Assembly (NCBI GenBank): GCA_964511085.1 | Contig: CAZEDO010000003.1 | Span: forward strand, 3,883 to 67,882 | DNA from: an uncultured Lentimicrobiaceae bacterium | Lineage (GTDB): Bacteria > Bacteroidota > Bacteroidia > Bacteroidales > DASVHX01 | Direction of reading: 5' to 3' | Length of the DNA stretch: 64,000 nucleotides | Part shown: one piece after another, positions 1-64,000 of the stretch | How positions within the stretch are numbered: position 1 is the first letter of the stretch | Layout of the letters: each line of letters starts with the position of its first letter | Translations under genes and position numbers: made by a program | Notes under the pieces: generated by a model | What the model was told of the DNA's origin: nothing | The model's database searches: none | The model's input: the letters and a program-made list of their open reading frames with translations, nothing else

Positions 1-569
1 TTGATCATATTTTAACCAGTCGTGATATTTACTATATTTACATCCTACTATTTTAGTATTACTGAATAAGCTTACAATATAAACAGTGTATTTACTCAGT
101 AATCATATCTTAATAATCACATGAAGTAATTCCATTTAAACACTGGTGTTAAATATATTATATAATTAATAATAGACAATGATTCTTATCACTTTATGAT
201 ATTTAGCAATTTTGAGTATCTTCTCTTGTTAATTATATTTATTACTTAATAAATTGATATTTAAAATATTATTTATTATAATACAATTGAGACATAAGAC
301 ATTCCAAATATATTTCGCCTAAATATAATTTCCGAAAATTGACAACAATTTTTCACCTAAGAGAAAAAAGTCTCAGGAAAACTATGGTCATTCATCTATC
401 TTGAATTTTAATTTATTTGGTCATCAGCATTGAAGTAACTGATTAAGATCTCACCTTAATACCAGGAGAAAAATTACAATGAGGGAATCTAAAGGCCGTA
501 AAATAAAAAACTGACTTTAGCAGTAATCAGAAAAGTCGGAAATATAGAAATGCGAAAAAGCTGCAAATA

Positions 570-1664
570 CTAATCGCCAAAACTTATGCCAATTCCACGG
601 GCAGTTTGCATCAGAGAAGTTTCTGATTCAACCAGATTGGGCTCCTGAATTGCATCCTGCAATGTAACCGAAGTAATGTAAGGGTGCCGATAGGAAACCA
701 TGCGGCCAAACTCGCCATTCATAACCATTTCGAAAGCCTTGACACCAAACTGGGAAGCAAGAACCCTATCGTAGGCAATAGGGATACCTCCACGTTGCAA
801 ATGCCCTAATATAGTAACACGCATATCGTGTTCACAACCCAATTCTTTCAAATCGTTCGCCAATTTATAAGCTACTCCGCCAAGACGTTTATGTGCATAA
901 CCGATTTCCCCACTCTGTGAAGCCACCACTTCGCCATGCACTGTATGGGCACCTTCTGATATAACTATGTTCACGAAGCCTCTGTCCTTGAAAAAGCGGG
1001 ATTCTATCTTTTCGAGCACTTTTCGGGTATCGTATGGAATTTCAGGAATGAGACATATCTCAGCTCCTCCTGCTACGGCAGCATTCAAAGCGATCCAACC
1101 GGCATCACGCCCCATCACCTCAAGTATCATAACACGGTTATGGCTGGCTGCTGTTGTCACAAGTTTGTCCACTGCTTCTGTAGCTATTTGAATGGCAGTC
1201 TGGAATCCAAAAGTAGAATCAGTTGCAGATAAATCGTTGTCAATTGTTTTTGGAACACCAATAATATTCAGGCCTTTCTCAAAAAGCGCCTGTGAAATCC
1301 GCTGTGAACCATCTCCACCAATGCTAATAACTGCATCTATACCCAGGTATTGTATTTTCCGGATCATTTCATCGGAACGATCAACGCTTGACCATGTACC
1401 GTCGTTGTTACGCACAGGCCAGGCAAAAGGGCCTCCTTTATTTGTAGTTTGTATAATAGTGCCTCCCTGGTAATGGATTCCCCTTACTGCTTTTTCGTCG
1501 AGAACTATTATTTCGGAAGGCTCGCGTAGAATACCATTAAAAGCTTCGATACTTCCAAGCACTTCCCATTCTTTACTTTTAGCAGCGCGTTTTACGATGG
1601 CACGGATTACTGCGTTGAGGCCCGGGCAATCGCCACCTCCTGTAATTACTAATACTCTCTTCAT
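570..1664 (-). CDS. pfkA: 6-phosphofructokinase
   Basis: 364-aa ORF with the GGGDCPGLNAVIR, GVPKTIDNDL and MGRDAGW motifs typical of the PfkA family. Confidence 0.9.
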   Translation of the reverse strand: MKRVLVITGGGDCPGLNAVIRAIVKRAAKSKEWEVLGSIEAFNGILREPSEIIVLDEKAVRGIHYQGGTIIQTTNKGGPFAWPVRNNDGTWSSVDRSDEMIRKIQYLGIDAVISIGGDGSQRISQALFEKGLNIIGVPKTIDNDLSATDSTFGFQTAIQIATEAVDKLVTTAASHNRVMILEVMGRDAGWIALNAAVAGGAEICLIPEIPYDTRKVLEKIESRFFKDRGFVNIVISEGAHTVHGEVVASQSGEIGYAHKRLGGVAYKLANDLKELGCEHDMRVTILGHLQRGGIPIAYDRVLASQFGVKAFEMVMNGEFGRMVSYRHPYITSVTLQDAIQEPNLVESETSLMQTARGIGISFGD

Positions 1665-1956
1665 GCTATTTTACTAAAACTATATTAATCAATGCTTTAC
1701 AATCAATAATAAAATTTTGATTTTTTTTGCAAAGGTATAATAATAATAACCTGTTATCAGCCATTACTGAAAAGGTTTCCCGGGCAAACGCAATATGATT
1801 TGAACAAGGTTAGTATTTTGTGAACAATGCTGGAAACAGTTTATGCGCAAAACAATTTTGAAATCAATAAAGCAGTTGTATTATCGGTTGTAATAGGCAA
1901 CTACTAATTATGACCAGGCCATTCAAACAATAGCTATTGCAGATGCAGGGTACAAA

Positions 1957-1988
1957 TGAAAAAAGCTCCGTTAAAACGGAGCTTTTTC
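1957..1988 (-). terminator. Rho-independent terminator downstream of hup
   Basis: GCTCCG/CGGAGC stem with a 6-nt loop, flanked by an A-run and a T-run, about 20 nt past the hup stop. Confidence 0.6.
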
Positions 1989-2009
1989 TATTTCTGCTTA
2001 AAGAGAAAT

Positions 2010-2282
2010 TTATTTAACGCTCTTTGTAAGCTCTGTACCTGCTTTGAATTTCACAACTTTCTTAGCAGCAATTTTAATTTCCTTACCAGTTTGTGGATTT
2101 CTTCCCTTCCTTGCGGCACGTTTTGCAACTGAGAAAGAACCGAAACCAACTAATGCAACTCTATCACCTTTTTTGAGGGCTTTGTGAGTAGCACCTACAA
2201 AAGCATCTAATGCCCTTTTAGCATCAGCTTTTGTCATCCCGGCTTCAGCAGCCATTGCTTCAATTAATTCTGCTTTGTTCAT
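2010..2282 (-). CDS. hup: HU family DNA-binding protein
   Basis: 90-aa ORF. MNKAELI start, GFGSF and RNPQTGKEI arm motifs of HU/IHF. Confidence 0.92.
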
Positions 2283-2421
2283 CTTTTTAAGTTTTTAAAT
2301 TAGTAATTAATTGGATAATTGTAGCAAAGATAAGCTATAAGTAGCAAAAAGCAAGAAAAATCTTCTGTAACCCCCGAAAATGTTGACAAAATGATATTTT
2401 TGTTAATAACTATGCCTTGTT

Positions 2422-3429
2422 TTAGTCACTTATAGCCGTTTTTGTTCCCAGAATCTCTATCATACTGCATGTTTGCCACATGCTATTAATATGTGTTCCC
2501 CGAATAAATTCAGACACCTGCATTCGTTTCTTTCCCTCAGCCTGCATCTCATCTATATGTACAAAACCATTACCTGCTGCGATTTTCAGATACGTTTTAC
2601 CATCTGTAAACAATTTACCAGGTTGTGTAGTATCTCCGTCTTCAACATGCGTAGCAAATACTTTTACCTGGAAAACATGGCCATCGGGTTTTTTGAAATA
2701 CGTAAATGCACCTGGGAATGGGCTTAGACCTCTTACCTGATTATAAACTTCAAGGGAATTTCTTTTCCAATCTATCTGGCAATCTGACTTAAATAACTTA
2801 GGGGCAGTTTTAAGCTCCGTAGATTCATTATCTATACTTTCCTGAGCCGTGAGGACAAAACTGGAATCTGCGATAGCCTGAGCAGTTTTAACCACCAGGG
2901 ATGCCCCTATATGCATCAACCGGTCGTGCAGTTGGCCTGCATTATCTTCAAAATGAATCGGAGCAGTCTCGCTGAAAATGATTTTACCAGTGTCAATAGT
3001 ATCAGTCAGAAAAAATGTAGTAACACCTGTTTCTGTTTCTCCGTTCATAATCGCCCGGTTTATCGGAGCGGCTCCCCTGTATTGAGGTAGTAGCGAGGCA
3101 TGCAGGTTAAAAGTGCCATATTCGGGCATCTGCCATACTATGGATGGCAGTTTCCTGAATGCTACAACTACCTGTAGGTTGGCCTGGAAGGATTGTAATT
3201 GCCCGATAAAATCCCCGGACTTTAAATTGGGCGGCTGTAGTAAGGGAAGATTATTATCAAGGGCGTACCGGGCAACAGCAGTTTTCCGCAATTTCATGCC
3301 TCTCCCCGCTGGTTTATCCGGAGCCGATATTACCGCTACCACGTTGAAGCCATGCCTGCGCAGTTCATGCAGTGGAGCCACTGCAAATTCAGGTGTCCCC
3401 ATGTAAATAATTCTTAAGTCCGGCATCAT
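2422..3429 (-). CDS. fmt: Methionyl-tRNA formyltransferase
   Basis: N-terminal IIYMGTPEFAV and the HASLLPQYRGAAPI formyltransferase signature. 335 aa. Confidence 0.9.
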   Translation of the reverse strand: MMPDLRIIYMGTPEFAVAPLHELRRHGFNVVAVISAPDKPAGRGMKLRKTAVARYALDNNLPLLQPPNLKSGDFIGQLQSFQANLQVVVAFRKLPSIVWQMPEYGTFNLHASLLPQYRGAAPINRAIMNGETETGVTTFFLTDTIDTGKIIFSETAPIHFEDNAGQLHDRLMHIGASLVVKTAQAIADSSFVLTAQESIDNESTELKTAPKLFKSDCQIDWKRNSLEVYNQVRGLSPFPGAFTYFKKPDGHVFQVKVFATHVEDGDTTQPGKLFTDGKTYLKIAAGNGFVHIDEMQAEGKKRMQVSEFIRGTHINSMWQTCSMIEILGTKTAISD

Positions 3430-3501
3430 TTTTTGTTTTATAAAACAAAAATACCTGAATTTTCATTCAGGTATCTTGTATATATTAACTTAAAGAAGAG
3501 C

Positions 3502-4197
3502 TTATTTCCCTTCTTTGCTCATTCCCTCGGCCCTTGCGATGTACTTTTCTATATCGCGGCTTTCCATGCTCTTTGGGAACTCTTTTTGAATCCTTTTATA
3601 AGTTTCGGTAGCTTTTGTATAATTACCGGATATTTCAAGCGCCCATCCTGCTTTGAGAAGGAATTGGGGCGATGTAAGGTCATTTGTTTTCTGATCAGCT
3701 GCTTCAAGATAGTAGTCAATGGCTTTCTTGGTATCCTTCAGTTCCATGTAAGCATCACCAATTGCACCTGTGGCCATGGGTCCAATAAATTCATCATCAC
3801 CGCTGAACTTCTTCAAATGCGTGATAGCAGTATTAAATTCGCCTTTTTTAAGGTAAATAATGCCAGCGTAATAGTGTGATAGGTTTGCAGCAGTTGTCAT
3901 GCTGTAATCGTCGATGATGTTAAGGAAACCCAGATAATTACCATCACCGTTCAATGCCTGCTTGATCGAATCCTGTTCAAAGTATTTCTGAGCCATGAAC
4001 ATCTGCGATTGTGCTTCCTTTTCTCTGGGGGCTATGTAAAATCTCTGAAATCCAAAGTAACCAAGCACCACCAGCACAAGGGCACCAATAATAATAGTAA
4101 GCAACTTTTGGTTTTTCTCAATAAAAAGTTCCGTTTTTCCAAGTGCTTCTTCAACAACTTGAATTTTTTCCTCAGTATTATCCGTCTTTTTTGCCAT
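3502..4197 (-). CDS. Membrane-anchored tetratricopeptide-repeat protein (YfgM-like architecture)
   Basis: One N-terminal TM helix (LLTIIIGALVLVVLGYFGF) followed by TPR-like repeats. Start placed at the internal MAKKT (ATG at 4197) rather than the ORF-track start at 4239. Confidence 0.6.
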   Translation of the reverse strand: MAKKTDNTEEKIQVVEEALGKTELFIEKNQKLLTIIIGALVLVVLGYFGFQRFYIAPREKEAQSQMFMAQKYFEQDSIKQALNGDGNYLGFLNIIDDYSMTTAANLSHYYAGIIYLKKGEFNTAITHLKKFSGDDEFIGPMATGAIGDAYMELKDTKKAIDYYLEAADQKTNDLTSPQFLLKAGWALEISGNYTKATETYKRIQKEFPKSMESRDIEKYIARAEGMSKEGK

Positions 4198-4333
4198 ATT
4201 AAGTTTAATTTTGAAGTGCAAAAGTATATTTTTTTCCAAACATTCACTACAGGAATCTGTAATTTTGCCTTTTCACATTCTATTTAACTGAATGTCAACA
4301 TAATACTCAATATAACTGCCTTAAAATTCAAAA

Positions 4334-5164
4334 ATGATCCATTATAAAATGAAGATACTTCGCCTACTCCTTACTTTATCACTTTTATTGATATCATTTT
4401 TCCAATTACAGGCAGGATGGTTGCTGACAGGAAAAAATATCGACACGGAAGGAAGAGCAATTCCTGAAAAGATATTTATAGAGCAGTATAAAGTGAAAAT
4501 TGAACAGCCCGAGTATATTGCTATATTCGACATGAAAACTTTGCGGATAATCCTTGTGGATCCTATAAAACTGACTTTTTACCAGGGCAGTCTTTCTGAA
4601 TATATGGATAGTGTTAAAGCCTTTAAAAAAGAAGCGTTGAAGGTGGCCACCGCAGATATGCCTTCTGAGCAGGCAAATACCTATAACATGACCTACCTTG
4701 ATCAAATTGAAAGTTTTTTCGAAATTCCCAAAGTAGCTCCCGGAAGCTTAGTTATTAATAAAACTGATGTTACATTTAAGATGGTAGGATGGCAGACTGA
4801 AAAATATGAAATTTCCTTAAATGGCATTTTAAGAGAGAGAGTCTGGCTTGCACCCGGAATGAAAGCGGGTGAAGGATTTGATTGGAAGTTATATTTCAGG
4901 TTCCTGAAAGCAGCCGCATTGGAAGACCAGTCGCTAATTTATATGAATACTCCGGAATATCTGGATTTGCTTAACACTGGTTTCCCTCTTCGTAAAATGG
5001 TAATCACCAACGGAGTTCAAACAGAATTCCAGGTAAACAGGTTGGAGGAAAAAACTATACCGGATTACGAATTTTACACCCCGTCATTATGCAAGGAACT
5101 TACTATAGCCGGATGGTTGAAGCAACATGTTGCAAGTGAAGATATCTATGACGATTATGAGTAA
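4334..5164 (+). CDS. Secreted hypothetical protein (DUF4412-like by recollection)
   Basis: Signal peptide MKILRLLLTLSLLLISFFQLQAG. The alternative start at 4349 gives a canonical signal peptide. No catalytic motif recognised. Confidence 0.5.
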   Translation: MIHYKMKILRLLLTLSLLLISFFQLQAGWLLTGKNIDTEGRAIPEKIFIEQYKVKIEQPEYIAIFDMKTLRIILVDPIKLTFYQGSLSEYMDSVKAFKKEALKVATADMPSEQANTYNMTYLDQIESFFEIPKVAPGSLVINKTDVTFKMVGWQTEKYEISLNGILRERVWLAPGMKAGEGFDWKLYFRFLKAAALEDQSLIYMNTPEYLDLLNTGFPLRKMVITNGVQTEFQVNRLEEKTIPDYEFYTPSLCKELTIAGWLKQHVASEDIYDDYE

Positions 5165-5942
5165 ACCGGAAGAAAAGGTTAAAAAGGAATCGAACAAGAG
5201 GAATCCTGTTGAAATGATGAGCATCAAAAACAGTGAACTGCCTCTATTTTATTCCTATCCTAAAGAGTTGCAGGAAGAATTGGTGGCTCATTTTTCCGGT
5301 TTTATGACAGACCGCCGCAACGATTTGTTCCGCAACATTGCCGGAAAACGTACACGCTATATCACAGTTGTTCTGGAAGATATTTTTCAATCGCACAATG
5401 CCAGCGCGGTCATACGTAGCTGCGAGTGTTTTGGCATTCAGGATGTTCATTTTATAGAGAACAACTTCAAATATGAACTTAACCCTGATATAGCACTTGG
5501 TTCGTGGAAGTGGCTAACACTAAACCGACATGCCGGTAACAATGACAATACTGCTGCATGCCTTGGCAGGTTAAAATCGGATGGCTACAGGATCATTGCT
5601 ACCTCACCGCATAAACATGATACTACGGCAAAAAAACTGGATCTGGAAAAGGGGAAAGTCGCGATTTTATTTGGAACTGAACTTGATGGGTTATCTGAAA
5701 ATGCACTTGCAATGGCTGATGAATATCTCAGGATTCCCATGGTTGGTTTTACCGAGAGCTTAAATATTTCGGTATCTGCAGCTTTAGTAATACACCAATT
5801 AACGGATCGGTTGAGGGATTCTTCGATAAAATGGCAGCTGGAAGAAGATGAAATATCTACTCTATTATTGCAATGGATGCGAAACTCGATAAAAATGAGT
5901 AAGTCAATTGAGAAGAAATTTGTAGAAAATTCTTTTTTTTAA
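5157..5942 (+). CDS. SpoU/TrmH-family RNA 2'-O-methyltransferase
   Basis: VVLEDIFQSHNASAVIRSCECFG, ILFGTELDGLS and IPMVGFTESLNISVSAA motifs of the SPOUT class. Start chosen at MSKPEEK, overlapping the upstream stop by 8 nt. Confidence 0.8.
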   Translation: MSKPEEKVKKESNKRNPVEMMSIKNSELPLFYSYPKELQEELVAHFSGFMTDRRNDLFRNIAGKRTRYITVVLEDIFQSHNASAVIRSCECFGIQDVHFIENNFKYELNPDIALGSWKWLTLNRHAGNNDNTAACLGRLKSDGYRIIATSPHKHDTTAKKLDLEKGKVAILFGTELDGLSENALAMADEYLRIPMVGFTESLNISVSAALVIHQLTDRLRDSSIKWQLEEDEISTLLLQWMRNSIKMSKSIEKKFVENSFF

Positions 5943-6020
5943 CAAACTTATACTATTCCGTAATTAATTTTTGTTATTTTTACAAAACTTATTTCAATCC
6001 AAACTACAAAACATAGAATC

Positions 6021-6443
6021 ATGGGAAAAGGAGATAAAAAATCGAAGCGTGGAAAAATCATTCTTGGTTCCTTTGGTGTTCGCCGCCCACATAGGCCTAA
6101 AGCACTAACACCCGCCATTATAGCTAAAGTAAAAGTTGAAAAAATAAAGGTTGAAAAAGCGAAACCAATCAAGCCAAAAGAAGAAGAGGTAGTTGAAGTT
6201 GTTACAGAAGTTGTTGTAAATGAAGTTTTTACAAAAACAGAAGAAAACCCGGCTGCTCCTGATAAAAAAGTAGTACAGCCTAAAAAAACAGTTAAAGAAT
6301 CAATTACTGAACCAGTTAAAGCAATTGCTTCCGCCGAAGCTCTTGAAGAACCTCCGGCAAGCGAAAAGAAAACCACTAAACCAAAATCACCCAGGAAAGA
6401 TTCTGCAAAAACTGCCAAATCTACTGAAAAACCCATCGGATAA
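6021..6443 (+). CDS. 30S ribosomal protein bTHX with a long Lys/Glu/Pro-rich C-terminal extension
   Basis: The N-terminus MGKGDKKSKRGKIILGSFGVRRPHRPK matches the Thx peptide pattern (MGKGDRRTRRGKI..G..G..RP). The remaining ~110 aa are low-complexity K/E/P/V-rich. Confidence 0.7.
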   Translation: MGKGDKKSKRGKIILGSFGVRRPHRPKALTPAIIAKVKVEKIKVEKAKPIKPKEEEVVEVVTEVVVNEVFTKTEENPAAPDKKVVQPKKTVKESITEPVKAIASAEALEEPPASEKKTTKPKSPRKDSAKTAKSTEKPIG

Positions 6444-6501
6444 ACCTGGCTTTTATGCTGCCTGGCAGCAAATGAATTGCGCGTGAAAAAAATAGTAAAG
6501 G

Positions 6502-7872
6502 TTAACCCTTTACTATTTTTTTATATACTTCTCCCCTATCCTCAAAATTCCTGAACATATCATAACTAGCTGCTGCCGGTGATAACAGACATATTTTACC
6601 TTTTTCTGTTTGCTCGCGCGCAATGTCAATTACCTGCTGATAATCAGCGGCAACAAACATTTTTACACCTGAATTTATTTCTGATAATTCCTTAAATATC
6701 CTTTTTCCTGCATCACCAACAAAAATAATGTTACTGATTGATGAATCCCTGAGATATCCAACAAGCGGACTATAATCAATGCCTCGGTCGAATCCTCCTA
6801 ATATCAATGTATCCACATCAAGTAGGGTTTTAATTGCCTCAATTGTTGCCTCAGGTATTGTTGCTATGGAATCGTTGTAGTATTGTATTCCATTATAAAT
6901 CCCGACAAATTCAATACGATGTGGCAAACCCTGAAACGAACTGATACCATTAGAAATATCCCGCTCAGAAACTCCGGCAAGACTGCACGCTGCTGCTGCT
7001 GCCATTCCGTTCATAAGGTTGTGATCGCCTGGAATATTGCTTGGATTATCCTTGTGAAAAAGATTACTGCTAAAACCCGGTGTATTTATCTGGATTTCTC
7101 CTCTAATATTAACAGTAATTCCTTGCTTCAATGGAACTTTGAGAGAATAAGGTAATAAATGGGACTGAGGTTTTGCGCGTTTTAGCCAATTCTGGATTCC
7201 GGGATTTTCAACATTGTATATAAAATAATCATCCTCCTTCTGAGCAGCAGCTATGTTCCACTTCGCATGATGATATGCTTCCACAGAAGTGTAATGATCA
7301 AGATGTTCCTGAAAAAGATTAAGTAGTATGCTAATATGCGGTGCCTTGGTGATAAACTCCAACTGGTGCGACGAAAGTTCAAACACAACGATTGTAGATT
7401 CGCCCAGATCATGCACAATTTCAAATGGAGGAAGTCCAATATTTCCGACTAATACAGCTTCATAACCAGCTGAATTCAGTATGTGACAGATCAGGCTGGT
7501 TGTAGTGCTCTTGCCTTTAGTTCCTGTAACACCAATCACTTGATGTGCATACGCATGAAGAAACAAATCAGTTTGAGATGTTATCTTATCAGTACACATT
7601 AAATCAGGGAACTCCTGAAGAGATATTCCGGGAGTCTTTATGATAAGATCGTAAACTTCAATCCCCTTCATGTAATGTTCGCCAAGATTAAAAGACAGGA
7701 AATTATCTGCCGGATTAATTTGTGCTGATACATCACTTCGTAAATCAGCAATAGTAAGATGCAGTTTTGGGAAATACTCCCTTATCAGTTTATAAGTAGA
7801 TTGCCCTTCGCGCCCAAAGCCGAGTATCAGTATCTCTTTATCATCGAAAAACCTGGCAAGAAATTCTTTCAT
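6502..7872 (-). CDS. murD: Mur ligase, UDP-N-acetylmuramoyl-L-alanine--glutamate ligase (MurD-type, possibly MurD2)
   Basis: 456 aa. GVTGTKGKSTTTSL P-loop and the Mur ligase middle and C-terminal domains. Not embedded in a dcw cluster. Confidence 0.85.
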   Translation of the reverse strand: MKEFLARFFDDKEILILGFGREGQSTYKLIREYFPKLHLTIADLRSDVSAQINPADNFLSFNLGEHYMKGIEVYDLIIKTPGISLQEFPDLMCTDKITSQTDLFLHAYAHQVIGVTGTKGKSTTTSLICHILNSAGYEAVLVGNIGLPPFEIVHDLGESTIVVFELSSHQLEFITKAPHISILLNLFQEHLDHYTSVEAYHHAKWNIAAAQKEDDYFIYNVENPGIQNWLKRAKPQSHLLPYSLKVPLKQGITVNIRGEIQINTPGFSSNLFHKDNPSNIPGDHNLMNGMAAAAACSLAGVSERDISNGISSFQGLPHRIEFVGIYNGIQYYNDSIATIPEATIEAIKTLLDVDTLILGGFDRGIDYSPLVGYLRDSSISNIIFVGDAGKRIFKELSEINSGVKMFVAADYQQVIDIAREQTEKGKICLLSPAAASYDMFRNFEDRGEVYKKIVKG

Positions 7873-9257
7873 TTCAGCGCCTTTTTAAGAATGGATAAAA
7901 ACTGTACCGGAAGAAAATGTACATCGTTAAATGAATTCAACAGATTTTGCGACAATGGTGTATTCTCTGCTTCAACTTGCATACTTTCTTTATAGTGTTG
8001 TAGTAAAACCGGCAACTGTAGGCCGGCACGTTCTTCAATAATCATTCTCAAAGCAAAGTTTACTTCATCAACAGTACCCACACATTCAAAAGGCTTAACT
8101 TCATCTAAGCCGGTCAATTGCCTCATAAAAGGCCATAGCGAGTCATCCGTAAAAATATCTTTCCCAAAAACATCCTTCATACTGTCATTTGAAATAAAAG
8201 GCGAAAGAATAATAAATGCGAACAGGCATTTTGGGCAATTGCCACACCAGATATCGGTCTTGCTGCCAACATTGCAACTTTTAAAAACTGGAAAATAAGC
8301 TGGAAATTGAGAAAACAACCTGCCAATCTGCAATTCGTTGAGCGGCCTGAGGAAGCTGAAATAATTAAAATCAGGGGACAAGTATTTCGCTGAATATTTC
8401 CGGAAATCGGCTTCAAAAGCAATTGATTTGGAATACTGGTGATTAATCTCAGTATCCTCAATAGTTGCTTCATTAGCGCTCGATTCGTTAGAGAGCGCTA
8501 TATAACGGTAGCCGGTGAGTGCCGAAGCTAATAACGACTGGAAAGCAAGCAAAGCTGAAAAAGGTGTATGGCCATTTAAAAAGTCCTGTTTGTTTAACTC
8601 CAGCAGCAATGGGTCAATAGTGCGGGTGATCTCAATAATGCGATCATTCGGAAAACCGGCCTGTTTTGCTGTGAGAATACTTGCCCCACGTGGATTTAAT
8701 ATGAGGGCAAGTGTATCGAAATGCCGGGAGAGTAATTCCAATGTAACAACTGAATCCTTGCCCCCTCCAATGGGAATTATCAATTTATCGCAGAGGTCAA
8801 TTTTAAATGGTGCAAGTTGAAGTCCGGGAACCGATTCGATCTGCATGAATGAATCACGGTCCGTTTCAATTGAATTGAGATAAAAAAACTCGCCTAATCC
8901 CTGGAAATAAACTTCCTTCCACCAATCAACCTGACCTTTATCCAAAGTGTGCGGTTTTACGATAACTGTGGGGGGGCACGCAACTTTCCAATAGCTTATC
9001 AACTCTACAAGACCAATATGGAAAATCAGGTTCTGAAACCGGACATCTGTCACTATTTCATTCATGCGATCCGGTAAATAGAAATCCCTGACAGGTATTC
9101 TAAATATAGGATTGAAATGAAATTTATCTGCCAGGTTGAAGTGAAAAATAGCTTCCAGGCCAATATCAGTAACATTTATTTCGTATGATTCGTAGATAAA
9201 AAAAGGGAATTCCTTGCGTAATTGTTCATAGCGCTGGCGCTTATTAATCTGAGGCAT
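7869..9257 (-). CDS. Conserved protein with a PP-loop-like ATP-binding motif; candidate MurL-type UDP-MurNAc-L-Ala-L-Glu epimerase
   Basis: 462 aa. IPIGGGKDSVVTLELL (SGGxDS-like PP-loop) and a CGNCPKC motif. Its stop overlaps the murD start by 4 nt (translational coupling). The functional call is from gene context and memory of the MurD2-MurL pairing. Confidence 0.45.
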   Translation of the reverse strand: MPQINKRQRYEQLRKEFPFFIYESYEINVTDIGLEAIFHFNLADKFHFNPIFRIPVRDFYLPDRMNEIVTDVRFQNLIFHIGLVELISYWKVACPPTVIVKPHTLDKGQVDWWKEVYFQGLGEFFYLNSIETDRDSFMQIESVPGLQLAPFKIDLCDKLIIPIGGGKDSVVTLELLSRHFDTLALILNPRGASILTAKQAGFPNDRIIEITRTIDPLLLELNKQDFLNGHTPFSALLAFQSLLASALTGYRYIALSNESSANEATIEDTEINHQYSKSIAFEADFRKYSAKYLSPDFNYFSFLRPLNELQIGRLFSQFPAYFPVFKSCNVGSKTDIWCGNCPKCLFAFIILSPFISNDSMKDVFGKDIFTDDSLWPFMRQLTGLDEVKPFECVGTVDEVNFALRMIIEERAGLQLPVLLQHYKESMQVEAENTPLSQNLLNSFNDVHFLPVQFLSILKKALK

Positions 9258-9358
9258 TCAAGTATGGTATAAAATTTGCAAATAAATTTTGTGCTTACTG
9301 TATTCAAAAGTAATATTTTGGAAGATTGCAAGGCAAGAATTTTTAAAATTCAGTAACA

Positions 9359-9922
9359 ATGACAACATTAAAACTAAAGCCAGCCAAAGGCATTCTACTC
9401 ATTTCCGAGCCAGTGCTCAACGATTTCTACTTCAGTAAATCGCTGGTACTTTTAGCTGATCACAGCGACGAAGGATCATTTGGCCTGATCATTAATAAAC
9501 CCACTGATCTTGTATTGAGCGATATCTCCGATGAATTTTCAGGAATTGACACTCACCTTTTTATAGGAGGCCCCGTTAAAACCGACAGTATCTATTTTAT
9601 TCATACACGAGGCGATTTAGTTGGTGGAAGTTCCCGAATAATGGAGGGACTATTTTGGGGAGGCCATTCTGATGAATTGAAAAAACTAATCCTTAACAAA
9701 AAGATATCAACTAACGAAATCAGGTTTTTTATCGGTTATTCGGGATGGCAGCCTGGACAACTGGAAAATGAATTTAAAGAGGAAGCCTGGATCGCAGCAA
9801 CCACAAATCCACGGCAGATACTAAAAAGCGAACCTACGTCAATGTGGAGGAATATATTAAAAACAATGGGTAAAGAATATGCGATGTGGGTTAATTATCC
9901 TACCGACCCCACGCTTAATTAA
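9359..9922 (+). CDS. YqgE/AlgH family protein (UPF0301)
   Basis: 187 aa. GILLISEPVLNDFYFSKSLVLLADHSDEGSFGLIINKP matches the UPF0301 N-terminal signature. Confidence 0.85.
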   Translation: MTTLKLKPAKGILLISEPVLNDFYFSKSLVLLADHSDEGSFGLIINKPTDLVLSDISDEFSGIDTHLFIGGPVKTDSIYFIHTRGDLVGGSSRIMEGLFWGGHSDELKKLILNKKISTNEIRFFIGYSGWQPGQLENEFKEEAWIAATTNPRQILKSEPTSMWRNILKTMGKEYAMWVNYPTDPTLN

Positions 9923-10542
9923 AAAAATGAGCTGAATTTTTGGGCAATACTATCAAACATGTGCAATGCCAGTAGTGGCTTAAGTGCAATTGTAAATATT
10001 ATCCCAAATACCGCACCCCATAAATGAGCGTCATGGCCAACATTGTCAACTGATTTTCCTGACATATATGCAGAATAAAACAGATAGAGTGCCCCAAATA
10101 TAATAGCCGGCACACTAAAAGGAATAAATAATATGCCAATAGGAGCTAAAGGATTGAATATAATACTTGCAAATACTACGGCAGACACAGCTCCCGAAGC
10201 CCCTACCGCCGAATAAGCCGGGTTATCCTTATATTTTCCGTAAGCTGGTGTAACTGACAGTACTATACCACCCAAATAAAGCAAAAAGAAGTACAGATAT
10301 CCTTTTAGTCCGAAAATACCGGTATAGAAATACTCCACCACACTACCAAATGAATATAAAACAAACATATTCACAAAAAGGTGAACAAAATCGGCATGTA
10401 CAAGTGCATAAGAGAAAAACCTGTACCCTTCGTGGTTATATTTTATTCCGAAAGGCAGGTAAGTAAGCTTGTTAAATAGCACGCTATTATTAAAGGCTAT
10501 TAACGATACAATTACTGTAATTGCAATCAGGAAAAAGGTCAT
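9919..10542 (-). CDS. Rhomboid family intramembrane serine protease
   Basis: Six predicted TM segments. GASGAVSAV (GxSG catalytic serine) and a downstream HLWGAVFG histidine. Confidence 0.85.
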   Translation of the reverse strand: MTFFLIAITVIVSLIAFNNSVLFNKLTYLPFGIKYNHEGYRFFSYALVHADFVHLFVNMFVLYSFGSVVEYFYTGIFGLKGYLYFFLLYLGGIVLSVTPAYGKYKDNPAYSAVGASGAVSAVVFASIIFNPLAPIGILFIPFSVPAIIFGALYLFYSAYMSGKSVDNVGHDAHLWGAVFGIIFTIALKPLLALHMFDSIAQKFSSFF

Positions 10543-10557
10543 AAAGCCGTTTTACCG

Positions 10558-11397
10558 CTATTTACTAACTTTCGTGTAATCGATTTCCGATCCAAAAGCA
10601 CTGTGCGGAATCAAATAAACAACCAGTACAATTATAGCAGCAGCAACCGGCCAAACCCGGTTTTGAGGATCCTTACGGAGTTTTAGCGCAGCCAATACCC
10701 ATACAATAACCATGATAATGGTTTTATTGTCGGTAAGGTCGTGGCCAAATGGCCAACCCGACCAATAAACACCAAAAGCATATTTCTGCACAATCGGACC
10801 TAAAATCAATCCGCCAGGAATGAGGAACATGATAGTAAGCAATGAATATTTATAAGTTTGTGTACCTCTTATCAATGCTTCAATAGCAGTTCGTGAACTA
10901 AAAAGCAAGCCCAGGAACATTAACAAAATATGTGGTATTAAAATGGGTAAAGGCACCCGGCCTTTGAAGCGCATGACTACAGGATTGCCATTTTTACCTG
11001 ATATCTTAACTTGTTCATTGCCAGACTGCAATGTAATCTCATACATCATTTTACCGGCAGCCGCTAATTTGGGCATCATAAATACTAACCTTTCACCCGA
11101 TCGGATCATTGGAGCCATTGTTAATGAATCGTGGCTCTTATAACGCTTATATTCAATGGTTCCAGCAACAGATTGATCCGGAACATCAAGGCTGATCTCG
11201 GCATCAGTCTCATTTTCTGCAGTACGGATAAGTTTATACTTTATGATTTGTTTGTTAAGTGTCACCCTTCCTTTTACAGGATAAGTGGGGCCAGTCATTT
11301 TTTGATACTCAGCAACTGCTATTGTAAATATTACTGCGAATATCCAGTAAAGAACTGATTTGCTCGGAAGTTTCATCAATAGTGTCGGAAGTTTCAT
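10558..11397 (-). CDS. Polytopic membrane protein of unknown function
   Basis: N-terminal TM helix, a ~120-aa soluble domain, then 4-5 TM helices. The 5' end carries an in-frame 21-nt tandem duplication that yields two ATG starts (11397 and 11376). Confidence 0.55.
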   Translation of the reverse strand: MKLPTLLMKLPSKSVLYWIFAVIFTIAVAEYQKMTGPTYPVKGRVTLNKQIIKYKLIRTAENETDAEISLDVPDQSVAGTIEYKRYKSHDSLTMAPMIRSGERLVFMMPKLAAAGKMMYEITLQSGNEQVKISGKNGNPVVMRFKGRVPLPILIPHILLMFLGLLFSSRTAIEALIRGTQTYKYSLLTIMFLIPGGLILGPIVQKYAFGVYWSGWPFGHDLTDNKTIIMVIVWVLAALKLRKDPQNRVWPVAAAIIVLVVYLIPHSAFGSEIDYTKVSK

Positions 11398-11635
11398 CAA
11401 TATTGTTTTAGTGAAATGAAGGCTGCAAATTTAAGCTGATTTTTTTAGAATATTCAAAAAACAACATACACTATTACTTTGGTGTATATGCTTCAAAACC
11501 TAAACAACAAAAAATAGAAGCATACAATGTAATAATCGCTAAAGCTTTCCGTTTTAAATTGAAGTAACAAATTTATTAGTTTTACATTGGAAAGGCATTA
11601 TCCTTTGCCAATTATATTGAGCCTTACATCTATTA

Positions 11636-13126
11636 ATGAAAAGAGCTTTAAGAAGAATTTATAGCCTGATATTCTTTGTCTTATTAATTTCTGTTGCTTC
11701 GGCTCAGGAGATGTTGGGAATTGTTAATTCTAATTATTCAGGTATTCATTCAGCTTTAATAAACCCAAGCGGGCTCACAAATTCAAAATATTATTTAGAT
11801 GTCAATTTTTTATCCCTGGGGGTTTCAATCGAGAATAATTATGTTTACATAGCCAATTCTGATTACAGGTTTTCACAATTACTTTCATCAAATCCTCAGT
11901 TGCCGACACACCCTCCTGATAATCAATCTACTTTCGATTATTACAACAAAGACCTGAAGAAAGCATTTGCAAACATAAGGGTAATGGGACCTTCTGTTAT
12001 GCTCTGTTTTGGCGATCATGCCTTTGGATTGACAACCGGTTTTCGCACAGTTGTTTCGGGACGAAATATCCCTTACGAAATAGCCAAGTTCGGTTATTCA
12101 AGCCTGGATTTTAAACCTCAGCACCGCATTAATTACAAGGATTACAAGAACTTTAATATTGCAGCAATGAGTTGGGCCGAAATCGGATTCAGTTATGCCT
12201 ATGTCTTCAAGAAGTTATACAATGATAATTGGTCAGCCGGAATAAGCGTAAAAAAGCTTATGGGTGTTGGTGGTGGCTATGTCAATGTTAGCAATATCGA
12301 CTACATGTTAATGAACAAGGATACGGCAATAGTTAATAATATGAATGCTGAAGCTGGATTTTCACTTCCTGTTGACAACCAAACGAATGACATTATCAAG
12401 TCTCCGGTTTTCCGCGGAGGCGGTTTTGGGTTTGACATTGGTATCACTTACAAACAAACTTTAAAAGGTCAGCAAAACATAAGCTTTTCTAAGATTTGCG
12501 CGCGACCTTTCACACCTTACAAGTATAAAATCGGGGTTTCGATAATCGACATAGGAAGAATCAGTTTTAAGAAAAATGCCCGGAAACTTATCTTTAACGA
12601 TGCAAGCACCTACTGGCCGGATCTGCGAAGTTTCAACTACCAGAATGTTGATTCTGCGATAAGTAAGATAAGCCAGCGTTTTTATGGTAATCCTGATGAA
12701 TTGGTTCAGGGAGACAAGATAACTATTGGCTTGCCAACGGCATTGAGCGTGCAATTTGATTTGCATTATACAGGAAATTGGTATTTGAATGGTACATTGA
12801 TCTACCCCTTGCGAATGTATAAGGCCAGCCTTATGCGCCCTGCCCAGTTTGCCCTGACTCCTCGTTTTGAGACAGATCTTTTCGAAATTGACTTCCCTGT
12901 CTCTCTTTATGACTTCGCAAAGCCAAGGATAGGAATTTGCGCCCGTATTGGATTTTTAACGGTTGGCACTGATAAACTGGGAGGCTTTTTTCACTTCAAT
13001 GACTTTACAGGCCTGGATTTTTACTTTGCTGTTAAACTCAGCTTCATTAAAGGACATTGCAAAAACTCAGGGGGCGACACCAATTGCGCCCAAAGCGAAT
13101 ACAAAAAGTTTATCAAGAAAAAATAG
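11636..13126 (+). CDS. Outer-membrane beta-barrel-like protein of unknown function (DUF5723-like by recollection)
   Basis: Signal peptide ending SVASAQ, alternating beta-strand-like pattern and a C-terminal aromatic-rich region. Confidence 0.45.
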   Translation: MKRALRRIYSLIFFVLLISVASAQEMLGIVNSNYSGIHSALINPSGLTNSKYYLDVNFLSLGVSIENNYVYIANSDYRFSQLLSSNPQLPTHPPDNQSTFDYYNKDLKKAFANIRVMGPSVMLCFGDHAFGLTTGFRTVVSGRNIPYEIAKFGYSSLDFKPQHRINYKDYKNFNIAAMSWAEIGFSYAYVFKKLYNDNWSAGISVKKLMGVGGGYVNVSNIDYMLMNKDTAIVNNMNAEAGFSLPVDNQTNDIIKSPVFRGGGFGFDIGITYKQTLKGQQNISFSKICARPFTPYKYKIGVSIIDIGRISFKKNARKLIFNDASTYWPDLRSFNYQNVDSAISKISQRFYGNPDELVQGDKITIGLPTALSVQFDLHYTGNWYLNGTLIYPLRMYKASLMRPAQFALTPRFETDLFEIDFPVSLYDFAKPRIGICARIGFLTVGTDKLGGFFHFNDFTGLDFYFAVKLSFIKGHCKNSGGDTNCAQSEYKKFIKKK

Positions 13127-13178
13127 GTTTCCCACTTTTGCCCTTTCTTAAGGAAATTTGCACAAAGTATTATAAGGA

Positions 13179-14402
13179 TTAAGATGCCTTTACATCAAGT
13201 GCATCGCGAAGGCCATTTCCGATAAGCATGAATGCAAGTACCATAATCATTATAGCAAGGCCTGGAAGAATAGCAAGGTATGCTGAATCGAGAATGATGT
13301 AGCCATAATTATCTTTAATCATTGTACCCCACGAAGGCATTGGAGGTTGGACTCCTACACCAAGAAAACTCAAGCCAGCTTCTATAAGGATGGCTGACGC
13401 AAAATTTGCTGCTGAAATTACTATAACCGGGGCTAATGTATTGGGAAGAATATGCCTGAATATGAGGCGCGGGTTAGAGAATCCAAGTGCTTTGCCTGCT
13501 TCCACATATTCTTTTTCGCGGATGCTAAGAAATTGTCCGCGAACAACCCGCGCCACTTCAACCCACATAGTCAGACCTACAGCAATAAAAACCTGCCAAA
13601 AACCTTTTCCTAATGCAAATGTTATTGCTATTACCAATAAGAGCGTGGGAATTGACCATACCACATTAATCAGCCACATAATCAGGGCATCGGTACGGCC
13701 ACCAAAAAATCCCGCAATTGAGCCTAGAAGCAGGCCTATCAGCAGGGAAATGGCAACTGAGATGAAACCCACCGACAAACTCACCCGTGCACCAATCATA
13801 AGCTGGCTTAAAACATCGCGGCCGTAGCGGTCAGTTCCCAGCCAATAATGTCGTGTTTTTATATTTTGCTTCACTACTTTATTCTGCAATGCAGCAATAG
13901 CAAGAGATTGCTTTCCTGAACCTGCTACTTTAACAAATTCCCCTGGAGACTTCATGCCTTTAACAGAAATCTTTACACCATAAAGTACCTCGGAGAGATT
14001 GAACCGCAATTCAGGCCCATCATACCTATTACCACCTGTGTAAGCCTTTACAACAATTTTATCATTTTCAAAATGATATGATATTATTGGAACTGAACGG
14101 TAATTGCTCTTTTCGCCCCAGAACATACGTAAAGGCCACGCCGCCGACGAAGGTGTTTCAGAACGGTTCAGCAAAAGCATCTTTATCGAAAAACCTGGTT
14201 TTCGACAGGAAAGTTCGAGGATTTGCCCATTGGCAAAAGGTGTTTGATCAGGAGTAATAAGATAACCAAGAATTGCAACCAGTACCGCCAAAATAACCAC
14301 AGCAGCAGAAATGATAACAAATTTATCTTTGAGTAAACGCTTTAACGCCAACCTGGAAAGCGATCCTTCGCTTATATATTGCTTGTTTCGGAAGAGCCCC
14401 AC
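13179..14402 (-). CDS. ABC transporter permease (DppC/OppC-type)
   Basis: EAA-loop region EYVEAGKALGFSNPRLIFRHILPN and six TM segments. Long N-terminal periplasmic extension. Confidence 0.8.
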   Translation of the reverse strand: MGLFRNKQYISEGSLSRLALKRLLKDKFVIISAAVVILAVLVAILGYLITPDQTPFANGQILELSCRKPGFSIKMLLLNRSETPSSAAWPLRMFWGEKSNYRSVPIISYHFENDKIVVKAYTGGNRYDGPELRFNLSEVLYGVKISVKGMKSPGEFVKVAGSGKQSLAIAALQNKVVKQNIKTRHYWLGTDRYGRDVLSQLMIGARVSLSVGFISVAISLLIGLLLGSIAGFFGGRTDALIMWLINVVWSIPTLLLVIAITFALGKGFWQVFIAVGLTMWVEVARVVRGQFLSIREKEYVEAGKALGFSNPRLIFRHILPNTLAPVIVISAANFASAILIEAGLSFLGVGVQPPMPSWGTMIKDNYGYIILDSAYLAILPGLAIMIMVLAFMLIGNGLRDALDVKAS

Positions 14403-14407
14403 TCTGA

Positions 14408-15181
14408 TTAATATGACTTATCGCCACCAAATAATCCACCGATAATACTTCCTCCGATGCCACCGATGCCAGTACTCTCGTCACGATTACCAAACCTTGA
14501 TGCAGCAACTATCCGATCAGCAAGGCGGCTAAGTGGAAGGCTCTGGAGATAAACTGTTCCTGGCCCTGCGAGCCTTGCCAAAAAAAGGCCTTCGCCTCCA
14601 AACATAGCATTTTTAAATCCACCGACAAACTGGATATCATAATCCACAGTAGGTGCGAAAGCAACGATACACCCGGTATCAACCCGCAATGTTTCCTGCT
14701 CGCCTAATTCGCGGCGGATAATGGTACCACCGGCATGCACAAAAGCACGGCCATTGCCACTAAGGCGTTGCAAAATAAAACCCTCTCCCCCAAAAAGGCC
14801 GGCTCCCATCCGCTTTGTAAAAGCAATATCAATATCCACACCTTGTGCGGCACAGAGGAAAGAATCTTTCTGGCAAATGAAAGTTCCTCCCATCTGATCC
14901 AGTTCAAGAGGTATTATTTTTCCAGGATACGGTGCACCAAAGGCAACATGTTTCTTTCCAGCCGCGGTGTTAAGAAAAGTTGTAATAAAGAATCCATCGC
15001 CGGTGAGCATACGTTTGAATCCTTTGAACAAGCCCCCACCGGTACCCGTCTGCATTTCGATACCTTCTTCCATATACATCATTGCCCCAACTTCGGCACG
15101 AACGCCTTCACCGGGATCAAGCTCAATCTCAACAATCTGCATATCGTCGCCCAGAATAGTATAATCAATTACATCAGCCAT
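14408..15181 (-). CDS. TIGR00266/AIM24 family protein
   Basis: 257 aa. The [37 protein letters not shown] pattern typical of the family, with a Gly-rich C-terminus. Confidence 0.75.
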
Positions 15182-15299
15182 ATCTATTTATTATTGGTAT
15201 TAGCAAAACTATGGAATATTTCATTAACCTGCAATGCAATTTGACAACGATTTACTTCCGTAAAGCCTGAAAACGCATAAAGCTTGCATATTTTTTACT

Positions 15300-15329
15300 T
15301 TTGCATTTAAGAAATTTAACCTACTTTTG
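15300..15329 (+). promoter_or_regulatory. Primary-sigma promoter of tRNA-His
   Basis: TTTG at 15300-15303 and a perfect TAnnTTTG (TACTTTTG) at 15322-15329, 14 nt before the tRNA 5' end. Confidence 0.55.
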
Positions 15330-15343
15330 CCGATGAATTACAC

Positions 15344-15418
15344 GGTGGTTGTAGCTCAGTCGGTTAGAGCGGTAGATTGTGGTTCTACAGGTCGTGGGTT
15401 CGAGACCCATCATCCACC
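15344..15418 (+). tRNA. tRNA-His (anticodon GTG)
   Basis: Manual cloverleaf: G-1 paired to C73, acceptor GTGGTTG/CATCCAC (one U-U mismatch), D stem GCTC/GAGC. Anticodon stem GTAGA/TCTAC with loop TTGTGGT, T arm GTGGG-TTCGAGA-CCCAT. CCA is not encoded. Confidence 0.9.
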
Positions 15419-15424
15419 CAACAA

Positions 15425-15458
15425 AAACTCCCATTTACTTTCGTATTTGGGAGTTTTT
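15425..15458 (+). terminator. Rho-independent terminator after tRNA-His
   Basis: AAACTCCCA / TGGGAGTTT stem followed by a T-run. Confidence 0.7.
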
Positions 15459-15559
15459 ATTATCGAATCCTTCAGGCTTGGGAGAATAATATTTCTGTAT
15501 CGTTGCTCCGCAAGCAATAAAAAGCTAGTATAAATCCAAAAAGGATTGCTTTAAAACAT

Positions 15560-18385
15560 TTATGGAGTTATTGCCCCGGCAGCCAAATTTGTATTGTTTT
15601 CAACGATCGCCATATCACTGCCGTCAATCACACCATCTCCATTGCAATCATCAGGCAGATAACCTGAAGCGGCATTATTTGTATCGTTTTCAATAACTGA
15701 CATGTCTCCGCCGTCAACAATCCCGTCCTGATTTACATCACCACAAATAATTGCATAACCATTATCAGCCATGAGCAAAAGGTTGCCAGCATAAATATCA
15801 TCAGGTGTGCCAAATGACTGGTAAATAAGAGAGCCTGCAAATGAAACAGCAGTCGAGCTCACCGTTTCGAGGTGGCTGTGATTTTTTATAGTAACGTAAT
15901 AGTTACCATTCAAAGAAGCATCAATTGTTAAAGATGCTGTTCCCGTTGTACTAAGTTCCACATCCGTGTAAGCTGGTGCAGCGAGCGTAGCATACGTGGT
16001 TGCATCATGCAACTCAACTGTAATATGATCGGCAACACCGGCTGGCCAGTGAGGTCCATTTTCGTCTAAAGCCTGATTCAAAGTTCCACTACCTGCATAC
16101 AGCCCCTGAAGAAATACAGAAGTAAGGTTCAGAGTTTTGGATGTTACTGAATACTGCGTCAGGCTAACATCATCAATATAGAATAAGCCTGTTGAATTAT
16201 CACCGGTGGTTGCAGTGGCCCTGAACCGGAAATAGATTTGAGGATTATTGTCATTTATTGGTAAAACAACCTGATGCCATTGTGTAATTGATGCATACAG
16301 AGGAATTGGATCTTGCTCAACCAGGGACCAGTTTGTATTATCATATGATTTCTCGATAAACAAATGGAGATTACTTGCCAGGTTTTTATCCAATACTTTA
16401 ACAAAAAATTCCAACGTTCCGGCACCATTATATGCAGGTGATGTAAGTGTACCTCCATCAGAGGGAGAAAGCCACTTAAACTTAGGTGTCAGATAAATAG
16501 TGGAACCATAGAATCCCATACCATTAGTAGATGAACTTCCTACATTGGTAGTATTTGACCATCCGGCAGGTGGCATAATATCAAATCCTTGTTTAAAAAT
16601 GTAAACATTTGTACCTGGCTCCTTGCTGAAAGTCACATGGTATGTAGAAGTTGTAATTCCATCCTGGGCTGTACAAATGATAGTAGCAGTTCTCTCTGCA
16701 ATTGAACCGGTTAAGTTTACTGGTTGCGTAACAACATATGTAGCAGGTGGACAACCTGATGCCGGGATAACAAAATCAGGTTCTGCATCCACAATTAGCG
16801 AATTGGTTTCAATGGGAACAACGATGGAATAATCGAAAGTAGCCAACTCAAACCCTTTAACCCGGATATTTTGTTTCAATGGGTCTAACCCATTTGGAAG
16901 CCATTTGATATAAGTGAGAGCTGAATTAGCACTTGGTAGTGCAAAAGTGAAATTAATAGTGTAAGTATGATTTGTTGAGCCGTCCTGGGCAGTAACAAGC
17001 ACGGTTGTTGAACCTGGCAATAATGCTGCAGGTGTAACAACGGCTGTTGCAAGAGGGAAGTTAGTGGTTGCTGTAACTACTGGAACTGTTGGCAATCCAT
17101 AAGGTACTACAAAAGAATAAATATATGTTGAAGGTAAGAACCCTGCAACAGTTGTACCATTCACTTTCAAATCACTTAAAGTAGCATCATTGCTTAAAGT
17201 AGCCGGAATAGTTGTAAAAGTTGAACTTTGCAACACAGATTCGTTTCCGGCGCCATCTTTTACCGGGCCAATAGCCAGATAGTATTGCTGTGCATTCAGC
17301 AAGCCGGCTCCCGGAGTAACAGTAATAATTGTTTTTGTTGCATCAATAGTTGCTGTGAAAGGAACAGGAGTACCAGAAGCATTGGTGGTTTTTAACGTTA
17401 CCAGTGAAGCCAGATCGCTATTTGTCAAATCTGATCCATCGGTTTTCCTTACAGGCTCGTTGAATGTGATAGTTGGGATTACAGAAAGCAGAACATTTAT
17501 TGATCCATTAGCCGGAACAAAAGCACCAACCGGAGCCACAATATCCTGTGTAACAGCATCAGCCCAGGTAAGGCCATCCCTTATGCCATCCACAGTCACC
17601 ACAGGTGAGTATGCTCCACCCTGCCGGAGTTGGACACATCGTTGTCCTATTCCATCAGATCCGACATCAGTGGCAGAAGCATTAGGCGCTGGTTCCGTTA
17701 CAGGAAAAGGATTTGCCGGATCAAAAACAAAAACGTCAACCACATCATTAAAAGTTCCGGTAATAAAAGTATATTTGAGAACAACAAGGTATGTTGTGTT
17801 AAGACTATAATATTGAGATGTCCATATGATTGGAGCTGTACTACTTCTGGCGCTCTTGGTAACTCCAAAATAAATCTGACCTGATAGTAATGAATCCTTA
17901 GCATATAACCTTCCTTTAAAAACTGTGAGTGAGGCACCGGTCGTTTCTTTAAAACTGAGGAAATAATCACCACCTTTGGTAGCAGAAGTAACATTTACCA
18001 ACGCGGAAATATATACACTGCCTGAAGAAATGGTACTGGCACCTGTAAAATTTCTGAAAAGATCCTGACCACCAGCGATATTACCGAATGTTGCGGCTAA
18101 TCCAATACCTGAGGCCTGGTATCCGGAATAAAATAATCCTGACGAATTTACCTGTATGGGATTAGTGTTATCAGTGCCTTGCAGAGTCCACAAAGTAGAA
18201 CCACCTTGCCCGACAAGGTTTCCAGATGGATAACTGAAGTTCTCATTGATCTGAATTATCTGTCCCCAGCCTTTGCCTGCAAATAGCAACAGCATTAATA
18301 TCATAATAGCAGGAAGAAACAGGAAGTTGAATTTAACCATAAAAAAGTTTTGTGGCTTTGTGGGAAATTGAGTATTATTTTCCAT
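15560..18385 (-). CDS. Giant secreted multidomain protein with a C-terminal beta-sandwich plus dockerin-like module
   Basis: 941 aa. Contains a signal peptide ending GKGWGQ, an N-terminal LamG-like domain shared with 23342..27460 and 51408..53570, and an SbsA/Big_5-like Ig domain. Also two cadherin-like beta-sandwich domains (DATLSDLKVNGTTVAGF) and a MAM/choice-of-anchor-J-like domain (LFYIDDVSL). The last 192 aa are a FLQGLY beta-sandwich plus DVNQDGIVDGGD / DCNGDGVIDGSD double EF-hand loops. Confidence 0.85.
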   Translation of the reverse strand: MENNTQFPTKPQNFFMVKFNFLFLPAIMILMLLLFAGKGWGQIIQINENFSYPSGNLVGQGGSTLWTLQGTDNTNPIQVNSSGLFYSGYQASGIGLAATFGNIAGGQDLFRNFTGASTISSGSVYISALVNVTSATKGGDYFLSFKETTGASLTVFKGRLYAKDSLLSGQIYFGVTKSARSSTAPIIWTSQYYSLNTTYLVVLKYTFITGTFNDVVDVFVFDPANPFPVTEPAPNASATDVGSDGIGQRCVQLRQGGAYSPVVTVDGIRDGLTWADAVTQDIVAPVGAFVPANGSINVLLSVIPTITFNEPVRKTDGSDLTNSDLASLVTLKTTNASGTPVPFTATIDATKTIITVTPGAGLLNAQQYYLAIGPVKDGAGNESVLQSSTFTTIPATLSNDATLSDLKVNGTTVAGFLPSTYIYSFVVPYGLPTVPVVTATTNFPLATAVVTPAALLPGSTTVLVTAQDGSTNHTYTINFTFALPSANSALTYIKWLPNGLDPLKQNIRVKGFELATFDYSIVVPIETNSLIVDAEPDFVIPASGCPPATYVVTQPVNLTGSIAERTATIICTAQDGITTSTYHVTFSKEPGTNVYIFKQGFDIMPPAGWSNTTNVGSSSTNGMGFYGSTIYLTPKFKWLSPSDGGTLTSPAYNGAGTLEFFVKVLDKNLASNLHLFIEKSYDNTNWSLVEQDPIPLYASITQWHQVVLPINDNNPQIYFRFRATATTGDNSTGLFYIDDVSLTQYSVTSKTLNLTSVFLQGLYAGSGTLNQALDENGPHWPAGVADHITVELHDATTYATLAAPAYTDVELSTTGTASLTIDASLNGNYYVTIKNHSHLETVSSTAVSFAGSLIYQSFGTPDDIYAGNLLLMADNGYAIICGDVNQDGIVDGGDMSVIENDTNNAASGYLPDDCNGDGVIDGSDMAIVENNTNLAAGAITP

Positions 18386-18435
18386 AGGATTACATTTTGG
18401 GCGTCAGCCATTAATTAATAAATATTTTTTCAGTG

Positions 18436-18503
18436 TAAATGTATAAACGCACCTACTCATTGGGGTTTCTGAATTGATCTATTCGGTTTCCAAATTGACC
18501 AAT
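18436..18503 (-). promoter_or_regulatory. Promoter/operator module A (GAAACC-N15-GAAACC-N20-TACATTTA)
   Basis: In gene orientation, GAAACC sits at 18464-18469 (proximal) and 18485-18490 (distal). The -7-like box is at 18436-18443 and the ATTGACCAAT palindrome at 18494-18503. Coordinates +/-2 nt. Confidence 0.65.
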
Positions 18504-18556
18504 CAACAAGAATATGCTTTGAAAGTGTTATAGTTTAAGAGCAGGTGTATTTTTAT

Positions 18557-18565
18557 GGGGGGGGG
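18557..18565. repeat. Homopolymeric G9 tract (intergenic)
   Basis: Run of 9 G between the stop of 18589..22029 and promoter module A. This is unusual in such an AT-rich sequence. Confidence 0.8.
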
Positions 18566-18588
18566 ATATAGCTGGTGCATTAGCAGCA

Positions 18589-21500
18589 TTATGGTAAAGC
18601 AACAGAAACAGCTGCTGCTGCATTATTTTCCACAATAGACATATCGCTGGAATCAACCAGGCCATCTCCATTGACATCTTCAGCTAAATAACCACTTGAA
18701 GCAATAGCGGATAAATTTTCAACAATTGACATATCACCTGAGTCAACTATTCCATCCTGGTTTGCATCGCCTCCAAATATTGCATATCCACCACTTCCCA
18801 TTTGAACTAGATTGCTGCCAAATGCTTTTATTGGATTATCAAAGCTATAAGTTATATTGCTACCAGAAAATGATATTATAGAAGAAGAAACTGTAGCTAT
18901 GCTGTTGCGATGCCTGATAGCCACATAATATAAACTATTGTATATACCTGGCAAAGTGAGTGTTGCAGATCCATCAGTATTCAAGTCAATATTATAAGCA
19001 GTGTAAATAATGTTATTGTACAAGGATCCGTCATGCAGTTCTATAGTGATCTGATCAGCAATGGCACCTGCGAATTGATCGCCTGAAACACCCTGTGCTT
19101 TTCTCATGTAGCCAGGGCTATAATACAATCCTTCAAGGAAAAGGTTTAGGTTGAATGTTTTGTTTGAAGTTAAGGTTTGAGCAGCTTCGTTTGAATAAGC
19201 TGAACTCCCGGAAGCATTATAAGCTACAACACGGTAAGTATACAGAATTGAAGCAGAGAGTCCGGTATTACTGTAGTTTGTTATGTTTGCGCTTACTGTT
19301 CCTATTTCAGTAAATGCTCCGGCGTCAGCTTTGCGCTCAATCCTGAATCCTGTTTCATTTGATGAGTTGTCAGCCCACATAAGATTAATCTGGCCTGGTG
19401 GTACTGCTGTAGCGGTAAGACTGGAGGGTGCTGCCGGAGGCAGTGTATATTCATTTGCACCAATATCGGCGGCAGCGGTATAAAGAGCATTTCCCCAATA
19501 ATCTCTGCCTCCATTATTTGAAATTGTTTTACCGGTGTTTATACATGATGATCCGGACTGGAGTTTGTATCCACTTACTGTATTAAGACCAAATCCACCG
19601 CTTCCGGGACTCACCAGCTTTGGATCGGTGGTCACTTTATGAGCATCAGATGGTTCCGTTGAAGGATGAATTCCGTAAAAACAATTGTAATCAATAGACC
19701 TTGTATATCCTGTAGTCCAATCGTAGCTGGCCGTGGGACTGAGATTATAAATCAGGTTGTTGTTGAATGTATATATCCTTGATCCGGCACCACCAACATT
19801 GCGTTCAGAAATGATTAAAGGTGAAAGATTTGATGGTATATAAACAGTGTTATTGTATATACGAACGGAAGTAACAGGATAATTGATGCAAAAAATTACC
19901 CCTTGGTCATTCTGACTAATGTTATATCGGCAAACCACATTCACATCTGCCTGAACGGTACAAGTCCAGAAAAGACCGTGGGCATTATCGTGGCTGTAAC
20001 TATACTGCCAGTATGTATTTGGCGAACGCAGGTCGGCATCATATAAACTGCCGTCAGCATCAGGCGAATTATTATCGTATCCTTCATTGTACTGAAAAAC
20101 AGTTCCTGAACAGGCTGCTGAAAATATTGTATTTCCTGTGATTCCGTTTGCTGTATTATAACATACATTGTTTTCAATAACTCCTCCTTCAAACAGACGG
20201 ATTATCATCGCATTTTTGGAAATATTGGAGATCGTATTATTGCGGATTACTGCATTGGTGATCTTCATTGAGTTCCATTCTGCAGAATAAGGATCAAATC
20301 CATCATCCGTTACACACTCAGTAATTATTCCCTGATTCTCGCACGAAGAAATCACACAATTTTCGATAAGGATATCATTAAAATGAGTTTCCTGTGAAGC
20401 AACTGAAACAATTGCAAAACCAATTCCACCTGTACGCTTGTCTGTACGTTCTTGACCAACAGAGCCTTTAATGTTATGAATATACAGATTCTTCAAATAA
20501 ATATGATTGGCAGTACCAAAATTCTCTGCTTCAATCCGCACACCTCTGCGATCGCCTGCAGCAGCAGCATTATTCGTAATTTCCAGGTTATTGACTTCCC
20601 AGTATTGCTGATTATAAAGGTAAACCACTCCTGTTCCGGTCATACCATTTCCATCGATTATTGGTTTATTTCCTTCACCATACATATCGATAATAATTGG
20701 GCTTCCTGAAATTCCAGAGCCTTTTGGATATAACTTTCCGGTCCAGACTCCTCCAGCCTTAAATAAAATCCTGTTATTAGCAGTAAAAGTTGTTGCATTT
20801 ACTTTAGTAAGTGTTTTCCATGCGGTAGCAGAAGACAAACCGTTGTTTGCATCATTCCCTCCGGTAAAATCAATAAAATATGTAATTATTTCTATACTTT
20901 GAGTTGTAGCTGAAGCTTCGTTTGAATAAGCAGAGTTACCTGTTACATTATAGGCTAAAACACGGAAAGTATATAGCGTAGATGGAACAAGTCCGGTGTT
21001 GCTATAGCTTATTATGTTTGGCCCAACGATAGCTATTTGCGCAAATGTACCAGTTCCTGTCTTTCTCTCAATAATGAAACCGGCTTCATTACTGGCATGA
21101 TCGGTCCAGAAAAGTTGAATTTCACTTGAAGAGATACTATTGGCAGTAAGATTGTCGGGCGAAATTGGTAATGTTGGGGCACCCAATGTTGTAGCGGAAG
21201 ATTCGTTTGAATATGCCGAGTTCCCGAAAGTATTGAAAGCAAATACACGGTATGTATATAAAGTAGATTCATTAAGCCCCGTATTACTATAACTATTAAC
21301 ATTCGCACCTACAGATGCAATTTCGGTATAAGTACCTGATCCTGTCTTACGCTCAATTTTATAGCCGTCTTCATTGTTGGCATTATCTGTCCATGTTAAA
21401 TCTATCTGGTTTGAAGCTATTGTATTTGCTGCCAAATTAGTTGGGGCGTCAGGAACAACTGGGTTTGAAACGATTACAAGTTCAGGCCGGTTGGCCACTG

Positions 21501-22029
21501 CTTCTTTACTGCTGAAAGTGATAGTTGGCGTGGTGACTGTAGCCGAATAAACAACAATGCTTATTATTTTATCGTTTCCGGAGAACTGGCTTTGAACGTA
21601 GGTAGTTATATCCCATTCATAATATCCAGGTGATGCTAACAATGGGGTAGTAGCAATTATTGTTCCTTCTGCAGGTGCGTTGCTCCATGTTAATCCAGTT
21701 TCCGTCCATCCATCAGCTACCTGATGAATGTTCATAGAAACAGCTGTAGAGGTTGTAGCATATAATCTTATTATAGCGCTGGAAACCACGGTTACACCTG
21801 ATGTTGTTAAATCAAATTTTAGATATGCCTTACGAAAATTAACCGACGTAGCTTTTTTTACTATCAAATCCACTGCAGTTCCATAGTTTGTTGTGGCATT
21901 CGCATCATAAATGTACGAATCGGCAGTTGGGTTATAAGTTGCCGCCAAAGCAACCTTTCCTGGAATTAGCAAGGCTATTATTATGAAAAAAGAAGAGAAA
22001 AATGTTGTTTTTGATATGAATCGTTTCAT
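18589..22029 (-). CDS. Giant secreted enzyme: DNRLRE-like domain, 2x FN3, right-handed parallel beta-helix, FN3, dockerin-like C-terminal module
   Basis: 1146 aa. N-terminal signal peptide, then a DNRLRE-like region (TADSYIYDANATTNYG..KAYLKFDL) and FN3 repeats (IDLTWTDNANNEDGYKIERK). The beta-helix core is homologous to 59570..61930 over about 480 aa. The last 190 aa are FLEGLY beta-sandwich plus DANQDGIVDSGD / DVNGDGLVDSSD loops. Confidence 0.85.
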   Translation of the reverse strand: MKRFISKTTFFSSFFIIIALLIPGKVALAATYNPTADSYIYDANATTNYGTAVDLIVKKATSVNFRKAYLKFDLTTSGVTVVSSAIIRLYATTSTAVSMNIHQVADGWTETGLTWSNAPAEGTIIATTPLLASPGYYEWDITTYVQSQFSGNDKIISIVVYSATVTTPTITFSSKEAVANRPELVIVSNPVVPDAPTNLAANTIASNQIDLTWTDNANNEDGYKIERKTGSGTYTEIASVGANVNSYSNTGLNESTLYTYRVFAFNTFGNSAYSNESSATTLGAPTLPISPDNLTANSISSSEIQLFWTDHASNEAGFIIERKTGTGTFAQIAIVGPNIISYSNTGLVPSTLYTFRVLAYNVTGNSAYSNEASATTQSIEIITYFIDFTGGNDANNGLSSATAWKTLTKVNATTFTANNRILFKAGGVWTGKLYPKGSGISGSPIIIDMYGEGNKPIIDGNGMTGTGVVYLYNQQYWEVNNLEITNNAAAAGDRRGVRIEAENFGTANHIYLKNLYIHNIKGSVGQERTDKRTGGIGFAIVSVASQETHFNDILIENCVISSCENQGIITECVTDDGFDPYSAEWNSMKITNAVIRNNTISNISKNAMIIRLFEGGVIENNVCYNTANGITGNTIFSAACSGTVFQYNEGYDNNSPDADGSLYDADLRSPNTYWQYSYSHDNAHGLFWTCTVQADVNVVCRYNISQNDQGVIFCINYPVTSVRIYNNTVYIPSNLSPLIISERNVGGAGSRIYTFNNNLIYNLSPTASYDWTTGYTRSIDYNCFYGIHPSTEPSDAHKVTTDPKLVSPGSGGFGLNTVSGYKLQSGSSCINTGKTISNNGGRDYWGNALYTAAADIGANEYTLPPAAPSSLTATAVPPGQINLMWADNSSNETGFRIERKADAGAFTEIGTVSANITNYSNTGLSASILYTYRVVAYNASGSSAYSNEAAQTLTSNKTFNLNLFLEGLYYSPGYMRKAQGVSGDQFAGAIADQITIELHDGSLYNNIIYTAYNIDLNTDGSATLTLPGIYNSLYYVAIRHRNSIATVSSSIISFSGSNITYSFDNPIKAFGSNLVQMGSGGYAIFGGDANQDGIVDSGDMSIVENLSAIASSGYLAEDVNGDGLVDSSDMSIVENNAAAAVSVALP

Positions 22030-22071
22030 TTAGTCGCTGTATAAAGTTAATTAAAAATTGACATTACCAAT

Positions 22072-23151
22072 TCAAAAATTTATCTGTCTATAGATATCTG
22101 AATTTAATTGAACATTAGATTTCAGAACCAAGTTGTGTATATAATCTAAATATAATTTGTCGAGAAACGACGCCCTGATAGTTCTTTTACAATCATTAAA
22201 ACTCCTGTAGCCTAATAATCTCTTCTCTTTTACCTGAAAGATATATAATGCATCAGGATACTCTTTTACAGGGCTCCGTTCATTTATGAGCATCTTATTC
22301 GCTGCTTCTTTTACCAGTGATTTAACTGCATTGTCTTCTTCCTGCGAATAAACAGAATCGTTGTAAATGATATCTTCAACAGTTAACAAAACTGCCTGAT
22401 TTTTTTTATATTTTTCTTTAATTTCGGCAATATAGGATTCGTTCGTAAAAATGCTATCTGCAATATCAGTAAGCATTAGGGCTACATCTTTTCTTAATTT
22501 ACTATCCTCTTCAAAGTTATTTTCAGGTTTGATTTTCATACCTATCAGGCGAATTTTCATGTAATAACCCCTGCGATAAAGGCGATTCTTATCAATCTCA
22601 TAAACTTGCTTTAGTTTTTCATCTGAAATGCTGAAAACTTTTTCGTCTAACACGTTTTTCAGTTGGTTTACCATGTTAGTGAAAAGATAATTGTAATATA
22701 CATCTTCGCTGTACTGAACCGGCCCGTAAATTACTTTATTCAACTTCCTGGCTTCAAGCCTTCTATTGTTTTCCTTTTGGAGTAACCTAAGAAATTCCAT
22801 GTAGCTGATATCCGATACTATACCCCATTTTTTTGCGCTGATTTGCTGAATTTTGATCTGTTCCAACGTATCAAGGGTTTCCTTTTTCAATATATCAGAT
22901 GGTGTTTTACCGTCATAGGCTTTGCTCCAAAATTCATTATTGTATTCGGAACCATAGTTGATCCGGAAATACCGGATTACTTGCGAACGCCTTTTTTCAG
23001 CGCATTTCATAAATTCTCTTACAATTATTGGCTCACCATTAACAAAGGCTACTACAGAAGTATCTGCAAGCATTGTCTGGGCTATGCATGGGTAACCAGA
23101 AACTATGACAAACATGATCAAAATACATATTCTTCTCAAACATAAATGCAT
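22072..23151 (-). CDS. Secreted SurA-N-terminal-like / PpiD-like chaperone candidate (no PPIase motif seen)
   Basis: Signal peptide MHLCLRRICILIMFVIVSGYPCIAQ (start moved to the internal ATG at 23151). The VAFVNGEPIIVREF segment resembles SurA/PpiD N-terminal chaperone domains. It sits between two dockerin-type giant genes. Confidence 0.45.
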   Translation of the reverse strand: MHLCLRRICILIMFVIVSGYPCIAQTMLADTSVVAFVNGEPIIVREFMKCAEKRRSQVIRYFRINYGSEYNNEFWSKAYDGKTPSDILKKETLDTLEQIKIQQISAKKWGIVSDISYMEFLRLLQKENNRRLEARKLNKVIYGPVQYSEDVYYNYLFTNMVNQLKNVLDEKVFSISDEKLKQVYEIDKNRLYRRGYYMKIRLIGMKIKPENNFEEDSKLRKDVALMLTDIADSIFTNESYIAEIKEKYKKNQAVLLTVEDIIYNDSVYSQEEDNAVKSLVKEAANKMLINERSPVKEYPDALYIFQVKEKRLLGYRSFNDCKRTIRASFLDKLYLDYIHNLVLKSNVQLNSDIYRQINF

Positions 23152-23341
23152 TTCAGATTTATTAAAGCTCAATAACAACACAAACATCCTTATAAGATTC
23201 TTTGATGAATTAACAAATGTAATTAAGAATGTGCATCATAAAGTTATTGATTAGTCAACTCAGGTATCTTGAACGATCATTTACCTTACTAATTATTTGA
23301 AAACTATTTGTCAAAGCAATAGAATTCCAGGTAATACTAAT

Positions 23342-26300
23342 TTATGGAGTGGAAGATGCAACAGCAGATGCAGCATTGTTTTCAACAATCGACATGTCAC
23401 CGCCATCTATAAGGCCGTCTCCATTAGCATCTTCAGCTAAATATCCATTTGAAGCAACAGCAGAAGAGTTCTCAACAGGTGCCATATCGCCGGAGTCAAC
23501 TATTCCATCCTGGTTTATGTCTCCTCCATATATAGCATATACACTACCATCCCTAAGGAGGAGGTTGCTGCCAAAGGCTTTTTCAGGTGAATCAAATGCA
23601 AATCCGATTACTCCATTAGCAAAGGAAACAGGAAAAGCACAAGTTGTTGTAATACTGTTTCGATGCTTTACAGTAATATAATAAGAACTTCCCAGGGTAG
23701 CGGGAACTACAATTGAAGCATTTCCAACTGTGCTAAGATCCACATTATTGAAAGAATACACCTTTGTAGCATAGTTTGCAGCGTTATGCAATTCAACTGA
23801 TATCTGATCGGCAATATCGCCTGGAAATTGATCACCCATATCACCCTGTGCTTTTAACATCGTGCTATTTCCATTGTAAAGTCCCTCCAGAAATAATGCT
23901 AAATTTAGAGTCCTGTTAGCGACAGCATCATTTGAATATTCAGAATTGCCAGCAACATTATAAGCGCAAACACGATATGTATAGGATTTTGGTTTGGCAT
24001 TAACTTTACTCCATTCCTGGGCAAAAAAAGATGCCAACCATGCCGAAATCTCCGTTTCGTGCCCAAGACAGCTATGAGTAGCACCAGGAATGATATGTAG
24101 TTCGTTTGTAACACCAACAGCATCAAGTGCATTGTGCAAATCAATACTATTCTGTGGAAGAATTGTTACATCTGCATCACCATGAACCAATATAGAAGGC
24201 ACATCTGTTGATTGAAGGTAATTAGCAGTTGAATAAGGAGGTGAAGGATAAACCCATCCCCTCATTTCAGGTTCAAGTCCTCCCCAAAGAGTAGCATTAG
24301 CAACAATTCCAGTCTTGTTCCAAAGAGTTGTCAGGTACTGATTTTCTGGCGGAGATATTGCTGTTGGGTCTGGACCATCGAACTGGCATACTGTTTGAGC
24401 GGTTCTGCCACCTGCTGAACCACCAGCTATAAAGATAAGGTTTGGATCAATATGATATGTTGCTGCGTTTGCTTTTATCCAGCTAATGGCTGCGTTTGCA
24501 TCCCTTGCTGCATCCTGAAGGGCTGGAAACTCGGAAGCCTGAGTGGGCATATCGGCTGCTAAACGCAGTCTGTAGTCGATGGACATGCAAACGTATCCGC
24601 GCTTTGCAAACCTTGTACTGTAATCCACAATATAACCCTGGGTCCTGTATGAATCTGTTCTGAATCCTCCACCATGAATCCAAATAATCACCGGACGGGC
24701 TTGCGTGGCATCACCAGTTGGTTGATATATATCCAGCAGGAGCTCAGTTGGAACTCCTTTGTAATTAATTACATCGGCAAATTTTACTCCCGAAGTAACT
24801 GTTATAGCAGCAAACCGGTCAGCCGGGATAAAAGCACCAGGGTCAAGTCCTGGCATTGAATTACCAGAAGTAGTCACATCTGCTCCAGTGGTAGCTACTT
24901 GAGTAAAAAGTCCGTTGTCAGGTTTGCGCTCTATCCGAAATCCTGCTTCAGTTGAATTATTATCCGACCAGCTAAGATTGATCTGAGTTGCTGAGGATGG
25001 AATAGCTGATAAACTATATGGAGCTCCCAGTGCCACTGAGAAATTCACCCTGTAAGTATTCGTGGATATTCCATCGGGTGCAGTTACAAGAACAGTTGTT
25101 GTGCCTGGCATACTTGTAGCATTTGAAACAAGTATAGTTGAAGCAGGTTGAGTTGCTGTTGCTGTAACTATTGGCACTGTTGAAGTTCCGGCAGGTAATA
25201 TCACATTATATGAGTAGGTGGTTGGGGAGAATCCTGATATTGTAGTACTACCGACTTTCAAGTCACTAAGTGAGGCATCTGCCGTAGAATTCATGGTAAG
25301 GCTGATATCATCTATGTAAAACAAACCTTGTGAAGTTGTACCTGTATTTGCTGTTCCACGTAAACTCAACATTATACCGGAACTGTTATCATTCACAGGA
25401 ATAATTACCTGGTGCCATATTGTAGTACTCCCATCCATTGGCATTGGATCGGTGCTGATGGTTGTCCAGCTTGAACCACCGTCAGTTGATTTCTCAACAT
25501 AAAGATGCAGTTGGTGCAAAGGATCGGCATCCAGTACCCTCACATAAAATTCCAAAATCCCGGCTGTATTGCATGAAGGAGAAATTAATGTTCCTCCATC
25601 GAGAGGTGCTGTCCATTTAAATTTTGGACATGATAATCCTGGTGAAAAGAGGCCAACTCCATTTGAAGCGGAATTGCTTATATTTCCAGTAAAAGACCAA
25701 CTTGCAGGTGGAAAAGCGGCAAATCCCTCCTTGAAATGATAAGCCATTCCTGAAGATATATTAAATACAACTGAATAAGTTTTAGTAGTAACTCCGTCCT
25801 GTGCTGTTACTACAACGGTTCCTGTTCTTTGGGCCAATGTTCCTATAAGGTTTGCAGGTGGTACAAATCCCAAAGTTGCACCGGGTTGGGCTGTAGTAGC
25901 TACCAACGTCAACGAAGATACTTCATCTGGCAGTTCTGTTGTATAATTTAATACAGAAGAAGAAAAGCCGGTGACCATAACACTTTGGCTTCCTCCTGAA
26001 GGCAACCACCTGAGGTTACTCAGATTGGCATCGTTTGAAGGAGCTGCCAATGTAAACGCAACGGTATAGGTTAATTGGGTTATTCCATCCTGTGCTGTAA
26101 CAAGCAAGCTTGTGGAACCTGGCAATGAAACAGCTGGAGTAATAGCAACATTAGCCAATCCGAACGTCGGAGTAGCTGTAACTGTTGGTACAATTGTCGT
26201 ACCAAAAGGTAGTTCAACTGAATAAGTATAAATCGCGGATGCAAAACCTGCAACGGTAGCTCCGTCTATTTTAAGATCATTCAAACTGGCATCAGTACTG

Positions 26301-27460
26301 ATGGTATTGGAAAGTGTTGTAAAAGTTGAAGATTGGGTTCCTGATAAATTCCCGGCTCCATCCTTTACCGGCCCTGTTGCAATGTAGTAGGATTGGGAGT
26401 AATCTAGTTCAGAGGAAGGAATCAGGGTTATAATTGTTTTAGAATCATTGATTGAAGCACTAAATGGTACATCTGTTCCAGCAGCATCCGTGGTTTTGAA
26501 AACAACAAGCGATGCCAGATCCGCATTTGTAAGAGGAGTTCCATCAGCTTTAATTACAGGCGCATCGAAAGTTATTGTTGGCATTACGTTCCTTAGTACA
26601 TCTATTGCTCCGTTTGCAGGCACGAACGTAGCAACTGGTGCCACATTATCAAATGCAACAGCATCTGTCCATGTAGTTGCAACTCTTAATCCATCAATCA
26701 TAGCTGATGGACCATTAGCCCTTTGAGTAAGCATTACGGAACGCATCCCGGCCGCGTCAGTAGTCGTAATGTCTGCATAGGAAATTGAAGGAGTTGGTTC
26801 AGGCATGCCAGGAACCGGATTAATGAAAAGGTCAACATTATCATTTGTTGTGCCAATGACAAATGTGTACTTATAAACTAACAAATAAGTTGTATTGAGC
26901 TGATAATTGAAGGCAGTCCAGCCTGATGTTGGTGAAGTTGGAGGAGTAGTTCCTTTTGCAATCCCGAATGAAATTCCACTTGCACCATCACTTTTAATAT
27001 AGACCCTGGCCCTCACTACACTAGCTGTTCCCGATGTACTTGCATCAATTTTATTTGCCAGAAAATACTCTCCTGCAACAGTAGCGCTGGTAATTTTAAC
27101 CATGCACGCAACATAAACACTACCGGTGGTCAAAGCAGATGGAACAAATTGTTTAAAAGGATCCATCCCATCAGCTGGCCCCACCAACTGGGCCGAATTT
27201 CCAATTCCTGAACTGGCATACCCGGTATAGAATAAACCTTCACTTGCAACATTTAAAGGCACTGTTCCAGTCCCCTGAAGTGTGTAGCCTGGCGTTGGTA
27301 CTGCTGTAAGTGAGACTCCTGCCGGATAAGCGAAATTATCAACCAAGAGTTGTGCAGAGCTAACCTCTGCAGATAGCATTATTACCAGAAGAGCAATTGT
27401 TCGAATAGAAAGCAGGATTGCCCCGGCCATGTCTTTCACTTTTGTATAAGAAGGTTTCAT
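23342..27460 (-). CDS. Giant secreted multidomain protein with a nested alpha/beta-hydrolase (esterase) and a dockerin-like C-terminal module
   Basis: 1372 aa with the same N-terminal LamG-like, Ig, cadherin-like and MAM-like domain order as 15560..18385. Has HGGG (aa 929-932), GGSAG (aa 1012-1016), HGDAD and GATHS esterase motifs. The last 190 aa carry DINQDGIVDSGD / DANGDGLIDGGD loops. Confidence 0.85.
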   Translation of the reverse strand: MKPSYTKVKDMAGAILLSIRTIALLVIMLSAEVSSAQLLVDNFAYPAGVSLTAVPTPGYTLQGTGTVPLNVASEGLFYTGYASSGIGNSAQLVGPADGMDPFKQFVPSALTTGSVYVACMVKITSATVAGEYFLANKIDASTSGTASVVRARVYIKSDGASGISFGIAKGTTPPTSPTSGWTAFNYQLNTTYLLVYKYTFVIGTTNDNVDLFINPVPGMPEPTPSISYADITTTDAAGMRSVMLTQRANGPSAMIDGLRVATTWTDAVAFDNVAPVATFVPANGAIDVLRNVMPTITFDAPVIKADGTPLTNADLASLVVFKTTDAAGTDVPFSASINDSKTIITLIPSSELDYSQSYYIATGPVKDGAGNLSGTQSSTFTTLSNTISTDASLNDLKIDGATVAGFASAIYTYSVELPFGTTIVPTVTATPTFGLANVAITPAVSLPGSTSLLVTAQDGITQLTYTVAFTLAAPSNDANLSNLRWLPSGGSQSVMVTGFSSSVLNYTTELPDEVSSLTLVATTAQPGATLGFVPPANLIGTLAQRTGTVVVTAQDGVTTKTYSVVFNISSGMAYHFKEGFAAFPPASWSFTGNISNSASNGVGLFSPGLSCPKFKWTAPLDGGTLISPSCNTAGILEFYVRVLDADPLHQLHLYVEKSTDGGSSWTTISTDPMPMDGSTTIWHQVIIPVNDNSSGIMLSLRGTANTGTTSQGLFYIDDISLTMNSTADASLSDLKVGSTTISGFSPTTYSYNVILPAGTSTVPIVTATATQPASTILVSNATSMPGTTTVLVTAPDGISTNTYRVNFSVALGAPYSLSAIPSSATQINLSWSDNNSTEAGFRIERKPDNGLFTQVATTGADVTTSGNSMPGLDPGAFIPADRFAAITVTSGVKFADVINYKGVPTELLLDIYQPTGDATQARPVIIWIHGGGFRTDSYRTQGYIVDYSTRFAKRGYVCMSIDYRLRLAADMPTQASEFPALQDAARDANAAISWIKANAATYHIDPNLIFIAGGSAGGRTAQTVCQFDGPDPTAISPPENQYLTTLWNKTGIVANATLWGGLEPEMRGWVYPSPPYSTANYLQSTDVPSILVHGDADVTILPQNSIDLHNALDAVGVTNELHIIPGATHSCLGHETEISAWLASFFAQEWSKVNAKPKSYTYRVCAYNVAGNSEYSNDAVANRTLNLALFLEGLYNGNSTMLKAQGDMGDQFPGDIADQISVELHNAANYATKVYSFNNVDLSTVGNASIVVPATLGSSYYITVKHRNSITTTCAFPVSFANGVIGFAFDSPEKAFGSNLLLRDGSVYAIYGGDINQDGIVDSGDMAPVENSSAVASNGYLAEDANGDGLIDGGDMSIVENNAASAVASSTP

Positions 27461-27508
27461 ATATCAGTTTTTAAAGATTTCCTATTTGATTTGATAAGTT
27501 TCACGAAG

Positions 27509-27576
27509 CTAAAATAGATCAGAGTACTCTATGGCGGGTTTCGGAATTGTTCAATTCGGTTTCTTTATTGCCCAAT
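27509..27576 (-). promoter_or_regulatory. Promoter/operator module B (GAAACC-N15-GAAACC-N20-TATTTTAG)
   Basis: Proximal repeat at 27537-27542, distal at 27558-27563. Box at 27509-27516 and ATTGCCCAAT palindrome at 27567-27576. Confidence 0.65.
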
Positions 27577-27600
27577 CAACCAGTGATGATTATTTTTATC

Positions 27601-27643
27601 AAAAAAAGCATTTACTAATGGAAGACCACCGGTAAATGCTTTT
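27601..27643 (-). terminator. Rho-independent terminator after miniprotein gene 27717..27950
   Basis: AAAGCATTTAC / GTAAATGCTTT stem followed, on the minus strand, by a T7 run. The arm sequence is shared with the terminator at 31635-31674. Confidence 0.75.
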
Positions 27644-27716
27644 CATTTTAAGCTAATAGCTTTATGCTTATATAAGTTACTACATACTAATAACCAAGGC
27701 TTTCGTCATTCTTCAG

Positions 27717-27950
27717 CTACTCAGTAATTGAAGCTACCCGGCGTGTGTGGTAAAACTTATACACTCCAAATAGCAAAGCCAATAACAAGAGCATGCTTAA
27801 ACCGCCTTCAATGGGAGCACCGCCGCCAATGGGTCCTCCGGTAACAGCTCCACCACCTGATTGAATTCCAGGACCTGGCTGCGCCTGTGCCATAATGCAT
27901 GCCAATACGAATAATGAACAGAGGGCTATAATTTTAGATGTCTTTTTCAT
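27717..27950 (-). CDS. Gly/Pro-rich miniprotein: signal peptide plus tripartite sorting-signal-like C-terminus
   Basis: 77 aa. Composed of MKKTSKIIALCSLFVLACIMAQAQ (signal peptide), a 25-aa G/P-rich linker and a GGGAPIEGGL motif. These are followed by the TM helix SMLLLLALLFGVY and the basic tail KFYHTRR. It starts 15 nt after the stop of 27966..31481. Paralog of 31710..31946. Confidence 0.7.
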   Translation of the reverse strand: MKKTSKIIALCSLFVLACIMAQAQPGPGIQSGGGAVTGGPIGGGAPIEGGLSMLLLLALLFGVYKFYHTRRVASITE

Positions 27951-27965
27951 GATTTTAAATATTTA

Positions 27966-30900
27966 TTAGTTTACGAATACTTTTCCTGTGGCAATACCCT
28001 TTATAGTAATCACTTTCACAAGCAGGCAGCCAGTGTAGTTCACCATATCCGTTTTTTCAATCTGGTTGCCGGTCATCCGGGTACTACTCAAAAGGCGGCC
28101 GGTGATATCATACACTTCGATTGTGCCTTGCAGGCCATTAGGGTTTCTCACATACAGTATATGCATATTGCTGTAAATACTAAACATACCGGTGTCTGTT
28201 TCGCCAATACCACTGGTATTTTTGAAATGAAGGTTAAAGCGGTGCTCGGTATCGGCGGGAGCTGCGCTGAAACTGTACACAGGATTCTGCCGGAGATCCT
28301 GAGTTGTACTGGTTTTTACGTCTTCAAGCAGAAGTGGGGTGGCAGTATTAAAATTCTCAATACCTGATACCGTAAGGGTGTAAGTAGTTTCAGCACCAGC
28401 TTTGAAACCCAGGGAAACATCTGAATTAGCCTCCATTGAAGGCAGCGAATTTACTGTAAGAATGTTATCGGCAATGATAGAATACAACTGAGGTGCTTCT
28501 GTTATTCCAAAAAGCTTATAGGCATCGTAATCGCTATCGAAGCCTACAGTTGAAGATTGATTGAACGCTACAACAGCCTTATCTTCATATCCATTCCCAG
28601 TCACTTTTAGGAACATCAGATTATCGGAGGTTTCAGCTTTTTTATAAAACGAACTGCTGTGTACGCGCGAAGCCTGAGGAACCAGGAGTTCTGCATTCGC
28701 TGCATTTGCTTTTACAAAGAAACCCTGCATGGCTGGTACTACATTGTCTGTTAATGTACCATATCCTGATGGAGTTGTGGGGCCACATACATATTGATTG
28801 CCATCCCAAACATAAACATATCCATCAAGATTTGTCTTTGTCCAGATGCCCAGATCAAGATCTACGGCCGAAGGGAAAGGATTGCCTATAAAATGCCAGC
28901 CAGGGCCGTAACCAGGCGCGCCGGTTGTGTAACTGAGACTTGAATATGTTTGATCGCCACTGTTAATTGTGCCTGTAAAATCAAGAATATGAGACCCTGA
29001 TGGGAATTTAACAGAATAACCCGTTTTTGGGTTTAATGTATTTACATCAACCAGGCGGTTCCATGCACCAGTGTTTTCGATATACTCATCAACATAAGCA
29101 CCATCAAAAAGTGGAGAAGCCATGAAACTATTGCTGGTTGGCAGGCAGAAAAGATGCCAGGTATTGGGACCTGCTGTAAAGTTACGCTCAACTGTAACAT
29201 CGCCGCTAACAGTGCCACCGGTGATCAAGGAAGCACCTGATGCAACCTTAAATGCACCTGATGTTATCGTGAGATTAAACAATGTTGCCTGGCTGCTGAG
29301 GGTAATCCCGGCTGTGTTGTTGATTATTAGTGAACCTAAAGCACCAAAATCCATAAACCCGGTTCCACTGATAGTTTGTGCTATGGAACCATTTAGGGTG
29401 AGGTTTGTTGTTTTAGTCGCTTTACCGAATGTAAGTATCGCCGGAGTATTAACAATAATATTTCCCTTAATTGTCATCGGCGCTGTGAAATCCCAGTTTA
29501 CTGTTCCACTTGTAACTGTATAATTATCACAAGTAAAAGGGCTACTCCCTTGATTATTCTGAGTTGTGAGTGGAGAATCGTTTTCAAAGTTAGCATAAGT
29601 CCTTCCACTATACGAAGGTCCACCTGATGCAGCTGTGAATTTGTATAAACTGCCGGTTTCAAATGTCAAAACTGAATTAGGTTGACCCGCACCAAAAGGA
29701 TTACTTCCTGCATCCTGTATATACGTTGAGCCCGATTGGAATTTTACCGAATTCAAACTTGTTGTTCCAAATACACTTCCGGTAAAACCTGTTGTAGCTT
29801 TGAAAATACTACCACTGGCAAAAACCAGGCTGTTTGCATCTGCCGATTTTACCACATGAGCTGCTCCGCTTACCGTCATCGAGCTACTAATTAGCCCATT
29901 TGTTCCTGCATTTAACGACAACGATAATGCAAAGGTACCGGATATATTCAATTCCGAACTACTTCCGCTCACAGTCAGATCATCTCCTGCGGTTCCGGCA
30001 ATAGTTATTATTGTAGCAGCTGGTGCCTGTAAAGTTATCTTTGAACCACCGGAAACCAGCAATTGGGCAATTGTTTGAGTTGTTACATTGGTAATAGTAT
30101 AAGTTCCGCCATTGTCGAAACGAAGAATGTCATTTATGGCAGGTGCTGAACGGGCTGGATTCCAGTTTCCTGCTACCTGCCAGTCATTGCTTGTAGATCC
30201 GGTCCATGCATAAGTAGCTGGTGGGCCAAGCACATAACCACTACAAGTCACATTTGCAGGGGTACTGGCTCCTCCGCCTGCATTTCCGACATTTTCTAAA
30301 TTATAATTTCCAGTTGGCAAGCCTAACTTCAGCCTGACGTATATTGTGGTTGAACTTAATGTTGCACCCGAATAAGGAACATTGACAAAACTGTAAAAAT
30401 CAGAATTATTAAGAGATACTTCATAATTTGTACTACCAGTTACCGTAACGGTGCTGCCATCCAGATTAACTCCGCTTATGGAATAAGGCTGCGAAGGTGA
30501 AGACAAGGAACCAAAAACGTAATTAAAATTACTCAGAGATGATGGAGTTACACTTATTGTTGGAGTTAATACCGGAGATACTACAACTGTAAAGTTATCA
30601 TACATTCCTTTATTACTTGAACCAGCGCCATTGCTGTGATTCCATAAAAATCCGCAACTTGTCATGGCAGTTGATGTATAATTGCTATTTAAAGTACTAG
30701 TGCCTACTTGTGTTAAAGTGCCTGTTGCCGGGTCGGTTGGATCAGTAGTGCTTCCATCATCTCTCACATAAAGTTCCCAGATATTAGATGAAGGCGTATA
30801 TAGAACCTTAATACTGGCATATCTTGTCATTGTACCCAGGTCAGGAGATGGACCAATGATTGTAGTTACATTGGAATTTAAAACCAAGCCATTTGCAAAC

Positions 30901-31481
30901 CTTACAAGTTTTAGAGCATTATTTGTAGTTCCTTTTACCAAAACTACTGCATATCCGTTAGTTGATGTATTTGTGGGATTTGCACTTGATATGGCAAGAA
31001 TAACAGCAGAACCATAATTTCCAGCATCAAAACCTGACAGAGCTGTACTCCTGTTTGTTTTCATATTAAACGTCCAGGTGACAGGACCAGGATTTGCATT
31101 AAGTGTAGTTGAAAACGGAGATGAAAATGTTGATAATGGTCCGGTAATATATGTTCTACCTGCAGCTGGAGTGGCACCAGGATACATCTGAACTACATAA
31201 TTTGCAGGGTCAACTGTAGCAGCATTAGTAATTGATATTCCTGCAGGACTGGCTGTACTGGCTGTTGTCCAGGTCATGGTTGGAGTTCCTCCATTAGTCA
31301 AAGGAGATACCCCAAGATCCCGGTTAAAGTTATCGGCAAACACAGTTGTTGGCTGGCTCCAACCTTTGATTGAAACCATTAAAACCACAAGCACAAAGAG
31401 TGCCGGGAATCGAAAGAGATTTTGTTTAGCCGCACTCAGGTTTCTCTTTGGCGCAGGCCTTGTTGTGTAAAGGTTTGTCAT
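27966..31481 (-). CDS. Giant T9SS cargo, adhesin-like (extended signal peptide, LamG-like N-domain, beta-helix-like repeat region, type-A T9SS CTD)
   Basis: 1171 aa. MTNLYTTRPA leader before the hydrophobic core. The C-terminus IEVYDITGRLL...LLVKVITIKGIATGKVFVN fits the T9SS type-A sorting domain. Paralog of 32054..36142. Confidence 0.85.
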   Translation of the reverse strand: MTNLYTTRPAPKRNLSAAKQNLFRFPALFVLVVLMVSIKGWSQPTTVFADNFNRDLGVSPLTNGGTPTMTWTTASTASPAGISITNAATVDPANYVVQMYPGATPAAGRTYITGPLSTFSSPFSTTLNANPGPVTWTFNMKTNRSTALSGFDAGNYGSAVILAISSANPTNTSTNGYAVVLVKGTTNNALKLVRFANGLVLNSNVTTIIGPSPDLGTMTRYASIKVLYTPSSNIWELYVRDDGSTTDPTDPATGTLTQVGTSTLNSNYTSTAMTSCGFLWNHSNGAGSSNKGMYDNFTVVVSPVLTPTISVTPSSLSNFNYVFGSLSSPSQPYSISGVNLDGSTVTVTGSTNYEVSLNNSDFYSFVNVPYSGATLSSTTIYVRLKLGLPTGNYNLENVGNAGGGASTPANVTCSGYVLGPPATYAWTGSTSNDWQVAGNWNPARSAPAINDILRFDNGGTYTITNVTTQTIAQLLVSGGSKITLQAPAATIITIAGTAGDDLTVSGSSSELNISGTFALSLSLNAGTNGLISSSMTVSGAAHVVKSADANSLVFASGSIFKATTGFTGSVFGTTSLNSVKFQSGSTYIQDAGSNPFGAGQPNSVLTFETGSLYKFTAASGGPSYSGRTYANFENDSPLTTQNNQGSSPFTCDNYTVTSGTVNWDFTAPMTIKGNIIVNTPAILTFGKATKTTNLTLNGSIAQTISGTGFMDFGALGSLIINNTAGITLSSQATLFNLTITSGAFKVASGASLITGGTVSGDVTVERNFTAGPNTWHLFCLPTSNSFMASPLFDGAYVDEYIENTGAWNRLVDVNTLNPKTGYSVKFPSGSHILDFTGTINSGDQTYSSLSYTTGAPGYGPGWHFIGNPFPSAVDLDLGIWTKTNLDGYVYVWDGNQYVCGPTTPSGYGTLTDNVVPAMQGFFVKANAANAELLVPQASRVHSSSFYKKAETSDNLMFLKVTGNGYEDKAVVAFNQSSTVGFDSDYDAYKLFGITEAPQLYSIIADNILTVNSLPSMEANSDVSLGFKAGAETTYTLTVSGIENFNTATPLLLEDVKTSTTQDLRQNPVYSFSAAPADTEHRFNLHFKNTSGIGETDTGMFSIYSNMHILYVRNPNGLQGTIEVYDITGRLLSSTRMTGNQIEKTDMVNYTGCLLVKVITIKGIATGKVFVN

Positions 31482-31544
31482 AGGTTCTGGTTTTTAATAT
31501 TTGCTTTATGTGAATATTTTCTTGATTTGACTTTTATAGCAGGG

Positions 31545-31612
31545 TAAAAATATAAACAAGTAATAGCAAAGAGGTTTCGAAATAGCTCAAATAGGTTTCC
31601 ACATTGTTCAAA
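31545..31612 (-). promoter_or_regulatory. Promoter/operator module C (GAAACC-N15-GAAACC-N20-TATTTTTA)
   Basis: Proximal repeat at 31573-31578, distal at 31594-31599. Box at 31545-31552 and ATTGTTCAAA half-palindrome at 31603-31612. Coordinates +/-2 nt. Confidence 0.65.
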
Positions 31613-31634
31613 CAACCTTAAATGATCAGCAAGC

Positions 31635-31674
31635 AAAAAAAGCATTTACCAGTATTACGCACTGGTAAATGCTT
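31635..31674 (-). terminator. Rho-independent terminator after miniprotein gene 31710..31946
   Basis: 14-bp stem AAGCATTTACCAGT / ACTGGTAAATGCTT with a 7-nt loop, followed by a T7 run on the minus strand. Confidence 0.8.
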
Positions 31675-31709
31675 CTTAATGAAATTATTAACAGACTTTT
31701 GATCTTTAG

Positions 31710-31946
31710 CTATACAATAGCTAAAGAAACTGTGCGCATTTGGTACAATTTTCTTAAGCCATAAGCTGCTCCCATTGCTACCATTATGACTAATCCACTA
31801 CCAATTGGAGCCCCACCGCCAACAGGGCCGTTACCGGCACCAGGAGTAGCACCACCGTTAGGATGAGGAGGAGACTGAGCAAGCATCAGTAAAGGCGCTG
31901 TAACTAAAAAAGCTGAGATAAGTAATATTCTGAAATTCCTTTTCAT
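31710..31946 (-). CDS. Gly/Pro-rich miniprotein, paralog of 27717..27950
   Basis: 78 aa. Composed of the signal peptide MKRNFRILLISAFLVTAPLLMLAQ, a G/P-rich linker and a GGGAPIGSGL motif. These are followed by the TM helix VIMVAMGAAYGL and the basic tail RKLYQMR. Confidence 0.7.
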   Translation of the reverse strand: MKRNFRILLISAFLVTAPLLMLAQSPPHPNGGATPGAGNGPVGGGAPIGSGLVIMVAMGAAYGLRKLYQMRTVSLAIV

Positions 31947-32053
31947 ATCTTTTTGTTTTAAATTCTGTTATTTATTTAAGTTCCAGGAGACGATTGCCGG
32001 GGGTGTCTCGATGAACATATCCAAAGTGTCACCCTGAGCGTAGTCGAAGGGTT

Positions 32054-35000
32054 TTATTGTACAAACACCTTCTTAACCATTGTACTCTGGTTCGTGATCA
32101 CTTTAACAATATAGTTTCCTCCATTTACAAGGCTTATTTTGCTGCTGCCCTGTGCTTCAGGTAATGAAGCTACAAGCTGGCCAGCCACCGTGTAAACAGA
32201 GATATCACCTTTTTTATTATCCTTCAGGTCAACATATACTATCCGGGAGTTGCTATAGATGTTAGCTAATGAGTTTTCAAGATCGTTAACTCCTAACGCG
32301 CTGAAATGCAGGATAAAACGTTGTTCGTTTTCACCTGGAACAAAGTTGAAAGAGTATGCGCTTTTAGAAAGCTCGGTAAAAACGCCTGTTTTAGTGTCTT
32401 CCAGCGTTACATACTGCAGATCGTTGATTTCGGTGGCTGCAATGGTGTAAATACCTTCAGTACCAACTCTCATTCCAACGGGAACAAAGCTCGTTTCAGC
32501 TAATGAATTGATGGCTAAAATCTCACTGCCAACAGTATAAAGTTGGGCAGCTTCAGCAACATCTCCAAAAAGCTTATATGCATCATAGTCACCATCAAAT
32601 GCTGCTGTGGCTTCCGGTGTAAACCTTACAACGGCTTCATCATTATATCCGTTACCGGATACCTGAAGTCTTACCATGTTACTCACAGCATTTTTAAAGA
32701 AAGCAGTTGCATTATGTACACGAACATTATTGTCCATCGCCAGTGTCCCTGTAGTAGAACCATCATCTTTCACATTTACAAAGAATCCCTGACAAGGAGC
32801 GATAAATTTGGTGCCCCCATTTAAGCCAACTCCTGAAACATATGTTGCCCAGCCGGCATTTGGATCAATTTCGCTATATGCAACATGTCGGTATGTAGCT
32901 TCATTCACATTAGTTTTTGTCCAACCCGAAACCGCATCCCAGTCAATTGATGAAGGGTAAGGGTTGCCTACAAGATTCCAGCCAGAACCACTACCAGCAT
33001 AAGAACGTGTCAGTGCAATGGATTTGGTGCCAGTATTGAGAGTTCCTGTAAATTGAGCTGTGTATCCTGCACCATCATATAATGCAAATCCTCTCAAAGG
33101 TGTAAGCGGAGTGCCACTATTTAATACGTCAGTGTAAAGATTTGTTAATTCTGAATGTTTTTGCAGATATTTGTCTAGGAACATAGCCGAATACGCATTA
33201 GAAACGGGTGCAGAAATCAAATGCCATTCACCTCCGACTATGGAACGCTCAACTGTAACATTGCCGCTAACAGTGCTATTGGTGATGAGAGATGCGCCCG
33301 AAGCAAATGTAACAGTGCCCGAACCAAAGTTTAGGCTATTGTTAGCTGTAACATTCTGCAAAGCGCCAAATGTAACTGTTCCGCCACTTATTGAATGCGC
33401 AGAGGCAGCATCTAAAATAATTGTTCCAACTGTAGATGGACTTAAACTGAGTGTTGCTCCAGATGCAACTATTATATCTTTCTTAATAGTAAATGCCGCA
33501 GCCACGCCAATTCCCCATGAACCTGCAGTGACAGTTAGGTTGTCCATCGTCAAAGGGCTTGAAGAAGTATAATTCGCACCTGTAGCCTGGTCTAACTCAA
33601 AGTTTGCATATGTCCGATTACCCAGACTTGGACTACTGATGGATTTGTGAACATATGTACTTCCAGGCTGCCACACTACGATAGAAGAAGGTGCAGTTAA
33701 AGCAAATGGATTTGAACCTCCATAAAAAATATATTTGGAACCGTTAGCAAACACAACAGAATTTGCACTGGCAGTAGCTGTTCCAAAAGCATTCCCGCTA
33801 AAGCTCGCACCTGCAGTAAAAGTTGCGCCATTCTGAAAAGTGATTGTACTTGCGTCTATTGCAGTCATCCTGTGGGCCGCTGTATTAAAATACATGGATC
33901 CGCCAACTGTACCTGTTGTTCCTGTGGCGAGTACAATGCTAATTACATTAGTGGCTTGTGTTAAGCTAAGTGCCGAACCACTTGAAATGTCTATATCCAC
34001 ACCCGCTTCTCCGCGTATATTCAAAGTAATAGAAGTAGATGACTGTAACTCAACACTGGTGTTATTAGATATTAACAACTGCGAAATCGTTTGACCAGGC
34101 ACACTCGTAACTACAATACTTCCGCCACCGTTGAACTGCAGAATATCGCTGATTTCAGGAGTAGTGCGGGTTGGTGTCCAGTTACTTGCAGTTGCCCACG
34201 ATGCTGTGCCTGTTTGATTCCAGGTATAAGTAACCGCCGGTGGGATCAATGTTGTTGCAGATATAGTTGGTGCACTTGAAGTAAAGTAATTATATGTTCC
34301 GGCATTAATACCGTCGGAATTAACCGACATAATTTTAAAGCTATAGATAGTACCTGATGACAGACCTGATATAGTCAGATTTGTTGTAGCACCCGAAGTA
34401 ACATAGGCAGCAACAGCTCCTAGTCCAAGAGTAGTGCCTATAGGGTACACGGTGGCATCTGCAGGAACACCTGAAGGAGCTGCTGAGCTTTGTCTTTGTA
34501 AAACAAAAAAGCCATCTGCTCCACCCACAGGTGAAGTCCAGGCAAGATCGATAGTCGAATTGGATGTTGCTGTTGCAGTAAAAGCGGTGACCTGACTTGT
34601 TGGCTCGTTTGCTAGTGTAAAGAAATTTCCTTCAGAGGTAAGCGTTGTATTTATTATATTGGTTGCATAGGCTTTATAATAAATATGAGTTTTTGCAGGT
34701 AGGAGTGTACGGCTTTGCGTGAAAATTCCGGTGGCAGTGCCCCCTTCTGCCAGTTTATTGTCGGAAATAGATACACCGCTTGAAGTACCCCATACCGTGC
34801 CTCTTTCAGTAAGTACACTTCCACCATCTGATGTAATATTTCCCCCTAAAAGGGCGGTATTATTCGTTATTGTAGTTGCCGTAGGCGAGGAAATCAGCGG
34901 CGCAGTTGCACTTCCTGTTGTTGTTACTGTGACGAGAACAGGCGAAGCCTGTAAATTACTTCCCGAAGCATCCTGGGCAACAAAATAAACATCGTAAGCT

Positions 35001-36142
35001 GTTGAGCTTGCCAGAGAACCACCGGCTGCTGCAGAATATTCAGTGCTTCCTGCCGCACAGGCAATTGAGCCACTTGCAATTGCTGCTGATCCGCCAGCAT
35101 TTTGCCCTGCTTTAACCTGAGCAGAAGAAGGTGCTGTTGAGCCATTTGCTACCACAACGAAGTAAGATGTTCCGGCAACATTTGCATTTACTTTGGCTGT
35201 AAAACCAGTTGGTGTTGGGTTTTCAGCTTTTGGCCAACCCGATGTCCAGGTAACAGGAACATTTACCTGTACCTTGAAATTATCAAACATAGCCTTGTTA
35301 CTGGCACTAGCCGCTGTACTATGATTGTAGAAGAAACCAAAGTTTGTATAGGATGCTGAACTTGTGTAAGTAGAATTAACAACACTCCCGCCTACCTGCG
35401 TAAGGGTACCAGATAAAGGATCTACAGATGCTACTGTTAAATCGTCCCTGTAATAAAATTGCCATGTATCTGTTGAGGGTGTAAAAACAACTTTCACGCT
35501 AGCATGTGATTGGTAAGTGGCAAGATCAGGTGAGGGTCCGATAATTGTTGTAGTATTAGCATTCGCTGTGAGACCGTTTGCGAAACTTACCAATTTAACT
35601 TGGTTTGTGGCACCTGCATTTTTTGATAAAACCACAGCATAACCACTTGCACCAGCGTTGGTAGGATCAGCATTATTTGTGGCGAGGATTATAGCAGAAC
35701 CATATTGACCAGCATCTAAGCCTGTTGAAGAAGAATTTCTCTGGAGCCTAATATTAAATGACCAGGTAACAACACCCGGATTGTTGTGAAGTGTTGTTGA
35801 GTTATATGGGTAACTATAAGCGGATGATAAACCCATAAAATACTCTCTGCCGTTAGCTGGAGTAGCAGACGCATATTGCTGGAGCACGTTAGTAGCTATT
35901 GCAGTAATACCAGCCGGACTTGTTGTACTGCCAACGCTATATGTCATTGTTGGCGTGCCACCAGAAGTCAGACTTGTGTGGCTGCTGCCAAAATCATCCG
36001 CAAAAACTGTAGATTGTCCCCATCCCTTCCCAGCAATCAAAAATAACATCAGCACAAAAAGTGCCGGCAGGCAAAAAAGGTTTCGTGCAGCCGTGCTCAG
36101 GTTTTTCCATAGCGCAGGCCTTGTTGTGTAAAGGTTTGTCAT
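32054..36142 (-). CDS. Giant T9SS cargo, adhesin-like, paralog of 27966..31481 with about 330 extra aa of Ig/FN3-like modules
   Basis: 1362 aa. The first 10 codons are identical to the paralog (MTNLYTTRPA). C-terminal T9SS type-A CTD (DISVYTVAGQLV...YIVKVITNQSTMVKKVFVQ). Confidence 0.85.
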   Translation of the reverse strand: MTNLYTTRPALWKNLSTAARNLFCLPALFVLMLFLIAGKGWGQSTVFADDFGSSHTSLTSGGTPTMTYSVGSTTSPAGITAIATNVLQQYASATPANGREYFMGLSSAYSYPYNSTTLHNNPGVVTWSFNIRLQRNSSSTGLDAGQYGSAIILATNNADPTNAGASGYAVVLSKNAGATNQVKLVSFANGLTANANTTTIIGPSPDLATYQSHASVKVVFTPSTDTWQFYYRDDLTVASVDPLSGTLTQVGGSVVNSTYTSSASYTNFGFFYNHSTAASASNKAMFDNFKVQVNVPVTWTSGWPKAENPTPTGFTAKVNANVAGTSYFVVVANGSTAPSSAQVKAGQNAGGSAAIASGSIACAAGSTEYSAAAGGSLASSTAYDVYFVAQDASGSNLQASPVLVTVTTTGSATAPLISSPTATTITNNTALLGGNITSDGGSVLTERGTVWGTSSGVSISDNKLAEGGTATGIFTQSRTLLPAKTHIYYKAYATNIINTTLTSEGNFFTLANEPTSQVTAFTATATSNSTIDLAWTSPVGGADGFFVLQRQSSAAPSGVPADATVYPIGTTLGLGAVAAYVTSGATTNLTISGLSSGTIYSFKIMSVNSDGINAGTYNYFTSSAPTISATTLIPPAVTYTWNQTGTASWATASNWTPTRTTPEISDILQFNGGGSIVVTSVPGQTISQLLISNNTSVELQSSTSITLNIRGEAGVDIDISSGSALSLTQATNVISIVLATGTTGTVGGSMYFNTAAHRMTAIDASTITFQNGATFTAGASFSGNAFGTATASANSVVFANGSKYIFYGGSNPFALTAPSSIVVWQPGSTYVHKSISSPSLGNRTYANFELDQATGANYTSSSPLTMDNLTVTAGSWGIGVAAAFTIKKDIIVASGATLSLSPSTVGTIILDAASAHSISGGTVTFGALQNVTANNSLNFGSGTVTFASGASLITNSTVSGNVTVERSIVGGEWHLISAPVSNAYSAMFLDKYLQKHSELTNLYTDVLNSGTPLTPLRGFALYDGAGYTAQFTGTLNTGTKSIALTRSYAGSGSGWNLVGNPYPSSIDWDAVSGWTKTNVNEATYRHVAYSEIDPNAGWATYVSGVGLNGGTKFIAPCQGFFVNVKDDGSTTGTLAMDNNVRVHNATAFFKNAVSNMVRLQVSGNGYNDEAVVRFTPEATAAFDGDYDAYKLFGDVAEAAQLYTVGSEILAINSLAETSFVPVGMRVGTEGIYTIAATEINDLQYVTLEDTKTGVFTELSKSAYSFNFVPGENEQRFILHFSALGVNDLENSLANIYSNSRIVYVDLKDNKKGDISVYTVAGQLVASLPEAQGSSKISLVNGGNYIVKVITNQSTMVKKVFVQ

Positions 36143-36203
36143 AAGATTTGTTTTAATATTTGGTTTATTTGGTTGCTGGTATATACAAACTTAATTTGCA
36201 GGG

Positions 36204-36271
36204 TAAATATATGAACAAGCAAAAGGGAAGGGGTTTCAGAATAGCTTTAATGGGTTTCTGTAATGTTCAAG
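36204..36271 (-). promoter_or_regulatory. Promoter/operator module D (GAAACC-N15-GAAACC-N20-TATATTTA)
   Basis: Proximal repeat at 36232-36237, distal at 36253-36258. Box at 36204-36211 and a degenerate palindrome AATGTTCAAG at 36262-36271. Confidence 0.65.
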
Positions 36272-36359
36272 TATTCCGTAAATATTCCGGATAAACCCCG
36301 CACTAATGGACACCTATTATACTAAGCAACTGTAACTTACAATGTACTGCATGCGGATA

Positions 36360-36398
36360 GAAACCTTAGAGTAACCATGGAGAAACCTCAGAGAAACC
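36360..36398 (+). repeat. Three GAAACCT copies in the opposite orientation to promoter module D
   Basis: GAAACC at 36360-36365, 36382-36387 and 36393-36398, giving spacings of 22 and 11 nt. Confidence 0.6.
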
Positions 36399-36426
36399 TC
36401 GAAAGTATATATATTACTGCCGGAAT

Positions 36427-36886
36427 GGGACGAGGGGCGCAAGCCTTGGGACGAAGGCGACCTGGAGCTATCAGCATAAATCTTAATCAAATCAGACTAA
36501 CACATGGGCGGATTCAGATCAAATCTTCAGGGCTGAAATTGAGAATTCCGGGGTAAACTTCCCTGTGCTTAACTTTGGTAAAAATGACCTTTATGGTCTC
36601 TTTTGAGACGAACTCCTGTAATTTGGCTGTTAACCTTTCGCTTTTAATAGTAAGGTCATTAGCTACTTCAATGAGAGATTATTGTTTCAAGTGGTTCCCT
36701 TTTCCCCTTTTGATAAACAGGGCAGCCTTTAATAATTATGTATGACAAGAATAATGTATTTACTACGTAATTGGTATTTCTGAAAATCAGTTATTTATTT
36801 CATTTTTGAGAAGATTCTGGTTGTTATTGTCAGGTATTAAGTCACTTTTGCTTTCTCCAAATTCATTCAGGTGCGCCCCTCGTCCC
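36427..36886. repeat. 460-bp ORF-poor segment bounded by perfect 15-bp GC-rich inverted repeats (MITE-like or invertible-segment-like)
   Basis: GGGACGAGGGGCGCA at 36427-36441 and its exact reverse complement at 36872-36886. Each end carries a second degenerate GGGRCGARGGSG copy. The interior holds a start-less 54-codon minus-strand ORF fragment. Confidence 0.55.
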
Positions 36887-36906
36887 TTGCCCCTCGCCCC
36901 TTTTTC

Positions 36907-38214
36907 CTAAAGATCAACCTGTTTCATTTTAGGCGCCAGAAAATGAATAATCAGCCATGCGGTTAAATAGGCCAATCCTGCAATAATAAACATGATGTAA
37001 TAACCCGTTTCGATATGCCCGAGTCCTTTGTAATGGTCCAGCAAAACACCGGCAAGCCTGGCGATAAGTATTCCTCCGATAGCACCTGCCATTGACCCGA
37101 TTCCCACAACCGACGCTACAGCCTTTTTTGGAAACATATCCGACGAAATGGTGTACATATTTGCCGACCATGCCTGGTGGGCCGAAGCAGCCAATCCAAT
37201 TACAAAAACGGCAATCCAGGGGTTAATTTTGCCTAAAGCCTGCGCCGCAACCACCGGGATCACGCAAAATGCAAACGCGAGCATAGAAGCTTTACGGGAC
37301 TTATAAACAGGCCAGCCTTTTTTAATCAGGAAACCTGACAACCAGCCACCGCCAATACTTCCGATGCAGGTCATGGTGTAAACCACCGCCAGCGGCAGGC
37401 TTACCTGCATGCCGGTCATATTGTATTCCGATTTCAGGAAAGAGGGAAGCCAGAAGAGTAGGAACCACCAGATAGGGTCGGTCATGAATTTTCCAAAGAC
37501 AAAAGCCCAGGTTTGCTTAAACCCAAGCAGCTTTAACCATTTTACAGGTTCCTGGTTAACGTTGACCTGTTCTTCAGGATCACTATGAATATATGCATAT
37601 TCGGCTTTCCCCAGCCTTTTCTGCTTTGCTGGAATTTCATAAAAGATAAACCAGAAGACCAGCCAAATAAGTCCAATGGCCCCTGTAATGATGAATGCTT
37701 CCTGCCAGCCCCAGGTAACAGCAATCCAGGGAACGGCAATAGGAGCAATTATAGCTCCAACATTGGAACCTGAATTAAAAATACCTGCTGCCAGTGCCCG
37801 TTCCTTTTTGGGGAACCATTCAGCAACAGTTTTAACTGCTGCCGGAAAGTTGCCGGCCTCGCTCAAACCCAGCGCTGCACGTGCCGCTCCAAATCCAAAT
37901 GTAGATGTAGCAAAAGCATGGGCAATGGAAGCAAAGCTCCAAACTGTAAGCGATACAGCATATCCAAGTTTGGTCCCTATCTTATCGATGATCCTGCCAA
38001 AACCCAGTAATCCAATGGCATAAGCCAATTGAAATGCAATCACGATGTTGGAATAGTCGGTTTCTGTCCAGCTAAATTCCTTTTCGAGGATCGGTTTTAA
38101 CAAACTTATCACCTGGCGGTCAAGATAATTGACTGTTGTAGCAAAGAAAACGAGCGACACAATGGTCCATCGGTAATTGCCAATTTTAGCTGTGATTTCC
38201 TGTTGGTTATTCAT
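36907..38214 (-). CDS. exuT: MFS transporter, hexuronate transporter-like
   Basis: 435 aa, 12 TM. The N-terminal YRWTIVSLVFFATTVNYLDRQVISLLKP is typical of the ACS/ExuT subfamily. Adjacent to uxaC. Confidence 0.75.
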   Translation of the reverse strand: MNNQQEITAKIGNYRWTIVSLVFFATTVNYLDRQVISLLKPILEKEFSWTETDYSNIVIAFQLAYAIGLLGFGRIIDKIGTKLGYAVSLTVWSFASIAHAFATSTFGFGAARAALGLSEAGNFPAAVKTVAEWFPKKERALAAGIFNSGSNVGAIIAPIAVPWIAVTWGWQEAFIITGAIGLIWLVFWFIFYEIPAKQKRLGKAEYAYIHSDPEEQVNVNQEPVKWLKLLGFKQTWAFVFGKFMTDPIWWFLLFWLPSFLKSEYNMTGMQVSLPLAVVYTMTCIGSIGGGWLSGFLIKKGWPVYKSRKASMLAFAFCVIPVVAAQALGKINPWIAVFVIGLAASAHQAWSANMYTISSDMFPKKAVASVVGIGSMAGAIGGILIARLAGVLLDHYKGLGHIETGYYIMFIIAGLAYLTAWLIIHFLAPKMKQVDL

Positions 38215-38343
38215 TTGGACTGTTTTAGAGATTAAATTTAAAATTGCGGGGTTTGGTTATAATGGAAGAAGTGCGGGTGCCATGTGCCATGTACCGGGAA
38301 TTCTGATGTTATTATTTGAGTGTGCACTTATTCCGGGGTTCTA

Positions 38344-39759
38344 TTATTTATTACTATTCCAGAATGGGAAATACTTCTTTGCATTGTGATATGAAATATT
38401 GGAAACCATTTGGCCTATCATTTCAAGATCATTTGGGATTTCGCCATTTTCAATGTCCTTTCCTAAAATATTGCAGAGAGTTCTTCTGAAATATTCATGA
38501 CGTGGAAAAGAGAGGAAACTCCGGGAATCGGTGAGCATACCAACAAAACGACTCAGTAGCCCAAGCGAAGACAATGTATCAATATGGCGTTCCATCCCCG
38601 ATTTCTGATCAAGAAACCACCATGCCGCGCCCCACTGGATTTTCCCTGGAACTGAACCATCCTGGAAATTTCCGATCATTGTTGCATATACTTCGTTATC
38701 AGCAGGATTCAGATTGTATAATATCGTTTTAGCCAAATTTTGTTCCGAGTTAAGCTTATCCAGAAATTTTGACATATTTAGGGCAACAGGCATGTCGCCG
38801 ATGGAGTCAAAACCGGTATCCGGGCCAATTTTTTTTAACATCTCCGAATTATTATTTCTGACAGGACCGTTATGGAATTGCTGAACCCAGCCTGCCTCCT
38901 TGTCCATAACCGAAAAATGGTATAGCATTGCTGATTTGAATTTCCGGATCTGATCGTCATGCGGATCTTTTCCGCCACGCACTTTGTCGAATATTGTTTT
39001 TATCTCGCTGTCGCGGAATTCATCTGAATAAAAAGTATCCAGCCCATGATCGGACAAACGGCAACCGTTCTTATGAAAATATTCATGCCGGGTGCTCAGA
39101 GCAGCAAGCAAATCATCGAATTGATAGATATTTATATTGGACGCTGCCTCAAGCTTTGAAATGTATTGATTGTAAACCACGGCATTATCAATAGCCATGG
39201 CTTTATCGGGCCGCCATGCAGGAATTACTTTGGTTTCGAACTGATCATTCTTAATTTTTTGATGGTATTCCAGCGTATCAGAAGGATCATCGGTAGTGCA
39301 AACCAACTCAACATTCATCTTGCGAATAAGGTTCCTCACAGAGAATTCCTTTGTCCTCAGTTTTGCAGAAGCTTCCTCATAAATTTCTTTCGCCGTATGT
39401 GGATTCAGAAGCTTATCTATTCCAAAATATCTGCTCAATTCAAGATGCGTCCAATGGAAAAGTGGATTTCTCAGTGTATATGGCACTGTTTCTGCCCATT
39501 TCAGGAACTTTTCATAATCACTGGCACTCCCGCTGCAATAATTCTCATCAATCCCATTGGTACGCATGGCCCGCCATTTATAATGATCGCCATACAACCA
39601 TACCTGTGTGAGATTTTCAAACTGCGTGTCCTCTGCAATATCTTTTGGATTAAGATGGCAATGATAGTCTATGATTGGCTGATCCTTTGCGTATTTAAAA
39701 TAGAGTTCCGATGCTGATTTGCTTTGAAGCAGGAAATCTTTGTCCATAAATGCTTTCAT
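38344..39759 (-). CDS. uxaC: Glucuronate isomerase
   Basis: 471 aa. The N-terminal FMDKDFLL...PIIDYHCHL signature of UxaC. Confidence 0.9.
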   Translation of the reverse strand: MKAFMDKDFLLQSKSASELYFKYAKDQPIIDYHCHLNPKDIAEDTQFENLTQVWLYGDHYKWRAMRTNGIDENYCSGSASDYEKFLKWAETVPYTLRNPLFHWTHLELSRYFGIDKLLNPHTAKEIYEEASAKLRTKEFSVRNLIRKMNVELVCTTDDPSDTLEYHQKIKNDQFETKVIPAWRPDKAMAIDNAVVYNQYISKLEAASNINIYQFDDLLAALSTRHEYFHKNGCRLSDHGLDTFYSDEFRDSEIKTIFDKVRGGKDPHDDQIRKFKSAMLYHFSVMDKEAGWVQQFHNGPVRNNNSEMLKKIGPDTGFDSIGDMPVALNMSKFLDKLNSEQNLAKTILYNLNPADNEVYATMIGNFQDGSVPGKIQWGAAWWFLDQKSGMERHIDTLSSLGLLSRFVGMLTDSRSFLSFPRHEYFRRTLCNILGKDIENGEIPNDLEMIGQMVSNISYHNAKKYFPFWNSNK

Positions 39760-39849
39760 TATTTCAAGTTTTTTTAATCAACAATTATTCTAATTTAATT
39801 TTTGCAACACTTCGTTTATACTCGAAAAACCATTTCCTGTGAATTACCT

Positions 39850-41172
39850 TTATTTACGACTGGTTTTTAGCGAATCACCTTTAATAACCAGCTTTGATAA
39901 GCTCTGCGCATAATTATCAGCAAATGTTCCGGTCATAAACTCTTTGTCGTTTAATGGTGCATATATTTCAAGACTCGATTGCAGAAGCTGGTCAAAATAT
40001 AAAGCCTCAACTTCATCACAATTTAAATTTGAACGATAAATGAGTAAGTCCTTATAACCTGCTACATCAGGAGCCGGTTTATAAGGAATACCGCCGGCTC
40101 CGCCAAGAACAAACTCCTTAAGACAAATTGACTCCTGAACAGTACCGGCTAATTTCCCATTAGAGTAAATAGCGGTTTGCCCGGTTGCAAATTGATGTGT
40201 AACAACGATGTATTGCCACCCATTATTTTCAGCAGATGTATCGCTGCTGACAGACTGATTTTCCATCGAACGGTACACAATTTTACCTCTTTCAATTTCA
40301 ATACTTGAAACCTTCTCTCCTCTTATTAAAGCAATCGTTCCATCACTTTTAGTTTTAACAAGGAAGCTCATTGAAAAAGAATGAATCGTATCATCTGGTG
40401 TAAAGCTTAACGGCTTGGATGATGAAGGCTGGCTAATTATAAGATAATCCGAACTTCTTATTTTGTAAGGTATCGGTTTCCCTGTTTCAATTGCATCAAA
40501 TAAGCCGGGGACAAAGGCAAAGAACATTTCCTGATGCCCTTTATAATCAGGATGCGACTTATCATGATAATAGCCTTCAAGCCAGTTCCCTTTTCCATTA
40601 TCAACAGGGCCCAATACATTAATACTTGGCACATCCCAGGTATTTATTATCAGGTTCATTTTTTTAATGGCTGCATATTGTTCGGGTCGGAAATCGTTGC
40701 GTGAATAACAGTTTATCACAATAGGGTACATCCCTTTTTCCCGGCAAAGCTGCACCAGGTGGAGCATCCCGCTCCGATACTTTTCGAAACAACGGTTTTG
40801 GATTAATTTATTCGATGTTGCAATTCCCTCATTTCCCAATGACAATCCAAGAATGACATATTTTGGTTTTTCAGGCATTAGTTGTGTATCAAAACGGGGC
40901 AATATTTTTGCTGTGTTATCACCACCTCTAGATACATTAACAACTTCCCACCCTCTTTTTTCAAGCATCCTGGCAATAAGTCCGGCATATCCACCAGCTC
41001 CGGTAGTATCTCCGGATCCATTTGCAACAGATGAACCAAAAATGGCAATTTTACGATTTTGGGCTGTAAGATTACCGACAGATAAAATGAAAAAAATAAT
41101 ACCGTAAATCAGAAAATATCTGACCAGCAAAGCAATACAGGGCCGAATGGATATTTTATTCACTTGATTCAT
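39850..41172 (-). CDS. Secreted SGNH/GDSL hydrolase fused to a LamG-like C-terminal domain
   Basis: IAIFGSSVANGSGD block I (GDS-like) and GLSLGNEG block. The C-terminal ~200 aa have a concanavalin/LamG-like pattern. Confidence 0.65.
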   Translation of the reverse strand: MNQVNKISIRPCIALLVRYFLIYGIIFFILSVGNLTAQNRKIAIFGSSVANGSGDTTGAGGYAGLIARMLEKRGWEVVNVSRGGDNTAKILPRFDTQLMPEKPKYVILGLSLGNEGIATSNKLIQNRCFEKYRSGMLHLVQLCREKGMYPIVINCYSRNDFRPEQYAAIKKMNLIINTWDVPSINVLGPVDNGKGNWLEGYYHDKSHPDYKGHQEMFFAFVPGLFDAIETGKPIPYKIRSSDYLIISQPSSSKPLSFTPDDTIHSFSMSFLVKTKSDGTIALIRGEKVSSIEIERGKIVYRSMENQSVSSDTSAENNGWQYIVVTHQFATGQTAIYSNGKLAGTVQESICLKEFVLGGAGGIPYKPAPDVAGYKDLLIYRSNLNCDEVEALYFDQLLQSSLEIYAPLNDKEFMTGTFADNYAQSLSKLVIKGDSLKTSRK

Positions 41173-41196
41173 CTGTGGTAATAGAACTGAGCACGG

Positions 41197-42651
41197 TTAA
41201 ACATTATAAGTTGAAGATGAAGTATCACCTCCACGGCCTGTCCAGTTAGTATGAAAGAACTCACCACGAGGCTTATCTATCCTTTCGTAAGTATGAGCAC
41301 CAAAATAATCGCGTTGGGCTTGCAGGAGGTTTGCCGGAAGGCGTTCGGACCGATAACCGTCAAAATAAGTTATTGCCGTAGCAAAAGCAGGTATAGAAAT
41401 TCCATGCTCAATAGCCGTTGCAACAACTCTTCGCCATCCTTGCTGAGCATCCAGTACTTTTTTCGTAAAATATGGATCCAGAATCAAGTTAGGCAGTTCA
41501 GGATTTTGGTTAAAAGCTTCAGTTATTTTGCCAAGGAAAACTGAACGGATAATACAACCACCGCGCCACAAAAGTGCAATTCCACCGTAATTGAGGTTCC
41601 ATCCATGCTCCTTTGCAGCAGCTTTCATAAGCAGGTAACCCTGGGCATAGGAAACTACTTTTGATGCAAAAAGTGCTTTTTCAAGATCAAGAATGAATTG
41701 CTGCCTGTCTCCGTCAAATTTCACTACTTGTGTTTTAAATATTTTTGAGGCTTCCATCCTTTCGTCTTTCTGGGATGAAAGAATTCTGGCAAATACGGCC
41801 TCTCCTATCAAGGTAAGAGGGACACCCAAATCAAGAGCCGCTATACCAGTCCATTTACCAGTTCCTTTTTGTCCGGCAGTATCAAGAATTTTATTTACCA
41901 GTGGCTCTCCATCTTTGTCTTGATGTTCAAGTATTTCGGCTGTAATCTCTATCAGGTAACTTTCGAGGTCGCCTTTATTCCAGCTGGCAAATACCTTTTG
42001 TATTTCAGCAGCCGACATACCCAAAACATCTTTCATAATCTGATATGCTTCGCAGATGAGTTGCATATCACCATATTCAATGCCGTTGTGCACCATTTTC
42101 ACAAAATGGCCGGCACCATTTTCGCCAACCCAATCGCAACATGCTTCGCCATTATTGACTTTGGCCGCAATTGCCTGAAAAATGGGTTTTACAAATGGCC
42201 AGGCCTCTTTTGAGCCACCAGGCATAATTGAAGGGCCTAGCAGGGCACCTTCTTCCCCACCGGAAACGCCAGTCCCTATATAAAGAAGCCCTTTGCTTTC
42301 CACGTACCTGGTCCGGCGGTCGGTATCGGTAAACAGAGTGTTTCCACCGTCAATTATGATATCTCCAGTTTCAAGAAATGGCAGTAGCAATTCAATAAAA
42401 TCATCAACTGCTTTCCCTGCTTTTACCATCAGCATAACCTTTCGCGGATGTTTCAGACTCTTAACCAATTCCCCGACGGAATGTGTTCCGATGATATTTT
42501 TTCCTTTACCTCTCCCATTAACAAAGGTTTCTACTTTATCGATACTGCGGTTAAAAACGGCAACAGTAAAACCCTTTTTTTCCATATTCAACACCAGGTT
42601 TTCGCCCATTACCGCTAATCCAACCAATCCAATGTCTGCCAAATTATCCAT
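41197..42651 (-). CDS. gnd: 6-phosphogluconate dehydrogenase (decarboxylating)
   Basis: 484 aa. IGLVGLAVMGENLVLN Rossmann motif and conserved Gnd core motifs. Confidence 0.9.
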   Translation of the reverse strand: MDNLADIGLVGLAVMGENLVLNMEKKGFTVAVFNRSIDKVETFVNGRGKGKNIIGTHSVGELVKSLKHPRKVMLMVKAGKAVDDFIELLLPFLETGDIIIDGGNTLFTDTDRRTRYVESKGLLYIGTGVSGGEEGALLGPSIMPGGSKEAWPFVKPIFQAIAAKVNNGEACCDWVGENGAGHFVKMVHNGIEYGDMQLICEAYQIMKDVLGMSAAEIQKVFASWNKGDLESYLIEITAEILEHQDKDGEPLVNKILDTAGQKGTGKWTGIAALDLGVPLTLIGEAVFARILSSQKDERMEASKIFKTQVVKFDGDRQQFILDLEKALFASKVVSYAQGYLLMKAAAKEHGWNLNYGGIALLWRGGCIIRSVFLGKITEAFNQNPELPNLILDPYFTKKVLDAQQGWRRVVATAIEHGISIPAFATAITYFDGYRSERLPANLLQAQRDYFGAHTYERIDKPRGEFFHTNWTGRGGDTSSSTYNV

Positions 42652-42675
42652 ATTAAGATTCTTAAGTTTTATAAG

Positions 42676-43836
42676 TCAGGCTTTACAGCCATATATTTGT
42701 TTTATTTCATTCTTTACGGTAAATCCAAGTTTTTCCAACATTTCTATTGCCCCCATTTTCCCATTTGAGAGATTTACCTTGTAAGCTGGAAATTCGCGGC
42801 GGTTTGGATATCTACCCCTTTGTTGTTCAAAAGATTCCGGCGAAATTTGCAAACGGATATGATCTTTCAGGATATCATATGTATGCAGTACGCTTTCCTG
42901 TACAATTTGCAGGCATCGCTTTCCTGTTCCATCAAGTACGATTATTGGGTTTAAAGGCTCAGGAAGTGATAGTGGGTAATATTTATTTAGCGGCAGATTA
43001 AAATATTGGCACAGCGACTGAACAACCATGGCTGTTCCATTCGCTTTTCCATCTGTGGAATAGCCTGCTATGTGTGGTGTTGAAATATAAATCTGGCTTA
43101 ATAGTTCGGTATCAATATTAGGTTCGTTTTCCCAAACATCAAGCACTGCTCCGCTCAATTTTTCTGATGAAAGTACGGTTTTAAGTGCATTTGTCTCAAC
43201 CACTTCTCCACGGGAAGTATTGATCAGCCACGCTCCCTCCTTCATTTTACCAAACAACCTGCTATCAAAAAGATGGAATGTCTGATCTTCCCCTTCAGGT
43301 ATAAGCGGAACATGTAACGTGATAATATCGCATGTTTCAAGAATTTCGTCAAGTCCCGAAAACCCTGCGCTTCCTTCTTTCCGGGCTCTTGGAGGATCGT
43401 TAAATTTCACTTTCATACCAAGCAGCTGAGCTGCTGCCTGAACTTTTGAACCGACATTTCCAACACCTATAATTCCCAGTATTTTATCATTCAGGCTAAA
43501 ATCATATTTATGAGCAAGCGTCAGCAAAGCTGCTATAATATATTGTTGAACTGAGGAAGAATTGCAGCCAGGGGCATTTACCCATTGGATTTTTGCTGAT
43601 TTACAATATTCAGTATCAATATGATCGAATCCTATAGTTGCAGTGGCAATGAATTTCACAGCAGTTCCTTCCAGTAATGATTTATCACATCTGGTCCTGG
43701 TGCGGATTATTAAAGCATCAACATTCAATAATGAATCCCTGGTAATAAGATTACCTGGCATATACTTCACTTCAGCATATGGCTCCAGAACCCCATTGAG
43801 GAAAGGAATTTTTTCATCTGCAATTATTCTGAGCAT
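42676..43836 (-). CDS. pdxB: D-2-hydroxyacid dehydrogenase, 4-phosphoerythronate dehydrogenase-like
   Basis: 386 aa. GIIGVGNVGSKV NAD motif, PHIAGYS catalytic His region and a PdxB-like C-terminal dimerisation domain. Confidence 0.7.
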   Translation of the reverse strand: MLRIIADEKIPFLNGVLEPYAEVKYMPGNLITRDSLLNVDALIIRTRTRCDKSLLEGTAVKFIATATIGFDHIDTEYCKSAKIQWVNAPGCNSSSVQQYIIAALLTLAHKYDFSLNDKILGIIGVGNVGSKVQAAAQLLGMKVKFNDPPRARKEGSAGFSGLDEILETCDIITLHVPLIPEGEDQTFHLFDSRLFGKMKEGAWLINTSRGEVVETNALKTVLSSEKLSGAVLDVWENEPNIDTELLSQIYISTPHIAGYSTDGKANGTAMVVQSLCQYFNLPLNKYYPLSLPEPLNPIIVLDGTGKRCLQIVQESVLHTYDILKDHIRLQISPESFEQQRGRYPNRREFPAYKVNLSNGKMGAIEMLEKLGFTVKNEIKQIYGCKA

Positions 43837-43853
43837 TTTGAGAGATTAATTTG

Positions 43854-45119
43854 TTAAAAACGATTTTTCCAGGCCCATAATCCAAGAGCAGGATTGGAAA
43901 TAAAATACACTTCTTCCCCATTCACATCATTAAATCCGTCCTTTAGCTCAGAAGGATTATATTTTTTCATCATTTCATTAAGATTTCCATAGTTAAAATT
44001 TACACTTTCGATCTCCTGTCGGGTAAGTTTGCCAGGACAATAAGTAACCCTGAATCTGTTTTCGTGGGATCCGTGAATAAGATGCGCGGCTGCACTTAAA
44101 TTTTCACGTAGCTCAAGATTATTCTTAACCAATTTTAATATTTCCGGGGTTGTGAGATAGCCATATTTACGAATCAAGCGGTCGATCTCCTTATCCTCTC
44201 CAAATTCCTTTAGCCCTGGTGCAAGAACTATTAATTCTCCTCCGTCAGCCAGAGCCATTCGGGTTCGATAGATACTTTTGTTTCCCAGCCATGTACTTTT
44301 AAACTCAGTAGGATCAAGGTAAACCACCACTTTCTTCAACGGCTCATCCAGTAATTCGAAGTTCACTTTAAGTGATAATTCAGCAGCTTTATCAAAACAC
44401 TCACTACTGTTGCCAATAAAAAGACCTTTAACCGCCATGTTGCCACTATGGCCATTTCCTATAACAGTATGTATATAAACGATTGGCAGATGTGCGGCGA
44501 AATGCTCTGATGCATAATTGAGAACCTTCCTTACCGGATTATCAGCCCGTCCCATAATTCGCTCCATTCCATAGGCAGCTCCCAGAAAATGGCTTTTATT
44601 TATCCCTTCTTTACCTCCTGTGCCAACAAATATATTTTTGTTGTAATTAGCCATGCCAATCACTTCGTGGGGAACAACCTGACCAATAGATAGGATGAGA
44701 TCAAAATTTCCTTCAACCAGAAGTTTGTTTACCTGCGCCGGCCACGAAAAATCAACCTGATCCTCTGAAACTTTTCGCAGATATTCAGCCGGCACTTCAC
44801 CCAGGGTAACAATATCGCTTCTCCAGTTGTGCACCCGAAAAAGTGAATGAGGTACTTTCCCAAACATACGGGTGAGTTCGGTTTCCGACATTGCGACATG
44901 TGTTCCAAGAGCCGGCAGGATATCTGTCACCGCATTTCCATAATATTGCCATGCCATTTCAGTAAGTATTCCAGCCCTGGAATGGAAACGCGTGAAATCC
45001 GGAGGCACAATTAAAACCTTACGCCGCGGCCCCAACTTATCAAGTGCTTCATATAGCCCTTTTCTAAGATCTTCAGAACTAAACTCCGAATCTACTGAAC
45101 CGTGGTCGTAATAAATCAT
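43854..45119 (-). CDS. LarA-like (DUF2088) putative nickel-pincer-dependent 2-hydroxyacid racemase/epimerase
   Basis: 421 aa. The N-terminal KVLIVPPDFTRFHSRAG pattern and overall length fit the lactate racemase N-terminal domain family. The substrate is not inferable. Confidence 0.6.
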   Translation of the reverse strand: MIYYDHGSVDSEFSSEDLRKGLYEALDKLGPRRKVLIVPPDFTRFHSRAGILTEMAWQYYGNAVTDILPALGTHVAMSETELTRMFGKVPHSLFRVHNWRSDIVTLGEVPAEYLRKVSEDQVDFSWPAQVNKLLVEGNFDLILSIGQVVPHEVIGMANYNKNIFVGTGGKEGINKSHFLGAAYGMERIMGRADNPVRKVLNYASEHFAAHLPIVYIHTVIGNGHSGNMAVKGLFIGNSSECFDKAAELSLKVNFELLDEPLKKVVVYLDPTEFKSTWLGNKSIYRTRMALADGGELIVLAPGLKEFGEDKEIDRLIRKYGYLTTPEILKLVKNNLELRENLSAAAHLIHGSHENRFRVTYCPGKLTRQEIESVNFNYGNLNEMMKKYNPSELKDGFNDVNGEEVYFISNPALGLWAWKNRF

Positions 45120-45207
45120 ATTAATATTTTGAAATGCTCCGATCGTTTTAATTCTGAAACATTTGCCAGTATTATACTTTGGATCTATGCAATAATGGAA
45201 TCGCTAA

Positions 45208-46287
45208 CTACCTTCTTACCCTGGCATTTCCCTGCCAGATGCTCCATATCATTTCTTCATCCGCAGGTTGGGCATAGTCGGTTAAAAAAGTTGTAGCCAG
45301 CGCACCACTTGCCCATCCAAATTGCATGCACTTTTCAGGTTCCCATCCTTTTAAAATTCCGTATAGTAATCCCCCAACAAAACCATCCCCACCACCAATG
45401 CGGTCGAGAACATCAATTTCACGTGGCTCTATCACATGCCATATATCTCCTTCAAGCATTATTGACCCCCATAAATGCTTATTAGCACTGACAACCTGAC
45501 GCAATGTGGTAGCAAATACTGAAGCATTTGGAAAAGCCTTTTTTACACGAAAGATCATCTCTTTGAAACTCCCTATCTGAGCTTCGATTCCCTGGCCACC
45601 TGCCTTTGGGCCATCAATACCCAGGCATAATTGAAAATCCTCTTCGTTTCCAACGAGGACATCAGATAATGATGCGATTTCTGTAAAAATAGCTTTCAAT
45701 TCCTTATCCCGCCCTTTCCAAAAGGAAGCACGATAGTTGAGATCGAAAGATATGCAAGTGCCTGTCTTTTTAGCGGCTCGTGCCAATTCCAGGCAAAAGG
45801 TTCCAGTTTCGGGCGACAAAGCAGCTATTAAGCCTGAGAGATGAACAATCCGGACTCCTTCTTTTACAAAAATACGGTCCAGATCAAAATCTTTAATATT
45901 TAACATACGACCTACTTCTCCAGCCCGATCATTATGCACACGAGGCCCGCGTGAGCCAAATCCGCTATCTGCTATATTGAACTGGTGGCGAAATCCCCAG
46001 GGATCACCCTGTTCTATTTCTTTCCCCTCATAAGTCATATGTCTGCTAGCAAGGTTGCTTTTAATAAACTGAGCTACCGGACTGTCCTTCACGAAAGTTG
46101 TAAGTACTTTCACCGGAAGCCCCAGGTAGGCCGAAATGCTTGCAACATTGGTTTCTGCACTGGTCGCCTGCATCTTAAAAGTATCGCTGCTATGAACAGG
46201 TTGTCCGTTAACCGGAGTTATGCGCACTCCCATGCTGGTCGGAACCAGGAGAGAAAACGCAAAGTCTGTTTTAAGTTGTATGCTCAT
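45208..46287 (-). CDS. kdgK: PfkB-family sugar kinase, 2-dehydro-3-deoxygluconokinase-like
   Basis: 359 aa. C-terminal DRIGGGDGFVGGLLYG (PfkB signature 2). Lies in a hexuronate context. Confidence 0.75.
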   Translation of the reverse strand: MSIQLKTDFAFSLLVPTSMGVRITPVNGQPVHSSDTFKMQATSAETNVASISAYLGLPVKVLTTFVKDSPVAQFIKSNLASRHMTYEGKEIEQGDPWGFRHQFNIADSGFGSRGPRVHNDRAGEVGRMLNIKDFDLDRIFVKEGVRIVHLSGLIAALSPETGTFCLELARAAKKTGTCISFDLNYRASFWKGRDKELKAIFTEIASLSDVLVGNEEDFQLCLGIDGPKAGGQGIEAQIGSFKEMIFRVKKAFPNASVFATTLRQVVSANKHLWGSIMLEGDIWHVIEPREIDVLDRIGGGDGFVGGLLYGILKGWEPEKCMQFGWASGALATTFLTDYAQPADEEMIWSIWQGNARVRR

Positions 46288-46312
46288 TTTGTAAATTTAA
46301 TTTAATCTGATA

Positions 46313-47164
46313 TTACACACCACTATATGCATTAAATCCTCCATCCACCAGCAAAACTGTACCAGTCACAAATCGTGAGCTATCGGACAAAAGGTATGCT
46401 ACTGCCCCAAGTAATTCATCAGCTTCGCCAAAGCGACCCATGGGAGTTCCGTTTATAATTTTCTCTCCACGGGGCTTTAGATTTCCTGTTGCTTCATCAA
46501 TAAGAAGGAACCTGTTCTGATTGGTAAGAATGAAGCCTGGTGATACTGCATTAACACGGATACCTGTCTTTGCCAGGTGAACTGCCAGCCACTCTGTAAA
46601 GTTATTAACGGCGGCCTTGGCAGCTGAATAAGCAGGTATTTTAGTAAGTGAACGGAAGGAATTTAACGATGAAATATTTAACACCGCACCCTTTCCCGTT
46701 TCAAGCATATCAGTTGTAAGGACAATTGTCGGGAGTAAGGTCCCAAGGAAGTTCAGATCAAATACCCGTTGAAATCCTTCTATTTCCAAGCCATAGAATG
46801 AACCTTCAAGATTGCTGATATTGTCTTTTGTTATTTCTTCAACCTGGGTTGTTGCCTTAGGTGAATTCCCCCCTGCCCCATTAATAAGAAAATCAATCTT
46901 ACCAATCTCCCTGTTTATTATCTCCTTTGCAGCAATTAACGATTGTTTATCAAGAACATCAGCTGAAACCCCAAAAGAAAAGCTACCAGTTTGCGCTGTT
47001 ACTTCAGAAGCTGTTTTTTTTGCAGCATCAATATTAATATCCAATATCACCGTTTTCATCTCAAGCAGGCCGAGTCCCAGAGCAATCGCATTCCCTATCA
47101 CTCCTGCACCTCCGGTTATAACTACTATTTTATCTTTCAGGTCATCAAATCCAGGTTTAATCAT
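46313..47164 (-). CDS. SDR-family oxidoreductase (UxuB-type fructuronate/mannonate reductase candidate)
   Basis: VITGGAGVIGNAIA (TGxxxGxG) and YSAAKAAV (YxxxK). Adjacent to kdgK. Confidence 0.7.
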   Translation of the reverse strand: MIKPGFDDLKDKIVVITGGAGVIGNAIALGLGLLEMKTVILDINIDAAKKTASEVTAQTGSFSFGVSADVLDKQSLIAAKEIINREIGKIDFLINGAGGNSPKATTQVEEITKDNISNLEGSFYGLEIEGFQRVFDLNFLGTLLPTIVLTTDMLETGKGAVLNISSLNSFRSLTKIPAYSAAKAAVNNFTEWLAVHLAKTGIRVNAVSPGFILTNQNRFLLIDEATGNLKPRGEKIINGTPMGRFGEADELLGAVAYLLSDSSRFVTGTVLLVDGGFNAYSGV

Positions 47165-47419
47165 ATAATTACATTTTAATATTTTGAAGTTCTTTTTGTA
47201 AAGAATTGCATTTCAGACGTGTTCTTTCTTTATCATGCAAATCGATGGCAATGCGAATTAAATTGAGTTAAATCAAAAATACACAATCATACTCTATAAC
47301 AAACGAATATTAAGTGAATTCCGACAACTAATATTCAATATAATAAATGGATTTGCTTCATCAGACAAAATACTCCGGCAGTAGAAATACCAATAGACAC
47401 AATAAGGCACAAACAGAAA

Positions 47420-49261
47420 TTAATCATATTTTAAGCTAACCTGTTTGTAAAAATCCTTCAATGTATAAAAGGCCTTTTTTTTATTTCCTGTTTCTGAGAT
47501 CAATCCTTTCCTGTTCCATCCGTCCTGAATTCCGGGAAGAACACGCCTGGGAGAGCGGAAATCAACAAGTATCCAGGGAGTAGTTCCGCGTAGTTGGGGA
47601 ATTTTATCCACCATTTTCAGGTTTTCTTTATAGAAATACTCCTGGTATTCCTCACTCCAACGGGTTAAACTATCGCCATGCATTCCTCCTAAAGCATCAG
47701 CGCCAAGTTCCGAAATAATCACTGGTTTATTCTGATTAATGACCCATTGAATTTTAGCACATTTATCGGGCAATCCGTCATACCACCCTATATATTGGTT
47801 AAAGCTGACGATGTCAACAAATTCAGCAAAAGGGTCAGTGATTGTCCGAACCATTTCATTTTCCTTTGACGCATGCTGTTCAAGCGCGGCACTGATAAGA
47901 CGTGTGTCATCTATATTGCGGGCAGTATCAACCAGCCGGTGCAGGAAACTAATTCTGTCGTCGTTAACAGGAGTTTCGTTGGCCATTGACCAAATAATAA
48001 CAGCCGCCCTGTTTTTATCCCTGGATATTATTTCTTTCAGCTGATTACTGGCAGTGGCAAATGTTTCCGGGTTTGTCCATTGGATAGTCCAATACACAGG
48101 ATTTTCCTCCCAAACAAGGATACCCATTTCATCAGCAAGGCGTATGACATTCTCGTTGTGCGGGTAATGTGCAAGGCGTACAAAATTACAGCCTAATTCC
48201 CTAACCCAGTTCAATAGCATAAGGGCATCTTCGCGGGAATACGCCCGCCCTCCACGAATCGCATTTTCTTCGTGGATAGAAATTCCTTTCAGGAATATTG
48301 ATTTACCATTTAGTATAATATCAGTTCCCTTTGTTTCAATAGTGCGGAAACCAATTTTGTCAGAAACTTTATCTGTTTCAGTACTGATAAATACGTCATA
48401 AAGGACAGGTGTTGTTGGGGACCAGCGTTTGATATTCTGTACTTTAAGATCTATACTCACATATCCATTGGCATCAGAAATCAATTTGCTCTTGATTTTA
48501 AGCTCCGGGATGCTCAGCTCTATCGTTTTGCCTGCTTTGTTAGCTCCATCAAGCTGAATATACCCGCCAATATTATCTGAAGAAGATTTTCTTAATTGTA
48601 TAAAATAGTCCCTGATAAATGTTGCCGGAATTTCTACCAATTGCACATCACGGGTAATACCTCCGTAATTCCACCAGTCCGTATTCAAAGTAGGAACTTC
48701 ATCTGCTTTGCGTTTATTATCAATTTTAACAATCAGGAAATTGCCCTTTTCTTTTACAATATCGGTGATTTCGAAGTTAAATGGTGTAAAACCTCCTTTG
48801 TGGAACCCAAGTTTCTTTCCATTCAGATAAACATCTGACCTGTAATTTGCTGCTCCAAAATAAACGAACAGTCTGTTACCAGGAGCATTTATTGCGTAAT
48901 CAAAAGCCTTTTTGTACCATATTGTCCCTTCATAATAGAACAGGTTTTCCTTTTGGGAATTCCAGTCCCTAGGTACTAGTAATGTTGGTGATTTATCAAA
49001 ATCGTATTCAATCCTTTCAGTTTTATCTTTTGGTTTTGTATTGGTATAAAATGCCCTGTCCTGTGGCTTGGGATTCTGATCATAAGGTATTGTCCTGTAA
49101 TCATAATATCCCATTTCATAAGGGTCAACTATATAATTCCATTTACCATTCAGAGATTGAACATCACGGTTATATATATTTTGAATCAATTTATCCTGGC
49201 TTATTGAGGGCAGCGTTAAACAAGCTAGAAATATAATCAGGGCATTTTTTTTCTTATTCAT
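47420..49261 (-). CDS. Glycoside hydrolase family 2, beta-glucuronidase-like (secreted)
   Basis: 613 aa with a signal peptide. WSMANETP (acid/base) and IISELGAD (nucleophile) correspond to the GusA WSIANEP / ITEYG motifs. Confidence 0.75.
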   Translation of the reverse strand: MNKKKNALIIFLACLTLPSISQDKLIQNIYNRDVQSLNGKWNYIVDPYEMGYYDYRTIPYDQNPKPQDRAFYTNTKPKDKTERIEYDFDKSPTLLVPRDWNSQKENLFYYEGTIWYKKAFDYAINAPGNRLFVYFGAANYRSDVYLNGKKLGFHKGGFTPFNFEITDIVKEKGNFLIVKIDNKRKADEVPTLNTDWWNYGGITRDVQLVEIPATFIRDYFIQLRKSSSDNIGGYIQLDGANKAGKTIELSIPELKIKSKLISDANGYVSIDLKVQNIKRWSPTTPVLYDVFISTETDKVSDKIGFRTIETKGTDIILNGKSIFLKGISIHEENAIRGGRAYSREDALMLLNWVRELGCNFVRLAHYPHNENVIRLADEMGILVWEENPVYWTIQWTNPETFATASNQLKEIISRDKNRAAVIIWSMANETPVNDDRISFLHRLVDTARNIDDTRLISAALEQHASKENEMVRTITDPFAEFVDIVSFNQYIGWYDGLPDKCAKIQWVINQNKPVIISELGADALGGMHGDSLTRWSEEYQEYFYKENLKMVDKIPQLRGTTPWILVDFRSPRRVLPGIQDGWNRKGLISETGNKKKAFYTLKDFYKQVSLKYD

Positions 49262-49489
49262 AAATTAAATTTTAGGCTGATAATTTCAACATCAATTCAG
49301 GATAGGAGAAATAGGTAAATAATCAAATTGATAGTATTTGATATAAATACTATTGTAGGTAAGCAAAACAAAAAAAAACAGGAAATCAGGCATAGACTAA
49401 ACAATATGAAAAGCCTTACGTAAAAGGAACAATTTGATGAAGGAGCAATCCGGATCTAGCATCCGGATAAATCCATAATTATCAATCTA

Positions 49490-51001
49490 TTAGTGTTTTA
49501 CGAATTTACTTGTTATTGTTTTGTTTTCTCCCTTCAGGGTGACAAAATAGACGCCACCAGGTAAACTGTGAATATCAAAAGTTTTAATGGATTGCCTGAT
49601 ATCTTCAGTCATTAACCGGCGCCCAGTCAAATCAGATACAGTTAGAGAAGTGAAACAACGATCAGTCGATTGGACTGTTAATGTATTGTGAGCCGGATTT
49701 GGATAAACAGAAATCCTGGTATCAGAATTAACTTCTGAAACAGAAAGTCCGCTTACCTTTTTCCCTTTGAGTGAAAGGTCATCTATCCAGATACGTGTTA
49801 ATCCTTCGGCAGTTAATGTAGGTGTAAATATAACCTGAGTACTATCGTCTTCTCCAATAAAATAAGTAAATTTTTTCCATTCGGCAGTCATTTCCGAAGA
49901 GGTAATATTGCCTAATGTAATACCTATGCCACCTAGGACTTTCTTTTGAACTAACAGGTTTTCGACTCCATCAGGCTGGTCAATAGCAAGCCAGAAAGTG
50001 AGCGTATCTGATTTAGTGTACTTTGCAGTATTAAGAAATCCGATTTTATCAGGTTGCCCTCTCATAAACTTCAAAGCAGCCAGACCGAAAAATTCTCCAT
50101 GATTTCCCCCTCCTCCAACTACCGTATTTGTTGTGTAAGTATAACCACCACGCCAACCCGGTAATGGCATTACTCCATCACCCGTATTTACAAACCCGAC
50201 TTTATAAATATAATCTGAAACGGTGAATACGATCTTGTAGTTTTTAGTAACAGTTCCGTCCTGGGAAGTAACAGCAACAGTACCTGTTCTGTCGGCTTCA
50301 TAACCTCTGAGATTTGTAGGATTAGTTATTGTAATTGTAGCACCTGGATTATTAGGTGTACCAGCCATTTCTATATGTTCCACACTATATGGAACTTCCA
50401 TTATGTAATCTAAATTTGCGGCAGTAAAACCATCAATACTGATGCCATTATATGTAAGATCGGTTAGGGTGGCATCATTTGGCTCTATTGCCATTTTGGT
50501 AACACTTATATCATCAATATAACACAGGCCGAGCGAAGCTGTTCCATTAACCGAAGCTGCATGAAACCTAAGATATATTTGAGTAGCTGCATCGTTTACT
50601 TGTATATTAACAAGCTGAAATATAGAATCATTTTCCATATTGCAAGGATCTTTTCCAATTTCTGTCCAGGCTACCTGATCGTATGATTTTTCGATCATCA
50701 GGTGAAAGTCGCTCAATGTACTTGTATCCCTGACTTTAACATAAAATTGCAATGTGGCAGCGGTATTTAATGCTTTGATCATTAAAAACGATTCGTTAGG
50801 CTTTAATTTTGCAGAATATGTGCCAGGATTCAAATCTTCATTATTATGAGTTAATGAATAAGTAACATTCGTTGCAATCCAGCCTACGGGCGGCGCATTC
50901 AAAACAAAGGTTTCCTGAAAATGATAGATCTGCGCGACACTAATTCCGGAGAAAGATAGCGAAAGCGTGATAATTGACAGAATGAGTAGATTTTTTTTCA
51001 T
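49490..51001 (-). CDS. T9SS cargo with MAM/choice-of-anchor-J-like domains and a cadherin-like beta-sandwich
   Basis: 503 aa with a signal peptide. LCYIDDISV and IWIDDLSL motifs, DATLTDLTYNGISIDGF cadherin-like domain. C-terminal CTD ISVYPNPAHNTLTV...GVYFVTLKGENKTITSKFVKH. Confidence 0.8.
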   Translation of the reverse strand: MKKNLLILSIITLSLSFSGISVAQIYHFQETFVLNAPPVGWIATNVTYSLTHNNEDLNPGTYSAKLKPNESFLMIKALNTAATLQFYVKVRDTSTLSDFHLMIEKSYDQVAWTEIGKDPCNMENDSIFQLVNIQVNDAATQIYLRFHAASVNGTASLGLCYIDDISVTKMAIEPNDATLTDLTYNGISIDGFTAANLDYIMEVPYSVEHIEMAGTPNNPGATITITNPTNLRGYEADRTGTVAVTSQDGTVTKNYKIVFTVSDYIYKVGFVNTGDGVMPLPGWRGGYTYTTNTVVGGGGNHGEFFGLAALKFMRGQPDKIGFLNTAKYTKSDTLTFWLAIDQPDGVENLLVQKKVLGGIGITLGNITSSEMTAEWKKFTYFIGEDDSTQVIFTPTLTAEGLTRIWIDDLSLKGKKVSGLSVSEVNSDTRISVYPNPAHNTLTVQSTDRCFTSLTVSDLTGRRLMTEDIRQSIKTFDIHSLPGGVYFVTLKGENKTITSKFVKH

Positions 51002-51196
51002 GACATATAGTTTTTAGTTGATTTATTTGTTAGTTGAATTCTAATCACCTGATTGACAAAAGTAAGTTTTGCAGCTATATTGATATGCACCGTAAAGGTA
51101 GTTTTACTCAGCCAGTCATTACACAAGTTATCGGACACTCTTACTATCAATGTAGTTCTCTGGCTTTTCATCCTGCATCAAGCGGTTTTCAGAATA

Positions 51197-51264
51197 TAAA
51201 AGTATAGCAGAAGGAAATGCAAGAGGTTTCTATGCAGTTCAAATAAGTTTCTTTTGCGACCAAT
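51197..51264 (-). promoter_or_regulatory. Promoter/operator module F (GAAACT-N15-GAAACC-N20-TACTTTTA)
   Basis: Proximal repeat at 51225-51230 and distal (degenerate, GAAACT) at 51246-51251. Box at 51197-51204. The implied leader is about 190 nt. Confidence 0.55.
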
Positions 51265-51313
51265 AATGTGTGTTAATAGTAACAGGTTCATTTTTTTCTT
51301 TTCGACAGGCATG

Positions 51314-51341
51314 AAAAAAGCCCTGAAAAACCAGGGCTTTT
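51314..51341 (-). terminator. Rho-independent terminator after 51408..53570
   Basis: AAAGCCCTG / CAGGGCTTT stem with a 6-nt loop, followed by a T-run on the minus strand. Confidence 0.75.
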
Positions 51342-51407
51342 AACCGAAAAAATCAAACTAACCAAATTAATAATCAAAAACCAACCTTATTATGTTAAAC
51401 AAACAAG

Positions 51408-53570
51408 TTAGAAGATACAGACCTTTCTTGTTTTCATTCCTTCTACAGTACTTACCATTATTAAATAAAAACCTTTTTCCCAACCTGATACATTAATAAC
51501 TAATTCGTTTGAAGGCGATTTCAGGTTGGCAATTTTTTGACCTGCAAGGTTATAAACCTCAATTACCTCTATTTCAACTGTAGAAATAATACAGATCCTA
51601 TCTGATGTGATTGTTGGGTAAACATGAATCCCATCATAGCTTATATTGCCAATGCCAACATTTGAATAAAAATTGGCAACAAGATTATGGTTCTCTGAAA
51701 CATTCGTTAATGTTAATTCTATATTGGTACCCAGAATAACTCCACCTTCTGTCCAATTCAAAAAAACATAATTCGGATTTGCAATAGCCGTAAGCGTTAT
51801 GCTTCCGCCAAGTGGCACATTGCCGGTTCCTGTTATTATTCCTCCTTCACTGGGGTTTGCTGTTGCTGATACTGTGAATACATCAACACTCTCAATAAAG
51901 TTCCCCAATATAGTATGGTCGGTAATTACATTAGTTAGAGTAAGTACTGGATCTGTTCCTAAGATGGTTCCGTTTTCGCTCCAATTTTCAAATATAAATC
52001 CTGTATTTGCAAAAGCATTTAGTGTAATATCAGAGCCATAACTAATGGAGCTGGAACCAGTAATTGTTCCACCTTCAGGAGGAGTAGGTAAGCCTGTAAC
52101 TGTAAGAGTTTGTAAAACAAACTGGGCAACAACATCATGATTAGATGAAACATTCGTAATTACTAAAACAGAATTCGATCCAATTACATTCCCTCCTTCT
52201 GTCCATTGTGCAAAAACGTAACCTGTATTCTGAAAGGCCGTGAGTGTAGCAGTCCCACCATAGGCAACAGTTCCGGTTCCTGTAATAGTGCCACCATCAG
52301 AAGGCGAGGCTGTAGCAGTTATCTGAAATGAGGCTGGTACAAAATTGGCAACTAATGATCTGTTACCACTAACAAGGAATGTATAAACAGAGTTTGAACT
52401 TACTACAGAGCCTCCGTCAGTCCAGTTTGCAAACATATAACCTGTTGCAGCAGAAGCAGTAACTGTGGCATTAAACCCTTCACCATAAACCCCGCCTCCA
52501 GAAACAGTTCCGGTAGCTGCCGGTAAAACTGCAAGATCAACAGTATAATATGCGTAAGCATGGTTAACTGTATAGGTTTTTGTTGTTGTTCCATTTTCAG
52601 CCGTTACCAGAATACTTGAAATTCCAGGAATTGAAGCAGGAGGTGTAATCACTACTGAGGCCGCCCAATCTGTTGGGGTAGCCAAAACAATTACGGATGT
52701 CTGACCTGCAGGAACAGTATCATTATAAGTAACAACGTCAGGACTAAAACCGGTAACGCTCAAAGCATCAACTTTAATGTTACTCAAAGTAGCAATATTG
52801 CTTATATTCAGTACTTGTTGCCAGGTTTTGGCAACCCTGACCCCATCTACAATCACAGTGGGTGAAGATCCGGTTGTTCCCTGGCGTAAAAGTACCGATC
52901 CAATCCCAACATCAGAGGCAGTAATATCAGAGGCAACAGCTGAAGGAGAAGGTTCAGGACTTCCAATCACCGGATTTACAAAAAGACATGTAATATCGTT
53001 GGTTGTTCCTTCAATAATCTCATATTTTATTACGAGCAAATAAGTAGTGTTTAAGCTATAAATAAACGGTGTATAATCAGCTGATGCAGGTGCCGTGATA
53101 GCACCTTTAGATATACCAAAGGCCAAATTATTTGAACCATCAACCTTTGCATATACTCTTCCTCTGAAGGTTGTATTTGTCGGAGAAGTTGGTGATTCCT
53201 TGAACGAAATGAATGCATCTCCTGTAGTGGCTGAAGTTACTTTAGCCAGGCAGGCCATATATATTAAGCTTCCTGGAAGGGTTTGCTTGGTAAACCCTCT
53301 GAATAAATCCTGCCCTGTAGTACCAACAGCAGCAGCATTTCCGATTCCTGAACAAGGAAATCCGGCATGTGACAGACCTTCGCTGACAACGAAAATTGGA
53401 TTAATCAAACTACTAGTACCCGACTGGATCAGCCAATTATGCCAGGCAAGAGAATCGCCGGAAGGATAGTCGAAATTATCGAACATCAACACCTGTCCCC
53501 TGCCGGTTATTGAAATGCCTGCCAAAACAGACAAAGCAATTAAAAAATTACGAATGGTATTAGTTTTCAT
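51408..53570 (-). CDS. T9SS cargo: LamG-like N-domain, cadherin-like domain, 4-5 InlB-B/Listeria-Bacteroides-type repeats, type-A CTD
   Basis: 720 aa. The N-domain is homologous to 15560..18385 and 23342..27460. Repeats carry GYVFAQWTEGG / GFIFENWSENG / NYVFLNWTEGG. CTD is IHVYPTITSDRI...FYLIMVSTVEGMKTRKVCIF. Confidence 0.8.
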   Translation of the reverse strand: MKTNTIRNFLIALSVLAGISITGRGQVLMFDNFDYPSGDSLAWHNWLIQSGTSSLINPIFVVSEGLSHAGFPCSGIGNAAAVGTTGQDLFRGFTKQTLPGSLIYMACLAKVTSATTGDAFISFKESPTSPTNTTFRGRVYAKVDGSNNLAFGISKGAITAPASADYTPFIYSLNTTYLLVIKYEIIEGTTNDITCLFVNPVIGSPEPSPSAVASDITASDVGIGSVLLRQGTTGSSPTVIVDGVRVAKTWQQVLNISNIATLSNIKVDALSVTGFSPDVVTYNDTVPAGQTSVIVLATPTDWAASVVITPPASIPGISSILVTAENGTTTKTYTVNHAYAYYTVDLAVLPAATGTVSGGGVYGEGFNATVTASAATGYMFANWTDGGSVVSSNSVYTFLVSGNRSLVANFVPASFQITATASPSDGGTITGTGTVAYGGTATLTAFQNTGYVFAQWTEGGNVIGSNSVLVITNVSSNHDVVAQFVLQTLTVTGLPTPPEGGTITGSSSISYGSDITLNAFANTGFIFENWSENGTILGTDPVLTLTNVITDHTILGNFIESVDVFTVSATANPSEGGIITGTGNVPLGGSITLTAIANPNYVFLNWTEGGVILGTNIELTLTNVSENHNLVANFYSNVGIGNISYDGIHVYPTITSDRICIISTVEIEVIEVYNLAGQKIANLKSPSNELVINVSGWEKGFYLIMVSTVEGMKTRKVCIF

Positions 53571-53749
53571 GCTATCAGATTTAGTTGTTATTATGTATAG
53601 AATTCGTTCTGAGATTTAAGAATAACAAAGTTTAACTGTTATAAATATATTATCAGTAGTAGCATTGTGACGATAGCTACTAAGAGTAGCGTTTGCCAGA
53701 TCAAAAGCTTTTTTGCTTTCATTCGCATATATCAGGTAATTTGGATAGG

Positions 53750-53804
53750 CTAAATTAGAATATGAAGCAGTGAATCGGGTTTCTTTACAGTTCAAATAGG
53801 TTTC
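53750..53804 (-). promoter_or_regulatory. Promoter/operator module E (GAAACC-N15-GAAACC-N20-TAATTTAG)
   Basis: Proximal repeat at 53778-53783 and distal at 53799-53804. Box at 53750-53757. The implied leader is about 175 nt. It lies about 175 nt downstream of the HTCS stop. Confidence 0.6.
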
Positions 53805-53980
53805 TGATTAAATCTATCGTGATAAAATAGGACTTTCCAGGGTGAATTTACAAAAATGGATTCATACCTTAGAGGGGTTATCCTTTCTCAAAAGAACTTA
53901 TTATTCGAATAATCATCAATTTTCAGATTATATACAATTGTAGTCCACCTCGTGATCCAGTTTGTTTCAGGTACTATATA

Positions 53981-56900
53981 TTACGCGTTCATCCTGTATT
54001 CGCTGGGTGTTTTGCTAAACTGGCGTTTAAAAGCTGTACTGAAATGTTTTGAATTAGCGAATCCCGACAGGTATGCAATCTCAGAAATAGGAAAGTCTGA
54101 TTCCAGCAGCATCCTGGCAGCCTTTCTCAGCTTTACAATACGCACAAAATCCTGGATAGAATTACCTGTAAGTGCCTTAAGTTTCCTGTATAAAACAGAA
54201 CGACTCATGGCCATTTCCCTACTAAGCTTTGTAACATCCAGAGTATCAGAATCACTATCGTTCTCAATTAAGCTTATGATATTCACAAGGAATTGTTCAT
54301 CAAGTTTGTTACTTACTACTTCAGAAGGAATAAAATTCGGTTGGCCGGTAAATTTGTTCCTTAGCAATTTCCTGCTGGTTATCAGATTTTCGATAGTTAC
54401 CTGCAAAAGATCAGGATTATATGGCTTTGATATGTATGCATCTGCCCCGGTTTTAATACCAATAATTTGATTTTCGTCTCCACTTTTTGCAGTAAGCAAC
54501 AGAACAGGAATATGGGAAGTTAGAATATCCTCTTTAATATTTTGACAAAACTCAATTCCATCCATTCCGGGCATCATAATATCTGATATGATAATATCAG
54601 GCAAATACTGCCTGGCTATTTCAAGACCTCCTGTTCCATTAGCCGCAGTGAGAACCCTGAAGGCTGGCCTGAATTTTTCAGCTATTACCCTACAGACCTG
54701 AGGATTATCATCAACAACAAGCAAAATAGGCATTTTGTCATCAGGAGGCAAAGCGCCTGAATCTGAAACAGGCATATCAACAATTTCTCCTGAGAACCCC
54801 TGATAGTCCATTTTAAGGTTGAAATTGACTTCTTCCTTTATTTCTGCATCACCTAAATGATCTTTCCCTATTGGCAAGCTAACCAAAAAAGAAGAGCCTT
54901 TCCCAATCTCACTTTCAGCTTTTATTTCACCATGATGCAGTTCAACCAGTCTTTTGCAGTATGCCAGTCCAATGCCGGAACTATCTATTTTACGATCGAC
55001 CCCCATAGTTTTTGACACGTGATAGAACCTATCAAATATCATTATTATATCTTCCGGCGCAATTCCAATTCCTGAATCCCGGATAGCAATTTCAATATAA
55101 TTTCCACGTTCATTGGCACTAATGTTCTCCTTTATATCCTTCACCCTTGTCTGAATCATAATTGATCCCCCTTCATCAGTGTATTTGAAAGCATTGGAGA
55201 GAAGGTTAAAAATGATTTTTTCCATCTTTTCCGCATCAAACCAAATTTCCGGAATGGCTCCTTTGATGCTGAGTTCAAAATTGATATTTTTCTTATTGGC
55301 TAAATCATCGAAGCTTTCTTTGATACCCTGGAGTAATTGAACAATATTGCCTTTTGTCGCTTTCAACTTCATAAGACCACTTTCGGCTTTCCGAAATTCA
55401 AGCAATTGATTAATGAGGAATAACAATCTTTTGGCGTTCCTTTCAATATTGCTTAATGTTTCTGCTTTCTTTTCGGAACCAGCAGTTTTTAAATTATCAA
55501 GATGACCCAGTATTAATGTTAACGGAGTTTTGAACTCATGCGAAATATTAGTAAAGAAACCTAGTTTCAACTGATTCAATTCTTCTAATTGTTCTTTTTC
55601 TATCCGCTCGAGAAGAAGTTGCTGCTTTACCTGTACCCATGAGGTATTTACCCTAATGAACAAAACTAAGGAACAAATAATGATAATAGCATAAATTGTG
55701 TAAGCCCACCAGGACTTCCACCATGGTGGTAAAACTCTTATCTGAATAACTGCAGGTTCAACGCTGGCAACTCCATCGTTGTTAACTGCCTTTACCATAA
55801 AAGTGTACAATCCTGGTCGCAGGCTGGCATAATTGGCAGAGCGCACTTCGCGAAAATCAGTCCATGCTTCATCAACTCCTTTCATTAAAAAGGAATATTG
55901 ATATTTACCGTTATTGATAAACCCAAGTGCTGAAAAGTGAATTTCAAAATTAGATTGAGCAAAATCCAAAGTCAGCTTCTTAAGTAGAAATAATTGTTTC
56001 TCAAGAGGGCTGTTTGGCTCTCCGACTTTCACCAGTTTATTTGAAATGTAGAGGTCAGTAAAGATGACTTTGGGAGGATGCGAATTTATCACAAGGTTTC
56101 CTGGGTAAAAGGCATTAAATCCATTGCTGCCACCAAAATAAATCTTGCCATCCCTGGTTTTGAGTGAAGCTTTCTGGTTAAATTCATTTCCTTGAAGGCC
56201 ATCAGCAACAGTATATATTTTAATCTTCCTCTGCATTGGATCATACCACACTAATCCTTTGTTTGTAGATAGCCAGAAATTATTATTGCCATCCTGCACT
56301 ATAGCATTCACAACATTATCAGGCAATCCTTCTCTAGATGTTATTGAAGTAAACTTTCCATCAGTCTGATCAAGAATACTCAATCCGCCACCCTCAGTCC
56401 CTGCCCAAATCCTCCCGTCATTTGCAATCAGAATTGAGAGAATCCTGTTATTGGCAAGGGTTGTGGTATCTGTATTTGAATGTGTATAAACTAAAAAATC
56501 TTCCGTTTCGGGATTGAAACGGTCAAGACCATGGTTTGTTCCCAGCCATATATTCCCCTGCTTGTCATTACATAGTACCTTGATCGTATTGCTGGATAAA
56601 TGCGAGTTGGAGGAAGTGTATCTTTTGAGATGACCTGTATTTCGGTCCAGAAGGTAAATCCCTCCTAAACTGGCAATGCAGAGTTTGTTACTACTGGTTT
56701 CGGTAATTGCATATACACTGGCTTTGTCAAGTGAACCAGACACATCATCAGGGTGGCTGAATTTTCGGAAGGCATTTTTTTTTCTATCAAAAATGCTTAT
56801 CCCACCACCAAATGTACCAATCCATAGGCTACCCTCATGATCTTCGTAAATTGCCAGAACTGTATTTGAAGATAAGGAATTGCTGGCAGACCTGTTGAAA

Positions 56901-58105
56901 GTAAAGGATTTGAATTTGCCGGTAATAGGATTGTAAAGGTTAAGCCCTCCGAGTGTTCCTATCCAGATATTCCCTTCCCGATCCTGAAAAAAAGTTCTGA
57001 TATGATTGTCTGATAAGCTCTCTTTATCATTGACCTGGTGCTTGACGGGTAGGAATTTCCAGTCGAATTCGCTATAATAATTTATACCACCAACATAATT
57101 GCCCACCCAAAGCCCTTTGTACCTATCCACAAAAATTTCGTACACCGAGTTGTTGCTTATGGTATAAGGGTTATTCGGATCACTCATGCATGGAGATATG
57201 AATTTGGATACAGGATCATAAATATTGAGCCCACCACCATCGGTTGCAATCATAATCCGGCCATCAGGAATACGCTCAATATCCAGTATCTGATCATTAG
57301 AAAGTGTCGAATTAGTTGATGTAATATTTTCAACCTGTCGGGTTTTCTTATTATACCTGATAATTCCGGAAGTGGTACCCAACCATATAACACTCTGATT
57401 TTCATTAAATAAACAGAGCACTCTTGCATCAATAATACCGCTTATTGAATAAACCGGTTTGACTTTGCCTGTTACCTGGTTGTATGTAAATAGCCCACCA
57501 AGTGTACCCAACCATAATAAAGTGTCGTTTTCAAAATAAATGGTATTGATCCTTTCTATTCTAAAGCCGGAAGGCACCTTCTGCTGAAGGTTAACACTCA
57601 CTAATTTCCTGTTTTGATCATCATAGCGGTATAAGTCTTCTCCATGTGTACCTGCCCAAATCCGTCCTTTCGAATCTTCTGCAATGGCTTGAATGTTATC
57701 GCGGTCAATAGAGCCTGGGCTGCCTGTACTGATTGTATATGTATCAAAGTCATCAGTCTCGGTGTTATATCGGCTAAGGCCTCCTTCCTGTGTTCCAATC
57801 CACATTCTACCCCTTGAGTCCTTAAATATTGTATTGATGTAAGCATTTCTTAAGCCACTATTGTTATTATCATATATTTTGAAGGAATACCCATCGAACC
57901 GGTTTAAGCCACTCCGTGTTCCGATCCACATAAAACCATAATCATCTTCATTAATAGAATATACAGAGTTGTGCGATAATCCTTCATTTGTAGTTAGATG
58001 ACGAAAAAAGAGGCTCTTCTCCTGCCCCGTGGAAAAGAGTGGGCATAACACTAAGAAAAGAAGAGCCGCAACTACTGCTGGTGCTATTTTTCCAGTTATA
58101 CGCAT
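53981..58105 (-). CDS. Hybrid two-component system regulator (beta-propeller/Y_Y_Y sensor, HisKA, HATPase, REC, AraC-type HTH)
   Basis: 1374 aa. Contains repeated propeller blades (WIGT..GL.R..), a TM helix and the H-box FFTNISHEFKTPLTLI. Also has ATPase DSGIGI, REC LLVVDDN...SDIMMPGMDG and the AraC HTH SEIAYLSGFANSKHFSTAFKRQFSKTPSEYR. Confidence 0.92.
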   Translation of the reverse strand: MRITGKIAPAVVAALLFLVLCPLFSTGQEKSLFFRHLTTNEGLSHNSVYSINEDDYGFMWIGTRSGLNRFDGYSFKIYDNNNSGLRNAYINTIFKDSRGRMWIGTQEGGLSRYNTETDDFDTYTISTGSPGSIDRDNIQAIAEDSKGRIWAGTHGEDLYRYDDQNRKLVSVNLQQKVPSGFRIERINTIYFENDTLLWLGTLGGLFTYNQVTGKVKPVYSISGIIDARVLCLFNENQSVIWLGTTSGIIRYNKKTRQVENITSTNSTLSNDQILDIERIPDGRIMIATDGGGLNIYDPVSKFISPCMSDPNNPYTISNNSVYEIFVDRYKGLWVGNYVGGINYYSEFDWKFLPVKHQVNDKESLSDNHIRTFFQDREGNIWIGTLGGLNLYNPITGKFKSFTFNRSASNSLSSNTVLAIYEDHEGSLWIGTFGGGISIFDRKKNAFRKFSHPDDVSGSLDKASVYAITETSSNKLCIASLGGIYLLDRNTGHLKRYTSSNSHLSSNTIKVLCNDKQGNIWLGTNHGLDRFNPETEDFLVYTHSNTDTTTLANNRILSILIANDGRIWAGTEGGGLSILDQTDGKFTSITSREGLPDNVVNAIVQDGNNNFWLSTNKGLVWYDPMQRKIKIYTVADGLQGNEFNQKASLKTRDGKIYFGGSNGFNAFYPGNLVINSHPPKVIFTDLYISNKLVKVGEPNSPLEKQLFLLKKLTLDFAQSNFEIHFSALGFINNGKYQYSFLMKGVDEAWTDFREVRSANYASLRPGLYTFMVKAVNNDGVASVEPAVIQIRVLPPWWKSWWAYTIYAIIIICSLVLFIRVNTSWVQVKQQLLLERIEKEQLEELNQLKLGFFTNISHEFKTPLTLILGHLDNLKTAGSEKKAETLSNIERNAKRLLFLINQLLEFRKAESGLMKLKATKGNIVQLLQGIKESFDDLANKKNINFELSIKGAIPEIWFDAEKMEKIIFNLLSNAFKYTDEGGSIMIQTRVKDIKENISANERGNYIEIAIRDSGIGIAPEDIIMIFDRFYHVSKTMGVDRKIDSSGIGLAYCKRLVELHHGEIKAESEIGKGSSFLVSLPIGKDHLGDAEIKEEVNFNLKMDYQGFSGEIVDMPVSDSGALPPDDKMPILLVVDDNPQVCRVIAEKFRPAFRVLTAANGTGGLEIARQYLPDIIISDIMMPGMDGIEFCQNIKEDILTSHIPVLLLTAKSGDENQIIGIKTGADAYISKPYNPDLLQVTIENLITSRKLLRNKFTGQPNFIPSEVVSNKLDEQFLVNIISLIENDSDSDTLDVTKLSREMAMSRSVLYRKLKALTGNSIQDFVRIVKLRKAARMLLESDFPISEIAYLSGFANSKHFSTAFKRQFSKTPSEYRMNA

Positions 58106-58132
58106 CGAATTTTTTTTTGAAAGTAGATATAA

Positions 58133-59545
58133 TTATCCAATTACCTCTTTCTTTTTGAAATATTTGATCAACTTGTAGCGGTTCATGTTGAGTAAACGCA
58201 TGTGGTTAATCAGCGGATTGTAATACTGGTAGTTGTTATCAACAATTCCTTTGTTCGAATCGCTGTTCGACGGATCGGCAGTTTTATCTGTTGGATCGTT
58301 ATCCATATACCTGAACCAATGCCAGCCAACACAGTTATTCATTTGCAATAATTTCAGGCAGAAATTCTCATAAAAAACTCCCCGGTCATTCTGTGTTTTC
58401 ACCCTCCATCCTGCACCTGACACATTCCCCAAGCCCGAATCGTCACCTTTGGTATAAAACTCTGTAATAAGAATAGGCCTATCAGTCCAGGCACTCCATT
58501 CATCAAAGTGTTTCTGAGATGGCTCCCATTGCCCGTAGTAATTAATAGAAATTATATCAGCATATCTACCAGCTGCTTTAATAATGCCTTCATTATGCTT
58601 CGGTCTGCCATGCAGCCTGCTTCCAAGAAACATATGTGCAGGATCATGCATTCTAATCGCAGATGACACTACCTTGTAGTAGCGATCGGCCACAAATCCA
58701 AGGAAAGAATTTCGCAAGGAATCATTAATCTGATCAGGTGATTTACCCGATAATTTTAACCAATACAACGCTGCCATGTAATTAGAATCATTTTCATTAC
58801 CCACAGACAGGTATTCGTCAAGGATTTTTTCACTGAATTGGAGTTCATTGTCCGAGAAATGCCCCAGGAGGTTTGGATCATTATTAGTTTCCTCTGTTTT
58901 TATTGCCTGCTCATTACAGAAGGATTCAAATTCAGGATCAAACACAGCAAATGACATACCTTTCATATTTTGCGATTTCCTTTGTTTTTCATAATTTGCA
59001 TAAAAATTCCATATCATTGTATAGCTCAAGGATGTACTGTTTTGTTTGTTACTGTATTGAACCATCGGCACATCTGACCAGCACCCGACTCCGTTAAAAC
59101 CCATATTGATCAAATCGTGATCTGTTTGAACAATCCATTTTTCAACGGTATTAAATTTCGAAATAAGCGCTTTCTCATTCCTGTCAGAGTTGCCTGGCCT
59201 CACTCCACTTACTCCTACATGCCAGCATTTATATCCTTCAGGATCTATTATCCACCACCTGTTTTCTATCTTTTTAGCATAAAAAAAACCTGTTGCCTTC
59301 ATTTTTAATTCAATGTCGCCACCGTATTTGCTGAAATTCTCATCGGCAACAGACTTATAACCAGGCAACAAATCAATAGTTACTGCTTTACATTTCGTCC
59401 AGTCGGAATATGAAACCTTTCCATTTTTCTTACTCCATTTTTTCGCATCTACTACTATTGAATCTGAATTCCCCGCAAGCTTGTTCGTTCTGCATGAACC
59501 CAACACCAAAAAGCATAAAAGAAAAACAACAATCTTCCCGTACAT
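58133..59545 (-). CDS. Lipoprotein, clan GH-A (TIM-barrel) glycoside hydrolase candidate
   Basis: Lipobox LVLGSC. HFSDNE (putative acid/base NE) and ILITEFY (putative nucleophile). A GWHWFRYMDN motif is remembered from GH50-like or agarase-annotated Bacteroides proteins. The family is not assigned. Confidence 0.55.
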   Translation of the reverse strand: MYGKIVVFLLCFLVLGSCRTNKLAGNSDSIVVDAKKWSKKNGKVSYSDWTKCKAVTIDLLPGYKSVADENFSKYGGDIELKMKATGFFYAKKIENRWWIIDPEGYKCWHVGVSGVRPGNSDRNEKALISKFNTVEKWIVQTDHDLINMGFNGVGCWSDVPMVQYSNKQNSTSLSYTMIWNFYANYEKQRKSQNMKGMSFAVFDPEFESFCNEQAIKTEETNNDPNLLGHFSDNELQFSEKILDEYLSVGNENDSNYMAALYWLKLSGKSPDQINDSLRNSFLGFVADRYYKVVSSAIRMHDPAHMFLGSRLHGRPKHNEGIIKAAGRYADIISINYYGQWEPSQKHFDEWSAWTDRPILITEFYTKGDDSGLGNVSGAGWRVKTQNDRGVFYENFCLKLLQMNNCVGWHWFRYMDNDPTDKTADPSNSDSNKGIVDNNYQYYNPLINHMRLLNMNRYKLIKYFKKKEVIG

Positions 59546-59569
59546 AATATTTTTTTTTGTTAGGTAGTG

Positions 59570-61930
59570 TTATTGAACGAGTATTATAGTCTGTCGTGTT
59601 AACTTATTTTCAGAAGTTAGCCTCAGCAAATAAGCTCCGGGGATAAGCATGAGGTTTGAAAGAGGTATTGACATTTTCAGCCCCCCCCCCGACATGTGAA
59701 ATTCTTTTTCAAATACAAGTCTGGTGTCTATCGAATTCAATGTAACACGTACATTCGTGTTTGGAAAATCATCAGCTTCAATTATAACAAACTCTGTAGC
59801 TGGAATTGGATATACCTTTATAGTATTGGTCAATTTCAATTCCGAAATTCCAATTGGACCTGTATATTCAAAAGCCCCTCTGTCAATGATTGAATAAGTC
59901 GGGACTACATTCCCCTCTATATCCTTAACAAGGCTTGCGTTAACTACCGTGCCAGAATTTATGGCAGGCGATGAACTTTTTAACCTAAACCCAACAAGAG
60001 AATCAATCCCATGCCCAGGTTGATCCGGCGATTCAAATTGAGGATCGAGGTCTATTCTATGAGCATCGGCTGGCACATTTGCTATACCCGAACCAAAGAA
60101 AATATTGTAATCGAACTCATTGCCGGTACTTGCGCCCAGATCAACTGATGCACCTGCTCCCATTACCTGAAAAATATTGTTATAGTACTTAGTATTAGAT
60201 GAATAACCTTCCCAGCTTTTATGCCGGATCAGGTCAATATTTGTCAAAGAAGCTTTGCTATAAATAGTGTTATTATAGATACTGCTATTGGTGGCAGAAC
60301 CCGAAGTACGGATGACATGATCAGCATTATTCGCCATAACATTGTAGCGAATAACAGTACCGTCATTAAAATTACTGCCAGGGCCTCCTGTTAAAAGAAT
60401 TGCCCCATATCCGTTGTCGTGGCTGTAATTATACTGAATAGTTGTATACTTCGAATTATAATCACTGTCGAATCCTCCGGCATCTTCGTCACCACTGTTA
60501 TACTTTGTAAAACAGGCTTCATTATATTGCCATAGCGCATAATTGGTGTTGAAACTGAAAGAGGCATTCCCCGAACCTTTTATCGAACAATTGTTAAAAA
60601 GATTGTTTTCCATTATTGGCTTGAAGGCAACCCGCACAATAAGCGCATTGGCTCCGGTGCGCTCAAATGTATTATTCCTGAAAATCATATTTGTGCTCGG
60701 TGTCCAGTTCCCATCGGTTGAGAGGGTTCGGTCGCTCCATGATGAACGGTTGGAAATTCCGGTACGGTCCAGATCGTGGATATAACAGTCTTCAACAAGT
60801 AGTGTATCAAAATATGTAGGTGTTGCGGAGCCGGTTACATCAAAAAATATCCCACCATTATTTTTAGATGTTTCACCATCCATACTTCCATTTACATCCG
60901 AAATTTCCAGACGTCGAAAAATTAGATGCCGCACAACTCCCATGTCGTCTGCCTGCACATACAAGGCTCTTCTAAAATCAACAGTATCGCCATGATTCGT
61001 AATAGAAAGATCCTGAACTTCTATATATTTTTGGTTGGTCAATTGCATAGTGTTTTGGACTAAACCCTGTCCTTCTATTTTAGGATTAGCCCCTTCGCCG
61101 TATTTACCAACACAGATTGGTTTGCCAGCTACACCACTGCCTTTGAAACTGAGTTGTCCCTGCCAGACAACTCCTGCTTTTAATAGGATTGAATCCCCTG
61201 GTTCAAAAGTAGTTGCACTGATATTTGCAAGGCTTTTCCAAGCCTGGGAAGGGTTTGCAGCCGAATTATCGTCATTACCGGCATTAAAATCGACATAATA
61301 AGCACCGGTACGGTGAAAAGGTACCGGCCCTTCAACTAATTCCAATAAAGGTTGGTTCCCCGACGAATTCTCTTTCGAATGCCACCGTGTGTCTTTTGTA
61401 GAAACTGCACCTCCCACATCTTTAAGTATGAAAGCCACGTTTACTCGTCCTTCACTTACTGCCTGATTTAAATAACTTGTCACATCCCACGCATAGTAAC
61501 CTTCTCCGGCCACAAGCACTATATCGCCTATAAATACACCCGGAGGCCGGGTATTGCCTGTAAGCGATTCCTCCTGCCATGCAGTATCGGTAGAATATAT
61601 CTGCGTTCTTTTTGTCTCAAGCACTTTCCCGTATAATTTTACCTGGGCCGAAACAAAAGTCGTGTCGAATGAACCAATATGGAATTTGATATATGTTTCG
61701 CGTGTAAACTCCTCAGAAGATACGCTCTTCCTTGTTTTGAGACTGTCAGGATCTATTATCCCATAAGGGTCGTTTGCCTTTAATCCGCCGGCATAAATGT
61801 AGCAATCGTCATGAGCTGGAAATACAAATTGAGCTGCTGCCTGCTGGCCGAATCCAAAGATTAACAAAAGCAGATAGATACATGAACCTGCCCTGGTAAA
61901 AGAAGTAAAGGAATTTTCGTTTTTATGCAT
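59570..61930 (-). CDS. T9SS cargo enzyme: DNRLRE-like domain plus right-handed parallel beta-helix (polysaccharide lyase/hydrolase-like)
   Basis: Start moved to MHKNENS (ATG at 61930) to avoid overlap with susD. The core is homologous to 18589..22029 (AWKSLANISATTFEPGDSILLKAGVVWQGQL versus AWKTLTKVNATTFTANNRILFKAGGVWTGKL). CTD is IKVYPIPATEFVI...GAYLLRLTSENKLTRQTIILVQ. Confidence 0.8.
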   Translation of the reverse strand: MHKNENSFTSFTRAGSCIYLLLLIFGFGQQAAAQFVFPAHDDCYIYAGGLKANDPYGIIDPDSLKTRKSVSSEEFTRETYIKFHIGSFDTTFVSAQVKLYGKVLETKRTQIYSTDTAWQEESLTGNTRPPGVFIGDIVLVAGEGYYAWDVTSYLNQAVSEGRVNVAFILKDVGGAVSTKDTRWHSKENSSGNQPLLELVEGPVPFHRTGAYYVDFNAGNDDNSAANPSQAWKSLANISATTFEPGDSILLKAGVVWQGQLSFKGSGVAGKPICVGKYGEGANPKIEGQGLVQNTMQLTNQKYIEVQDLSITNHGDTVDFRRALYVQADDMGVVRHLIFRRLEISDVNGSMDGETSKNNGGIFFDVTGSATPTYFDTLLVEDCYIHDLDRTGISNRSSWSDRTLSTDGNWTPSTNMIFRNNTFERTGANALIVRVAFKPIMENNLFNNCSIKGSGNASFSFNTNYALWQYNEACFTKYNSGDEDAGGFDSDYNSKYTTIQYNYSHDNGYGAILLTGGPGSNFNDGTVIRYNVMANNADHVIRTSGSATNSSIYNNTIYSKASLTNIDLIRHKSWEGYSSNTKYYNNIFQVMGAGASVDLGASTGNEFDYNIFFGSGIANVPADAHRIDLDPQFESPDQPGHGIDSLVGFRLKSSSPAINSGTVVNASLVKDIEGNVVPTYSIIDRGAFEYTGPIGISELKLTNTIKVYPIPATEFVIIEADDFPNTNVRVTLNSIDTRLVFEKEFHMSGGGLKMSIPLSNLMLIPGAYLLRLTSENKLTRQTIILVQ
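59681..59690 (-). repeat. G10 homopolymer (coding strand) inside the T9SS CTD coding region
   Basis: C10 on the plus strand. It encodes S-GGG in ...EFHMSGGGLKMSI, 36 codons before the stop. Confidence 0.85.
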
Positions 61931-61995
61931 TTTATAAATTCGAAGTTTCGATTTAATATTATTGAAATTAACCATCACCTGTGCGGCATGAGCCA

Positions 61996-63630
61996 TTAGT
62001 AATATCCGAAATTTTGCGGGAATCCTCCCATAGCATCTATTTCAGATTGTGGTATCGGCCAACGAATATGGAAATCCTTAATATTTGAACGGGATGAGTA
62101 CCAGGCCGGATCAGTAGCTATAATCCCCCTGAACATTGTTGTACCTCCGGATGCCCTTACCCTCTCTACCAGAAGTCCCAGCCTTTTTAAGAAGAACCAG
62201 CGCCTTCCCTCAAAAGCCAATTCACGTGCATGTTCTTCCAGCAGCGTTTCTTCATCCATGGTAGTGAGGATTTGATTCGGGTCTTCTGCCGATATCCGTT
62301 TCTTTCTCAACTCGTTGAGGTAATAAAGAGCCTGACCTGTATTTCCCATCCGCAGATTTGCTTCTGCAGCCATGAGGTAAACTTCTGAAAACCTGTAGAT
62401 ATAAATATTATTAAACGAACGCGTTGTATTAGCGATCTTTACATAATCAAAGTACTTTTTGCAACCGACGCTTGCATTCTTGAAAAAATTTGTACCGGTT
62501 AACATCGGCCCCTGTCCGTATTTTAAGGTATCTCCAAACTTATATGTTTGATTTGTAAAGTCAAATGTCTCATTATTATACGTGTAGTAATGCTGCCACC
62601 ATGCATCCCATCGCTTATCGTATTTCGGATTATACAGGCTCAGAAGGTATTCATTTGGAAAAACCCTGGCCCATCCGTAACCACCAAATTCCGATACCTG
62701 GCTTGTGCCTGGAACCTGCTTGTAGTCAGCAGTAAAAACAAGAGGAAGCCTATGGCCTGAAGGCGCTCCGGTAGAAGAGCTAACATCGGCACCGCCGACA
62801 GCAAACTCATCAAATTGCATTACATAGATACCTTCGGATGTGTTGTTCCTTGCATCTTTTGTAAAAACAAGTGAAGGATCAATAAGTGCATAAGGCCCAT
62901 CGGTTATTAGTTTTTCAGAAAGCGCAGCAGCTGTCGGCCAATCCTGCCTCCATAAGGCAACATCAATTCTCAGGAATAAGGCAGCGCCAAGACCAAATTG
63001 TCCCGGTCTTGCAGTCCAATCGTTTCCATAATAACTAATAGCTGAATCAAGATCAGCAATAATTACTTTATACACTTCATCCTGGGTAGCTACGGAATAT
63101 ATCCTGTTTGCTATGTTATCTACGGTTGTAGGTTCAAGGTTAAGCCATATATTATCAAATTTACGTACAAGCCAGAAAAATGAATTAGCACGGTGAATAT
63201 AAGCTTCGCGAAGTATCTTTTTTTTATCTGCTTCCGGCACATCTGCAGCCATGCCAAAAGTGATTATACTATTAGCCCTTTCAATAATCCTGTATTCTTT
63301 CTTCCACCAACTACTAACAACGCCCTGGGTGGGGAAATTCAGGTCAGGGCGATAGCGTGCGACGCATTGATTAAGTGCAGCCCGCATGAAATCGATATCG
63401 GTGCCACAATCACCTAATACCACATCAAAATCGCTGCTTTCGTTATCATCTGCCTGGGCACGTTCAAGAGAATACAGCCCATTGACTGCAGATTGCAAAC
63501 CATCTTTTGTATTGAACAGGAAGTCGGTTGTTACTGAAGACGGGTTTTCTTCTACGAGATAATCTTTGCAGCCCCATAAACCAGTTAAGAGGACAAGCAA
63601 CAACAGGAAATATACTTTATTGTCTTTCAT
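61996..63630 (-). CDS. susD: SusD/RagB family nutrient-binding outer-membrane lipoprotein
   Basis: 544 aa. Lipobox LTGLWGC and a TPR-like SusD fold pattern. Lies immediately downstream of a SusC-like gene. Confidence 0.88.
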   Translation of the reverse strand: MKDNKVYFLLLLVLLTGLWGCKDYLVEENPSSVTTDFLFNTKDGLQSAVNGLYSLERAQADDNESSDFDVVLGDCGTDIDFMRAALNQCVARYRPDLNFPTQGVVSSWWKKEYRIIERANSIITFGMAADVPEADKKKILREAYIHRANSFFWLVRKFDNIWLNLEPTTVDNIANRIYSVATQDEVYKVIIADLDSAISYYGNDWTARPGQFGLGAALFLRIDVALWRQDWPTAAALSEKLITDGPYALIDPSLVFTKDARNNTSEGIYVMQFDEFAVGGADVSSSTGAPSGHRLPLVFTADYKQVPGTSQVSEFGGYGWARVFPNEYLLSLYNPKYDKRWDAWWQHYYTYNNETFDFTNQTYKFGDTLKYGQGPMLTGTNFFKNASVGCKKYFDYVKIANTTRSFNNIYIYRFSEVYLMAAEANLRMGNTGQALYYLNELRKKRISAEDPNQILTTMDEETLLEEHARELAFEGRRWFFLKRLGLLVERVRASGGTTMFRGIIATDPAWYSSRSNIKDFHIRWPIPQSEIDAMGGFPQNFGYY

Positions 63631-63652
63631 TGTTTATTGTATTAAGCAGTCA

Positions 63653-64000
63653 TTAAAAATTCACGTTTACACCAAAGGTATAGTTAACGGTTTCAGGATA
63701 GGAATCTGGGTTTGTTTCCGGGCTCACCGAAAGGTATTTAGTAATCGTAATAAGGTTATCGCCCCGCAGATATACCCTTACTCTGCCAATGTTTGCTGCC
63801 TTTGCCCATTGTTTCGGCAACGTGTAAGCAAGTGTCAGATTCGTAAGCCTCACATAGGAAGCATCCTGATAATCGAGCGTACCTCGGTACTCTGAAGTTA
63901 CCGTTTCGTGTGGCCTGAAAGTGGAGTTTGAAGGATTTTCCGGCGTCCAGTAATCACGTTTAATACCGTTTTTATAACCTTGAAGTGAGCCGCCATAATT
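63653..64000 (-). CDS. susC: SusC/RagA family TonB-dependent outer-membrane transporter (3' end only; gene continues beyond the window)
   Basis: The reading frame is open to the window edge. The C-terminal beta-barrel strands end ...YTFGVNVNF with a terminal Phe. Followed 22 nt later by susD. Confidence 0.8.
   Translation of the reverse strand, partial: NYGGSLQGYKNGIKRDYWTPENPSNSTFRPHETVTSEYRGTLDYQDASYVRLTNLTLAYTLPKQWAKAANIGRVRVYLRGDNLITITKYLSVSPETNPDSYPETVNYTFGVNVNF

Follow-up and report, generated by a model that had tools for sequence, protein, structure and literature searches.

Three genes and their shared C-terminal module

Three large genes on the minus strand of the window (the whole 64-kb stretch of DNA that was analysed) encode proteins that end in the same module. 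The open reading frames were recovered with exactly the coordinates reported in a first-pass annotation of this DNA.

15560..18385, minus strand: gene of module-bearing protein 1 (941 aa; signal-peptide-like N-terminal segment; no lipoprotein Cys)
18589..22029, minus strand: gene of module-bearing protein 2 (1146 aa; signal peptide; putative glycoside hydrolase cargo)
23342..27460, minus strand: gene of module-bearing protein 3 (1372 aa; signal peptide; esterase cargo)

Domain searches identified Big_5, cadherin-like and MAM-like domains upstream of the module in protein 1. Protein 2 is composed, in order, of CBM96/DNRLRE, two FN3 domains, a GH136-like beta-helix, a further FN3 domain and the module; in protein 3 the module is preceded by Big_5 and cadherin-like domains, FN3 and a BD-FAE/alpha-beta hydrolase esterase. 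Protein 3 is identical to P0072, for which the PGAP name is only "alpha/beta hydrolase fold domain-containing protein". In all three proteins the module, 190-192 aa long, consists of a beta-sandwich of about 125 aa followed by a dockerin of 66 aa.

15761..16141, minus strand: beta-sandwich (X-module-like) half, protein 1 (alignment; family HMM E 2.6e-66)
15563..15760, minus strand: dockerin half, protein 1 (PF00404 23.4 bits; ends ...AITP)
15704..15739, minus strand: calcium loop 1, protein 1, DVNQDGIVDGGD
15614..15649, minus strand: calcium loop 2, protein 1, DCNGDGVIDGSD
18790..19164, minus strand: beta-sandwich half, protein 2 (alignment; AlphaFold model of residues 956-1146)
18592..18789, minus strand: dockerin half, protein 2 (PF00404 28.5 bits; ends ...VALP)
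18733..18768, minus strand: calcium loop 1, protein 2, DANQDGIVDSGD
18643..18678, minus strand: calcium loop 2, protein 2, DVNGDGLVDSSD
23543..23917, minus strand: beta-sandwich half, protein 3 (alignment)
23345..23542, minus strand: dockerin half, protein 3 (PF00404 22.8 bits; ends ...SSTP)
23486..23521, minus strand: calcium loop 1, protein 3, DINQDGIVDSGD
23396..23431, minus strand: calcium loop 2, protein 3, DANGDGLIDGGD

The three C-termini had been described as matching end to end, and their last 191-193 residues do align with a single one-residue gap, at 46-57% pairwise identity and with 69 invariant columns. All of the motifs listed earlier were found: (K/R)T(F/L)NL..FL(E/Q)GLY, ELH, YY.T.K/RHRNS, both loops and the terminal Pro. 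The spacing of the loops, previously given as about 30 aa, could be made exact, since the 12-residue D-x-N-x-D-G-x-x-D-x-x-D loops start 30 residues apart in all three proteins. When all six frames of the window were scanned with lineage-specific HMMs, exactly three modules came up. Module positions 155 and 185 are Ala in all three of them, versus Phe in most family members.

The module family is very large: clustering at 50% identity leaves at least 3,600 clusters, and the profile finds 3,618 representatives at E<=1e-30. The similarity is far beyond chance. The idea that the shared ends are alike by chance, or are a non-functional tail duplicated recently, draws on nothing more than the final low-complexity run of Ala/Ser, and its probability is negligible. 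It is refuted by the identity of the three copies across 190 aa, by the thousands of family members and by the invariant calcium ligands, and the confident predicted fold described below also argues against it.

Of 130 ORFs in the fetched loci, 128 carry the module at the extreme C-terminus, as do nearly all of the top 150 representatives. Internal copies are rare (P0167, L063, P0134). A divergent relative, P0102, carries five tandem copies followed by a genuine T9SS CTD, so the module is not always a terminal address. The organism-labelled genomic matches examined, obtained by a genome scan with a trimmed 8-sequence alignment, all belonged to Bacteroidota MAGs, mostly Bacteroidales/Lentimicrobiaceae, with many copies per genome; several of these MAGs came from digester, wastewater and biofilm samples. 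The cargo is of the secreted-hydrolase type and includes peptidases (C25, M14, S8, M28), esterases and glycoside hydrolases, with many gingipain-type C25 peptidases among the relatives. Family members are named by PGAP as "hypothetical" or after their catalytic domain. Clustering of the gene neighbours at 76 module loci brought out no partner; the neighbours were T9SS adhesin-like proteins, histidine kinases, TPR, Sortilin/BNR and tail-fibre-like proteins.

Dockerin identity and predicted fold

The first-pass annotation had likened the paired loops to dockerins and proposed a Pfam scan, which bore it out: Dockerin_1 (PF00404) scored 23.4, 28.5 and 22.8 bits for proteins 1, 2 and 3, so that two modules pass the gathering cutoff of 22.9 bits and the third falls short by 0.1 bit. 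The family profile also matched solved dockerins in the PDB (5lxv_B at 8.8e-5, 3ul4_B, 4fl4_A, 1daq; E 9e-5 to 1e-2). Dockerins have two tandem repeats of about 22 residues, each a 12-residue calcium loop (ligands at positions 1, 3, 5, 9 and 12) and then a helix; both loops are intact in the three proteins, and a helix is predicted after each. Among 115 distinct modules, each of the ten calcium-ligand positions is at least 95% conserved and five are invariant. The consensus of the two repeats is nearly equal (DVNQDGxVDTGDMTPVDND in the first, DVNGDGxVDTGDMTIVDNN in the second), a likeness also seen in dual-binding type I dockerins, which the module may resemble in this respect. A canonical EF-hand protein was considered and rejected, as such profiles gave only weak matches (E>0.1). 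A dockerin-like stretch was also noticed in PDB 8X39 ("serine protease"), an entry for which no publication was found.

The earlier view of beta-sandwich and dockerin as one unit agrees with the AlphaFold model of protein 2 (residues 956-1146), which is a single compact unit (pLDDT 97.4, pTM 0.92) with helices at module residues 142-153 and 172-183. When this model was searched against the PDB with Foldseek, the best ten matches were all X-module-dockerin chains of clostridial cellulosomes, taken from cohesin complexes (for example 4wi0_B, 2b59_B, 5m0y_B and 3kcp_A; E 1e-6 to 1e-4, TM 0.52-0.66, about 190 aligned columns). Transthyretin-like or carboxypeptidase-regulatory-like sandwiches followed.

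The best structural matches are the X-module-type II dockerin dyads of Clostridium thermocellum CipA and Acetivibrio cellulolyticus ScaA (2B59, 4WI0, 3KCP), which are C-terminal as well. Judging from the model, the module would share with them a sandwich placed directly N-terminal to a two-repeat calcium dockerin and packed on it as one rigid unit. The differences are considerable: identity is only 11-14%, the sandwich has no detectable homology to X modules, it exceeds them in size (about 125 aa) and, by far, in conservation, and the dyad occurs on ordinary enzymes, not on scaffoldins alone, in a diderm Bacteroidales host. X-module dyads pair with type II or III cohesins, whereas the dockerin here scores as type I and the cohesins of the lineage best match type I cohesins. 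Searched alone against Pfam at E<=10, the sandwich half returned only noise and no family. Because of the low identity, the lack of a sandwich family and the type I-like cohesins, we do not file the module as a member of the X-module-dockerin class, although it would work like one.

With clostridial type I dockerins (PF00404; 1OHZ, 2VN5) the C-terminal half shares the duplicated 12-residue calcium loop and helix, strong two-fold internal symmetry, loop positions 10-11 occupied by small residues, a C-terminal place on hydrolases and, putatively, a terminal clasp. It differs from them in an inter-repeat linker that is about six residues shorter, in being obligatorily fused to a conserved beta-sandwich and in scoring just at the Pfam threshold. 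The clasp would involve the terminal Pro, found in 126 of 148 representatives and in all 113 aligned modules that extend to this column, and an aromatic residue (Y/F/W) two residues before the G-D of loop 1. Both are consistent with the intramolecular clasp of dockerin N- and C-termini that has been described (PMC3821032).

Comparison with T9SS C-terminal domains

It had also been claimed that none of the three proteins carries a T9SS CTD and that five other large proteins in the window do. A six-frame scan confirmed both parts: the CTD proteins are exactly five (27966..31481, 32054..36142, 49490..51001, 51408..53570 and 59570..61996), and they score 50-71 bits with a lineage-specific CTD HMM. 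Two of them form a context outside the module.

27966..31481, minus strand: T9SS type A CTD protein; no cohesin
32054..36142, minus strand: paralogue of 27966..31481 that shares its stalk and T9SS CTD; no cohesin

The stalk and CTD of 27966..31481, its last ~470 aa, share homology with the corresponding end of the anchor proteins that bear cohesins in relatives.

By sequence the module is distinct from these CTDs. It had no match at E<=1 to TIGR04183, PF18962, TIGR04131 or NF033708, the lineage-specific CTD HMM did not match any of the three modules, and hhalign gave a probability of 2.8% for module against CTD, compared with 99.7% for the control. A CTD variant related by homology was rejected on these grounds. 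The module resembles type A CTDs (TIGR04183/PF18962) in its extreme C-terminal place, in containing a beta-sandwich, in being carried by large secreted proteins of Bacteroidota with numerous copies in each genome, and in its cargo; it is twice as large and ends in a dockerin, not in the last strand of a CTD.

These shared traits raise the possibility that the module is itself a novel type of C-terminal signal for secretion or sorting, recognised by T9SS or another outer-membrane system, with cohesin binding secondary or confined to a subset. C25 gingipain-like peptidases are classic T9SS substrates, and it is on similar cargo, these peptidases included, that module and CTD are mutually exclusive. 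The nearly universal terminal position, the near-invariant last residue, the CTD-like copy number per genome, the restriction of organism-labelled genomic matches to T9SS-bearing Bacteroidota and a conserved polar patch on the beta-sandwich point the same way. A sorting signal is nevertheless unlikely. No kinship to CTDs was detectable, the C-terminal part is a dockerin of canonical type, and cohesins co-occur and cluster with module genes (see below). The rare internal copies and the five copies of P0102 ahead of a real CTD also speak against it, and the conserved Pro tail need not be a sorting signal, since it matches the known dockerin clasp (PMC3821032).

Cohesins of relatives and a proposed docking model

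A cohesin-like partner had been suggested, with the remark that the window contains no cohesin-like gene. The latter was reproduced by the six-frame scan with lineage-specific HMMs (best E 0.66). No cohesin was linked, via accession prefixes and six contigs, to GCA_037134235.1 and GCA_049317905.1, the two assemblies containing the genome of the window, or to ERZ4201038; the matches were all in other assemblies. The suggested partner class exists in relatives with the same module, which encode bona fide cohesins, many of them on proteins whose C-terminus is a T9SS type A CTD. Module-bearing proteins of relatives scored 84.8, 88.9, 90.3, 67.4 and 55.3 bits with Pfam Cohesin (PF00963), the lineage cohesin profile matches type I cohesins from end to end (2vn5_A, 1.3e-12), and AlphaFold models of the cohesin domains resemble solved cohesins at TM 0.7-0.78.

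Two architectures of cohesin proteins were found in the relatives, Coh(n)-module and Coh-Coh-stalk-T9SS CTD. Local HMMs detected Coh-Coh...T9SS CTD in at least 25 cluster representatives, and about 17 have precomputed PF00963 and PF18962. Coh-Coh-stalk-CTD and Coh-Coh-PKD-CTD proteins carry PF18962/TIGR04183; CTD scores of some cohesin proteins are under the curated cutoff (19.5-22.3 versus 23 bits) and are backed by orthologues and by a held-out lineage HMM (3e-13). Candidate scaffoldins with a putative cell-surface anchor were found in relatives only. Their cohesin genes often adjoin module genes, with a recurring cluster order of Coh-PKD-CTD, Coh-Coh-stalk-CTD, a small ORF and Coh-module. 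The Coh-Coh-module proteins parallel the Coh9-X-Doc fragment of CipA, in which the dyad likewise follows cohesin. A single-chain AlphaFold model of one natural Coh-Coh-module protein (P0227) gave no confident arrangement (pTM 0.51; module part pLDDT 40-75). The modules of the window share a median of 48-50% identity with those of cohesin-bearing MAGs, and paralogues within one genome share 47-52%; judged by these values, they belong to the same family.

We consider it probable (about 0.7) that the module docks enzymes onto cohesin scaffoldins anchored via T9SS, a reading in which we infer the binding, a cohesin in this genome and the surface anchoring. The module would be an X-module-dockerin dyad, with a type I-like calcium dockerin of two F-hand loop-helix repeats packed on its own beta-sandwich and probably kept shut by the clasp that ends in the terminal Pro. 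The enzymes would be exported by Sec through their predicted N-terminal signal peptides, calcium would fold the dockerin, as expected from its family, and the dockerin would plug into cohesin domains of scaffoldins. By analogy with studied T9SS cargo, the Coh-Coh-stalk-CTD and Coh-Coh-PKD-CTD scaffoldins would undergo secretion and covalent attachment to the outer face of the cell, and Coh(1-4)-module proteins may serve as adaptors that multiply docking sites. A Gram-negative cell would in this way display hydrolases much as a cellulosome does, with the GH136-like beta-helix protein and the BD-FAE esterase among the cargo here and many gingipain-type C25 peptidases in relatives.

Several observations count against the docking model: no cohesin in the window or among the contigs traced, the unconfident model of P0227, Ala at module positions 155 and 185, the sub-cutoff CTD scores of some cohesin proteins, and no known outer-membrane route for CTD-less proteins. 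In addition, residues E11, D37, E42, H44, H85, R86, N87, S88, T91 and N118 of the beta-sandwich are near-invariant among the 115 distinct modules, and this polar conservation exceeds the needs of a passive stabiliser. The same residues, the secondary fold similarity to transthyretin-like and carboxypeptidase-regulatory-like sandwiches, and the fact that no cohesin was found in the 64-kb window or among the cohesin contigs traced would suit a calcium-stabilised anchor whose sandwich patch binds a non-protein ligand (surface glycan, LPS or substrate polysaccharide), so that no cohesin would be needed in this genome. Dockerin-bearing proteins without cohesins exist in other bacteria, such as Ruminococcus albus 8, as cited in PMC9763041. 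This alternative is very unlikely given that the sandwich matches no Pfam carbohydrate-binding family, that several relatives with the same module have cohesins, and that the dockerin surface residues are symmetrically conserved, as protein docking predicts.

Cohesin-dockerin assembly is textbook knowledge for Gram-positive cellulosome producers, and Bacteroidota, by the accepted view, rely on polysaccharide utilisation loci (PULs) and on multidomain enzymes secreted by T9SS. Here, a module family of great size that lacked an annotation of its own proves to be a dockerin dyad, in a lineage that also has cohesin scaffoldins with T9SS sorting domains. Together they suggest that a third strategy exists, in which enzymes are displayed in modular fashion at the outer membrane. 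The docking model yields concrete plug-socket pairs that are open to testing, and dyad and cohesins could serve as orthogonal parts for Gram-negative surface display.

The sharp question is how the CTD-less proteins leave the periplasm, as we know of no route for such a protein across the Bacteroidota outer membrane. The module enzymes, lacking an outer-membrane export signal of their own, might hitch-hike, with the dockerin bound in the periplasm to the cohesin of a T9SS-CTD scaffoldin and the folded complex passing through the T9SS translocon, or the dyad might be a hitherto unrecognised class of T9SS cargo signal. We regard this pair of options as tentative and, taken together, somewhat unlikely; if true, it would represent a new mode of cargo recruitment for type IX secretion and a Gram-negative "cellulosome" built on T9SS and loaded with proteases and glycoside hydrolases.

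A precedent for the docking model is the cellulosome-like system predicted for Candidatus Stygibacter (Cloacimonadota; PMC8542988). Both hosts are FCB-group diderms with C-terminal dockerins on signal-peptide hydrolases, including C25 gingipain-like peptidases, and with cohesin scaffoldins and a T9SS-type CTD for putative surface attachment (PMC8542988), and both systems are inferred from genomes only. The two differ in phylum and in scaffoldins, with one giant scaffoldin in Stygibacter and, here, small proteins that form Coh-Coh-CTD and Coh(n)-module families, and no conserved beta-sandwich-dockerin dyad was described there (PMC8542988). The lead to the cohesins of our lineage came from looking at the rare proteins with an internal module.

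The C-terminal module and its predicted fold

Three proteins of the window end in the same unit, a beta-sandwich followed by a dockerin (hereafter the module or dyad):

15560..18385 (-), protein 1, 941 aa: Big_5, cadherin-like and MAM-like domains, then module
18589..22029 (-), protein 2, 1146 aa: CBM96/DNRLRE and GH136-like beta-helix, then module
23342..27460 (-), protein 3, 1372 aa: BD-FAE esterase, then module

The end-to-end alignment of their C-termini reported in the first-pass annotation was reproduced over the last 191-193 residues with one single-residue gap. Pairwise identity was 46-57%, with 69 invariant columns in the alignment of the three. Every motif listed at that stage is present in each protein, and the two D-x-N-x-D-G-x-x-D-x-x-D loops start exactly 30 residues apart in all three. 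The N-termini are signal-peptide-like and carry no lipoprotein cysteine. The existing annotation of the window's genome (GCA_037134235.1, GCA_049317905.1) nowhere mentions a dockerin.

The proposed match of the loops to dockerins held at the Pfam gathering score (22.9) for proteins 1 and 2 (23.4 and 28.5 bits) and fell marginally short of it for protein 3 (22.8 bits); the Dockerin_1 match covers the last ~50 residues in each. A 41-member family profile retrieved only dockerins among solved structures (5lxv_B at 8.8e-5, 3ul4_B, 4fl4_A, 1daq and others), with the matches confined to its C-terminal third. No Pfam or NCBIfam model matched the first ~125 module residues, even at E<=10. AlphaFold2, run on the family alignment, returned one compact unit (mean pLDDT 97.4, pTM 0.92) consisting of a beta-sandwich and then two helices. 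In a Foldseek search of the PDB with this model, the top ten places all went to X-module-type II dockerin (XDoc) chains of clostridial cohesin complexes (4wi0_B, 4u3s_B, 2b59_B, 5m0y_B, 5k39_B, 5g5d_B, 3kcp_A and 4fl4; E 1e-6 to 1e-4, TM 0.52-0.66, identity 11-14%), followed by transthyretin-like sandwiches. Since all ten are XDoc chains, and with the Dockerin_1 matches and the AlphaFold2 model in agreement, the earlier reading "beta-sandwich plus dockerin" is right; on the predicted fold, the XDoc dyad is its nearest architectural analogue.

Across 115 distinct modules, conservation at the ten calcium-ligand positions is 95% or higher, with five of them invariant, and the consensus sequences of the two calcium-loop repeats are nearly identical. 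Near-invariant polar residues were found in the sandwich (E11, D37, E42, H44, H85, R86, N87, S88, T91, N118). At two helix-flanking positions the window modules have Ala where most family members have Phe. An aromatic residue lies two positions ahead of the G-D that opens loop 1, and the last residue is Pro in 113/113 modules having that alignment column; 126 of 148 cluster representatives are Pro-terminated. The same arrangement is known as the dockerin intramolecular clasp, formed by Trp(-1)/Pro75 in R. flavefaciens ScaA, Met(-1)/Pro64 in one C. thermocellum type I dockerin and Trp(-2)/Tyr60 in a type II dockerin (PMC3821032). We infer a corresponding aromatic-Pro contact in the module.

It had also been noted that proteins 1-3 lack a T9SS C-terminal sorting domain (CTD), whereas five other window proteins have one. 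Indeed, TIGR04183, NF033708 and PF18962 gave no match in proteins 1-3, and the five others do match T9SS CTD models. A six-frame scan of the window with purpose-built HMMs found exactly three modules and five CTDs; with a lineage-specific CTD HMM the five scored 50-71 bits and none of the three module proteins was matched. When the sandwich and CTD-family profiles were compared with each other, the probability was 2.8%, against 99.7% for a control of two halves of the CTD alignment. The absent CTD-model matches and this low probability rule out the module as a CTD variant by homology.

Family, hosts and cargo

When all of 1.84 billion representatives were searched with the module profile, 16,420 proteins reached E<=1e-3 and 3,618 of them E<=1e-30; the match runs to the last residue in almost all of the best 150. 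In genomes sampled at one per GTDB species, 398 copies were confirmed. The best 80 of these 398 are all from Bacteroidales, Lentimicrobiaceae or "Bacteroidetes" MAGs, and within these 80 alone, individual genomes contribute a minimum of six to eight copies. The module is terminal in 128 of the 130 module ORFs of fetched loci, often in tandem genes. Cargo on 49 complete members included C25 gingipain-like peptidases (8), M14/S8/M28 peptidases, one PETase-like hydrolase, and GEVED, PKD, CUB, BACON and MAM domains. Median identity between window modules and those of cohesin-bearing MAGs was 48-50% (within-genome paralogues, 47-52%); by sequence, the window modules are of the same family and no cohesin-less offshoot.

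One representative (P0102, 1313 aa) has five tandem divergent sandwich and dockerin-like copies with partly degenerate calcium loops, followed by a T9SS CTD, which shows that the unit need not be terminal and can be carried by a T9SS substrate. A recurrent ~495-aa family ("...ENIITSGTTLRV..." plus module) was observed in the fetched loci L006, L009, L011, L013, L014, L015, L026, L028 and L034. Its ~477-504-aa ORFs end near locus position 6573 (in L034, 1246-2745) and adjoin tail-fibre-like proteins beginning "AVNTDGTSPDNSAMLDVKST...", with a Sortilin/BNR protein as neighbour in some loci. No family assignment was found for its N-terminal 300 aa.

Candidate cohesin partners in relatives

The first-pass annotation had seen no cohesin gene in the window, and the six-frame HMM scan of all 64 kb found none. 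Neighbourhood clustering of module genes at first yielded nothing relevant. A rare internal-module protein (P0167) has a Pfam Cohesin match directly upstream of its module, and iterative local search with this segment revealed that many proteins with the module contain ~135-aa domains in tandem. The suggested cohesin-like partner class thus exists, judging by sequence, in relatives with the same module family: PF00963 is matched well over threshold at 84.8 bits (L038, four domains), 88.9 (P0092), 90.3 (L030), 67.4 (P0145) and 55.3 (L056). The relatives' cohesin profile matches type I cohesins from end to end (2vn5_A at 1.3e-12, 6kg8_A, 4uyp_A, 1anu_A), and AlphaFold models of two of their cohesin proteins gave TM 0.7-0.78 to solved cohesins (3l8q cohesin dyad, E 1e-12). 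For P0227, a natural Coh-Coh-module protein, the cohesins were well and the module poorly predicted (pTM 0.51), a model that does not inform docking. All cohesin genes looked up for origin came from assemblies other than that of the window.

Cohesins (Coh) also occur on proteins with a terminal T9SS type A CTD in place of the module, among them:

~816-aa family: Coh-Coh-stalk-CTD
~600-680-aa family: Coh-Coh-PKD-CTD
single protein: Coh-CBM48/CBM20-CTD

PF00963 and PF18962 are precomputed together on about 17 cluster representatives, and HMMs found the Coh-Coh...CTD architecture on at least 25. Curated CTD matches on some cohesin proteins are sub-threshold (19.5-22.3 vs 23 bits); a held-out lineage CTD HMM gave 3e-13. 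These genes occur in clusters: in L086 and L088, for example, the order is Coh-PKD-CTD, Coh-Coh-stalk-CTD, small ORF, Coh-module, and similar groups occur in L056, L052 and L085. The protein at L052 6595-8667, adjoining a Coh-module gene, has a T9SS CTD in addition to a cohesin and the starch-binding modules CBM48/CBM20, and by its domains looks like an "amylosome"-style anchoring scaffoldin in a Bacteroidales MAG.

Dockerin-like modules are on record for Bacteroidetes: Prevotella or Bacteroides accounted for 8.8% of the dockerins in a metagenome from bovine rumen (PMC6487960). A scaffoldin likewise combining cohesins with a T9SS-type CTD was inferred in a Cloacimonadota genus (PMC8542988). 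No paper tying Lentimicrobiaceae to dockerins was found. Across material that was mostly titles and abstracts, literature naming both this family and cellulosomes showed no hint of such a system, and the broader literature held no description of a sandwich-dockerin/cohesin/T9SS system. We therefore regard it as a variant on the known cohesin-dockerin theme. What is new is its combination, in a diderm lineage, of a conserved sandwich-dockerin dyad, type-I-like cohesins and T9SS sorting domains on the scaffoldins.

Proposed docking and gene context

In Porphyromonas and Flavobacterium, type A CTD proteins are known to be T9SS-secreted and attached to the cell surface. The module proteins would be exported by Sec; the dockerin would then fold upon binding calcium, stabilised by sandwich and clasp, as family, sequence and model suggest. 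It is predicted to dock on cohesins of T9SS-anchored scaffoldins of the architecture found in relatives, with Coh(n)-module proteins as putative adaptors. We put the probability that this holds for proteins 1-3 at about 0.7. The observation of the first-pass annotation is confirmed, and its interpretation is supported. The outer-membrane passage of CTD-less module proteins is unexplained, which leaves room for the dyad itself being a sorting signal and for hitch-hiking of these proteins across the outer membrane.

A paralogous pair of giant T9SS protein genes lies directly upstream of the module genes, and a conserved two-gene unit was observed in which a 73-85-aa ORF lies 9-110 nt downstream of a gene for stalk and T9SS type A CTD:

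27966..31481 (-), giant T9SS protein
32054..36142 (-), giant T9SS protein
27717..27950 (-), small ORF
31710..31946 (-), small ORF
Small ORFs of relatives: L086 12457-12693; L088 6261-6503; L056 4759-5016; L055 3329-3550 and 9645-9881

The last ~470 residues of the giant pair (stalk and CTD) are shared with a cohesin anchor protein (L056:2270-4723) at 27% identity (E 3e-39 and 2e-23); their heads are ConA-like, Ig-like or FN3 where the anchor has cohesins. The window order of stalk-CTD, small ORF and module gene mirrors the relatives' scaffoldin clusters. The small ORF encodes a signal peptide and a Pro/Gly-rich stretch, along with a "GPVGGxAPIGxGL"-like motif, a single TM helix and a tail of basic residues; precomputed Pfam gives it a faint PID_CTERM match. 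In 7 of 9 good matches a CTD protein lies directly upstream, with cohesin heads on 3 of those 7.

The downstream context (53981..63630, -) is PUL-like:

53981..58105 (-), hybrid two-component regulator
58133..59545 (-), 470-aa protein, no family
59570..61996 (-), CBM96 and beta-helix protein with T9SS CTD
61996..63630 (-), SusD-like protein

The dockerin genes are thus interspersed with genes of both PUL-type and T9SS-type strategies. The beta-helix of protein 2 is distantly like GH136 lacto-N-biosidase LnbX (82.7 bits, far under the equivalog cutoff), and the adjoining 371-aa gene (22072..23187, -) resembles LnbY, the dedicated chaperone of LnbX (58.8 bits); these similarities suggest a GH136-like enzyme-chaperone pair.

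Follow-up and report, generated by a model that had tools for sequence, protein, structure and literature searches.

The giant secreted-protein genes in the 64,000-nucleotide stretch of DNA analysed here (the window), which comes from an uncultured Bacteroidales lineage, raise the question of whether they are controlled together, and if so by which regulator. The initial annotation had described six copies of a promoter/operator module, in which two GAAACC repeats separated by 15 nucleotides (N15) are followed, after a further 20 (N20), by an 8-mer resembling the Bacteroidetes -7 box. A pattern search for GAAACC-N15-GAAACC with at most one mismatch gives seven matches in the window, where 0.25 would be expected by chance and the maximum in 100 shuffles was two; all seven are on the minus strand. 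Six of the seven are the modules, denoted A to F, and the described spacing is exact in all of them (N15 between the repeats and N20 before the -7 box in 6/6); the 8-mers of E and F had merely been listed in swapped order, a trivial point. The seventh match (36079-36105) falls within coding sequence, that of 32054-36142; it has neither flanking boxes nor a -7 box and is attributed to chance. The repeat period is specific, with six matches in the window at 21 bp and none or one at each other period from 15 to 28. A position weight matrix made from the module sites finds just the six modules in 64 kb, with no score from 12 to 45 bits.

The full unit is a tandem pair of bipartite half-sites, each 18 bp long (TTGRNC-N6-GAAACC), set at a period of 21 bp. 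The TTGRNC box is found 12 nt before each GAAACC and so also lies within the inter-repeat spacer; the spacer sequences, which had been taken to differ, are therefore not free, as they hold a conserved TTGAAC-like box. The ATTGnnCAAT palindrome that had been noted in modules A-C is this same TTGRNC box of the distal half-site, imperfect in C, which rules out a separate palindromic operator. The proximal half-site ends 19–21 nt upstream of the -7 box, at the usual position of the -33 element, and a -33 TTTG at the right distance is absent from the module promoters. The consensus of the primary sigma factor, sigma-ABfr, is TAnnTTTG at -7 with TTTG near -33 (PMC7366714). In the window the -7 boxes of the modules have the form TAnnTT(T/A)(A/G), mostly with A or AG at the end where the consensus has G; a perfect box, TACTTTTG, is indeed present at 15322-15329, before tRNA-His (15345-15419, plus strand). 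A consensus sigma-70 promoter and terminator scan was uninformative in this phylum. Judged by their sequence and its conservation, the six modules are real, conserved promoter-plus-operator sites.

All six modules and the features described with them lie on the minus strand. Module A (18436..18502) comprises a distal half-site at 18502-18485 (TTGGTC-N6-GAAACC), a proximal half-site at 18481-18464 (TAGATC-N6-GAAACC), N20 and the -7 box at 18443-18436 (TACATTTA); its predicted target is a 941-aa Big_5/Cadherin-like/dockerin protein (15560-18385). Module B (27509..27575; half-sites 27575-27558 and 27554-27537; -7 box 27516-27509, TATTTTAG) has an orthologous site in locus L010 of a relative. It is predicted to drive a 1372-aa BD-FAE esterase/dockerin protein (23342-27460), and probably also drives 22072-23187 and 18589-22029 (CBM96/fn3/dockerin), both of which are without a module of their own. 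Just upstream of module B, a terminator-like hairpin with a T-run (27597..27644; MFE -24.6 for a 98-nt stretch) ends the transcription unit of module C. The latter module (31545..31611; half-sites 31611-31594 and 31590-31573; -7 box 31552-31545, TATTTTTA; orthologous site in L019) has as predicted targets a 1171-aa protein with a T9SS C-terminal domain (CTD; 27966-31481) and a 77-aa miniprotein (27717-27950). The arrangement recurs at module D (36204..36270; half-sites 36270-36253 and 36249-36232; -7 box 36211-36204, TATATTTA; orthologous site in L033), whose predicted targets are a 1362-aa protein with fn3 and a T9SS CTD (32054-36142) and a 78-aa miniprotein (31710-31946), and whose transcription unit ends, immediately before module C, in a second terminator-like hairpin that carries a T-run (31630..31677; MFE -28.6). 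A family search with the miniproteins gave just near-threshold PID-CTERM matches.

Module F (51197..51263) has half-sites at 51263-51246 and 51242-51225 and a -7 box at 51204-51197 (TACTTTTA); its distal hexamer is GAAACT, as had been stated. Motif-independent orthologous sites were found at L009 4121 and L021 3850. The predicted target is a 503-aa Cadherin-like/MAM/T9SS CTD protein (c503; 49490-51001), with a 5′ leader of about 195 nt. Module E (53750..53816) has half-sites at 53816-53799, with a degenerate upstream box, and at 53795-53778, and a -7 box at 53757-53750 (TAATTTAG). Its predicted targets are a small ORF and a 720-aa InlB B-repeat/T9SS CTD protein (c720; 51408-53570), and the transcription unit ends at a terminator hairpin (51313..51341; AAAAGCCCTGG...CAGGGCTTTTTT), the position of which is kept in relatives. 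No Rfam match was obtained for the long 5′ leaders behind modules E and F. Conservation of the F leader across relatives was not found, and the conserved stretch of the E leader is the small ORF. With the susC module described below, there are four groups among the genes that come first after the modules, namely those of A and B together with c720, which have a common N-terminal domain; those of C and D; c503; and susC. This agrees with the earlier statement that at least three unrelated families are involved. No module was found upstream of the GH2/hexuronate genes (49262-49489), either in the window or in L121. In relatives with a 44–45%-identical hybrid two-component system (HTCS), a module is present before GH2.

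The proposed regulator is an HTCS encoded at 53981..58105 (minus strand), which features a Reg_prop/Y_Y_Y periplasmic sensor, HisKA and HATPase_c domains, a receiver and an AraC-type HTH_18 DNA-binding domain. Between its stop codon and module E there are 177 nt (about 175 nt in the initial annotation). As had been noted, no second DNA-binding regulator can be recognised in the window, and no other regulator gene was found there or in four orthologous loci of 22–24 kb. Conservation within the protein is highest in the DNA-binding domain (79–85% identity, compared with 64–72% overall), both recognition helices of which carry orthogroup-specific residues. The rest of the PUL in the window (58133..63630, minus strand) encodes a 470-aa protein for which no family assignment was found (58133-59545), a CBM96/T9SS-CTD protein (59570-61996) and SusD (61996-63630). 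A public contig of 25 kb (GCA_049317905.1) extends 6 kb past the window. susC itself lies past the right window edge (L001 6961-9978), and its promoter carries a seventh module (L001 6863-6930; GCAACT-N15-GAAACC-N20-TAAATTTG), so that the further copy predicted at this position is present. Since the HTCS gene closes the susC operon, the HTCS would be autoregulated.

Across the genomes of about 15 related, uncultured Bacteroidales, the modules are conserved as footprints. In an alignment of the region from the HTCS stop to the c720 start in six species, conservation is confined to the operator, the -7 box and the small ORF; an alignment of F-type regions likewise shows footprints in otherwise diverged intergenic DNA. 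A scan of a genome collection matched about 17 sites in MAGs of related Bacteroidales; each of these is either upstream of an orthologue of one of the cargo genes in the window or adjoins an HTCS orthologue. Some 20 further matches to the strict pattern, in unrelated phyla (cyanobacteria, Nitrospirota and others), have no TTGAAC box and are ascribed to chance, about 17 being expected from 36 bits and 596 Gb. Thirteen sites, among them the six orthologous susC promoters and those beside the 44–45%-identical HTCSs of rearranged loci, were recovered without the strict pattern; all have the 21-bp period, with the -7 box at N20 in eight, at N21 in three and at N19 in one, and with none found in one. 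At the L123 1456 site of a relative, no recognisable -7 box was found at 17–24 nt. The 21-bp period holds in 33 of the 33 compiled sites. Thus, of the two spacers described as constant, both are so within the window, but among relatives the distance to the -7 box varies from 19 to 21 nt.

The modules also follow the HTCS. They accompany HTCS orthologues of 44–84% identity, and in every orthologous locus, including the rearranged loci at 44–45%, a module lies directly downstream of the HTCS gene. The susC module is present in all six orthologous susC promoters, which were recovered by protein homology and not by motif. A metagenome scan with SusC gave one close orthologue that has an upstream region, L040, and the 79 remaining loci served as a negative control. 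Other susC loci, 748 kb in all and with paralogous HTCSs encoded in 18 of them, have no module with a -7 box, while the orthologue loci, in 94 kb, contain six, plus one found by eye.

Taken together, sequence conservation and analogy make it quite probable that the modules are activator-dependent primary-sigma promoters fused to the operator of HTCS 53981-58105, forming one regulon of the PUL and its T9SS/dockerin cargo. The assignment to this HTCS is based on adjacency, co-occurrence and analogy, and we also infer physical binding, activation as its direction, the transcription start sites and an inducing ligand. The 21-bp spacing would place the two AraC-type DNA-binding domains of an HTCS dimer on one face of the helix, with the two helix-turn-helix units of each domain presumably reading one box each. 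Because it ends 19–21 nt upstream of a TAnnTTT(G/A) -7 box, the proximal half-site would stand in for the -33 TTTG element, which is missing. An oligosaccharide from the target glycan, detected by the periplasmic sensor, may be the trigger, upon which the bound, phosphorylated HTCS would recruit RNA polymerase in a class-II-like manner. The initial annotation had likewise proposed an activator-dependent promoter with a 21-bp direct repeat replacing the -33 element and the adjacent AraC-type HTCS as candidate regulator, and the susC module, the footprints, the co-occurrence with the HTCS and the published layout of related operators support this. In a stretch of about 48 kb, the predicted regulon would comprise seven or more transcription units: the susC-susD-CBM96-470aa-HTCS unit, making the HTCS autoregulated; the small membrane peptide with the 720-aa T9SS cargo; separately, the 503-aa T9SS cargo; two units for T9SS giants that are paralogues of one another, with a miniprotein gene behind each; and two for dockerin-type giants, one with a BD-FAE esterase domain and another with a CBM96 module. 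It may extend outside the cluster.

It could be argued that the modules serve as operators for a regulator whose gene lies outside the window, be it a LytTR-type response regulator, a stand-alone AraC/XylS protein or a paralogous HTCS, the adjacent HTCS being a neighbour or only one input. LytTR sites typically also have a 21-bp period, and the HTCS gene is 18–35 kb away from modules A-D. Such a regulator was, however, found neither in the window nor in the four orthologous loci; the module is found both at the susC promoter of the PUL itself and immediately after the HTCS gene in every orthologous locus, and is absent from the loci of the 18 paralogous HTCSs. An AraC domain with two helix-turn-helix units also fits an 18-bp bipartite half-site better than a 9–10-bp LytTR site, and we regard an outside regulator as rather unlikely. 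Of the activator types suggested earlier, the AraC type fits, while the OmpR/PhoB and LytTR types are not supported. GAAC or GGAAC is found in many ECF -35 elements, so the proximal GAAACC could be read as the -35 of an AAC-type ECF sigma-factor promoter, with the upstream copy incidental. This is very improbable, since there is no conserved CGTC-like -10 at 16–17 nt, the primary-sigma TAnnTTT being conserved at N19–21 instead; the distal half-site and both TTGAAC boxes are as strongly conserved as the proximal hexamer, and the window is without ECF or anti-sigma genes. The copies might also be thought of as non-functional relics of the duplicated 5′ ends of paralogous cargo genes, in that A/B and C/D are paralogous gene pairs, the N-terminal domain of c720 is common to A and B, and the N20 segments of C and D are alike. 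Yet modules stand before the starts of at least four unrelated genes, susC, the small ORF and c503 among them, and across species with 44–84% protein identity the operator and -7 box stay fixed, with their relative position kept, while flanks and leaders have diverged. Going by these footprints, the relic reading appears already contradicted, and we give it almost no credence.

A different objection concerns the direction of control, as the HTCS may bind the modules as a repressor or dual regulator, with the proximal half-site over the -33 region occluding RNA polymerase. Activation is not guaranteed, because a constitutively active soluble fragment of BT4124, the one HTCS examined in this way, repressed its targets, lowering the target PUL genes in B. 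thetaiotaomicron; its authors caution, however, that the fragment, once detached, cannot form dimers as the full-length protein does (PMC13292587). HTCSs are generally described as glycan-responsive PUL inducers (PMC3878776). Moreover, the promoters here are without a -33 TTTG and have sub-consensus -7 boxes, so they would be weak without an activator. Repression is thus distinctly unlikely, and activation by the HTCS is the preferred reading.

The first gene behind module E is the small ORF (53639..53728, minus strand; MRMKAKKLLIWQTLLLVAIVTMLLLIIYL), which is conserved and encodes a peptide with a single predicted transmembrane helix. A small-peptide gene of 27–31 aa follows the HTCS-proximal module in nine of ten orthologous loci, whatever gene comes next, and in none of 20 paralogue loci; a family search with the peptide gave no match. 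By analogy with MgrB, which acts on PhoQ, it might tentatively be seen as a partner of the HTCS, induced by it and acting back on this membrane-embedded sensor kinase, although we consider this a long shot. If it were so, the glycan-sensing regulon would have a built-in feedback loop, which has not been described for HTCSs, and its targets would form a clustered apparatus, at the surface and secreted, made up of T9SS- and dockerin-type giants.

The regulatory design is a new example of one already described in gut Bacteroides and reveals no new regulatory principle. What the analysis provides is a defined operator and promoter grammar for one HTCS orthogroup in an uncultured, apparently freshwater Bacteroidales, as well as a link, drawn from sequence evidence, between the PUL and at least six further transcription units for giant T9SS/dockerin-type proteins. 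Through this link the giant proteins can be annotated as parts of one putative glycan-response regulon and given priority in biochemical work. The distance from operator to -7 box in the B. thetaiotaomicron alignments also holds in this distant lineage, which is useful for regulon prediction in metagenomes.

Class-II AraC/XylS promoters (araI1-I2 of araBAD, XylS at Pm) have two direct-repeat half-sites with a 21-bp period, each read by a domain with two helix-turn-helix units, the proximal one overlapping the upstream promoter element. The modules share the paired half-sites and their period, but combine them with the Bacteroidetes -33/-7 grammar and a different sigma factor instead of -35/-10, and the proposed regulator is a membrane-embedded kinase-receiver-AraC fusion rather than a soluble ligand-binding protein. 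LytTR boxes (AgrA, ComE, PlnC/D) are also direct repeats, which have a 21-bp period, adjoin the core promoter on its upstream side and often serve secreted products; these are, however, single 9–10-bp repeats separated by 12 bp, in contrast to the 18-bp bipartite half-sites of the modules, and no LytTR gene was found in the window or the four orthologous loci. SusR, a Bacteroidetes PUL activator, binds direct repeats upstream of susC-type promoters, as would the HTCS here, but its repeats are 67 or 77 bp apart (PMC3878776), and the regulator family and DNA-binding domain differ.

The closest likeness is to the HTCS operators of B. thetaiotaomicron. Predicted Bacteroides HTCS motifs are direct repeats about 21 bp apart on average (Ravcheev et al. 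2013, RegPrecise, PMC3878776), and in the supplementary alignments of that study the distance from site to TAnnTTTG is 19–21 nt for BT0367, BT4108, BT4114, BT4116 and BT2818; for BT4124, tandem half-sites were confirmed by footprinting (PMC13292587). These operators thus share with the modules the 21-bp tandem repeat, its position 19–21 nt before TAnnTTTG, and a location at the susC and enzyme-gene promoters of the HTCS-encoding PUL; their half-sites are 14–16 bp long. The published B. thetaiotaomicron site lists hold no entry identical to the GAAACC motif, only a similar one, the BT0268 site (HTCS_Aga-1, BT0267; TGGTCC-N6-GGAAAG / TTGAAT-N6-AGAACT-N20-CACTTTTG; PMC3878776), which resembles the present motif in sequence and register. 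The consensus here, TTGRNC-N6-GAAACC, is different, the host belongs to an uncultured, non-gut Bacteroidales lineage, and the cluster is larger, with at least seven promoters. The predicted targets here are mainly giant T9SS- and dockerin-type proteins, not classical periplasmic glycoside hydrolases, and a small membrane-peptide gene comes first behind the HTCS-proximal site.

The pattern GAAACC-N15-GAAACC, with at most one mismatch, occurs seven times in the 64-kb window, always on the minus strand, while 0.25 matches are expected from dinucleotide-preserving shuffles. Six of the seven coincide with the promoter/operator modules of the initial annotation, whose distal hexamers have their 5′ base (minus strand) at 18490 (module A), 27563 (B), 31599 (C), 36258 (D), 51251 (F) and 53804 (E). 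The seventh, at 36079–36105, was rejected as a chance match; it lies within the coding region 32054–36142, lacks flanking boxes and has no −7 box after it. A period of 21 bp is specific, with six matches in the window compared to none or one at each other period from 15 to 28, and a weight matrix made from the sites finds only the six modules in the window, with no scores between 12 and 45 bits. Read directly on the minus strand, all six modules have spacers of N15 and N20, and the distal repeat of module F is indeed GAAACT; the 8-mers originally listed are correct in sequence, but those of E and F had been interchanged.

Alignment of the window copies with the sites of relatives shows that the sequence between the hexamers is constrained rather than free. 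The half-site is an 18-bp bipartite element, TTGRNC-N6-GAAACC, present twice, and the 3-bp gap between the two makes the period 21 bp; across 33 sites the consensus reads TTGanc-aAtnnA-GAAACC-tan-TTGAAC-naTnna-GAAACC. What had been taken for a separate ATTGnnCAAT palindrome in modules A–C belongs, in this alignment, to the distal half-site as its upstream box; this box is degenerate in module E and before susC. Beyond the proximal half-site, a 20-nt spacer leads to TAnnTT(T/A)(A/G), matching the −7 element of the Bacteroidetes primary sigma factor (consensus TAnnTTTG at −7, TTTG near −33; PMC7366714); the perfect −7 box noted ahead of tRNA-His, TACTTTTG at 15322–15329, is also present. The proximal GAAACC therefore takes the place of the −33 element, as had been proposed, and there is no TTTG at that position.

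Module A precedes a 941-aa Big_5/Cadherin-like/dockerin protein, and module B a 1372-aa BD-FAE esterase/dockerin protein, a 371-aa protein and a 1146-aa CBM96/fn3/dockerin protein. Modules C and D precede two paralogous giants of 1171 and 1362 aa, both with a T9SS C-terminal domain, and after each giant comes a miniprotein (77 and 78 aa, respectively); module F is followed by a 503-aa T9SS cargo protein (c503, 49490–51001), and module E by a small ORF and a 720-aa T9SS cargo protein (c720, 51408–53570). The first genes behind the modules form no fewer than four unrelated groups (A, B and c720; C and D; c503; susC), where at least three had been claimed. Modules B, C and F are each directly preceded by a terminator-like hairpin with a T-run, so each of the three opens a separate transcription unit.

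The three dockerin giants (15560–18385, 18589–22029 and 23342–27460) share a C-terminal region of ~190 aa (45–57% mutual identity), which includes a dockerin type I repeat, its Pfam matches being near threshold; in the remaining cargo proteins this end is a T9SS C-terminal domain. The paralogous miniproteins (27717–27950 and 31710–31946, minus strand), each behind one T9SS giant, consist of a signal peptide, a Gly/Pro-rich stretch and a hydrophobic helix with a basic tail; against NF046080, the PID-CTERM protein-sorting domain, the tails score 23.3 and 25.8 bits, just at or below its cut-off of 26. A rhomboid-family protease gene is located at 9919–10542. The 371-aa protein between two dockerin giants (22072–23187, minus strand) has no Pfam match and may be a dedicated folding helper, judging from a weak similarity to the lacto-N-biosidase chaperone LnbY (58.8 bits, far under the 400-bit cut-off). 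A run of sugar-acid catabolism genes at 36907–49261 (minus strand; MFS transporter, glucuronate isomerase UxaC, GDSL esterase, 6-phosphogluconate dehydrogenase, 2-hydroxyacid dehydrogenase, LarA-like, PfkB kinase, SDR and GH2) lies between the cargo units, and none of these genes has its own module in the window. The same genes lie behind cargo genes in the related locus L121, and GH2 has a module in the relatives with 44–45% HTCS identity. This gene content amid cargo units hints at uronic acid in the target glycan.

The polysaccharide utilization locus at the right comprises SusD, a CBM96/T9SS protein, a 470-aa protein of unknown function and a hybrid two-component system (HTCS; 53981–58105, minus strand) with Reg_prop/Y_Y_Y, HisKA, HATPase, receiver and AraC-type HTH_18 domains. 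No other DNA-binding regulator is recognisable in the window, as stated initially, and the HTCS stop lies 177 nt from module E (about 175 nt in the first estimate). A further copy had been predicted before susC, beyond the right edge; a public contig (L001) that carries an identical SusD reaches past this edge. Its sequence upstream of susC, GCAACT-N15-GAAACC-N20-TAAATTTG, retains the TTGAAC box and forms a seventh module, whose distal half-site is degenerate and whose −7 box is perfect. As the HTCS is the last gene of the susC operon, it would be autoregulated. Its DNA-binding domain is the most conserved part of the protein (79–85% identity, compared to 64–72% overall); the two predicted recognition helices feature orthogroup-specific residues, MSRSVLYRKLKA and N(S/T/A)KHFST(A/S)F, where paralogous HTCSs have MSRTVLYKKVQ and DRKHFSKEF.

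A scan of species-representative genomes with a strict 36-bit pattern, for which ~17 chance matches were estimated, gave 38 loci, ~17 of them in uncultured Bacteroidales MAGs with TTGAAC boxes. By tblastn, the sites in L029, L009, L031, L021, L004 and L015 adjoin HTCS orthologues (64–72% identity), followed by c720 and c503 orthologues, and those in L010, L013, L019 and L033 lie upstream of orthologues of the A–D giants. Phylogenetic footprinting bears out the modules: the HTCS–c720 and c720–c503 intergenic regions keep only a few elements, namely the operator, the −7 box, a terminator hairpin and, in the E-type region, the small ORF. The F-type sites of L009 and L021 were found independently of the motif, having been missed by the strict pattern because their −7 box is at N21. 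A susC orthologue (L040, 76% identity) was recovered by protein search, and L120, L121, L122 and L123 via HTCS homologues. The HTCS orthogroup is clean, with 27 clusters at 55–84% identity, two at 44–45% and all others at or below 39%. L120 and L121 (HTCS 61% identical) have the gene order of the window, with a module upstream of susC and another directly downstream of the HTCS. In one relative, L018 (CAIKNA010000311, minus strand 969–1040), three successive half-sites rather than two precede the −7 box, with GAAACC at three 21-bp steps.

The small ORF (53639–53728, minus strand) is also found in L029, L031, L004, L009, L021, L121, L122 and L123; it is the first gene directly behind the HTCS-proximal module in nine of ten orthologous loci (absent in L120), whether c720 or susC comes next. 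It encodes 27–31 aa with a basic N-terminus, [W/Y]Q, one hydrophobic helix and a C-terminal LIIY[LFM]. It has no Pfam or NCBIfam family, and no comparable ORF follows any of 20 paralogous HTCS genes. The product could be a partner in the membrane that the HTCS induces, or a feedback peptide; the gene is an incidental lead.

Sequence comparison shows the anatomy, conservation and specificity of the modules and their likeness to published sites; from these, HTCS binding, activation and the ligand are inferred as follows. The periplasmic sensor would detect a glycan fragment, and the kinase would phosphorylate the receiver, freeing the AraC domain; the two AraC domains of an HTCS dimer would then occupy the tandem half-sites, and the proximal one, bound at about −37 to −32, would stand in for the −33 element and recruit RNA polymerase. 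The sequence comparisons support and sharpen the earlier interpretation of the modules as activator-dependent promoters with the adjacent HTCS as candidate regulator.

It is unlikely that a distant LytTR or other regulator acts on the modules instead. In L122 and L123 (HTCS 45% and 44% identical) the order is rearranged to GH2-CBM96-HTCS-susC-susD, and a module is still directly downstream of the HTCS, there preceding susC, with a further copy before GH2. No operator with a −7 box at N19–21 was found in 79 other susC loci (748 kb), 18 of which encode paralogous HTCSs; three relaxed operator matches occur there, and eight in the orthologue loci (94 kb), of which six have a −7 box; one more was recognised by eye. 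That the modules are duplication relics is scarcely credible. In distant loci the hexamers drift to AAAACC, CAAACC, GGAACT and AGAACG; retained there are the TTGAAC box, the period of 21 bp and the −7 box distance. An identity as ECF sigma-factor promoters is very improbable; among 13 motif-independent sites, the box resembling the primary-sigma −7 element is at N20 in eight, N21 in three and N19 in one, and was not found in one. Repression by the HTCS is unlikely as well, and since a soluble active fragment of B. thetaiotaomicron BT4124 repressed its targets (PMC13292587), activation as the sign of regulation is provisional. In two Bacteroides spp. MAGs (L014 2356–2408 and L032 4187–4239), a sulfatase-like gene is preceded by GAAACC-N15-GAAACC-N20-TATCTTTG, with a different upstream box (CCGGAAAT/TCGGATAT); the gene is divergent from an HTCS that shares only 27% identity with that of the window. 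These sites suggest that other HTCS subfamilies also use half-sites of the GAAACC type.

Operators have been predicted for 16 B. thetaiotaomicron HTCSs by Ravcheev et al. (PMC3878776), as direct repeats with an average distance of 21 bp. In the supplementary alignments for BT0367, BT4108, BT4114, BT4116 and BT2818, the site ends 19–21 nt before TAnnTTTG. The BT0268 site (HTCS_Aga-1), TGGTCC-N6-GGAAAG / TTGAAT-N6-AGAACT-N20-CACTTTTG, is like the window motif in both sequence and register, and the tandem half-sites of BT4124 have been confirmed by footprinting (PMC13292587). On the basis of these alignments, the BT0268 likeness and the BT4124 footprint, the architecture in the window is that of the known HTCS operator-promoter design; the motif itself and the lineage are new, as are the regulon's size and content, with at least seven promoters, mostly before giant T9SS- and dockerin-type proteins.

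Follow-up and report, generated by a model that had tools for sequence, protein, structure and literature searches.

Why do homologous proteins encoded in one bacterial locus end in two different C-terminal modules? In the window, i.e. the whole 64-kb stretch of DNA analysed here, the products of five genes (E, F, I, J and M) bear a T9SS type A C-terminal domain (CTD) at the C-terminus, and those of three others (A, B and D) carry instead a dockerin-containing module, hereafter XDoc. The T9SS CTD directs export across the outer membrane and is then cleaved off, the cargo being either released or anchored. The original prediction was that the two termini are interchangeable localisation devices placed on homologous cores within one functional system. 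Every gene named below is encoded on the minus strand, and its coordinates are given with it.

The homology of the cores is clear in both sets of paralogs. In the first set, gene B (18589-22029) encodes a CBM96 (DNRLRE) domain (aa 30-187, 21469..21942; Pfam CBM96 131.7 bits, NF033679 101 bits), two FN3 domains (20905-21450), a GH136-like beta-helix core (aa 384-867, 19429..20880), a third FN3 domain (19180-19422; Pfam fn3, as for the first two) and XDoc (aa 955-1146, 18592..19167). Gene M (59570..61996), whose start is most likely Met23, i.e. position 61930 as in the original prediction, encodes a CBM96 domain (61337-61825, 84.1 bits in Pfam), a GH136-like core (59855-61300) and a CTD (59573-59815). 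Residues 384-864 of B align with residues 233-714 of M at 35% identity over 488 aa (blastp E 4e-78), and the N-terminal CBM96 domains share 29% identity over 198 aa. M belongs to a SusC/SusD locus: it adjoins a SusD gene (61996-63630), followed by the 3' end of a SusC-like gene encoding its C-terminus (63631-64000), and K (53981..58105), a hybrid two-component sensor regulator with NCBIfam histidine kinase and response-regulator matches, lies in the neighbourhood.

Comparison of the B and M cores with solved GH136 structures gave E values of 4e-59 to 1e-30. The B core matches chain 7v6m_A (E 8e-39, or 4e-59 with a profile) and LnbX, 5gqc_A (E 9e-24), and acidic positions corresponding to the GDG...DAD segment are conserved. 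Directly upstream of B, gene C (22072..23187, 371 aa) encodes a candidate chaperone related to LnbY (NF047894, the lacto-N-biosidase chaperone, E 7e-16, 58.8 bits, under the equivalog cut-off). The arrangement recalls that of Bifidobacterium longum, where LnbX has LnbY as a dedicated chaperone, and also GH136 enzymes from Clostridiales. It differs in that the N-terminus carries an additional CBM96 domain and that no LnbY-like gene adjoins M. All scores are far under the NCBIfam equivalog cut-offs, so that a different substrate is probable, and the locus context speaks for a glycan that contains uronic acid.

The second set comprises A, D and J. Gene A (15560..18385, 941 aa) encodes a signal peptide, an N-domain (aa 42-280, 17546..18262), Big_5, two cadherin-like domains, a MAM-like domain and, at the extreme C-terminus, XDoc (aa 748-941, 15563..16144). 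Gene D (23342..27460) has an N-domain of the same type (aa 37-272, 26645..27352), a central region (aa 273-1177, 23930..26644) in which Pfam recognizes Big_5, cadherin-like and MAM-like domains and an FN3 domain split by an alpha/beta esterase (BD-FAE), and XDoc (aa 1179-1372, 23345..23926). Gene J (51408..53570, 720 aa) combines, according to Pfam, NCBIfam and blastp, an N-domain (52785-53495), a cadherin-like domain (52563-52784), four Flg_new_2 repeats (51651-52538) and a CTD (51411-51623). The N-domain common to the three proteins spans about 240 aa, with 44% identity between J and A (blastp E 8e-41) and likewise between J and D (E 6e-46); the cadherin-like domain of J is 41% identical to residues 723-810 of D. 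The label "LamG-like" previously given to this N-domain found no support: the domain has no match in Pfam or PDB, and its AlphaFold model is of low confidence (pLDDT 44).

The pattern is confirmed and stronger than first stated; I, E and F are further cases in the window. Gene I (49490..51001, 503 aa) encodes MAM-like and cadherin-like domains, 34-35% identical to residues 581-762 of A and 568-810 of D, followed by a CTD (49493-49708). Genes E (27966..31481, 1171 aa; CTD about 27969-28178) and F (32054..36142, 1362 aa; CTD about 32057-32260) are paralogues of each other. The cores of both recur on XDoc-ended proteins of other genomes: residues 377-936 of F are 42-48% identical to P0056, P0063 and P0165, and for residues 420-810 of E the identity to P0063, P0110 and P0165 is 42-44%. 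The C-terminal 490 aa of E are common to proteins encoded beside cohesin genes. The CTD assignments rest on TIGR04183 for I (57.3 bits), J (34.8) and F (25.5). E is sub-threshold in this model (20.9 bits) but nevertheless aligns to F through the last residue; M is sub-threshold for Por_Secre_tail (25.8 bits, Pfam cut-off 27), and its alignment to the CTD-bearing protein P0198 reaches the last residue.

The best evidence that C-terminal modules are exchanged on homologous cores comes from near-orthologues rather than from paralogues of 35% identity. Another MAG contains a locus (L122) with the syntenic order sensor, D', B', C', J', I', GH2, headed by the counterpart of K (63% identity). Residues 367-867 of B are 78% identical to P0198, the B' of this locus, in an alignment free of gaps that stops precisely where the core ends, at EY.LPPA; beyond it P0198 carries a CTD and B carries FN3 and XDoc. 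Similarly, residues 252-1177 of D are 69% identical over 926 aa to D', whose terminus is a T9SS CTD. J, I and C have counterparts of 56, 53 and 45% identity there, respectively. The "one functional system" of the original prediction is supported by this single sensor-linked locus, which holds these counterparts and a GH2 gene as well. In a neighbour-joining tree of 122 core sequences, of which 78 have a CTD and one has XDoc, B is nested in a clade that is almost wholly CTD-ended, which supports domain shuffling.

What is the module that takes the place of the CTD? The XDoc modules of A, B and D are about 190 aa long and 45-57% mutually identical (A versus B and D 45-47%, D versus B 56%). The dockerin-like module noted earlier was correct for the part matched by Pfam Dockerin_1 (28.5, 23.4 and 22.8 bits for B, A and D, with D just under the cut-off of 22.9), but the real unit is an X-like beta-sandwich plus dockerin, not just the 55-aa dockerin. 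Both calcium-binding loops match DxNxDGxxDxxD, with invariant calcium-ligand positions, and the final Pro is invariant. The AlphaFold model of the B module is of high confidence (pLDDT 96.7, pTM 0.91), and in Foldseek its ten best PDB matches are, without exception, dyads of an X module and a type II dockerin (E 2e-6, target-normalised TM 0.62-0.65). In the predicted fold an Ig-like X module packs against a dockerin with the two canonical loops, closest to the clostridial type II dyads, as in Clostridium thermocellum (CipA with SdbA, OlpB and ScaC) and Acetivibrio cellulolyticus (ScaA-ScaB). Like these, XDoc has an Ig-like X followed, at the very end of the protein, by a dockerin of two helices and two calcium loops. 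However, the X module described here is larger, about 130 aa, is covered by no Pfam family and shares only 12-14% sequence identity with its clostridial counterparts, a likeness that may be convergent or very old. With at least 3,631 cluster representatives matched at E<=1e-30, the family is a large one.

These data bear on the trivial possibility of ordinary paralogue divergence plus assembly noise, with chimeric or decaying XDoc genes and termini devoid of functional meaning. MAG sequences can indeed hold frameshifts, and in the NCBI version of M (P0195) the C-terminus is disrupted. Yet the ORFs of A, B and D are intact and include signal peptides, and identical copies exist in independent assemblies. 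Together with the conserved calcium ligands, the confident fold and the thousands of family members, this effectively refutes such an explanation, to which we give a negligible probability.

A more serious proposal is that XDoc is a new C-terminal export or sorting signal, read by the T9SS or another outer-membrane translocon, its dockerin likeness being incidental. It would explain why XDoc replaces the CTD on near-orthologous cargo on which no other export signal is visible. Moreover, XDoc ends no more than three residues from the C-terminus in 141 of 148 representatives, with the final Pro invariant, and its cargo includes domains typical of T9SS substrates (PKD, GEVED, BACON, Ig_7 and Peptidase_S8). 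However, neither profile comparison nor fold search relates XDoc to the CTDs of type A cargo such as the gingipains of Porphyromonas gingivalis or the substrates of Flavobacterium johnsoniae (TIGR04183/PF18962). Such a CTD is borne by J, I, F, E and M and by B' and D', and like that cargo these are multi-domain surface enzymes and adhesins. The cryptic internal CTD that the original prediction named as a refuting result was not found: A, B and D are entirely devoid of a match to the type A, B and C CTD models, and the X module, compared profile to profile with 12 CTDs, reached 3% probability only. The top structural matches are X-dockerin dyads, as seen above, and in P0100 tandem XDoc-like units are followed by a weak CTD-like tail, which would be redundant if XDoc were itself an export signal. 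Finally, fusions of XDoc to cohesins, and neighbouring genes for cohesins with a CTD, are the signature of a cohesin-dockerin network. We consider an export signal improbable.

This signature is seen in related loci. In L083, adjacent genes encode cohesin+PKD+CTD and cohesin+PKD+XDoc proteins (Pfam Cohesin 29.5 and 35.7 bits, cut-off 24.1), and L086 and L088 have a cluster of one cohesin plus XDoc, four cohesins plus XDoc, and one cohesin plus PKD_6 and CTD. Cohesins are present on 10 of the 148 XDoc representatives, and the 86 ORFs that bear a cohesin comprise 35 with a terminal CTD and 13 with a terminal XDoc. These loci are metagenome contigs that bear no taxonomic label, tied to the lineage via 40-55% XDoc identity and T9SS CTDs. 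Judging from these sequences, cohesins are likely the partners of XDoc, whose most likely role is to dock onto cohesin-bearing proteins, part of which are T9SS cargo themselves. As in the clostridial system, multi-cohesin scaffolds end in XDoc and are encoded beside a single-cohesin anchoring gene; in contrast to it, the host is a Gram-negative member of the Bacteroidales with an outer membrane to cross, and anchoring proteins end in a T9SS CTD rather than in SLH repeats or a sortase motif. The notion of interchangeable localisation devices has to be revised accordingly: the CTD is a cleaved export signal and XDoc, by structure, a retained docking dyad. Since cohesins in the relatives sit on proteins ending in either module, the relation between the two is more likely hierarchical, and CTD and XDoc are not equivalent.

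Some observations run against docking on cohesins. A, B and D have a Sec signal peptide alone, with neither CTD nor lipobox, and we know of no route by which XDoc alone would bring them across the outer membrane to surface cohesins. In addition, one XDoc type occurs on enzymes, adhesin-like proteins and scaffolds, whereas classical cellulosomes keep type I and type II specificities apart.

The Sec signal alone would fit a location in the periplasm, or liberation by lysis or vesicles, the module then being a calcium-binding stabiliser or a glycan binder devoid of a cohesin partner here. The 64-kb window yielded no cohesin, even with an HMM that was specific to the clade and based on 100 cohesin domains (best E 0.26). 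In Bacteroidota, polysaccharide utilisation loci encode many periplasmic enzymes, and non-cellulosomal dockerin-like modules lacking an evident partner are widespread. If this were true, the swap would relocate enzymes from the surface to the periplasm. The cargo looks extracellular, however, with CBM96, adhesin-like arrays of Big_5, cadherin-like and MAM-like domains and proteins of up to 4,535 aa; the orthologues are of T9SS-exported types, and XDoc-cohesin fusions recur. XDoc modules also cluster by locus and not by cargo, as expected from co-evolution with a partner of the same genome. On balance we regard a periplasmic role as unlikely, though deserving some weight.

We rather favour, as a fairly probable reading, a single locus in which CTD-exported proteins operate together with cohesin-docked XDoc proteins, in a cellulosome-like manner built on the T9SS. 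The window would contain parts of one sensor-regulated locus for the use of an acidic polysaccharide. In line with established T9SS biology, J, I, M, E and F are exported over the outer membrane by means of their CTD and then released or anchored. In A, the GH136-like B and the esterase-bearing D, an FN3-linked XDoc would have taken the place of the ancestral CTD by cassette exchange. This XDoc would bind, in a calcium-dependent manner like clostridial type II X-dockerins, the cohesins of scaffolds presumably encoded in this genome. In related organisms, CTD-ended scaffolds could serve for anchoring and XDoc-ended ones, with 1-4 cohesins, as adaptors. XDoc cargo would thus be displayed indirectly on the cell surface.

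Comparable systems have been proposed. For Candidatus Stygibacter (Cloacimonadota), a cellulosome-like complex was predicted, with a tandem-cohesin scaffold bearing a T9SS-type CTD and dockerin-ended enzymes (Williams et al. 2021, PMC8542988). As far as the cited parts of that report go, the likeness extends to CTD-anchored cohesin proteins, signal-peptide enzymes ending in dockerins, membership of the FCB group (Fibrobacterota-Chlorobiota-Bacteroidota) and knowledge from MAGs alone; the phylum differs, and these parts do not describe an X-dockerin dyad, cohesin+XDoc adaptors or a CTD-to-dockerin exchange on orthologues. Candidatus Paraporphyromonas polyenzymogenes has multi-modular T9SS-linked cellulases (Naas et al. 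2018, PMC5831590), similar to the present locus in that many-module Bacteroidales enzymes are delivered by a T9SS CTD. The same study stated that Bacteroidetes genomes are devoid of cohesins and dockerins; in contrast, we find dockerin-ended enzymes here and cohesin scaffolds in relatives. Our results suggest that a Gram-negative lineage has a cellulosome-like system of display that has been little described so far.

The original prediction held that two sets of paralogous proteins encoded here differ mainly in their C-terminal address. Eight proteins are concerned, all encoded by intact ORFs on the minus strand and all starting with a Sec-type signal peptide. A (15560-18385), B (18589-22029) and D (23342-27460) end in a module that we call XDoc, and E (27966-31481), F (32054-36142), I (49490-51001), J (51408-53570) and M (59570-61996) end in a type A C-terminal domain (CTD) of the secretion system of type IX (T9SS). 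The start of M is probably Met23, i.e. position 61930. The same strand carries gene C (22072-23187), an intact ORF of 371 codons, gene K for a hybrid two-component sensor (53981-58105), gene L (58133-59545, 470 aa), which adjoins M, and gene N with SusD domains (61996-63630). Beside this SusD gene is the end of a SusC-type gene (63631-64000), whose final residue is Phe. M thus has a SusD gene, a SusC-like gene end and a hybrid sensor as neighbours and, together with the GH136-like nature of M and a GH2 gene, this constitutes a SusC/SusD-type polysaccharide utilisation locus. Identical copies of B and D exist in public assemblies obtained independently from uncultured Bacteroidales.

The two halves of the locus are separated by a uronate/sugar-acid catabolism block (36907-49261, minus strand) with genes for a hexuronate-type MFS transporter, UxaC, a GDSL esterase, 6-phosphogluconate dehydrogenase, a 2-hydroxyacid dehydrogenase, a LarA-like protein, a PfkB kinase, a short-chain dehydrogenase and the GH2 protein. 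From this gene content, the substrate of the locus is likely to be an acidic polysaccharide. The closest relatives of UxaC in a contig search are from lake Bacteroidales MAGs (81% identity). Two PID-CTERM-like paralogues of 77 and 78 residues (27717-27950 and 31710-31946, minus strand) are located directly downstream of E and F, one each. Besides a signal peptide and a transmembrane helix, both have a stretch rich in Gly and Pro, the motif 'GGGAPI.GL' and a basic tail, and they resemble sorting signals with almost no cargo; their scores with the PID-CTERM protein-sorting domain NF046080 (23.3 and 25.8 bits) are both just below the cut-off of 26. Unrelated to the question of C-termini, a 462-aa protein (7869-9257, minus strand) that has no Pfam match and whose gene adjoins a Mur ligase gene matches the MurL model NF041275 (UDP-MurNAc-L-Ala-L-Glu epimerase) with an E-value of 9e-72.

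By established T9SS biology, a protein that ends in a CTD is a substrate of this system, and its release or anchoring follows export. The predicted contrast between C-termini was confirmed. J (34.8 bits), I (57.3) and F (25.5) pass the TIGR04183 cut-off of 23 bits; E (20.9) and M (19.0) score below it, and in both the alignment with CTD-bearing homologues extends to the last residue. In A, B and D, no CTD of type A, B or C was detected at E<=0.1 with the Pfam and NCBIfam models. The possibility that these three proteins carry a cryptic CTD was rejected, since comparison of the X module with 12 CTDs by hhalign gave a probability of 3% and no CTD was among the Foldseek matches of the module.

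The first paralogous set, B and M, is indeed homologous. Their beta-helix regions share 35% identity over 488 aa (E 4e-78), and both start with a CBM96/DNRLRE domain (29% identity over 198 aa) that is recognized by Pfam PF24517 (131.7 bits for B and 84.1 for M, cut-off 26) and NF033679 (101 and 67 bits). B also has three FN3 domains. The common core matches the GH136 structure 7v6m_A with an E-value of 8e-39, or 4e-59 when a B+M profile is used, as well as the lacto-N-biosidase/GH136 structures 5gqc_A, 7v6i_A and 6kqs_A (E 1e-18 to 1e-33). By these profile matches it is assigned to the GH136 fold family. The match with the NCBIfam LnbX model (E 1.5e-23) scores far under its equivalog cut-off, and the nearby UxaC, hexuronate-type MFS transporter, GH2 and esterase genes suggest an acidic substrate, other than that of lacto-N-biosidase. 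The gene directly upstream of B is C. Its product has no Pfam match and resembles the GH136 chaperone LnbY (NF047894, E 7e-16, 58.8 bits for a cut-off of 400). M has no LnbY-like neighbour, and the adjacent gene L matches no family. A copy of M in an NCBI MAG (P0195) departs from our sequence over the last ~40 residues (59570-59700), with loss of the CTD end, probably because of a frameshift in one of the assemblies.

The second set stood up as well. The N-domain of J (~240 aa) has counterparts with 44% identity in A (E 8e-41) and D (E 6e-46), and a cadherin-like domain of J shares 41% identity with residues 723-810 of D. The description of this N-domain as LamG-like found no match in Pfam at E<=10, nor in the PDB with a 10-sequence profile; an AlphaFold model built from 3 sequences had a pLDDT of 44 and was therefore not submitted to a fold search. 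The MAM-like and cadherin-like domains of the CTD-ended I are common to A and D, and the cores of the CTD-ended E and F are 42-48% identical to XDoc-ended proteins of other genomes. In D, an FN3 domain (aa 813-1181) is apparently split by an inserted alpha/beta esterase (BD-FAE, aa 900-1150), with its N-terminal half at aa 813-875 and its last strand, YTYRVCAYNVAGNSEYSN, at 1160-1181, just ahead of XDoc.

The module at the end of A, B and D had been described as dockerin-like. A dockerin is present in all three, and the unit to which it belongs comprises about 190 aa and not 55, with 45-57% identity among the three proteins. Its last 65 residues form a canonical dockerin, taken as two segments of ~22 residues, each with a 12-residue calcium loop (Asp/Asn at positions 1, 3, 5, 9 and 12) and a helix. 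Both repeats have a DxNxDGxxDxxD loop followed by a helix; the loops of B are GDANQDGIVDSGDMSIVEN and EDVNGDGLVDSSDMSIVEN, A and D show the same pattern, and the calcium-ligand columns are invariant or almost so in an alignment of 41 sequences. Pfam Dockerin_1 (PF00404, gathering threshold 22.9 bits) scores 28.5 bits for B, 23.4 for A and, just under the threshold, 22.8 for D, and it is detected at E<=0.001 in only 19 of 49 XDoc family members. The X part, i.e. the 130 residues ahead of the dockerin, lies outside all Pfam and NCBIfam models. The AlphaFold model of the 197-aa unit, computed with 41 homologues (pLDDT 96.7, pTM 0.91), is a single body in which a beta-sandwich is packed on the two-helix dockerin (helices at residues 148-159 and 178-189). 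Its ten best Foldseek matches in the PDB all come from clostridial scaffold proteins and are type II dyads of X module and dockerin, including the CipA/ScaA chains 4wi0_B, 5k39_B and 2b59_B (E ~2e-6, target-normalised TM 0.62-0.65). Sequence homology to clostridial X modules was not found, the structural alignments having 12-14% identity. As modelled, the module is an Ig-like X module and a dockerin that form one rigid unit, an X-dockerin dyad.

This dyad belongs to a large family. Searching 1.84 billion cluster representatives with an XDoc profile returned 16,329 matches at E<=0.001, 8,732 at E<=1e-10 and 3,631 at E<=1e-30, so that, by the last threshold, no fewer than 3,631 clusters (50% identity) make up the family. 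Of the best 150, 148 representatives were retrieved, and in 141 of these XDoc ends at most 3 residues from the C-terminus; its final residue is almost always Pro. The carriers have 260-4,535 aa and contain domains typical of Bacteroidota surface proteins (FN3, BACON, PKD, GEVED, Ig_7, subtilase, Kelch, beta-helix). Where the source names an organism, it is Lentimicrobium or Bacteroidales. Unusual members are P0100 (1313 aa), with five or six tandem divergent XDoc-like units and then a weak T9SS-CTD-like tail, and P0045 (405 aa), which consists of a signal peptide and two tandem XDoc units and nothing else. XDoc is internal in three more proteins (P0111, P0159 and P0174).

Near-orthologues of B show how the two C-terminal ends relate to each other. 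A profile of the B and M cores retrieved 2,264 homologues, and many Bacteroidales proteins of ~600-630 aa, made of a signal peptide, the core and a T9SS CTD, share 78-86% identity with the core of B. With one of these, P0198, residues 367-867 of B align without gaps at 78% identity, and the alignment stops right after 'EY(T/P)LPPA'; past this point P0198 continues into a CTD and B into FN3 and XDoc. In a neighbour-joining tree of 122 cores, 78 of which are from CTD-ended proteins and one from an XDoc-ended protein, B is placed deep within an almost wholly CTD-ended clade. The module exchange originally proposed is borne out by this phylogeny. Since B is nested among CTD-ended cores, we conclude from the tree that the CTD is the ancestral end and FN3+XDoc the derived one. 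The word-indexed protein homology search favours short proteins, and B itself is missing among the matches to its own core. That no XDoc is seen in the 120 best homologues of the core is therefore weak evidence on the frequency of XDoc. The FN3-XDoc junctions of B and D are 57% identical over 217 aa, a likeness that suggests that the exchanged cassette was FN3+XDoc.

The contig carrying P0198 (L122, assembly GCA_026391845.1) is syntenic with our sequence. It encodes, in order, a sensor (63% identity to K), D' (69% identity to D over 926 aa, CTD-ended), a further CTD protein, B' (P0198, CTD-ended), C' (45% identity to C, the pairing of B and C being kept), a second B-like protein, J' (56% identity to J, CTD), I' (53% identity to I, CTD), a GH2 protein (72% identity to ours), an esterase and a short-chain dehydrogenase. 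All secreted components of the syntenic locus are CTD-ended in this relative, and neither XDoc nor cohesin is present on the contig. This synteny indicates that the XDoc and CTD proteins studied here derive from one sensor-linked locus, and it backs the claims of one functional system and of module exchange far better than do paralogues with 35% identity. The placement of the D-C-B block is unlike that in our sequence, since on L122 it lies between the sensor gene and J'. Neither end of D' (L122:3550-7908) is like that of D: the N-terminal 268 aa belong to the E/F N-domain type (41% identity to E residues 35-307) and not to the J type, and a segment ahead of the CTD shares 53% identity with F residues 300-418. 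Shuffling has thus affected N-terminal modules too, and not only the C-terminal ones.

As a class, dockerins bind a cognate cohesin of the same genome in a calcium-dependent way. The XDoc modules found here are on enzymes and adhesin-like proteins, with no scaffold protein among them. A cohesin within the 64-kb window was rejected, as phmmer with two cohesins gave no match and a clade-specific HMM of 100 cohesin domains, run on the six frames, had a best E-value of 0.26. Related contigs do encode cohesins. On a 225-kb contig with an XDoc protein (L083), adjacent paralogues share a signal peptide, a cohesin and PKD_6, and end in a T9SS CTD in one and in XDoc in the other; Pfam Cohesin scores 29.5 and 35.7 bits for this pair (cut-off 24.1). 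Scanning metagenomes with a cohesin alignment gave 37 loci, which carry no taxonomic label; a word-indexed homologue search with a single cohesin domain had given 2 matches, its yield being limited by the index. Two contigs, L086 and L088, have a conserved cluster of three genes, encoding a protein with one cohesin that ends in XDoc (~860 aa), a protein with four tandem cohesins and XDoc (~800 aa), and a protein with one cohesin, PKD_6, Ig and Por_Secre_tail (~670-690 aa). Variants of this cluster occur on L085, L091, L093, L095 and L119. The pairing of an XDoc-terminated cohesin scaffold with a cohesin-bearing anchoring protein holds on L083, L085, L086, L088 and L091. Among 86 cohesin-bearing ORFs of these loci, 35 end in a CTD, 13 in XDoc and 38 otherwise or at contig ends, and one to four cohesins are found in 10 of the 148 XDoc representatives. 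XDoc modules cluster by locus and not by cargo, which is what co-evolution of each with a cohesin from its own genome would produce. It is plausible from these arrangements that the cohesins are the partners of XDoc, and we infer that XDoc binds them, that the source genome encodes cohesins and where its XDoc proteins are located. A further connection comes from a region of ~450-490 aa just ahead of the CTD of E (aa 683-1171) and F (aa 919-1361), which no family model covers. With 25-33% identity, it recurs in CTD proteins beside the cohesin-anchor genes of L086 and L088 and forms the tail of two-cohesin proteins on L098-L100. This homology loosely ties the F-E-D-C-B-A block to the cohesin system.

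In the textbook view, cohesin-dockerin assemblies are an invention of Gram-positive bacteria, namely clostridia. The known system that comes closest in structure and architecture is the type II cohesin/X-dockerin anchoring of clostridial cellulosomes, from which the present one differs by its Gram-negative host, the T9SS CTD as anchor, the occurrence of the module on enzymes as well, and the 12-14% sequence identity. According to a study of T9SS-linked cellulases, cohesins and dockerins are lacking in Bacteroidetes genomes (PMC5831590). Part of the account of Ca. Stygibacter (Cloacimonadota) MAGs deals with a predicted CTD-bearing cohesin scaffold and dockerin-ended enzymes (PMC8542988). Our literature search did not bring up any account of an XDoc family in Bacteroidales, of a cohesin/XDoc/T9SS system or of a CTD-to-XDoc exchange. 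New here is a large family of C-terminal X-dockerin dyads in Bacteroidales-type sequences that is not annotated as a unit. Also new are the replacement of the T9SS tag by this dyad, shown by alignment of near-orthologous predicted enzymes, and the putative matching multi-cohesin scaffolds found together with T9SS-tagged anchoring proteins.

We can propose that the CTD-ended proteins would be exported via the T9SS and then released or anchored, and that the XDoc-ended proteins would be exported by Sec and folded. XDoc would dock through its dockerin onto scaffold cohesins, some of these scaffolds presumably being T9SS cargo themselves, and the outcome would be an indirect, cellulosome-like surface display. 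The XDoc proteins have neither a CTD nor a lipoprotein signal, and there are several ways in which they might cross the outer membrane. They could dock in the periplasm and be co-exported with CTD-bearing cohesin proteins, the translocon could recognise XDoc directly, or a type II secretion system could be used. Alternatively, they may not be exported at all. The architecture of P0100, the protein with tandem XDoc-like units ahead of a CTD-like tail, hints that such units could traverse the T9SS when given a CTD. Taken as a whole, it is a speculative and rather unlikely proposal that Bacteroidales have a T9SS-based, cellulosome-like cohesin/XDoc display in which cargo that has lost its own tag leaves either on cohesin-bearing T9SS substrates, hitch-hiking through the large translocon, or by means of XDoc as a new export signal.

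The module could be of use for annotation, as a new element for predicting localisation in environmental Bacteroidota, and for engineering, as a Gram-negative cohesin-dockerin toolkit. For the biology of these bacteria, the finding raises a sharp question, namely how a folded, tag-less protein that joins a surface complex passes the outer membrane. If hitch-hiking or the use of XDoc as a signal is true, proteins would be crossing the outer membrane by a mode of export that has not yet been described.
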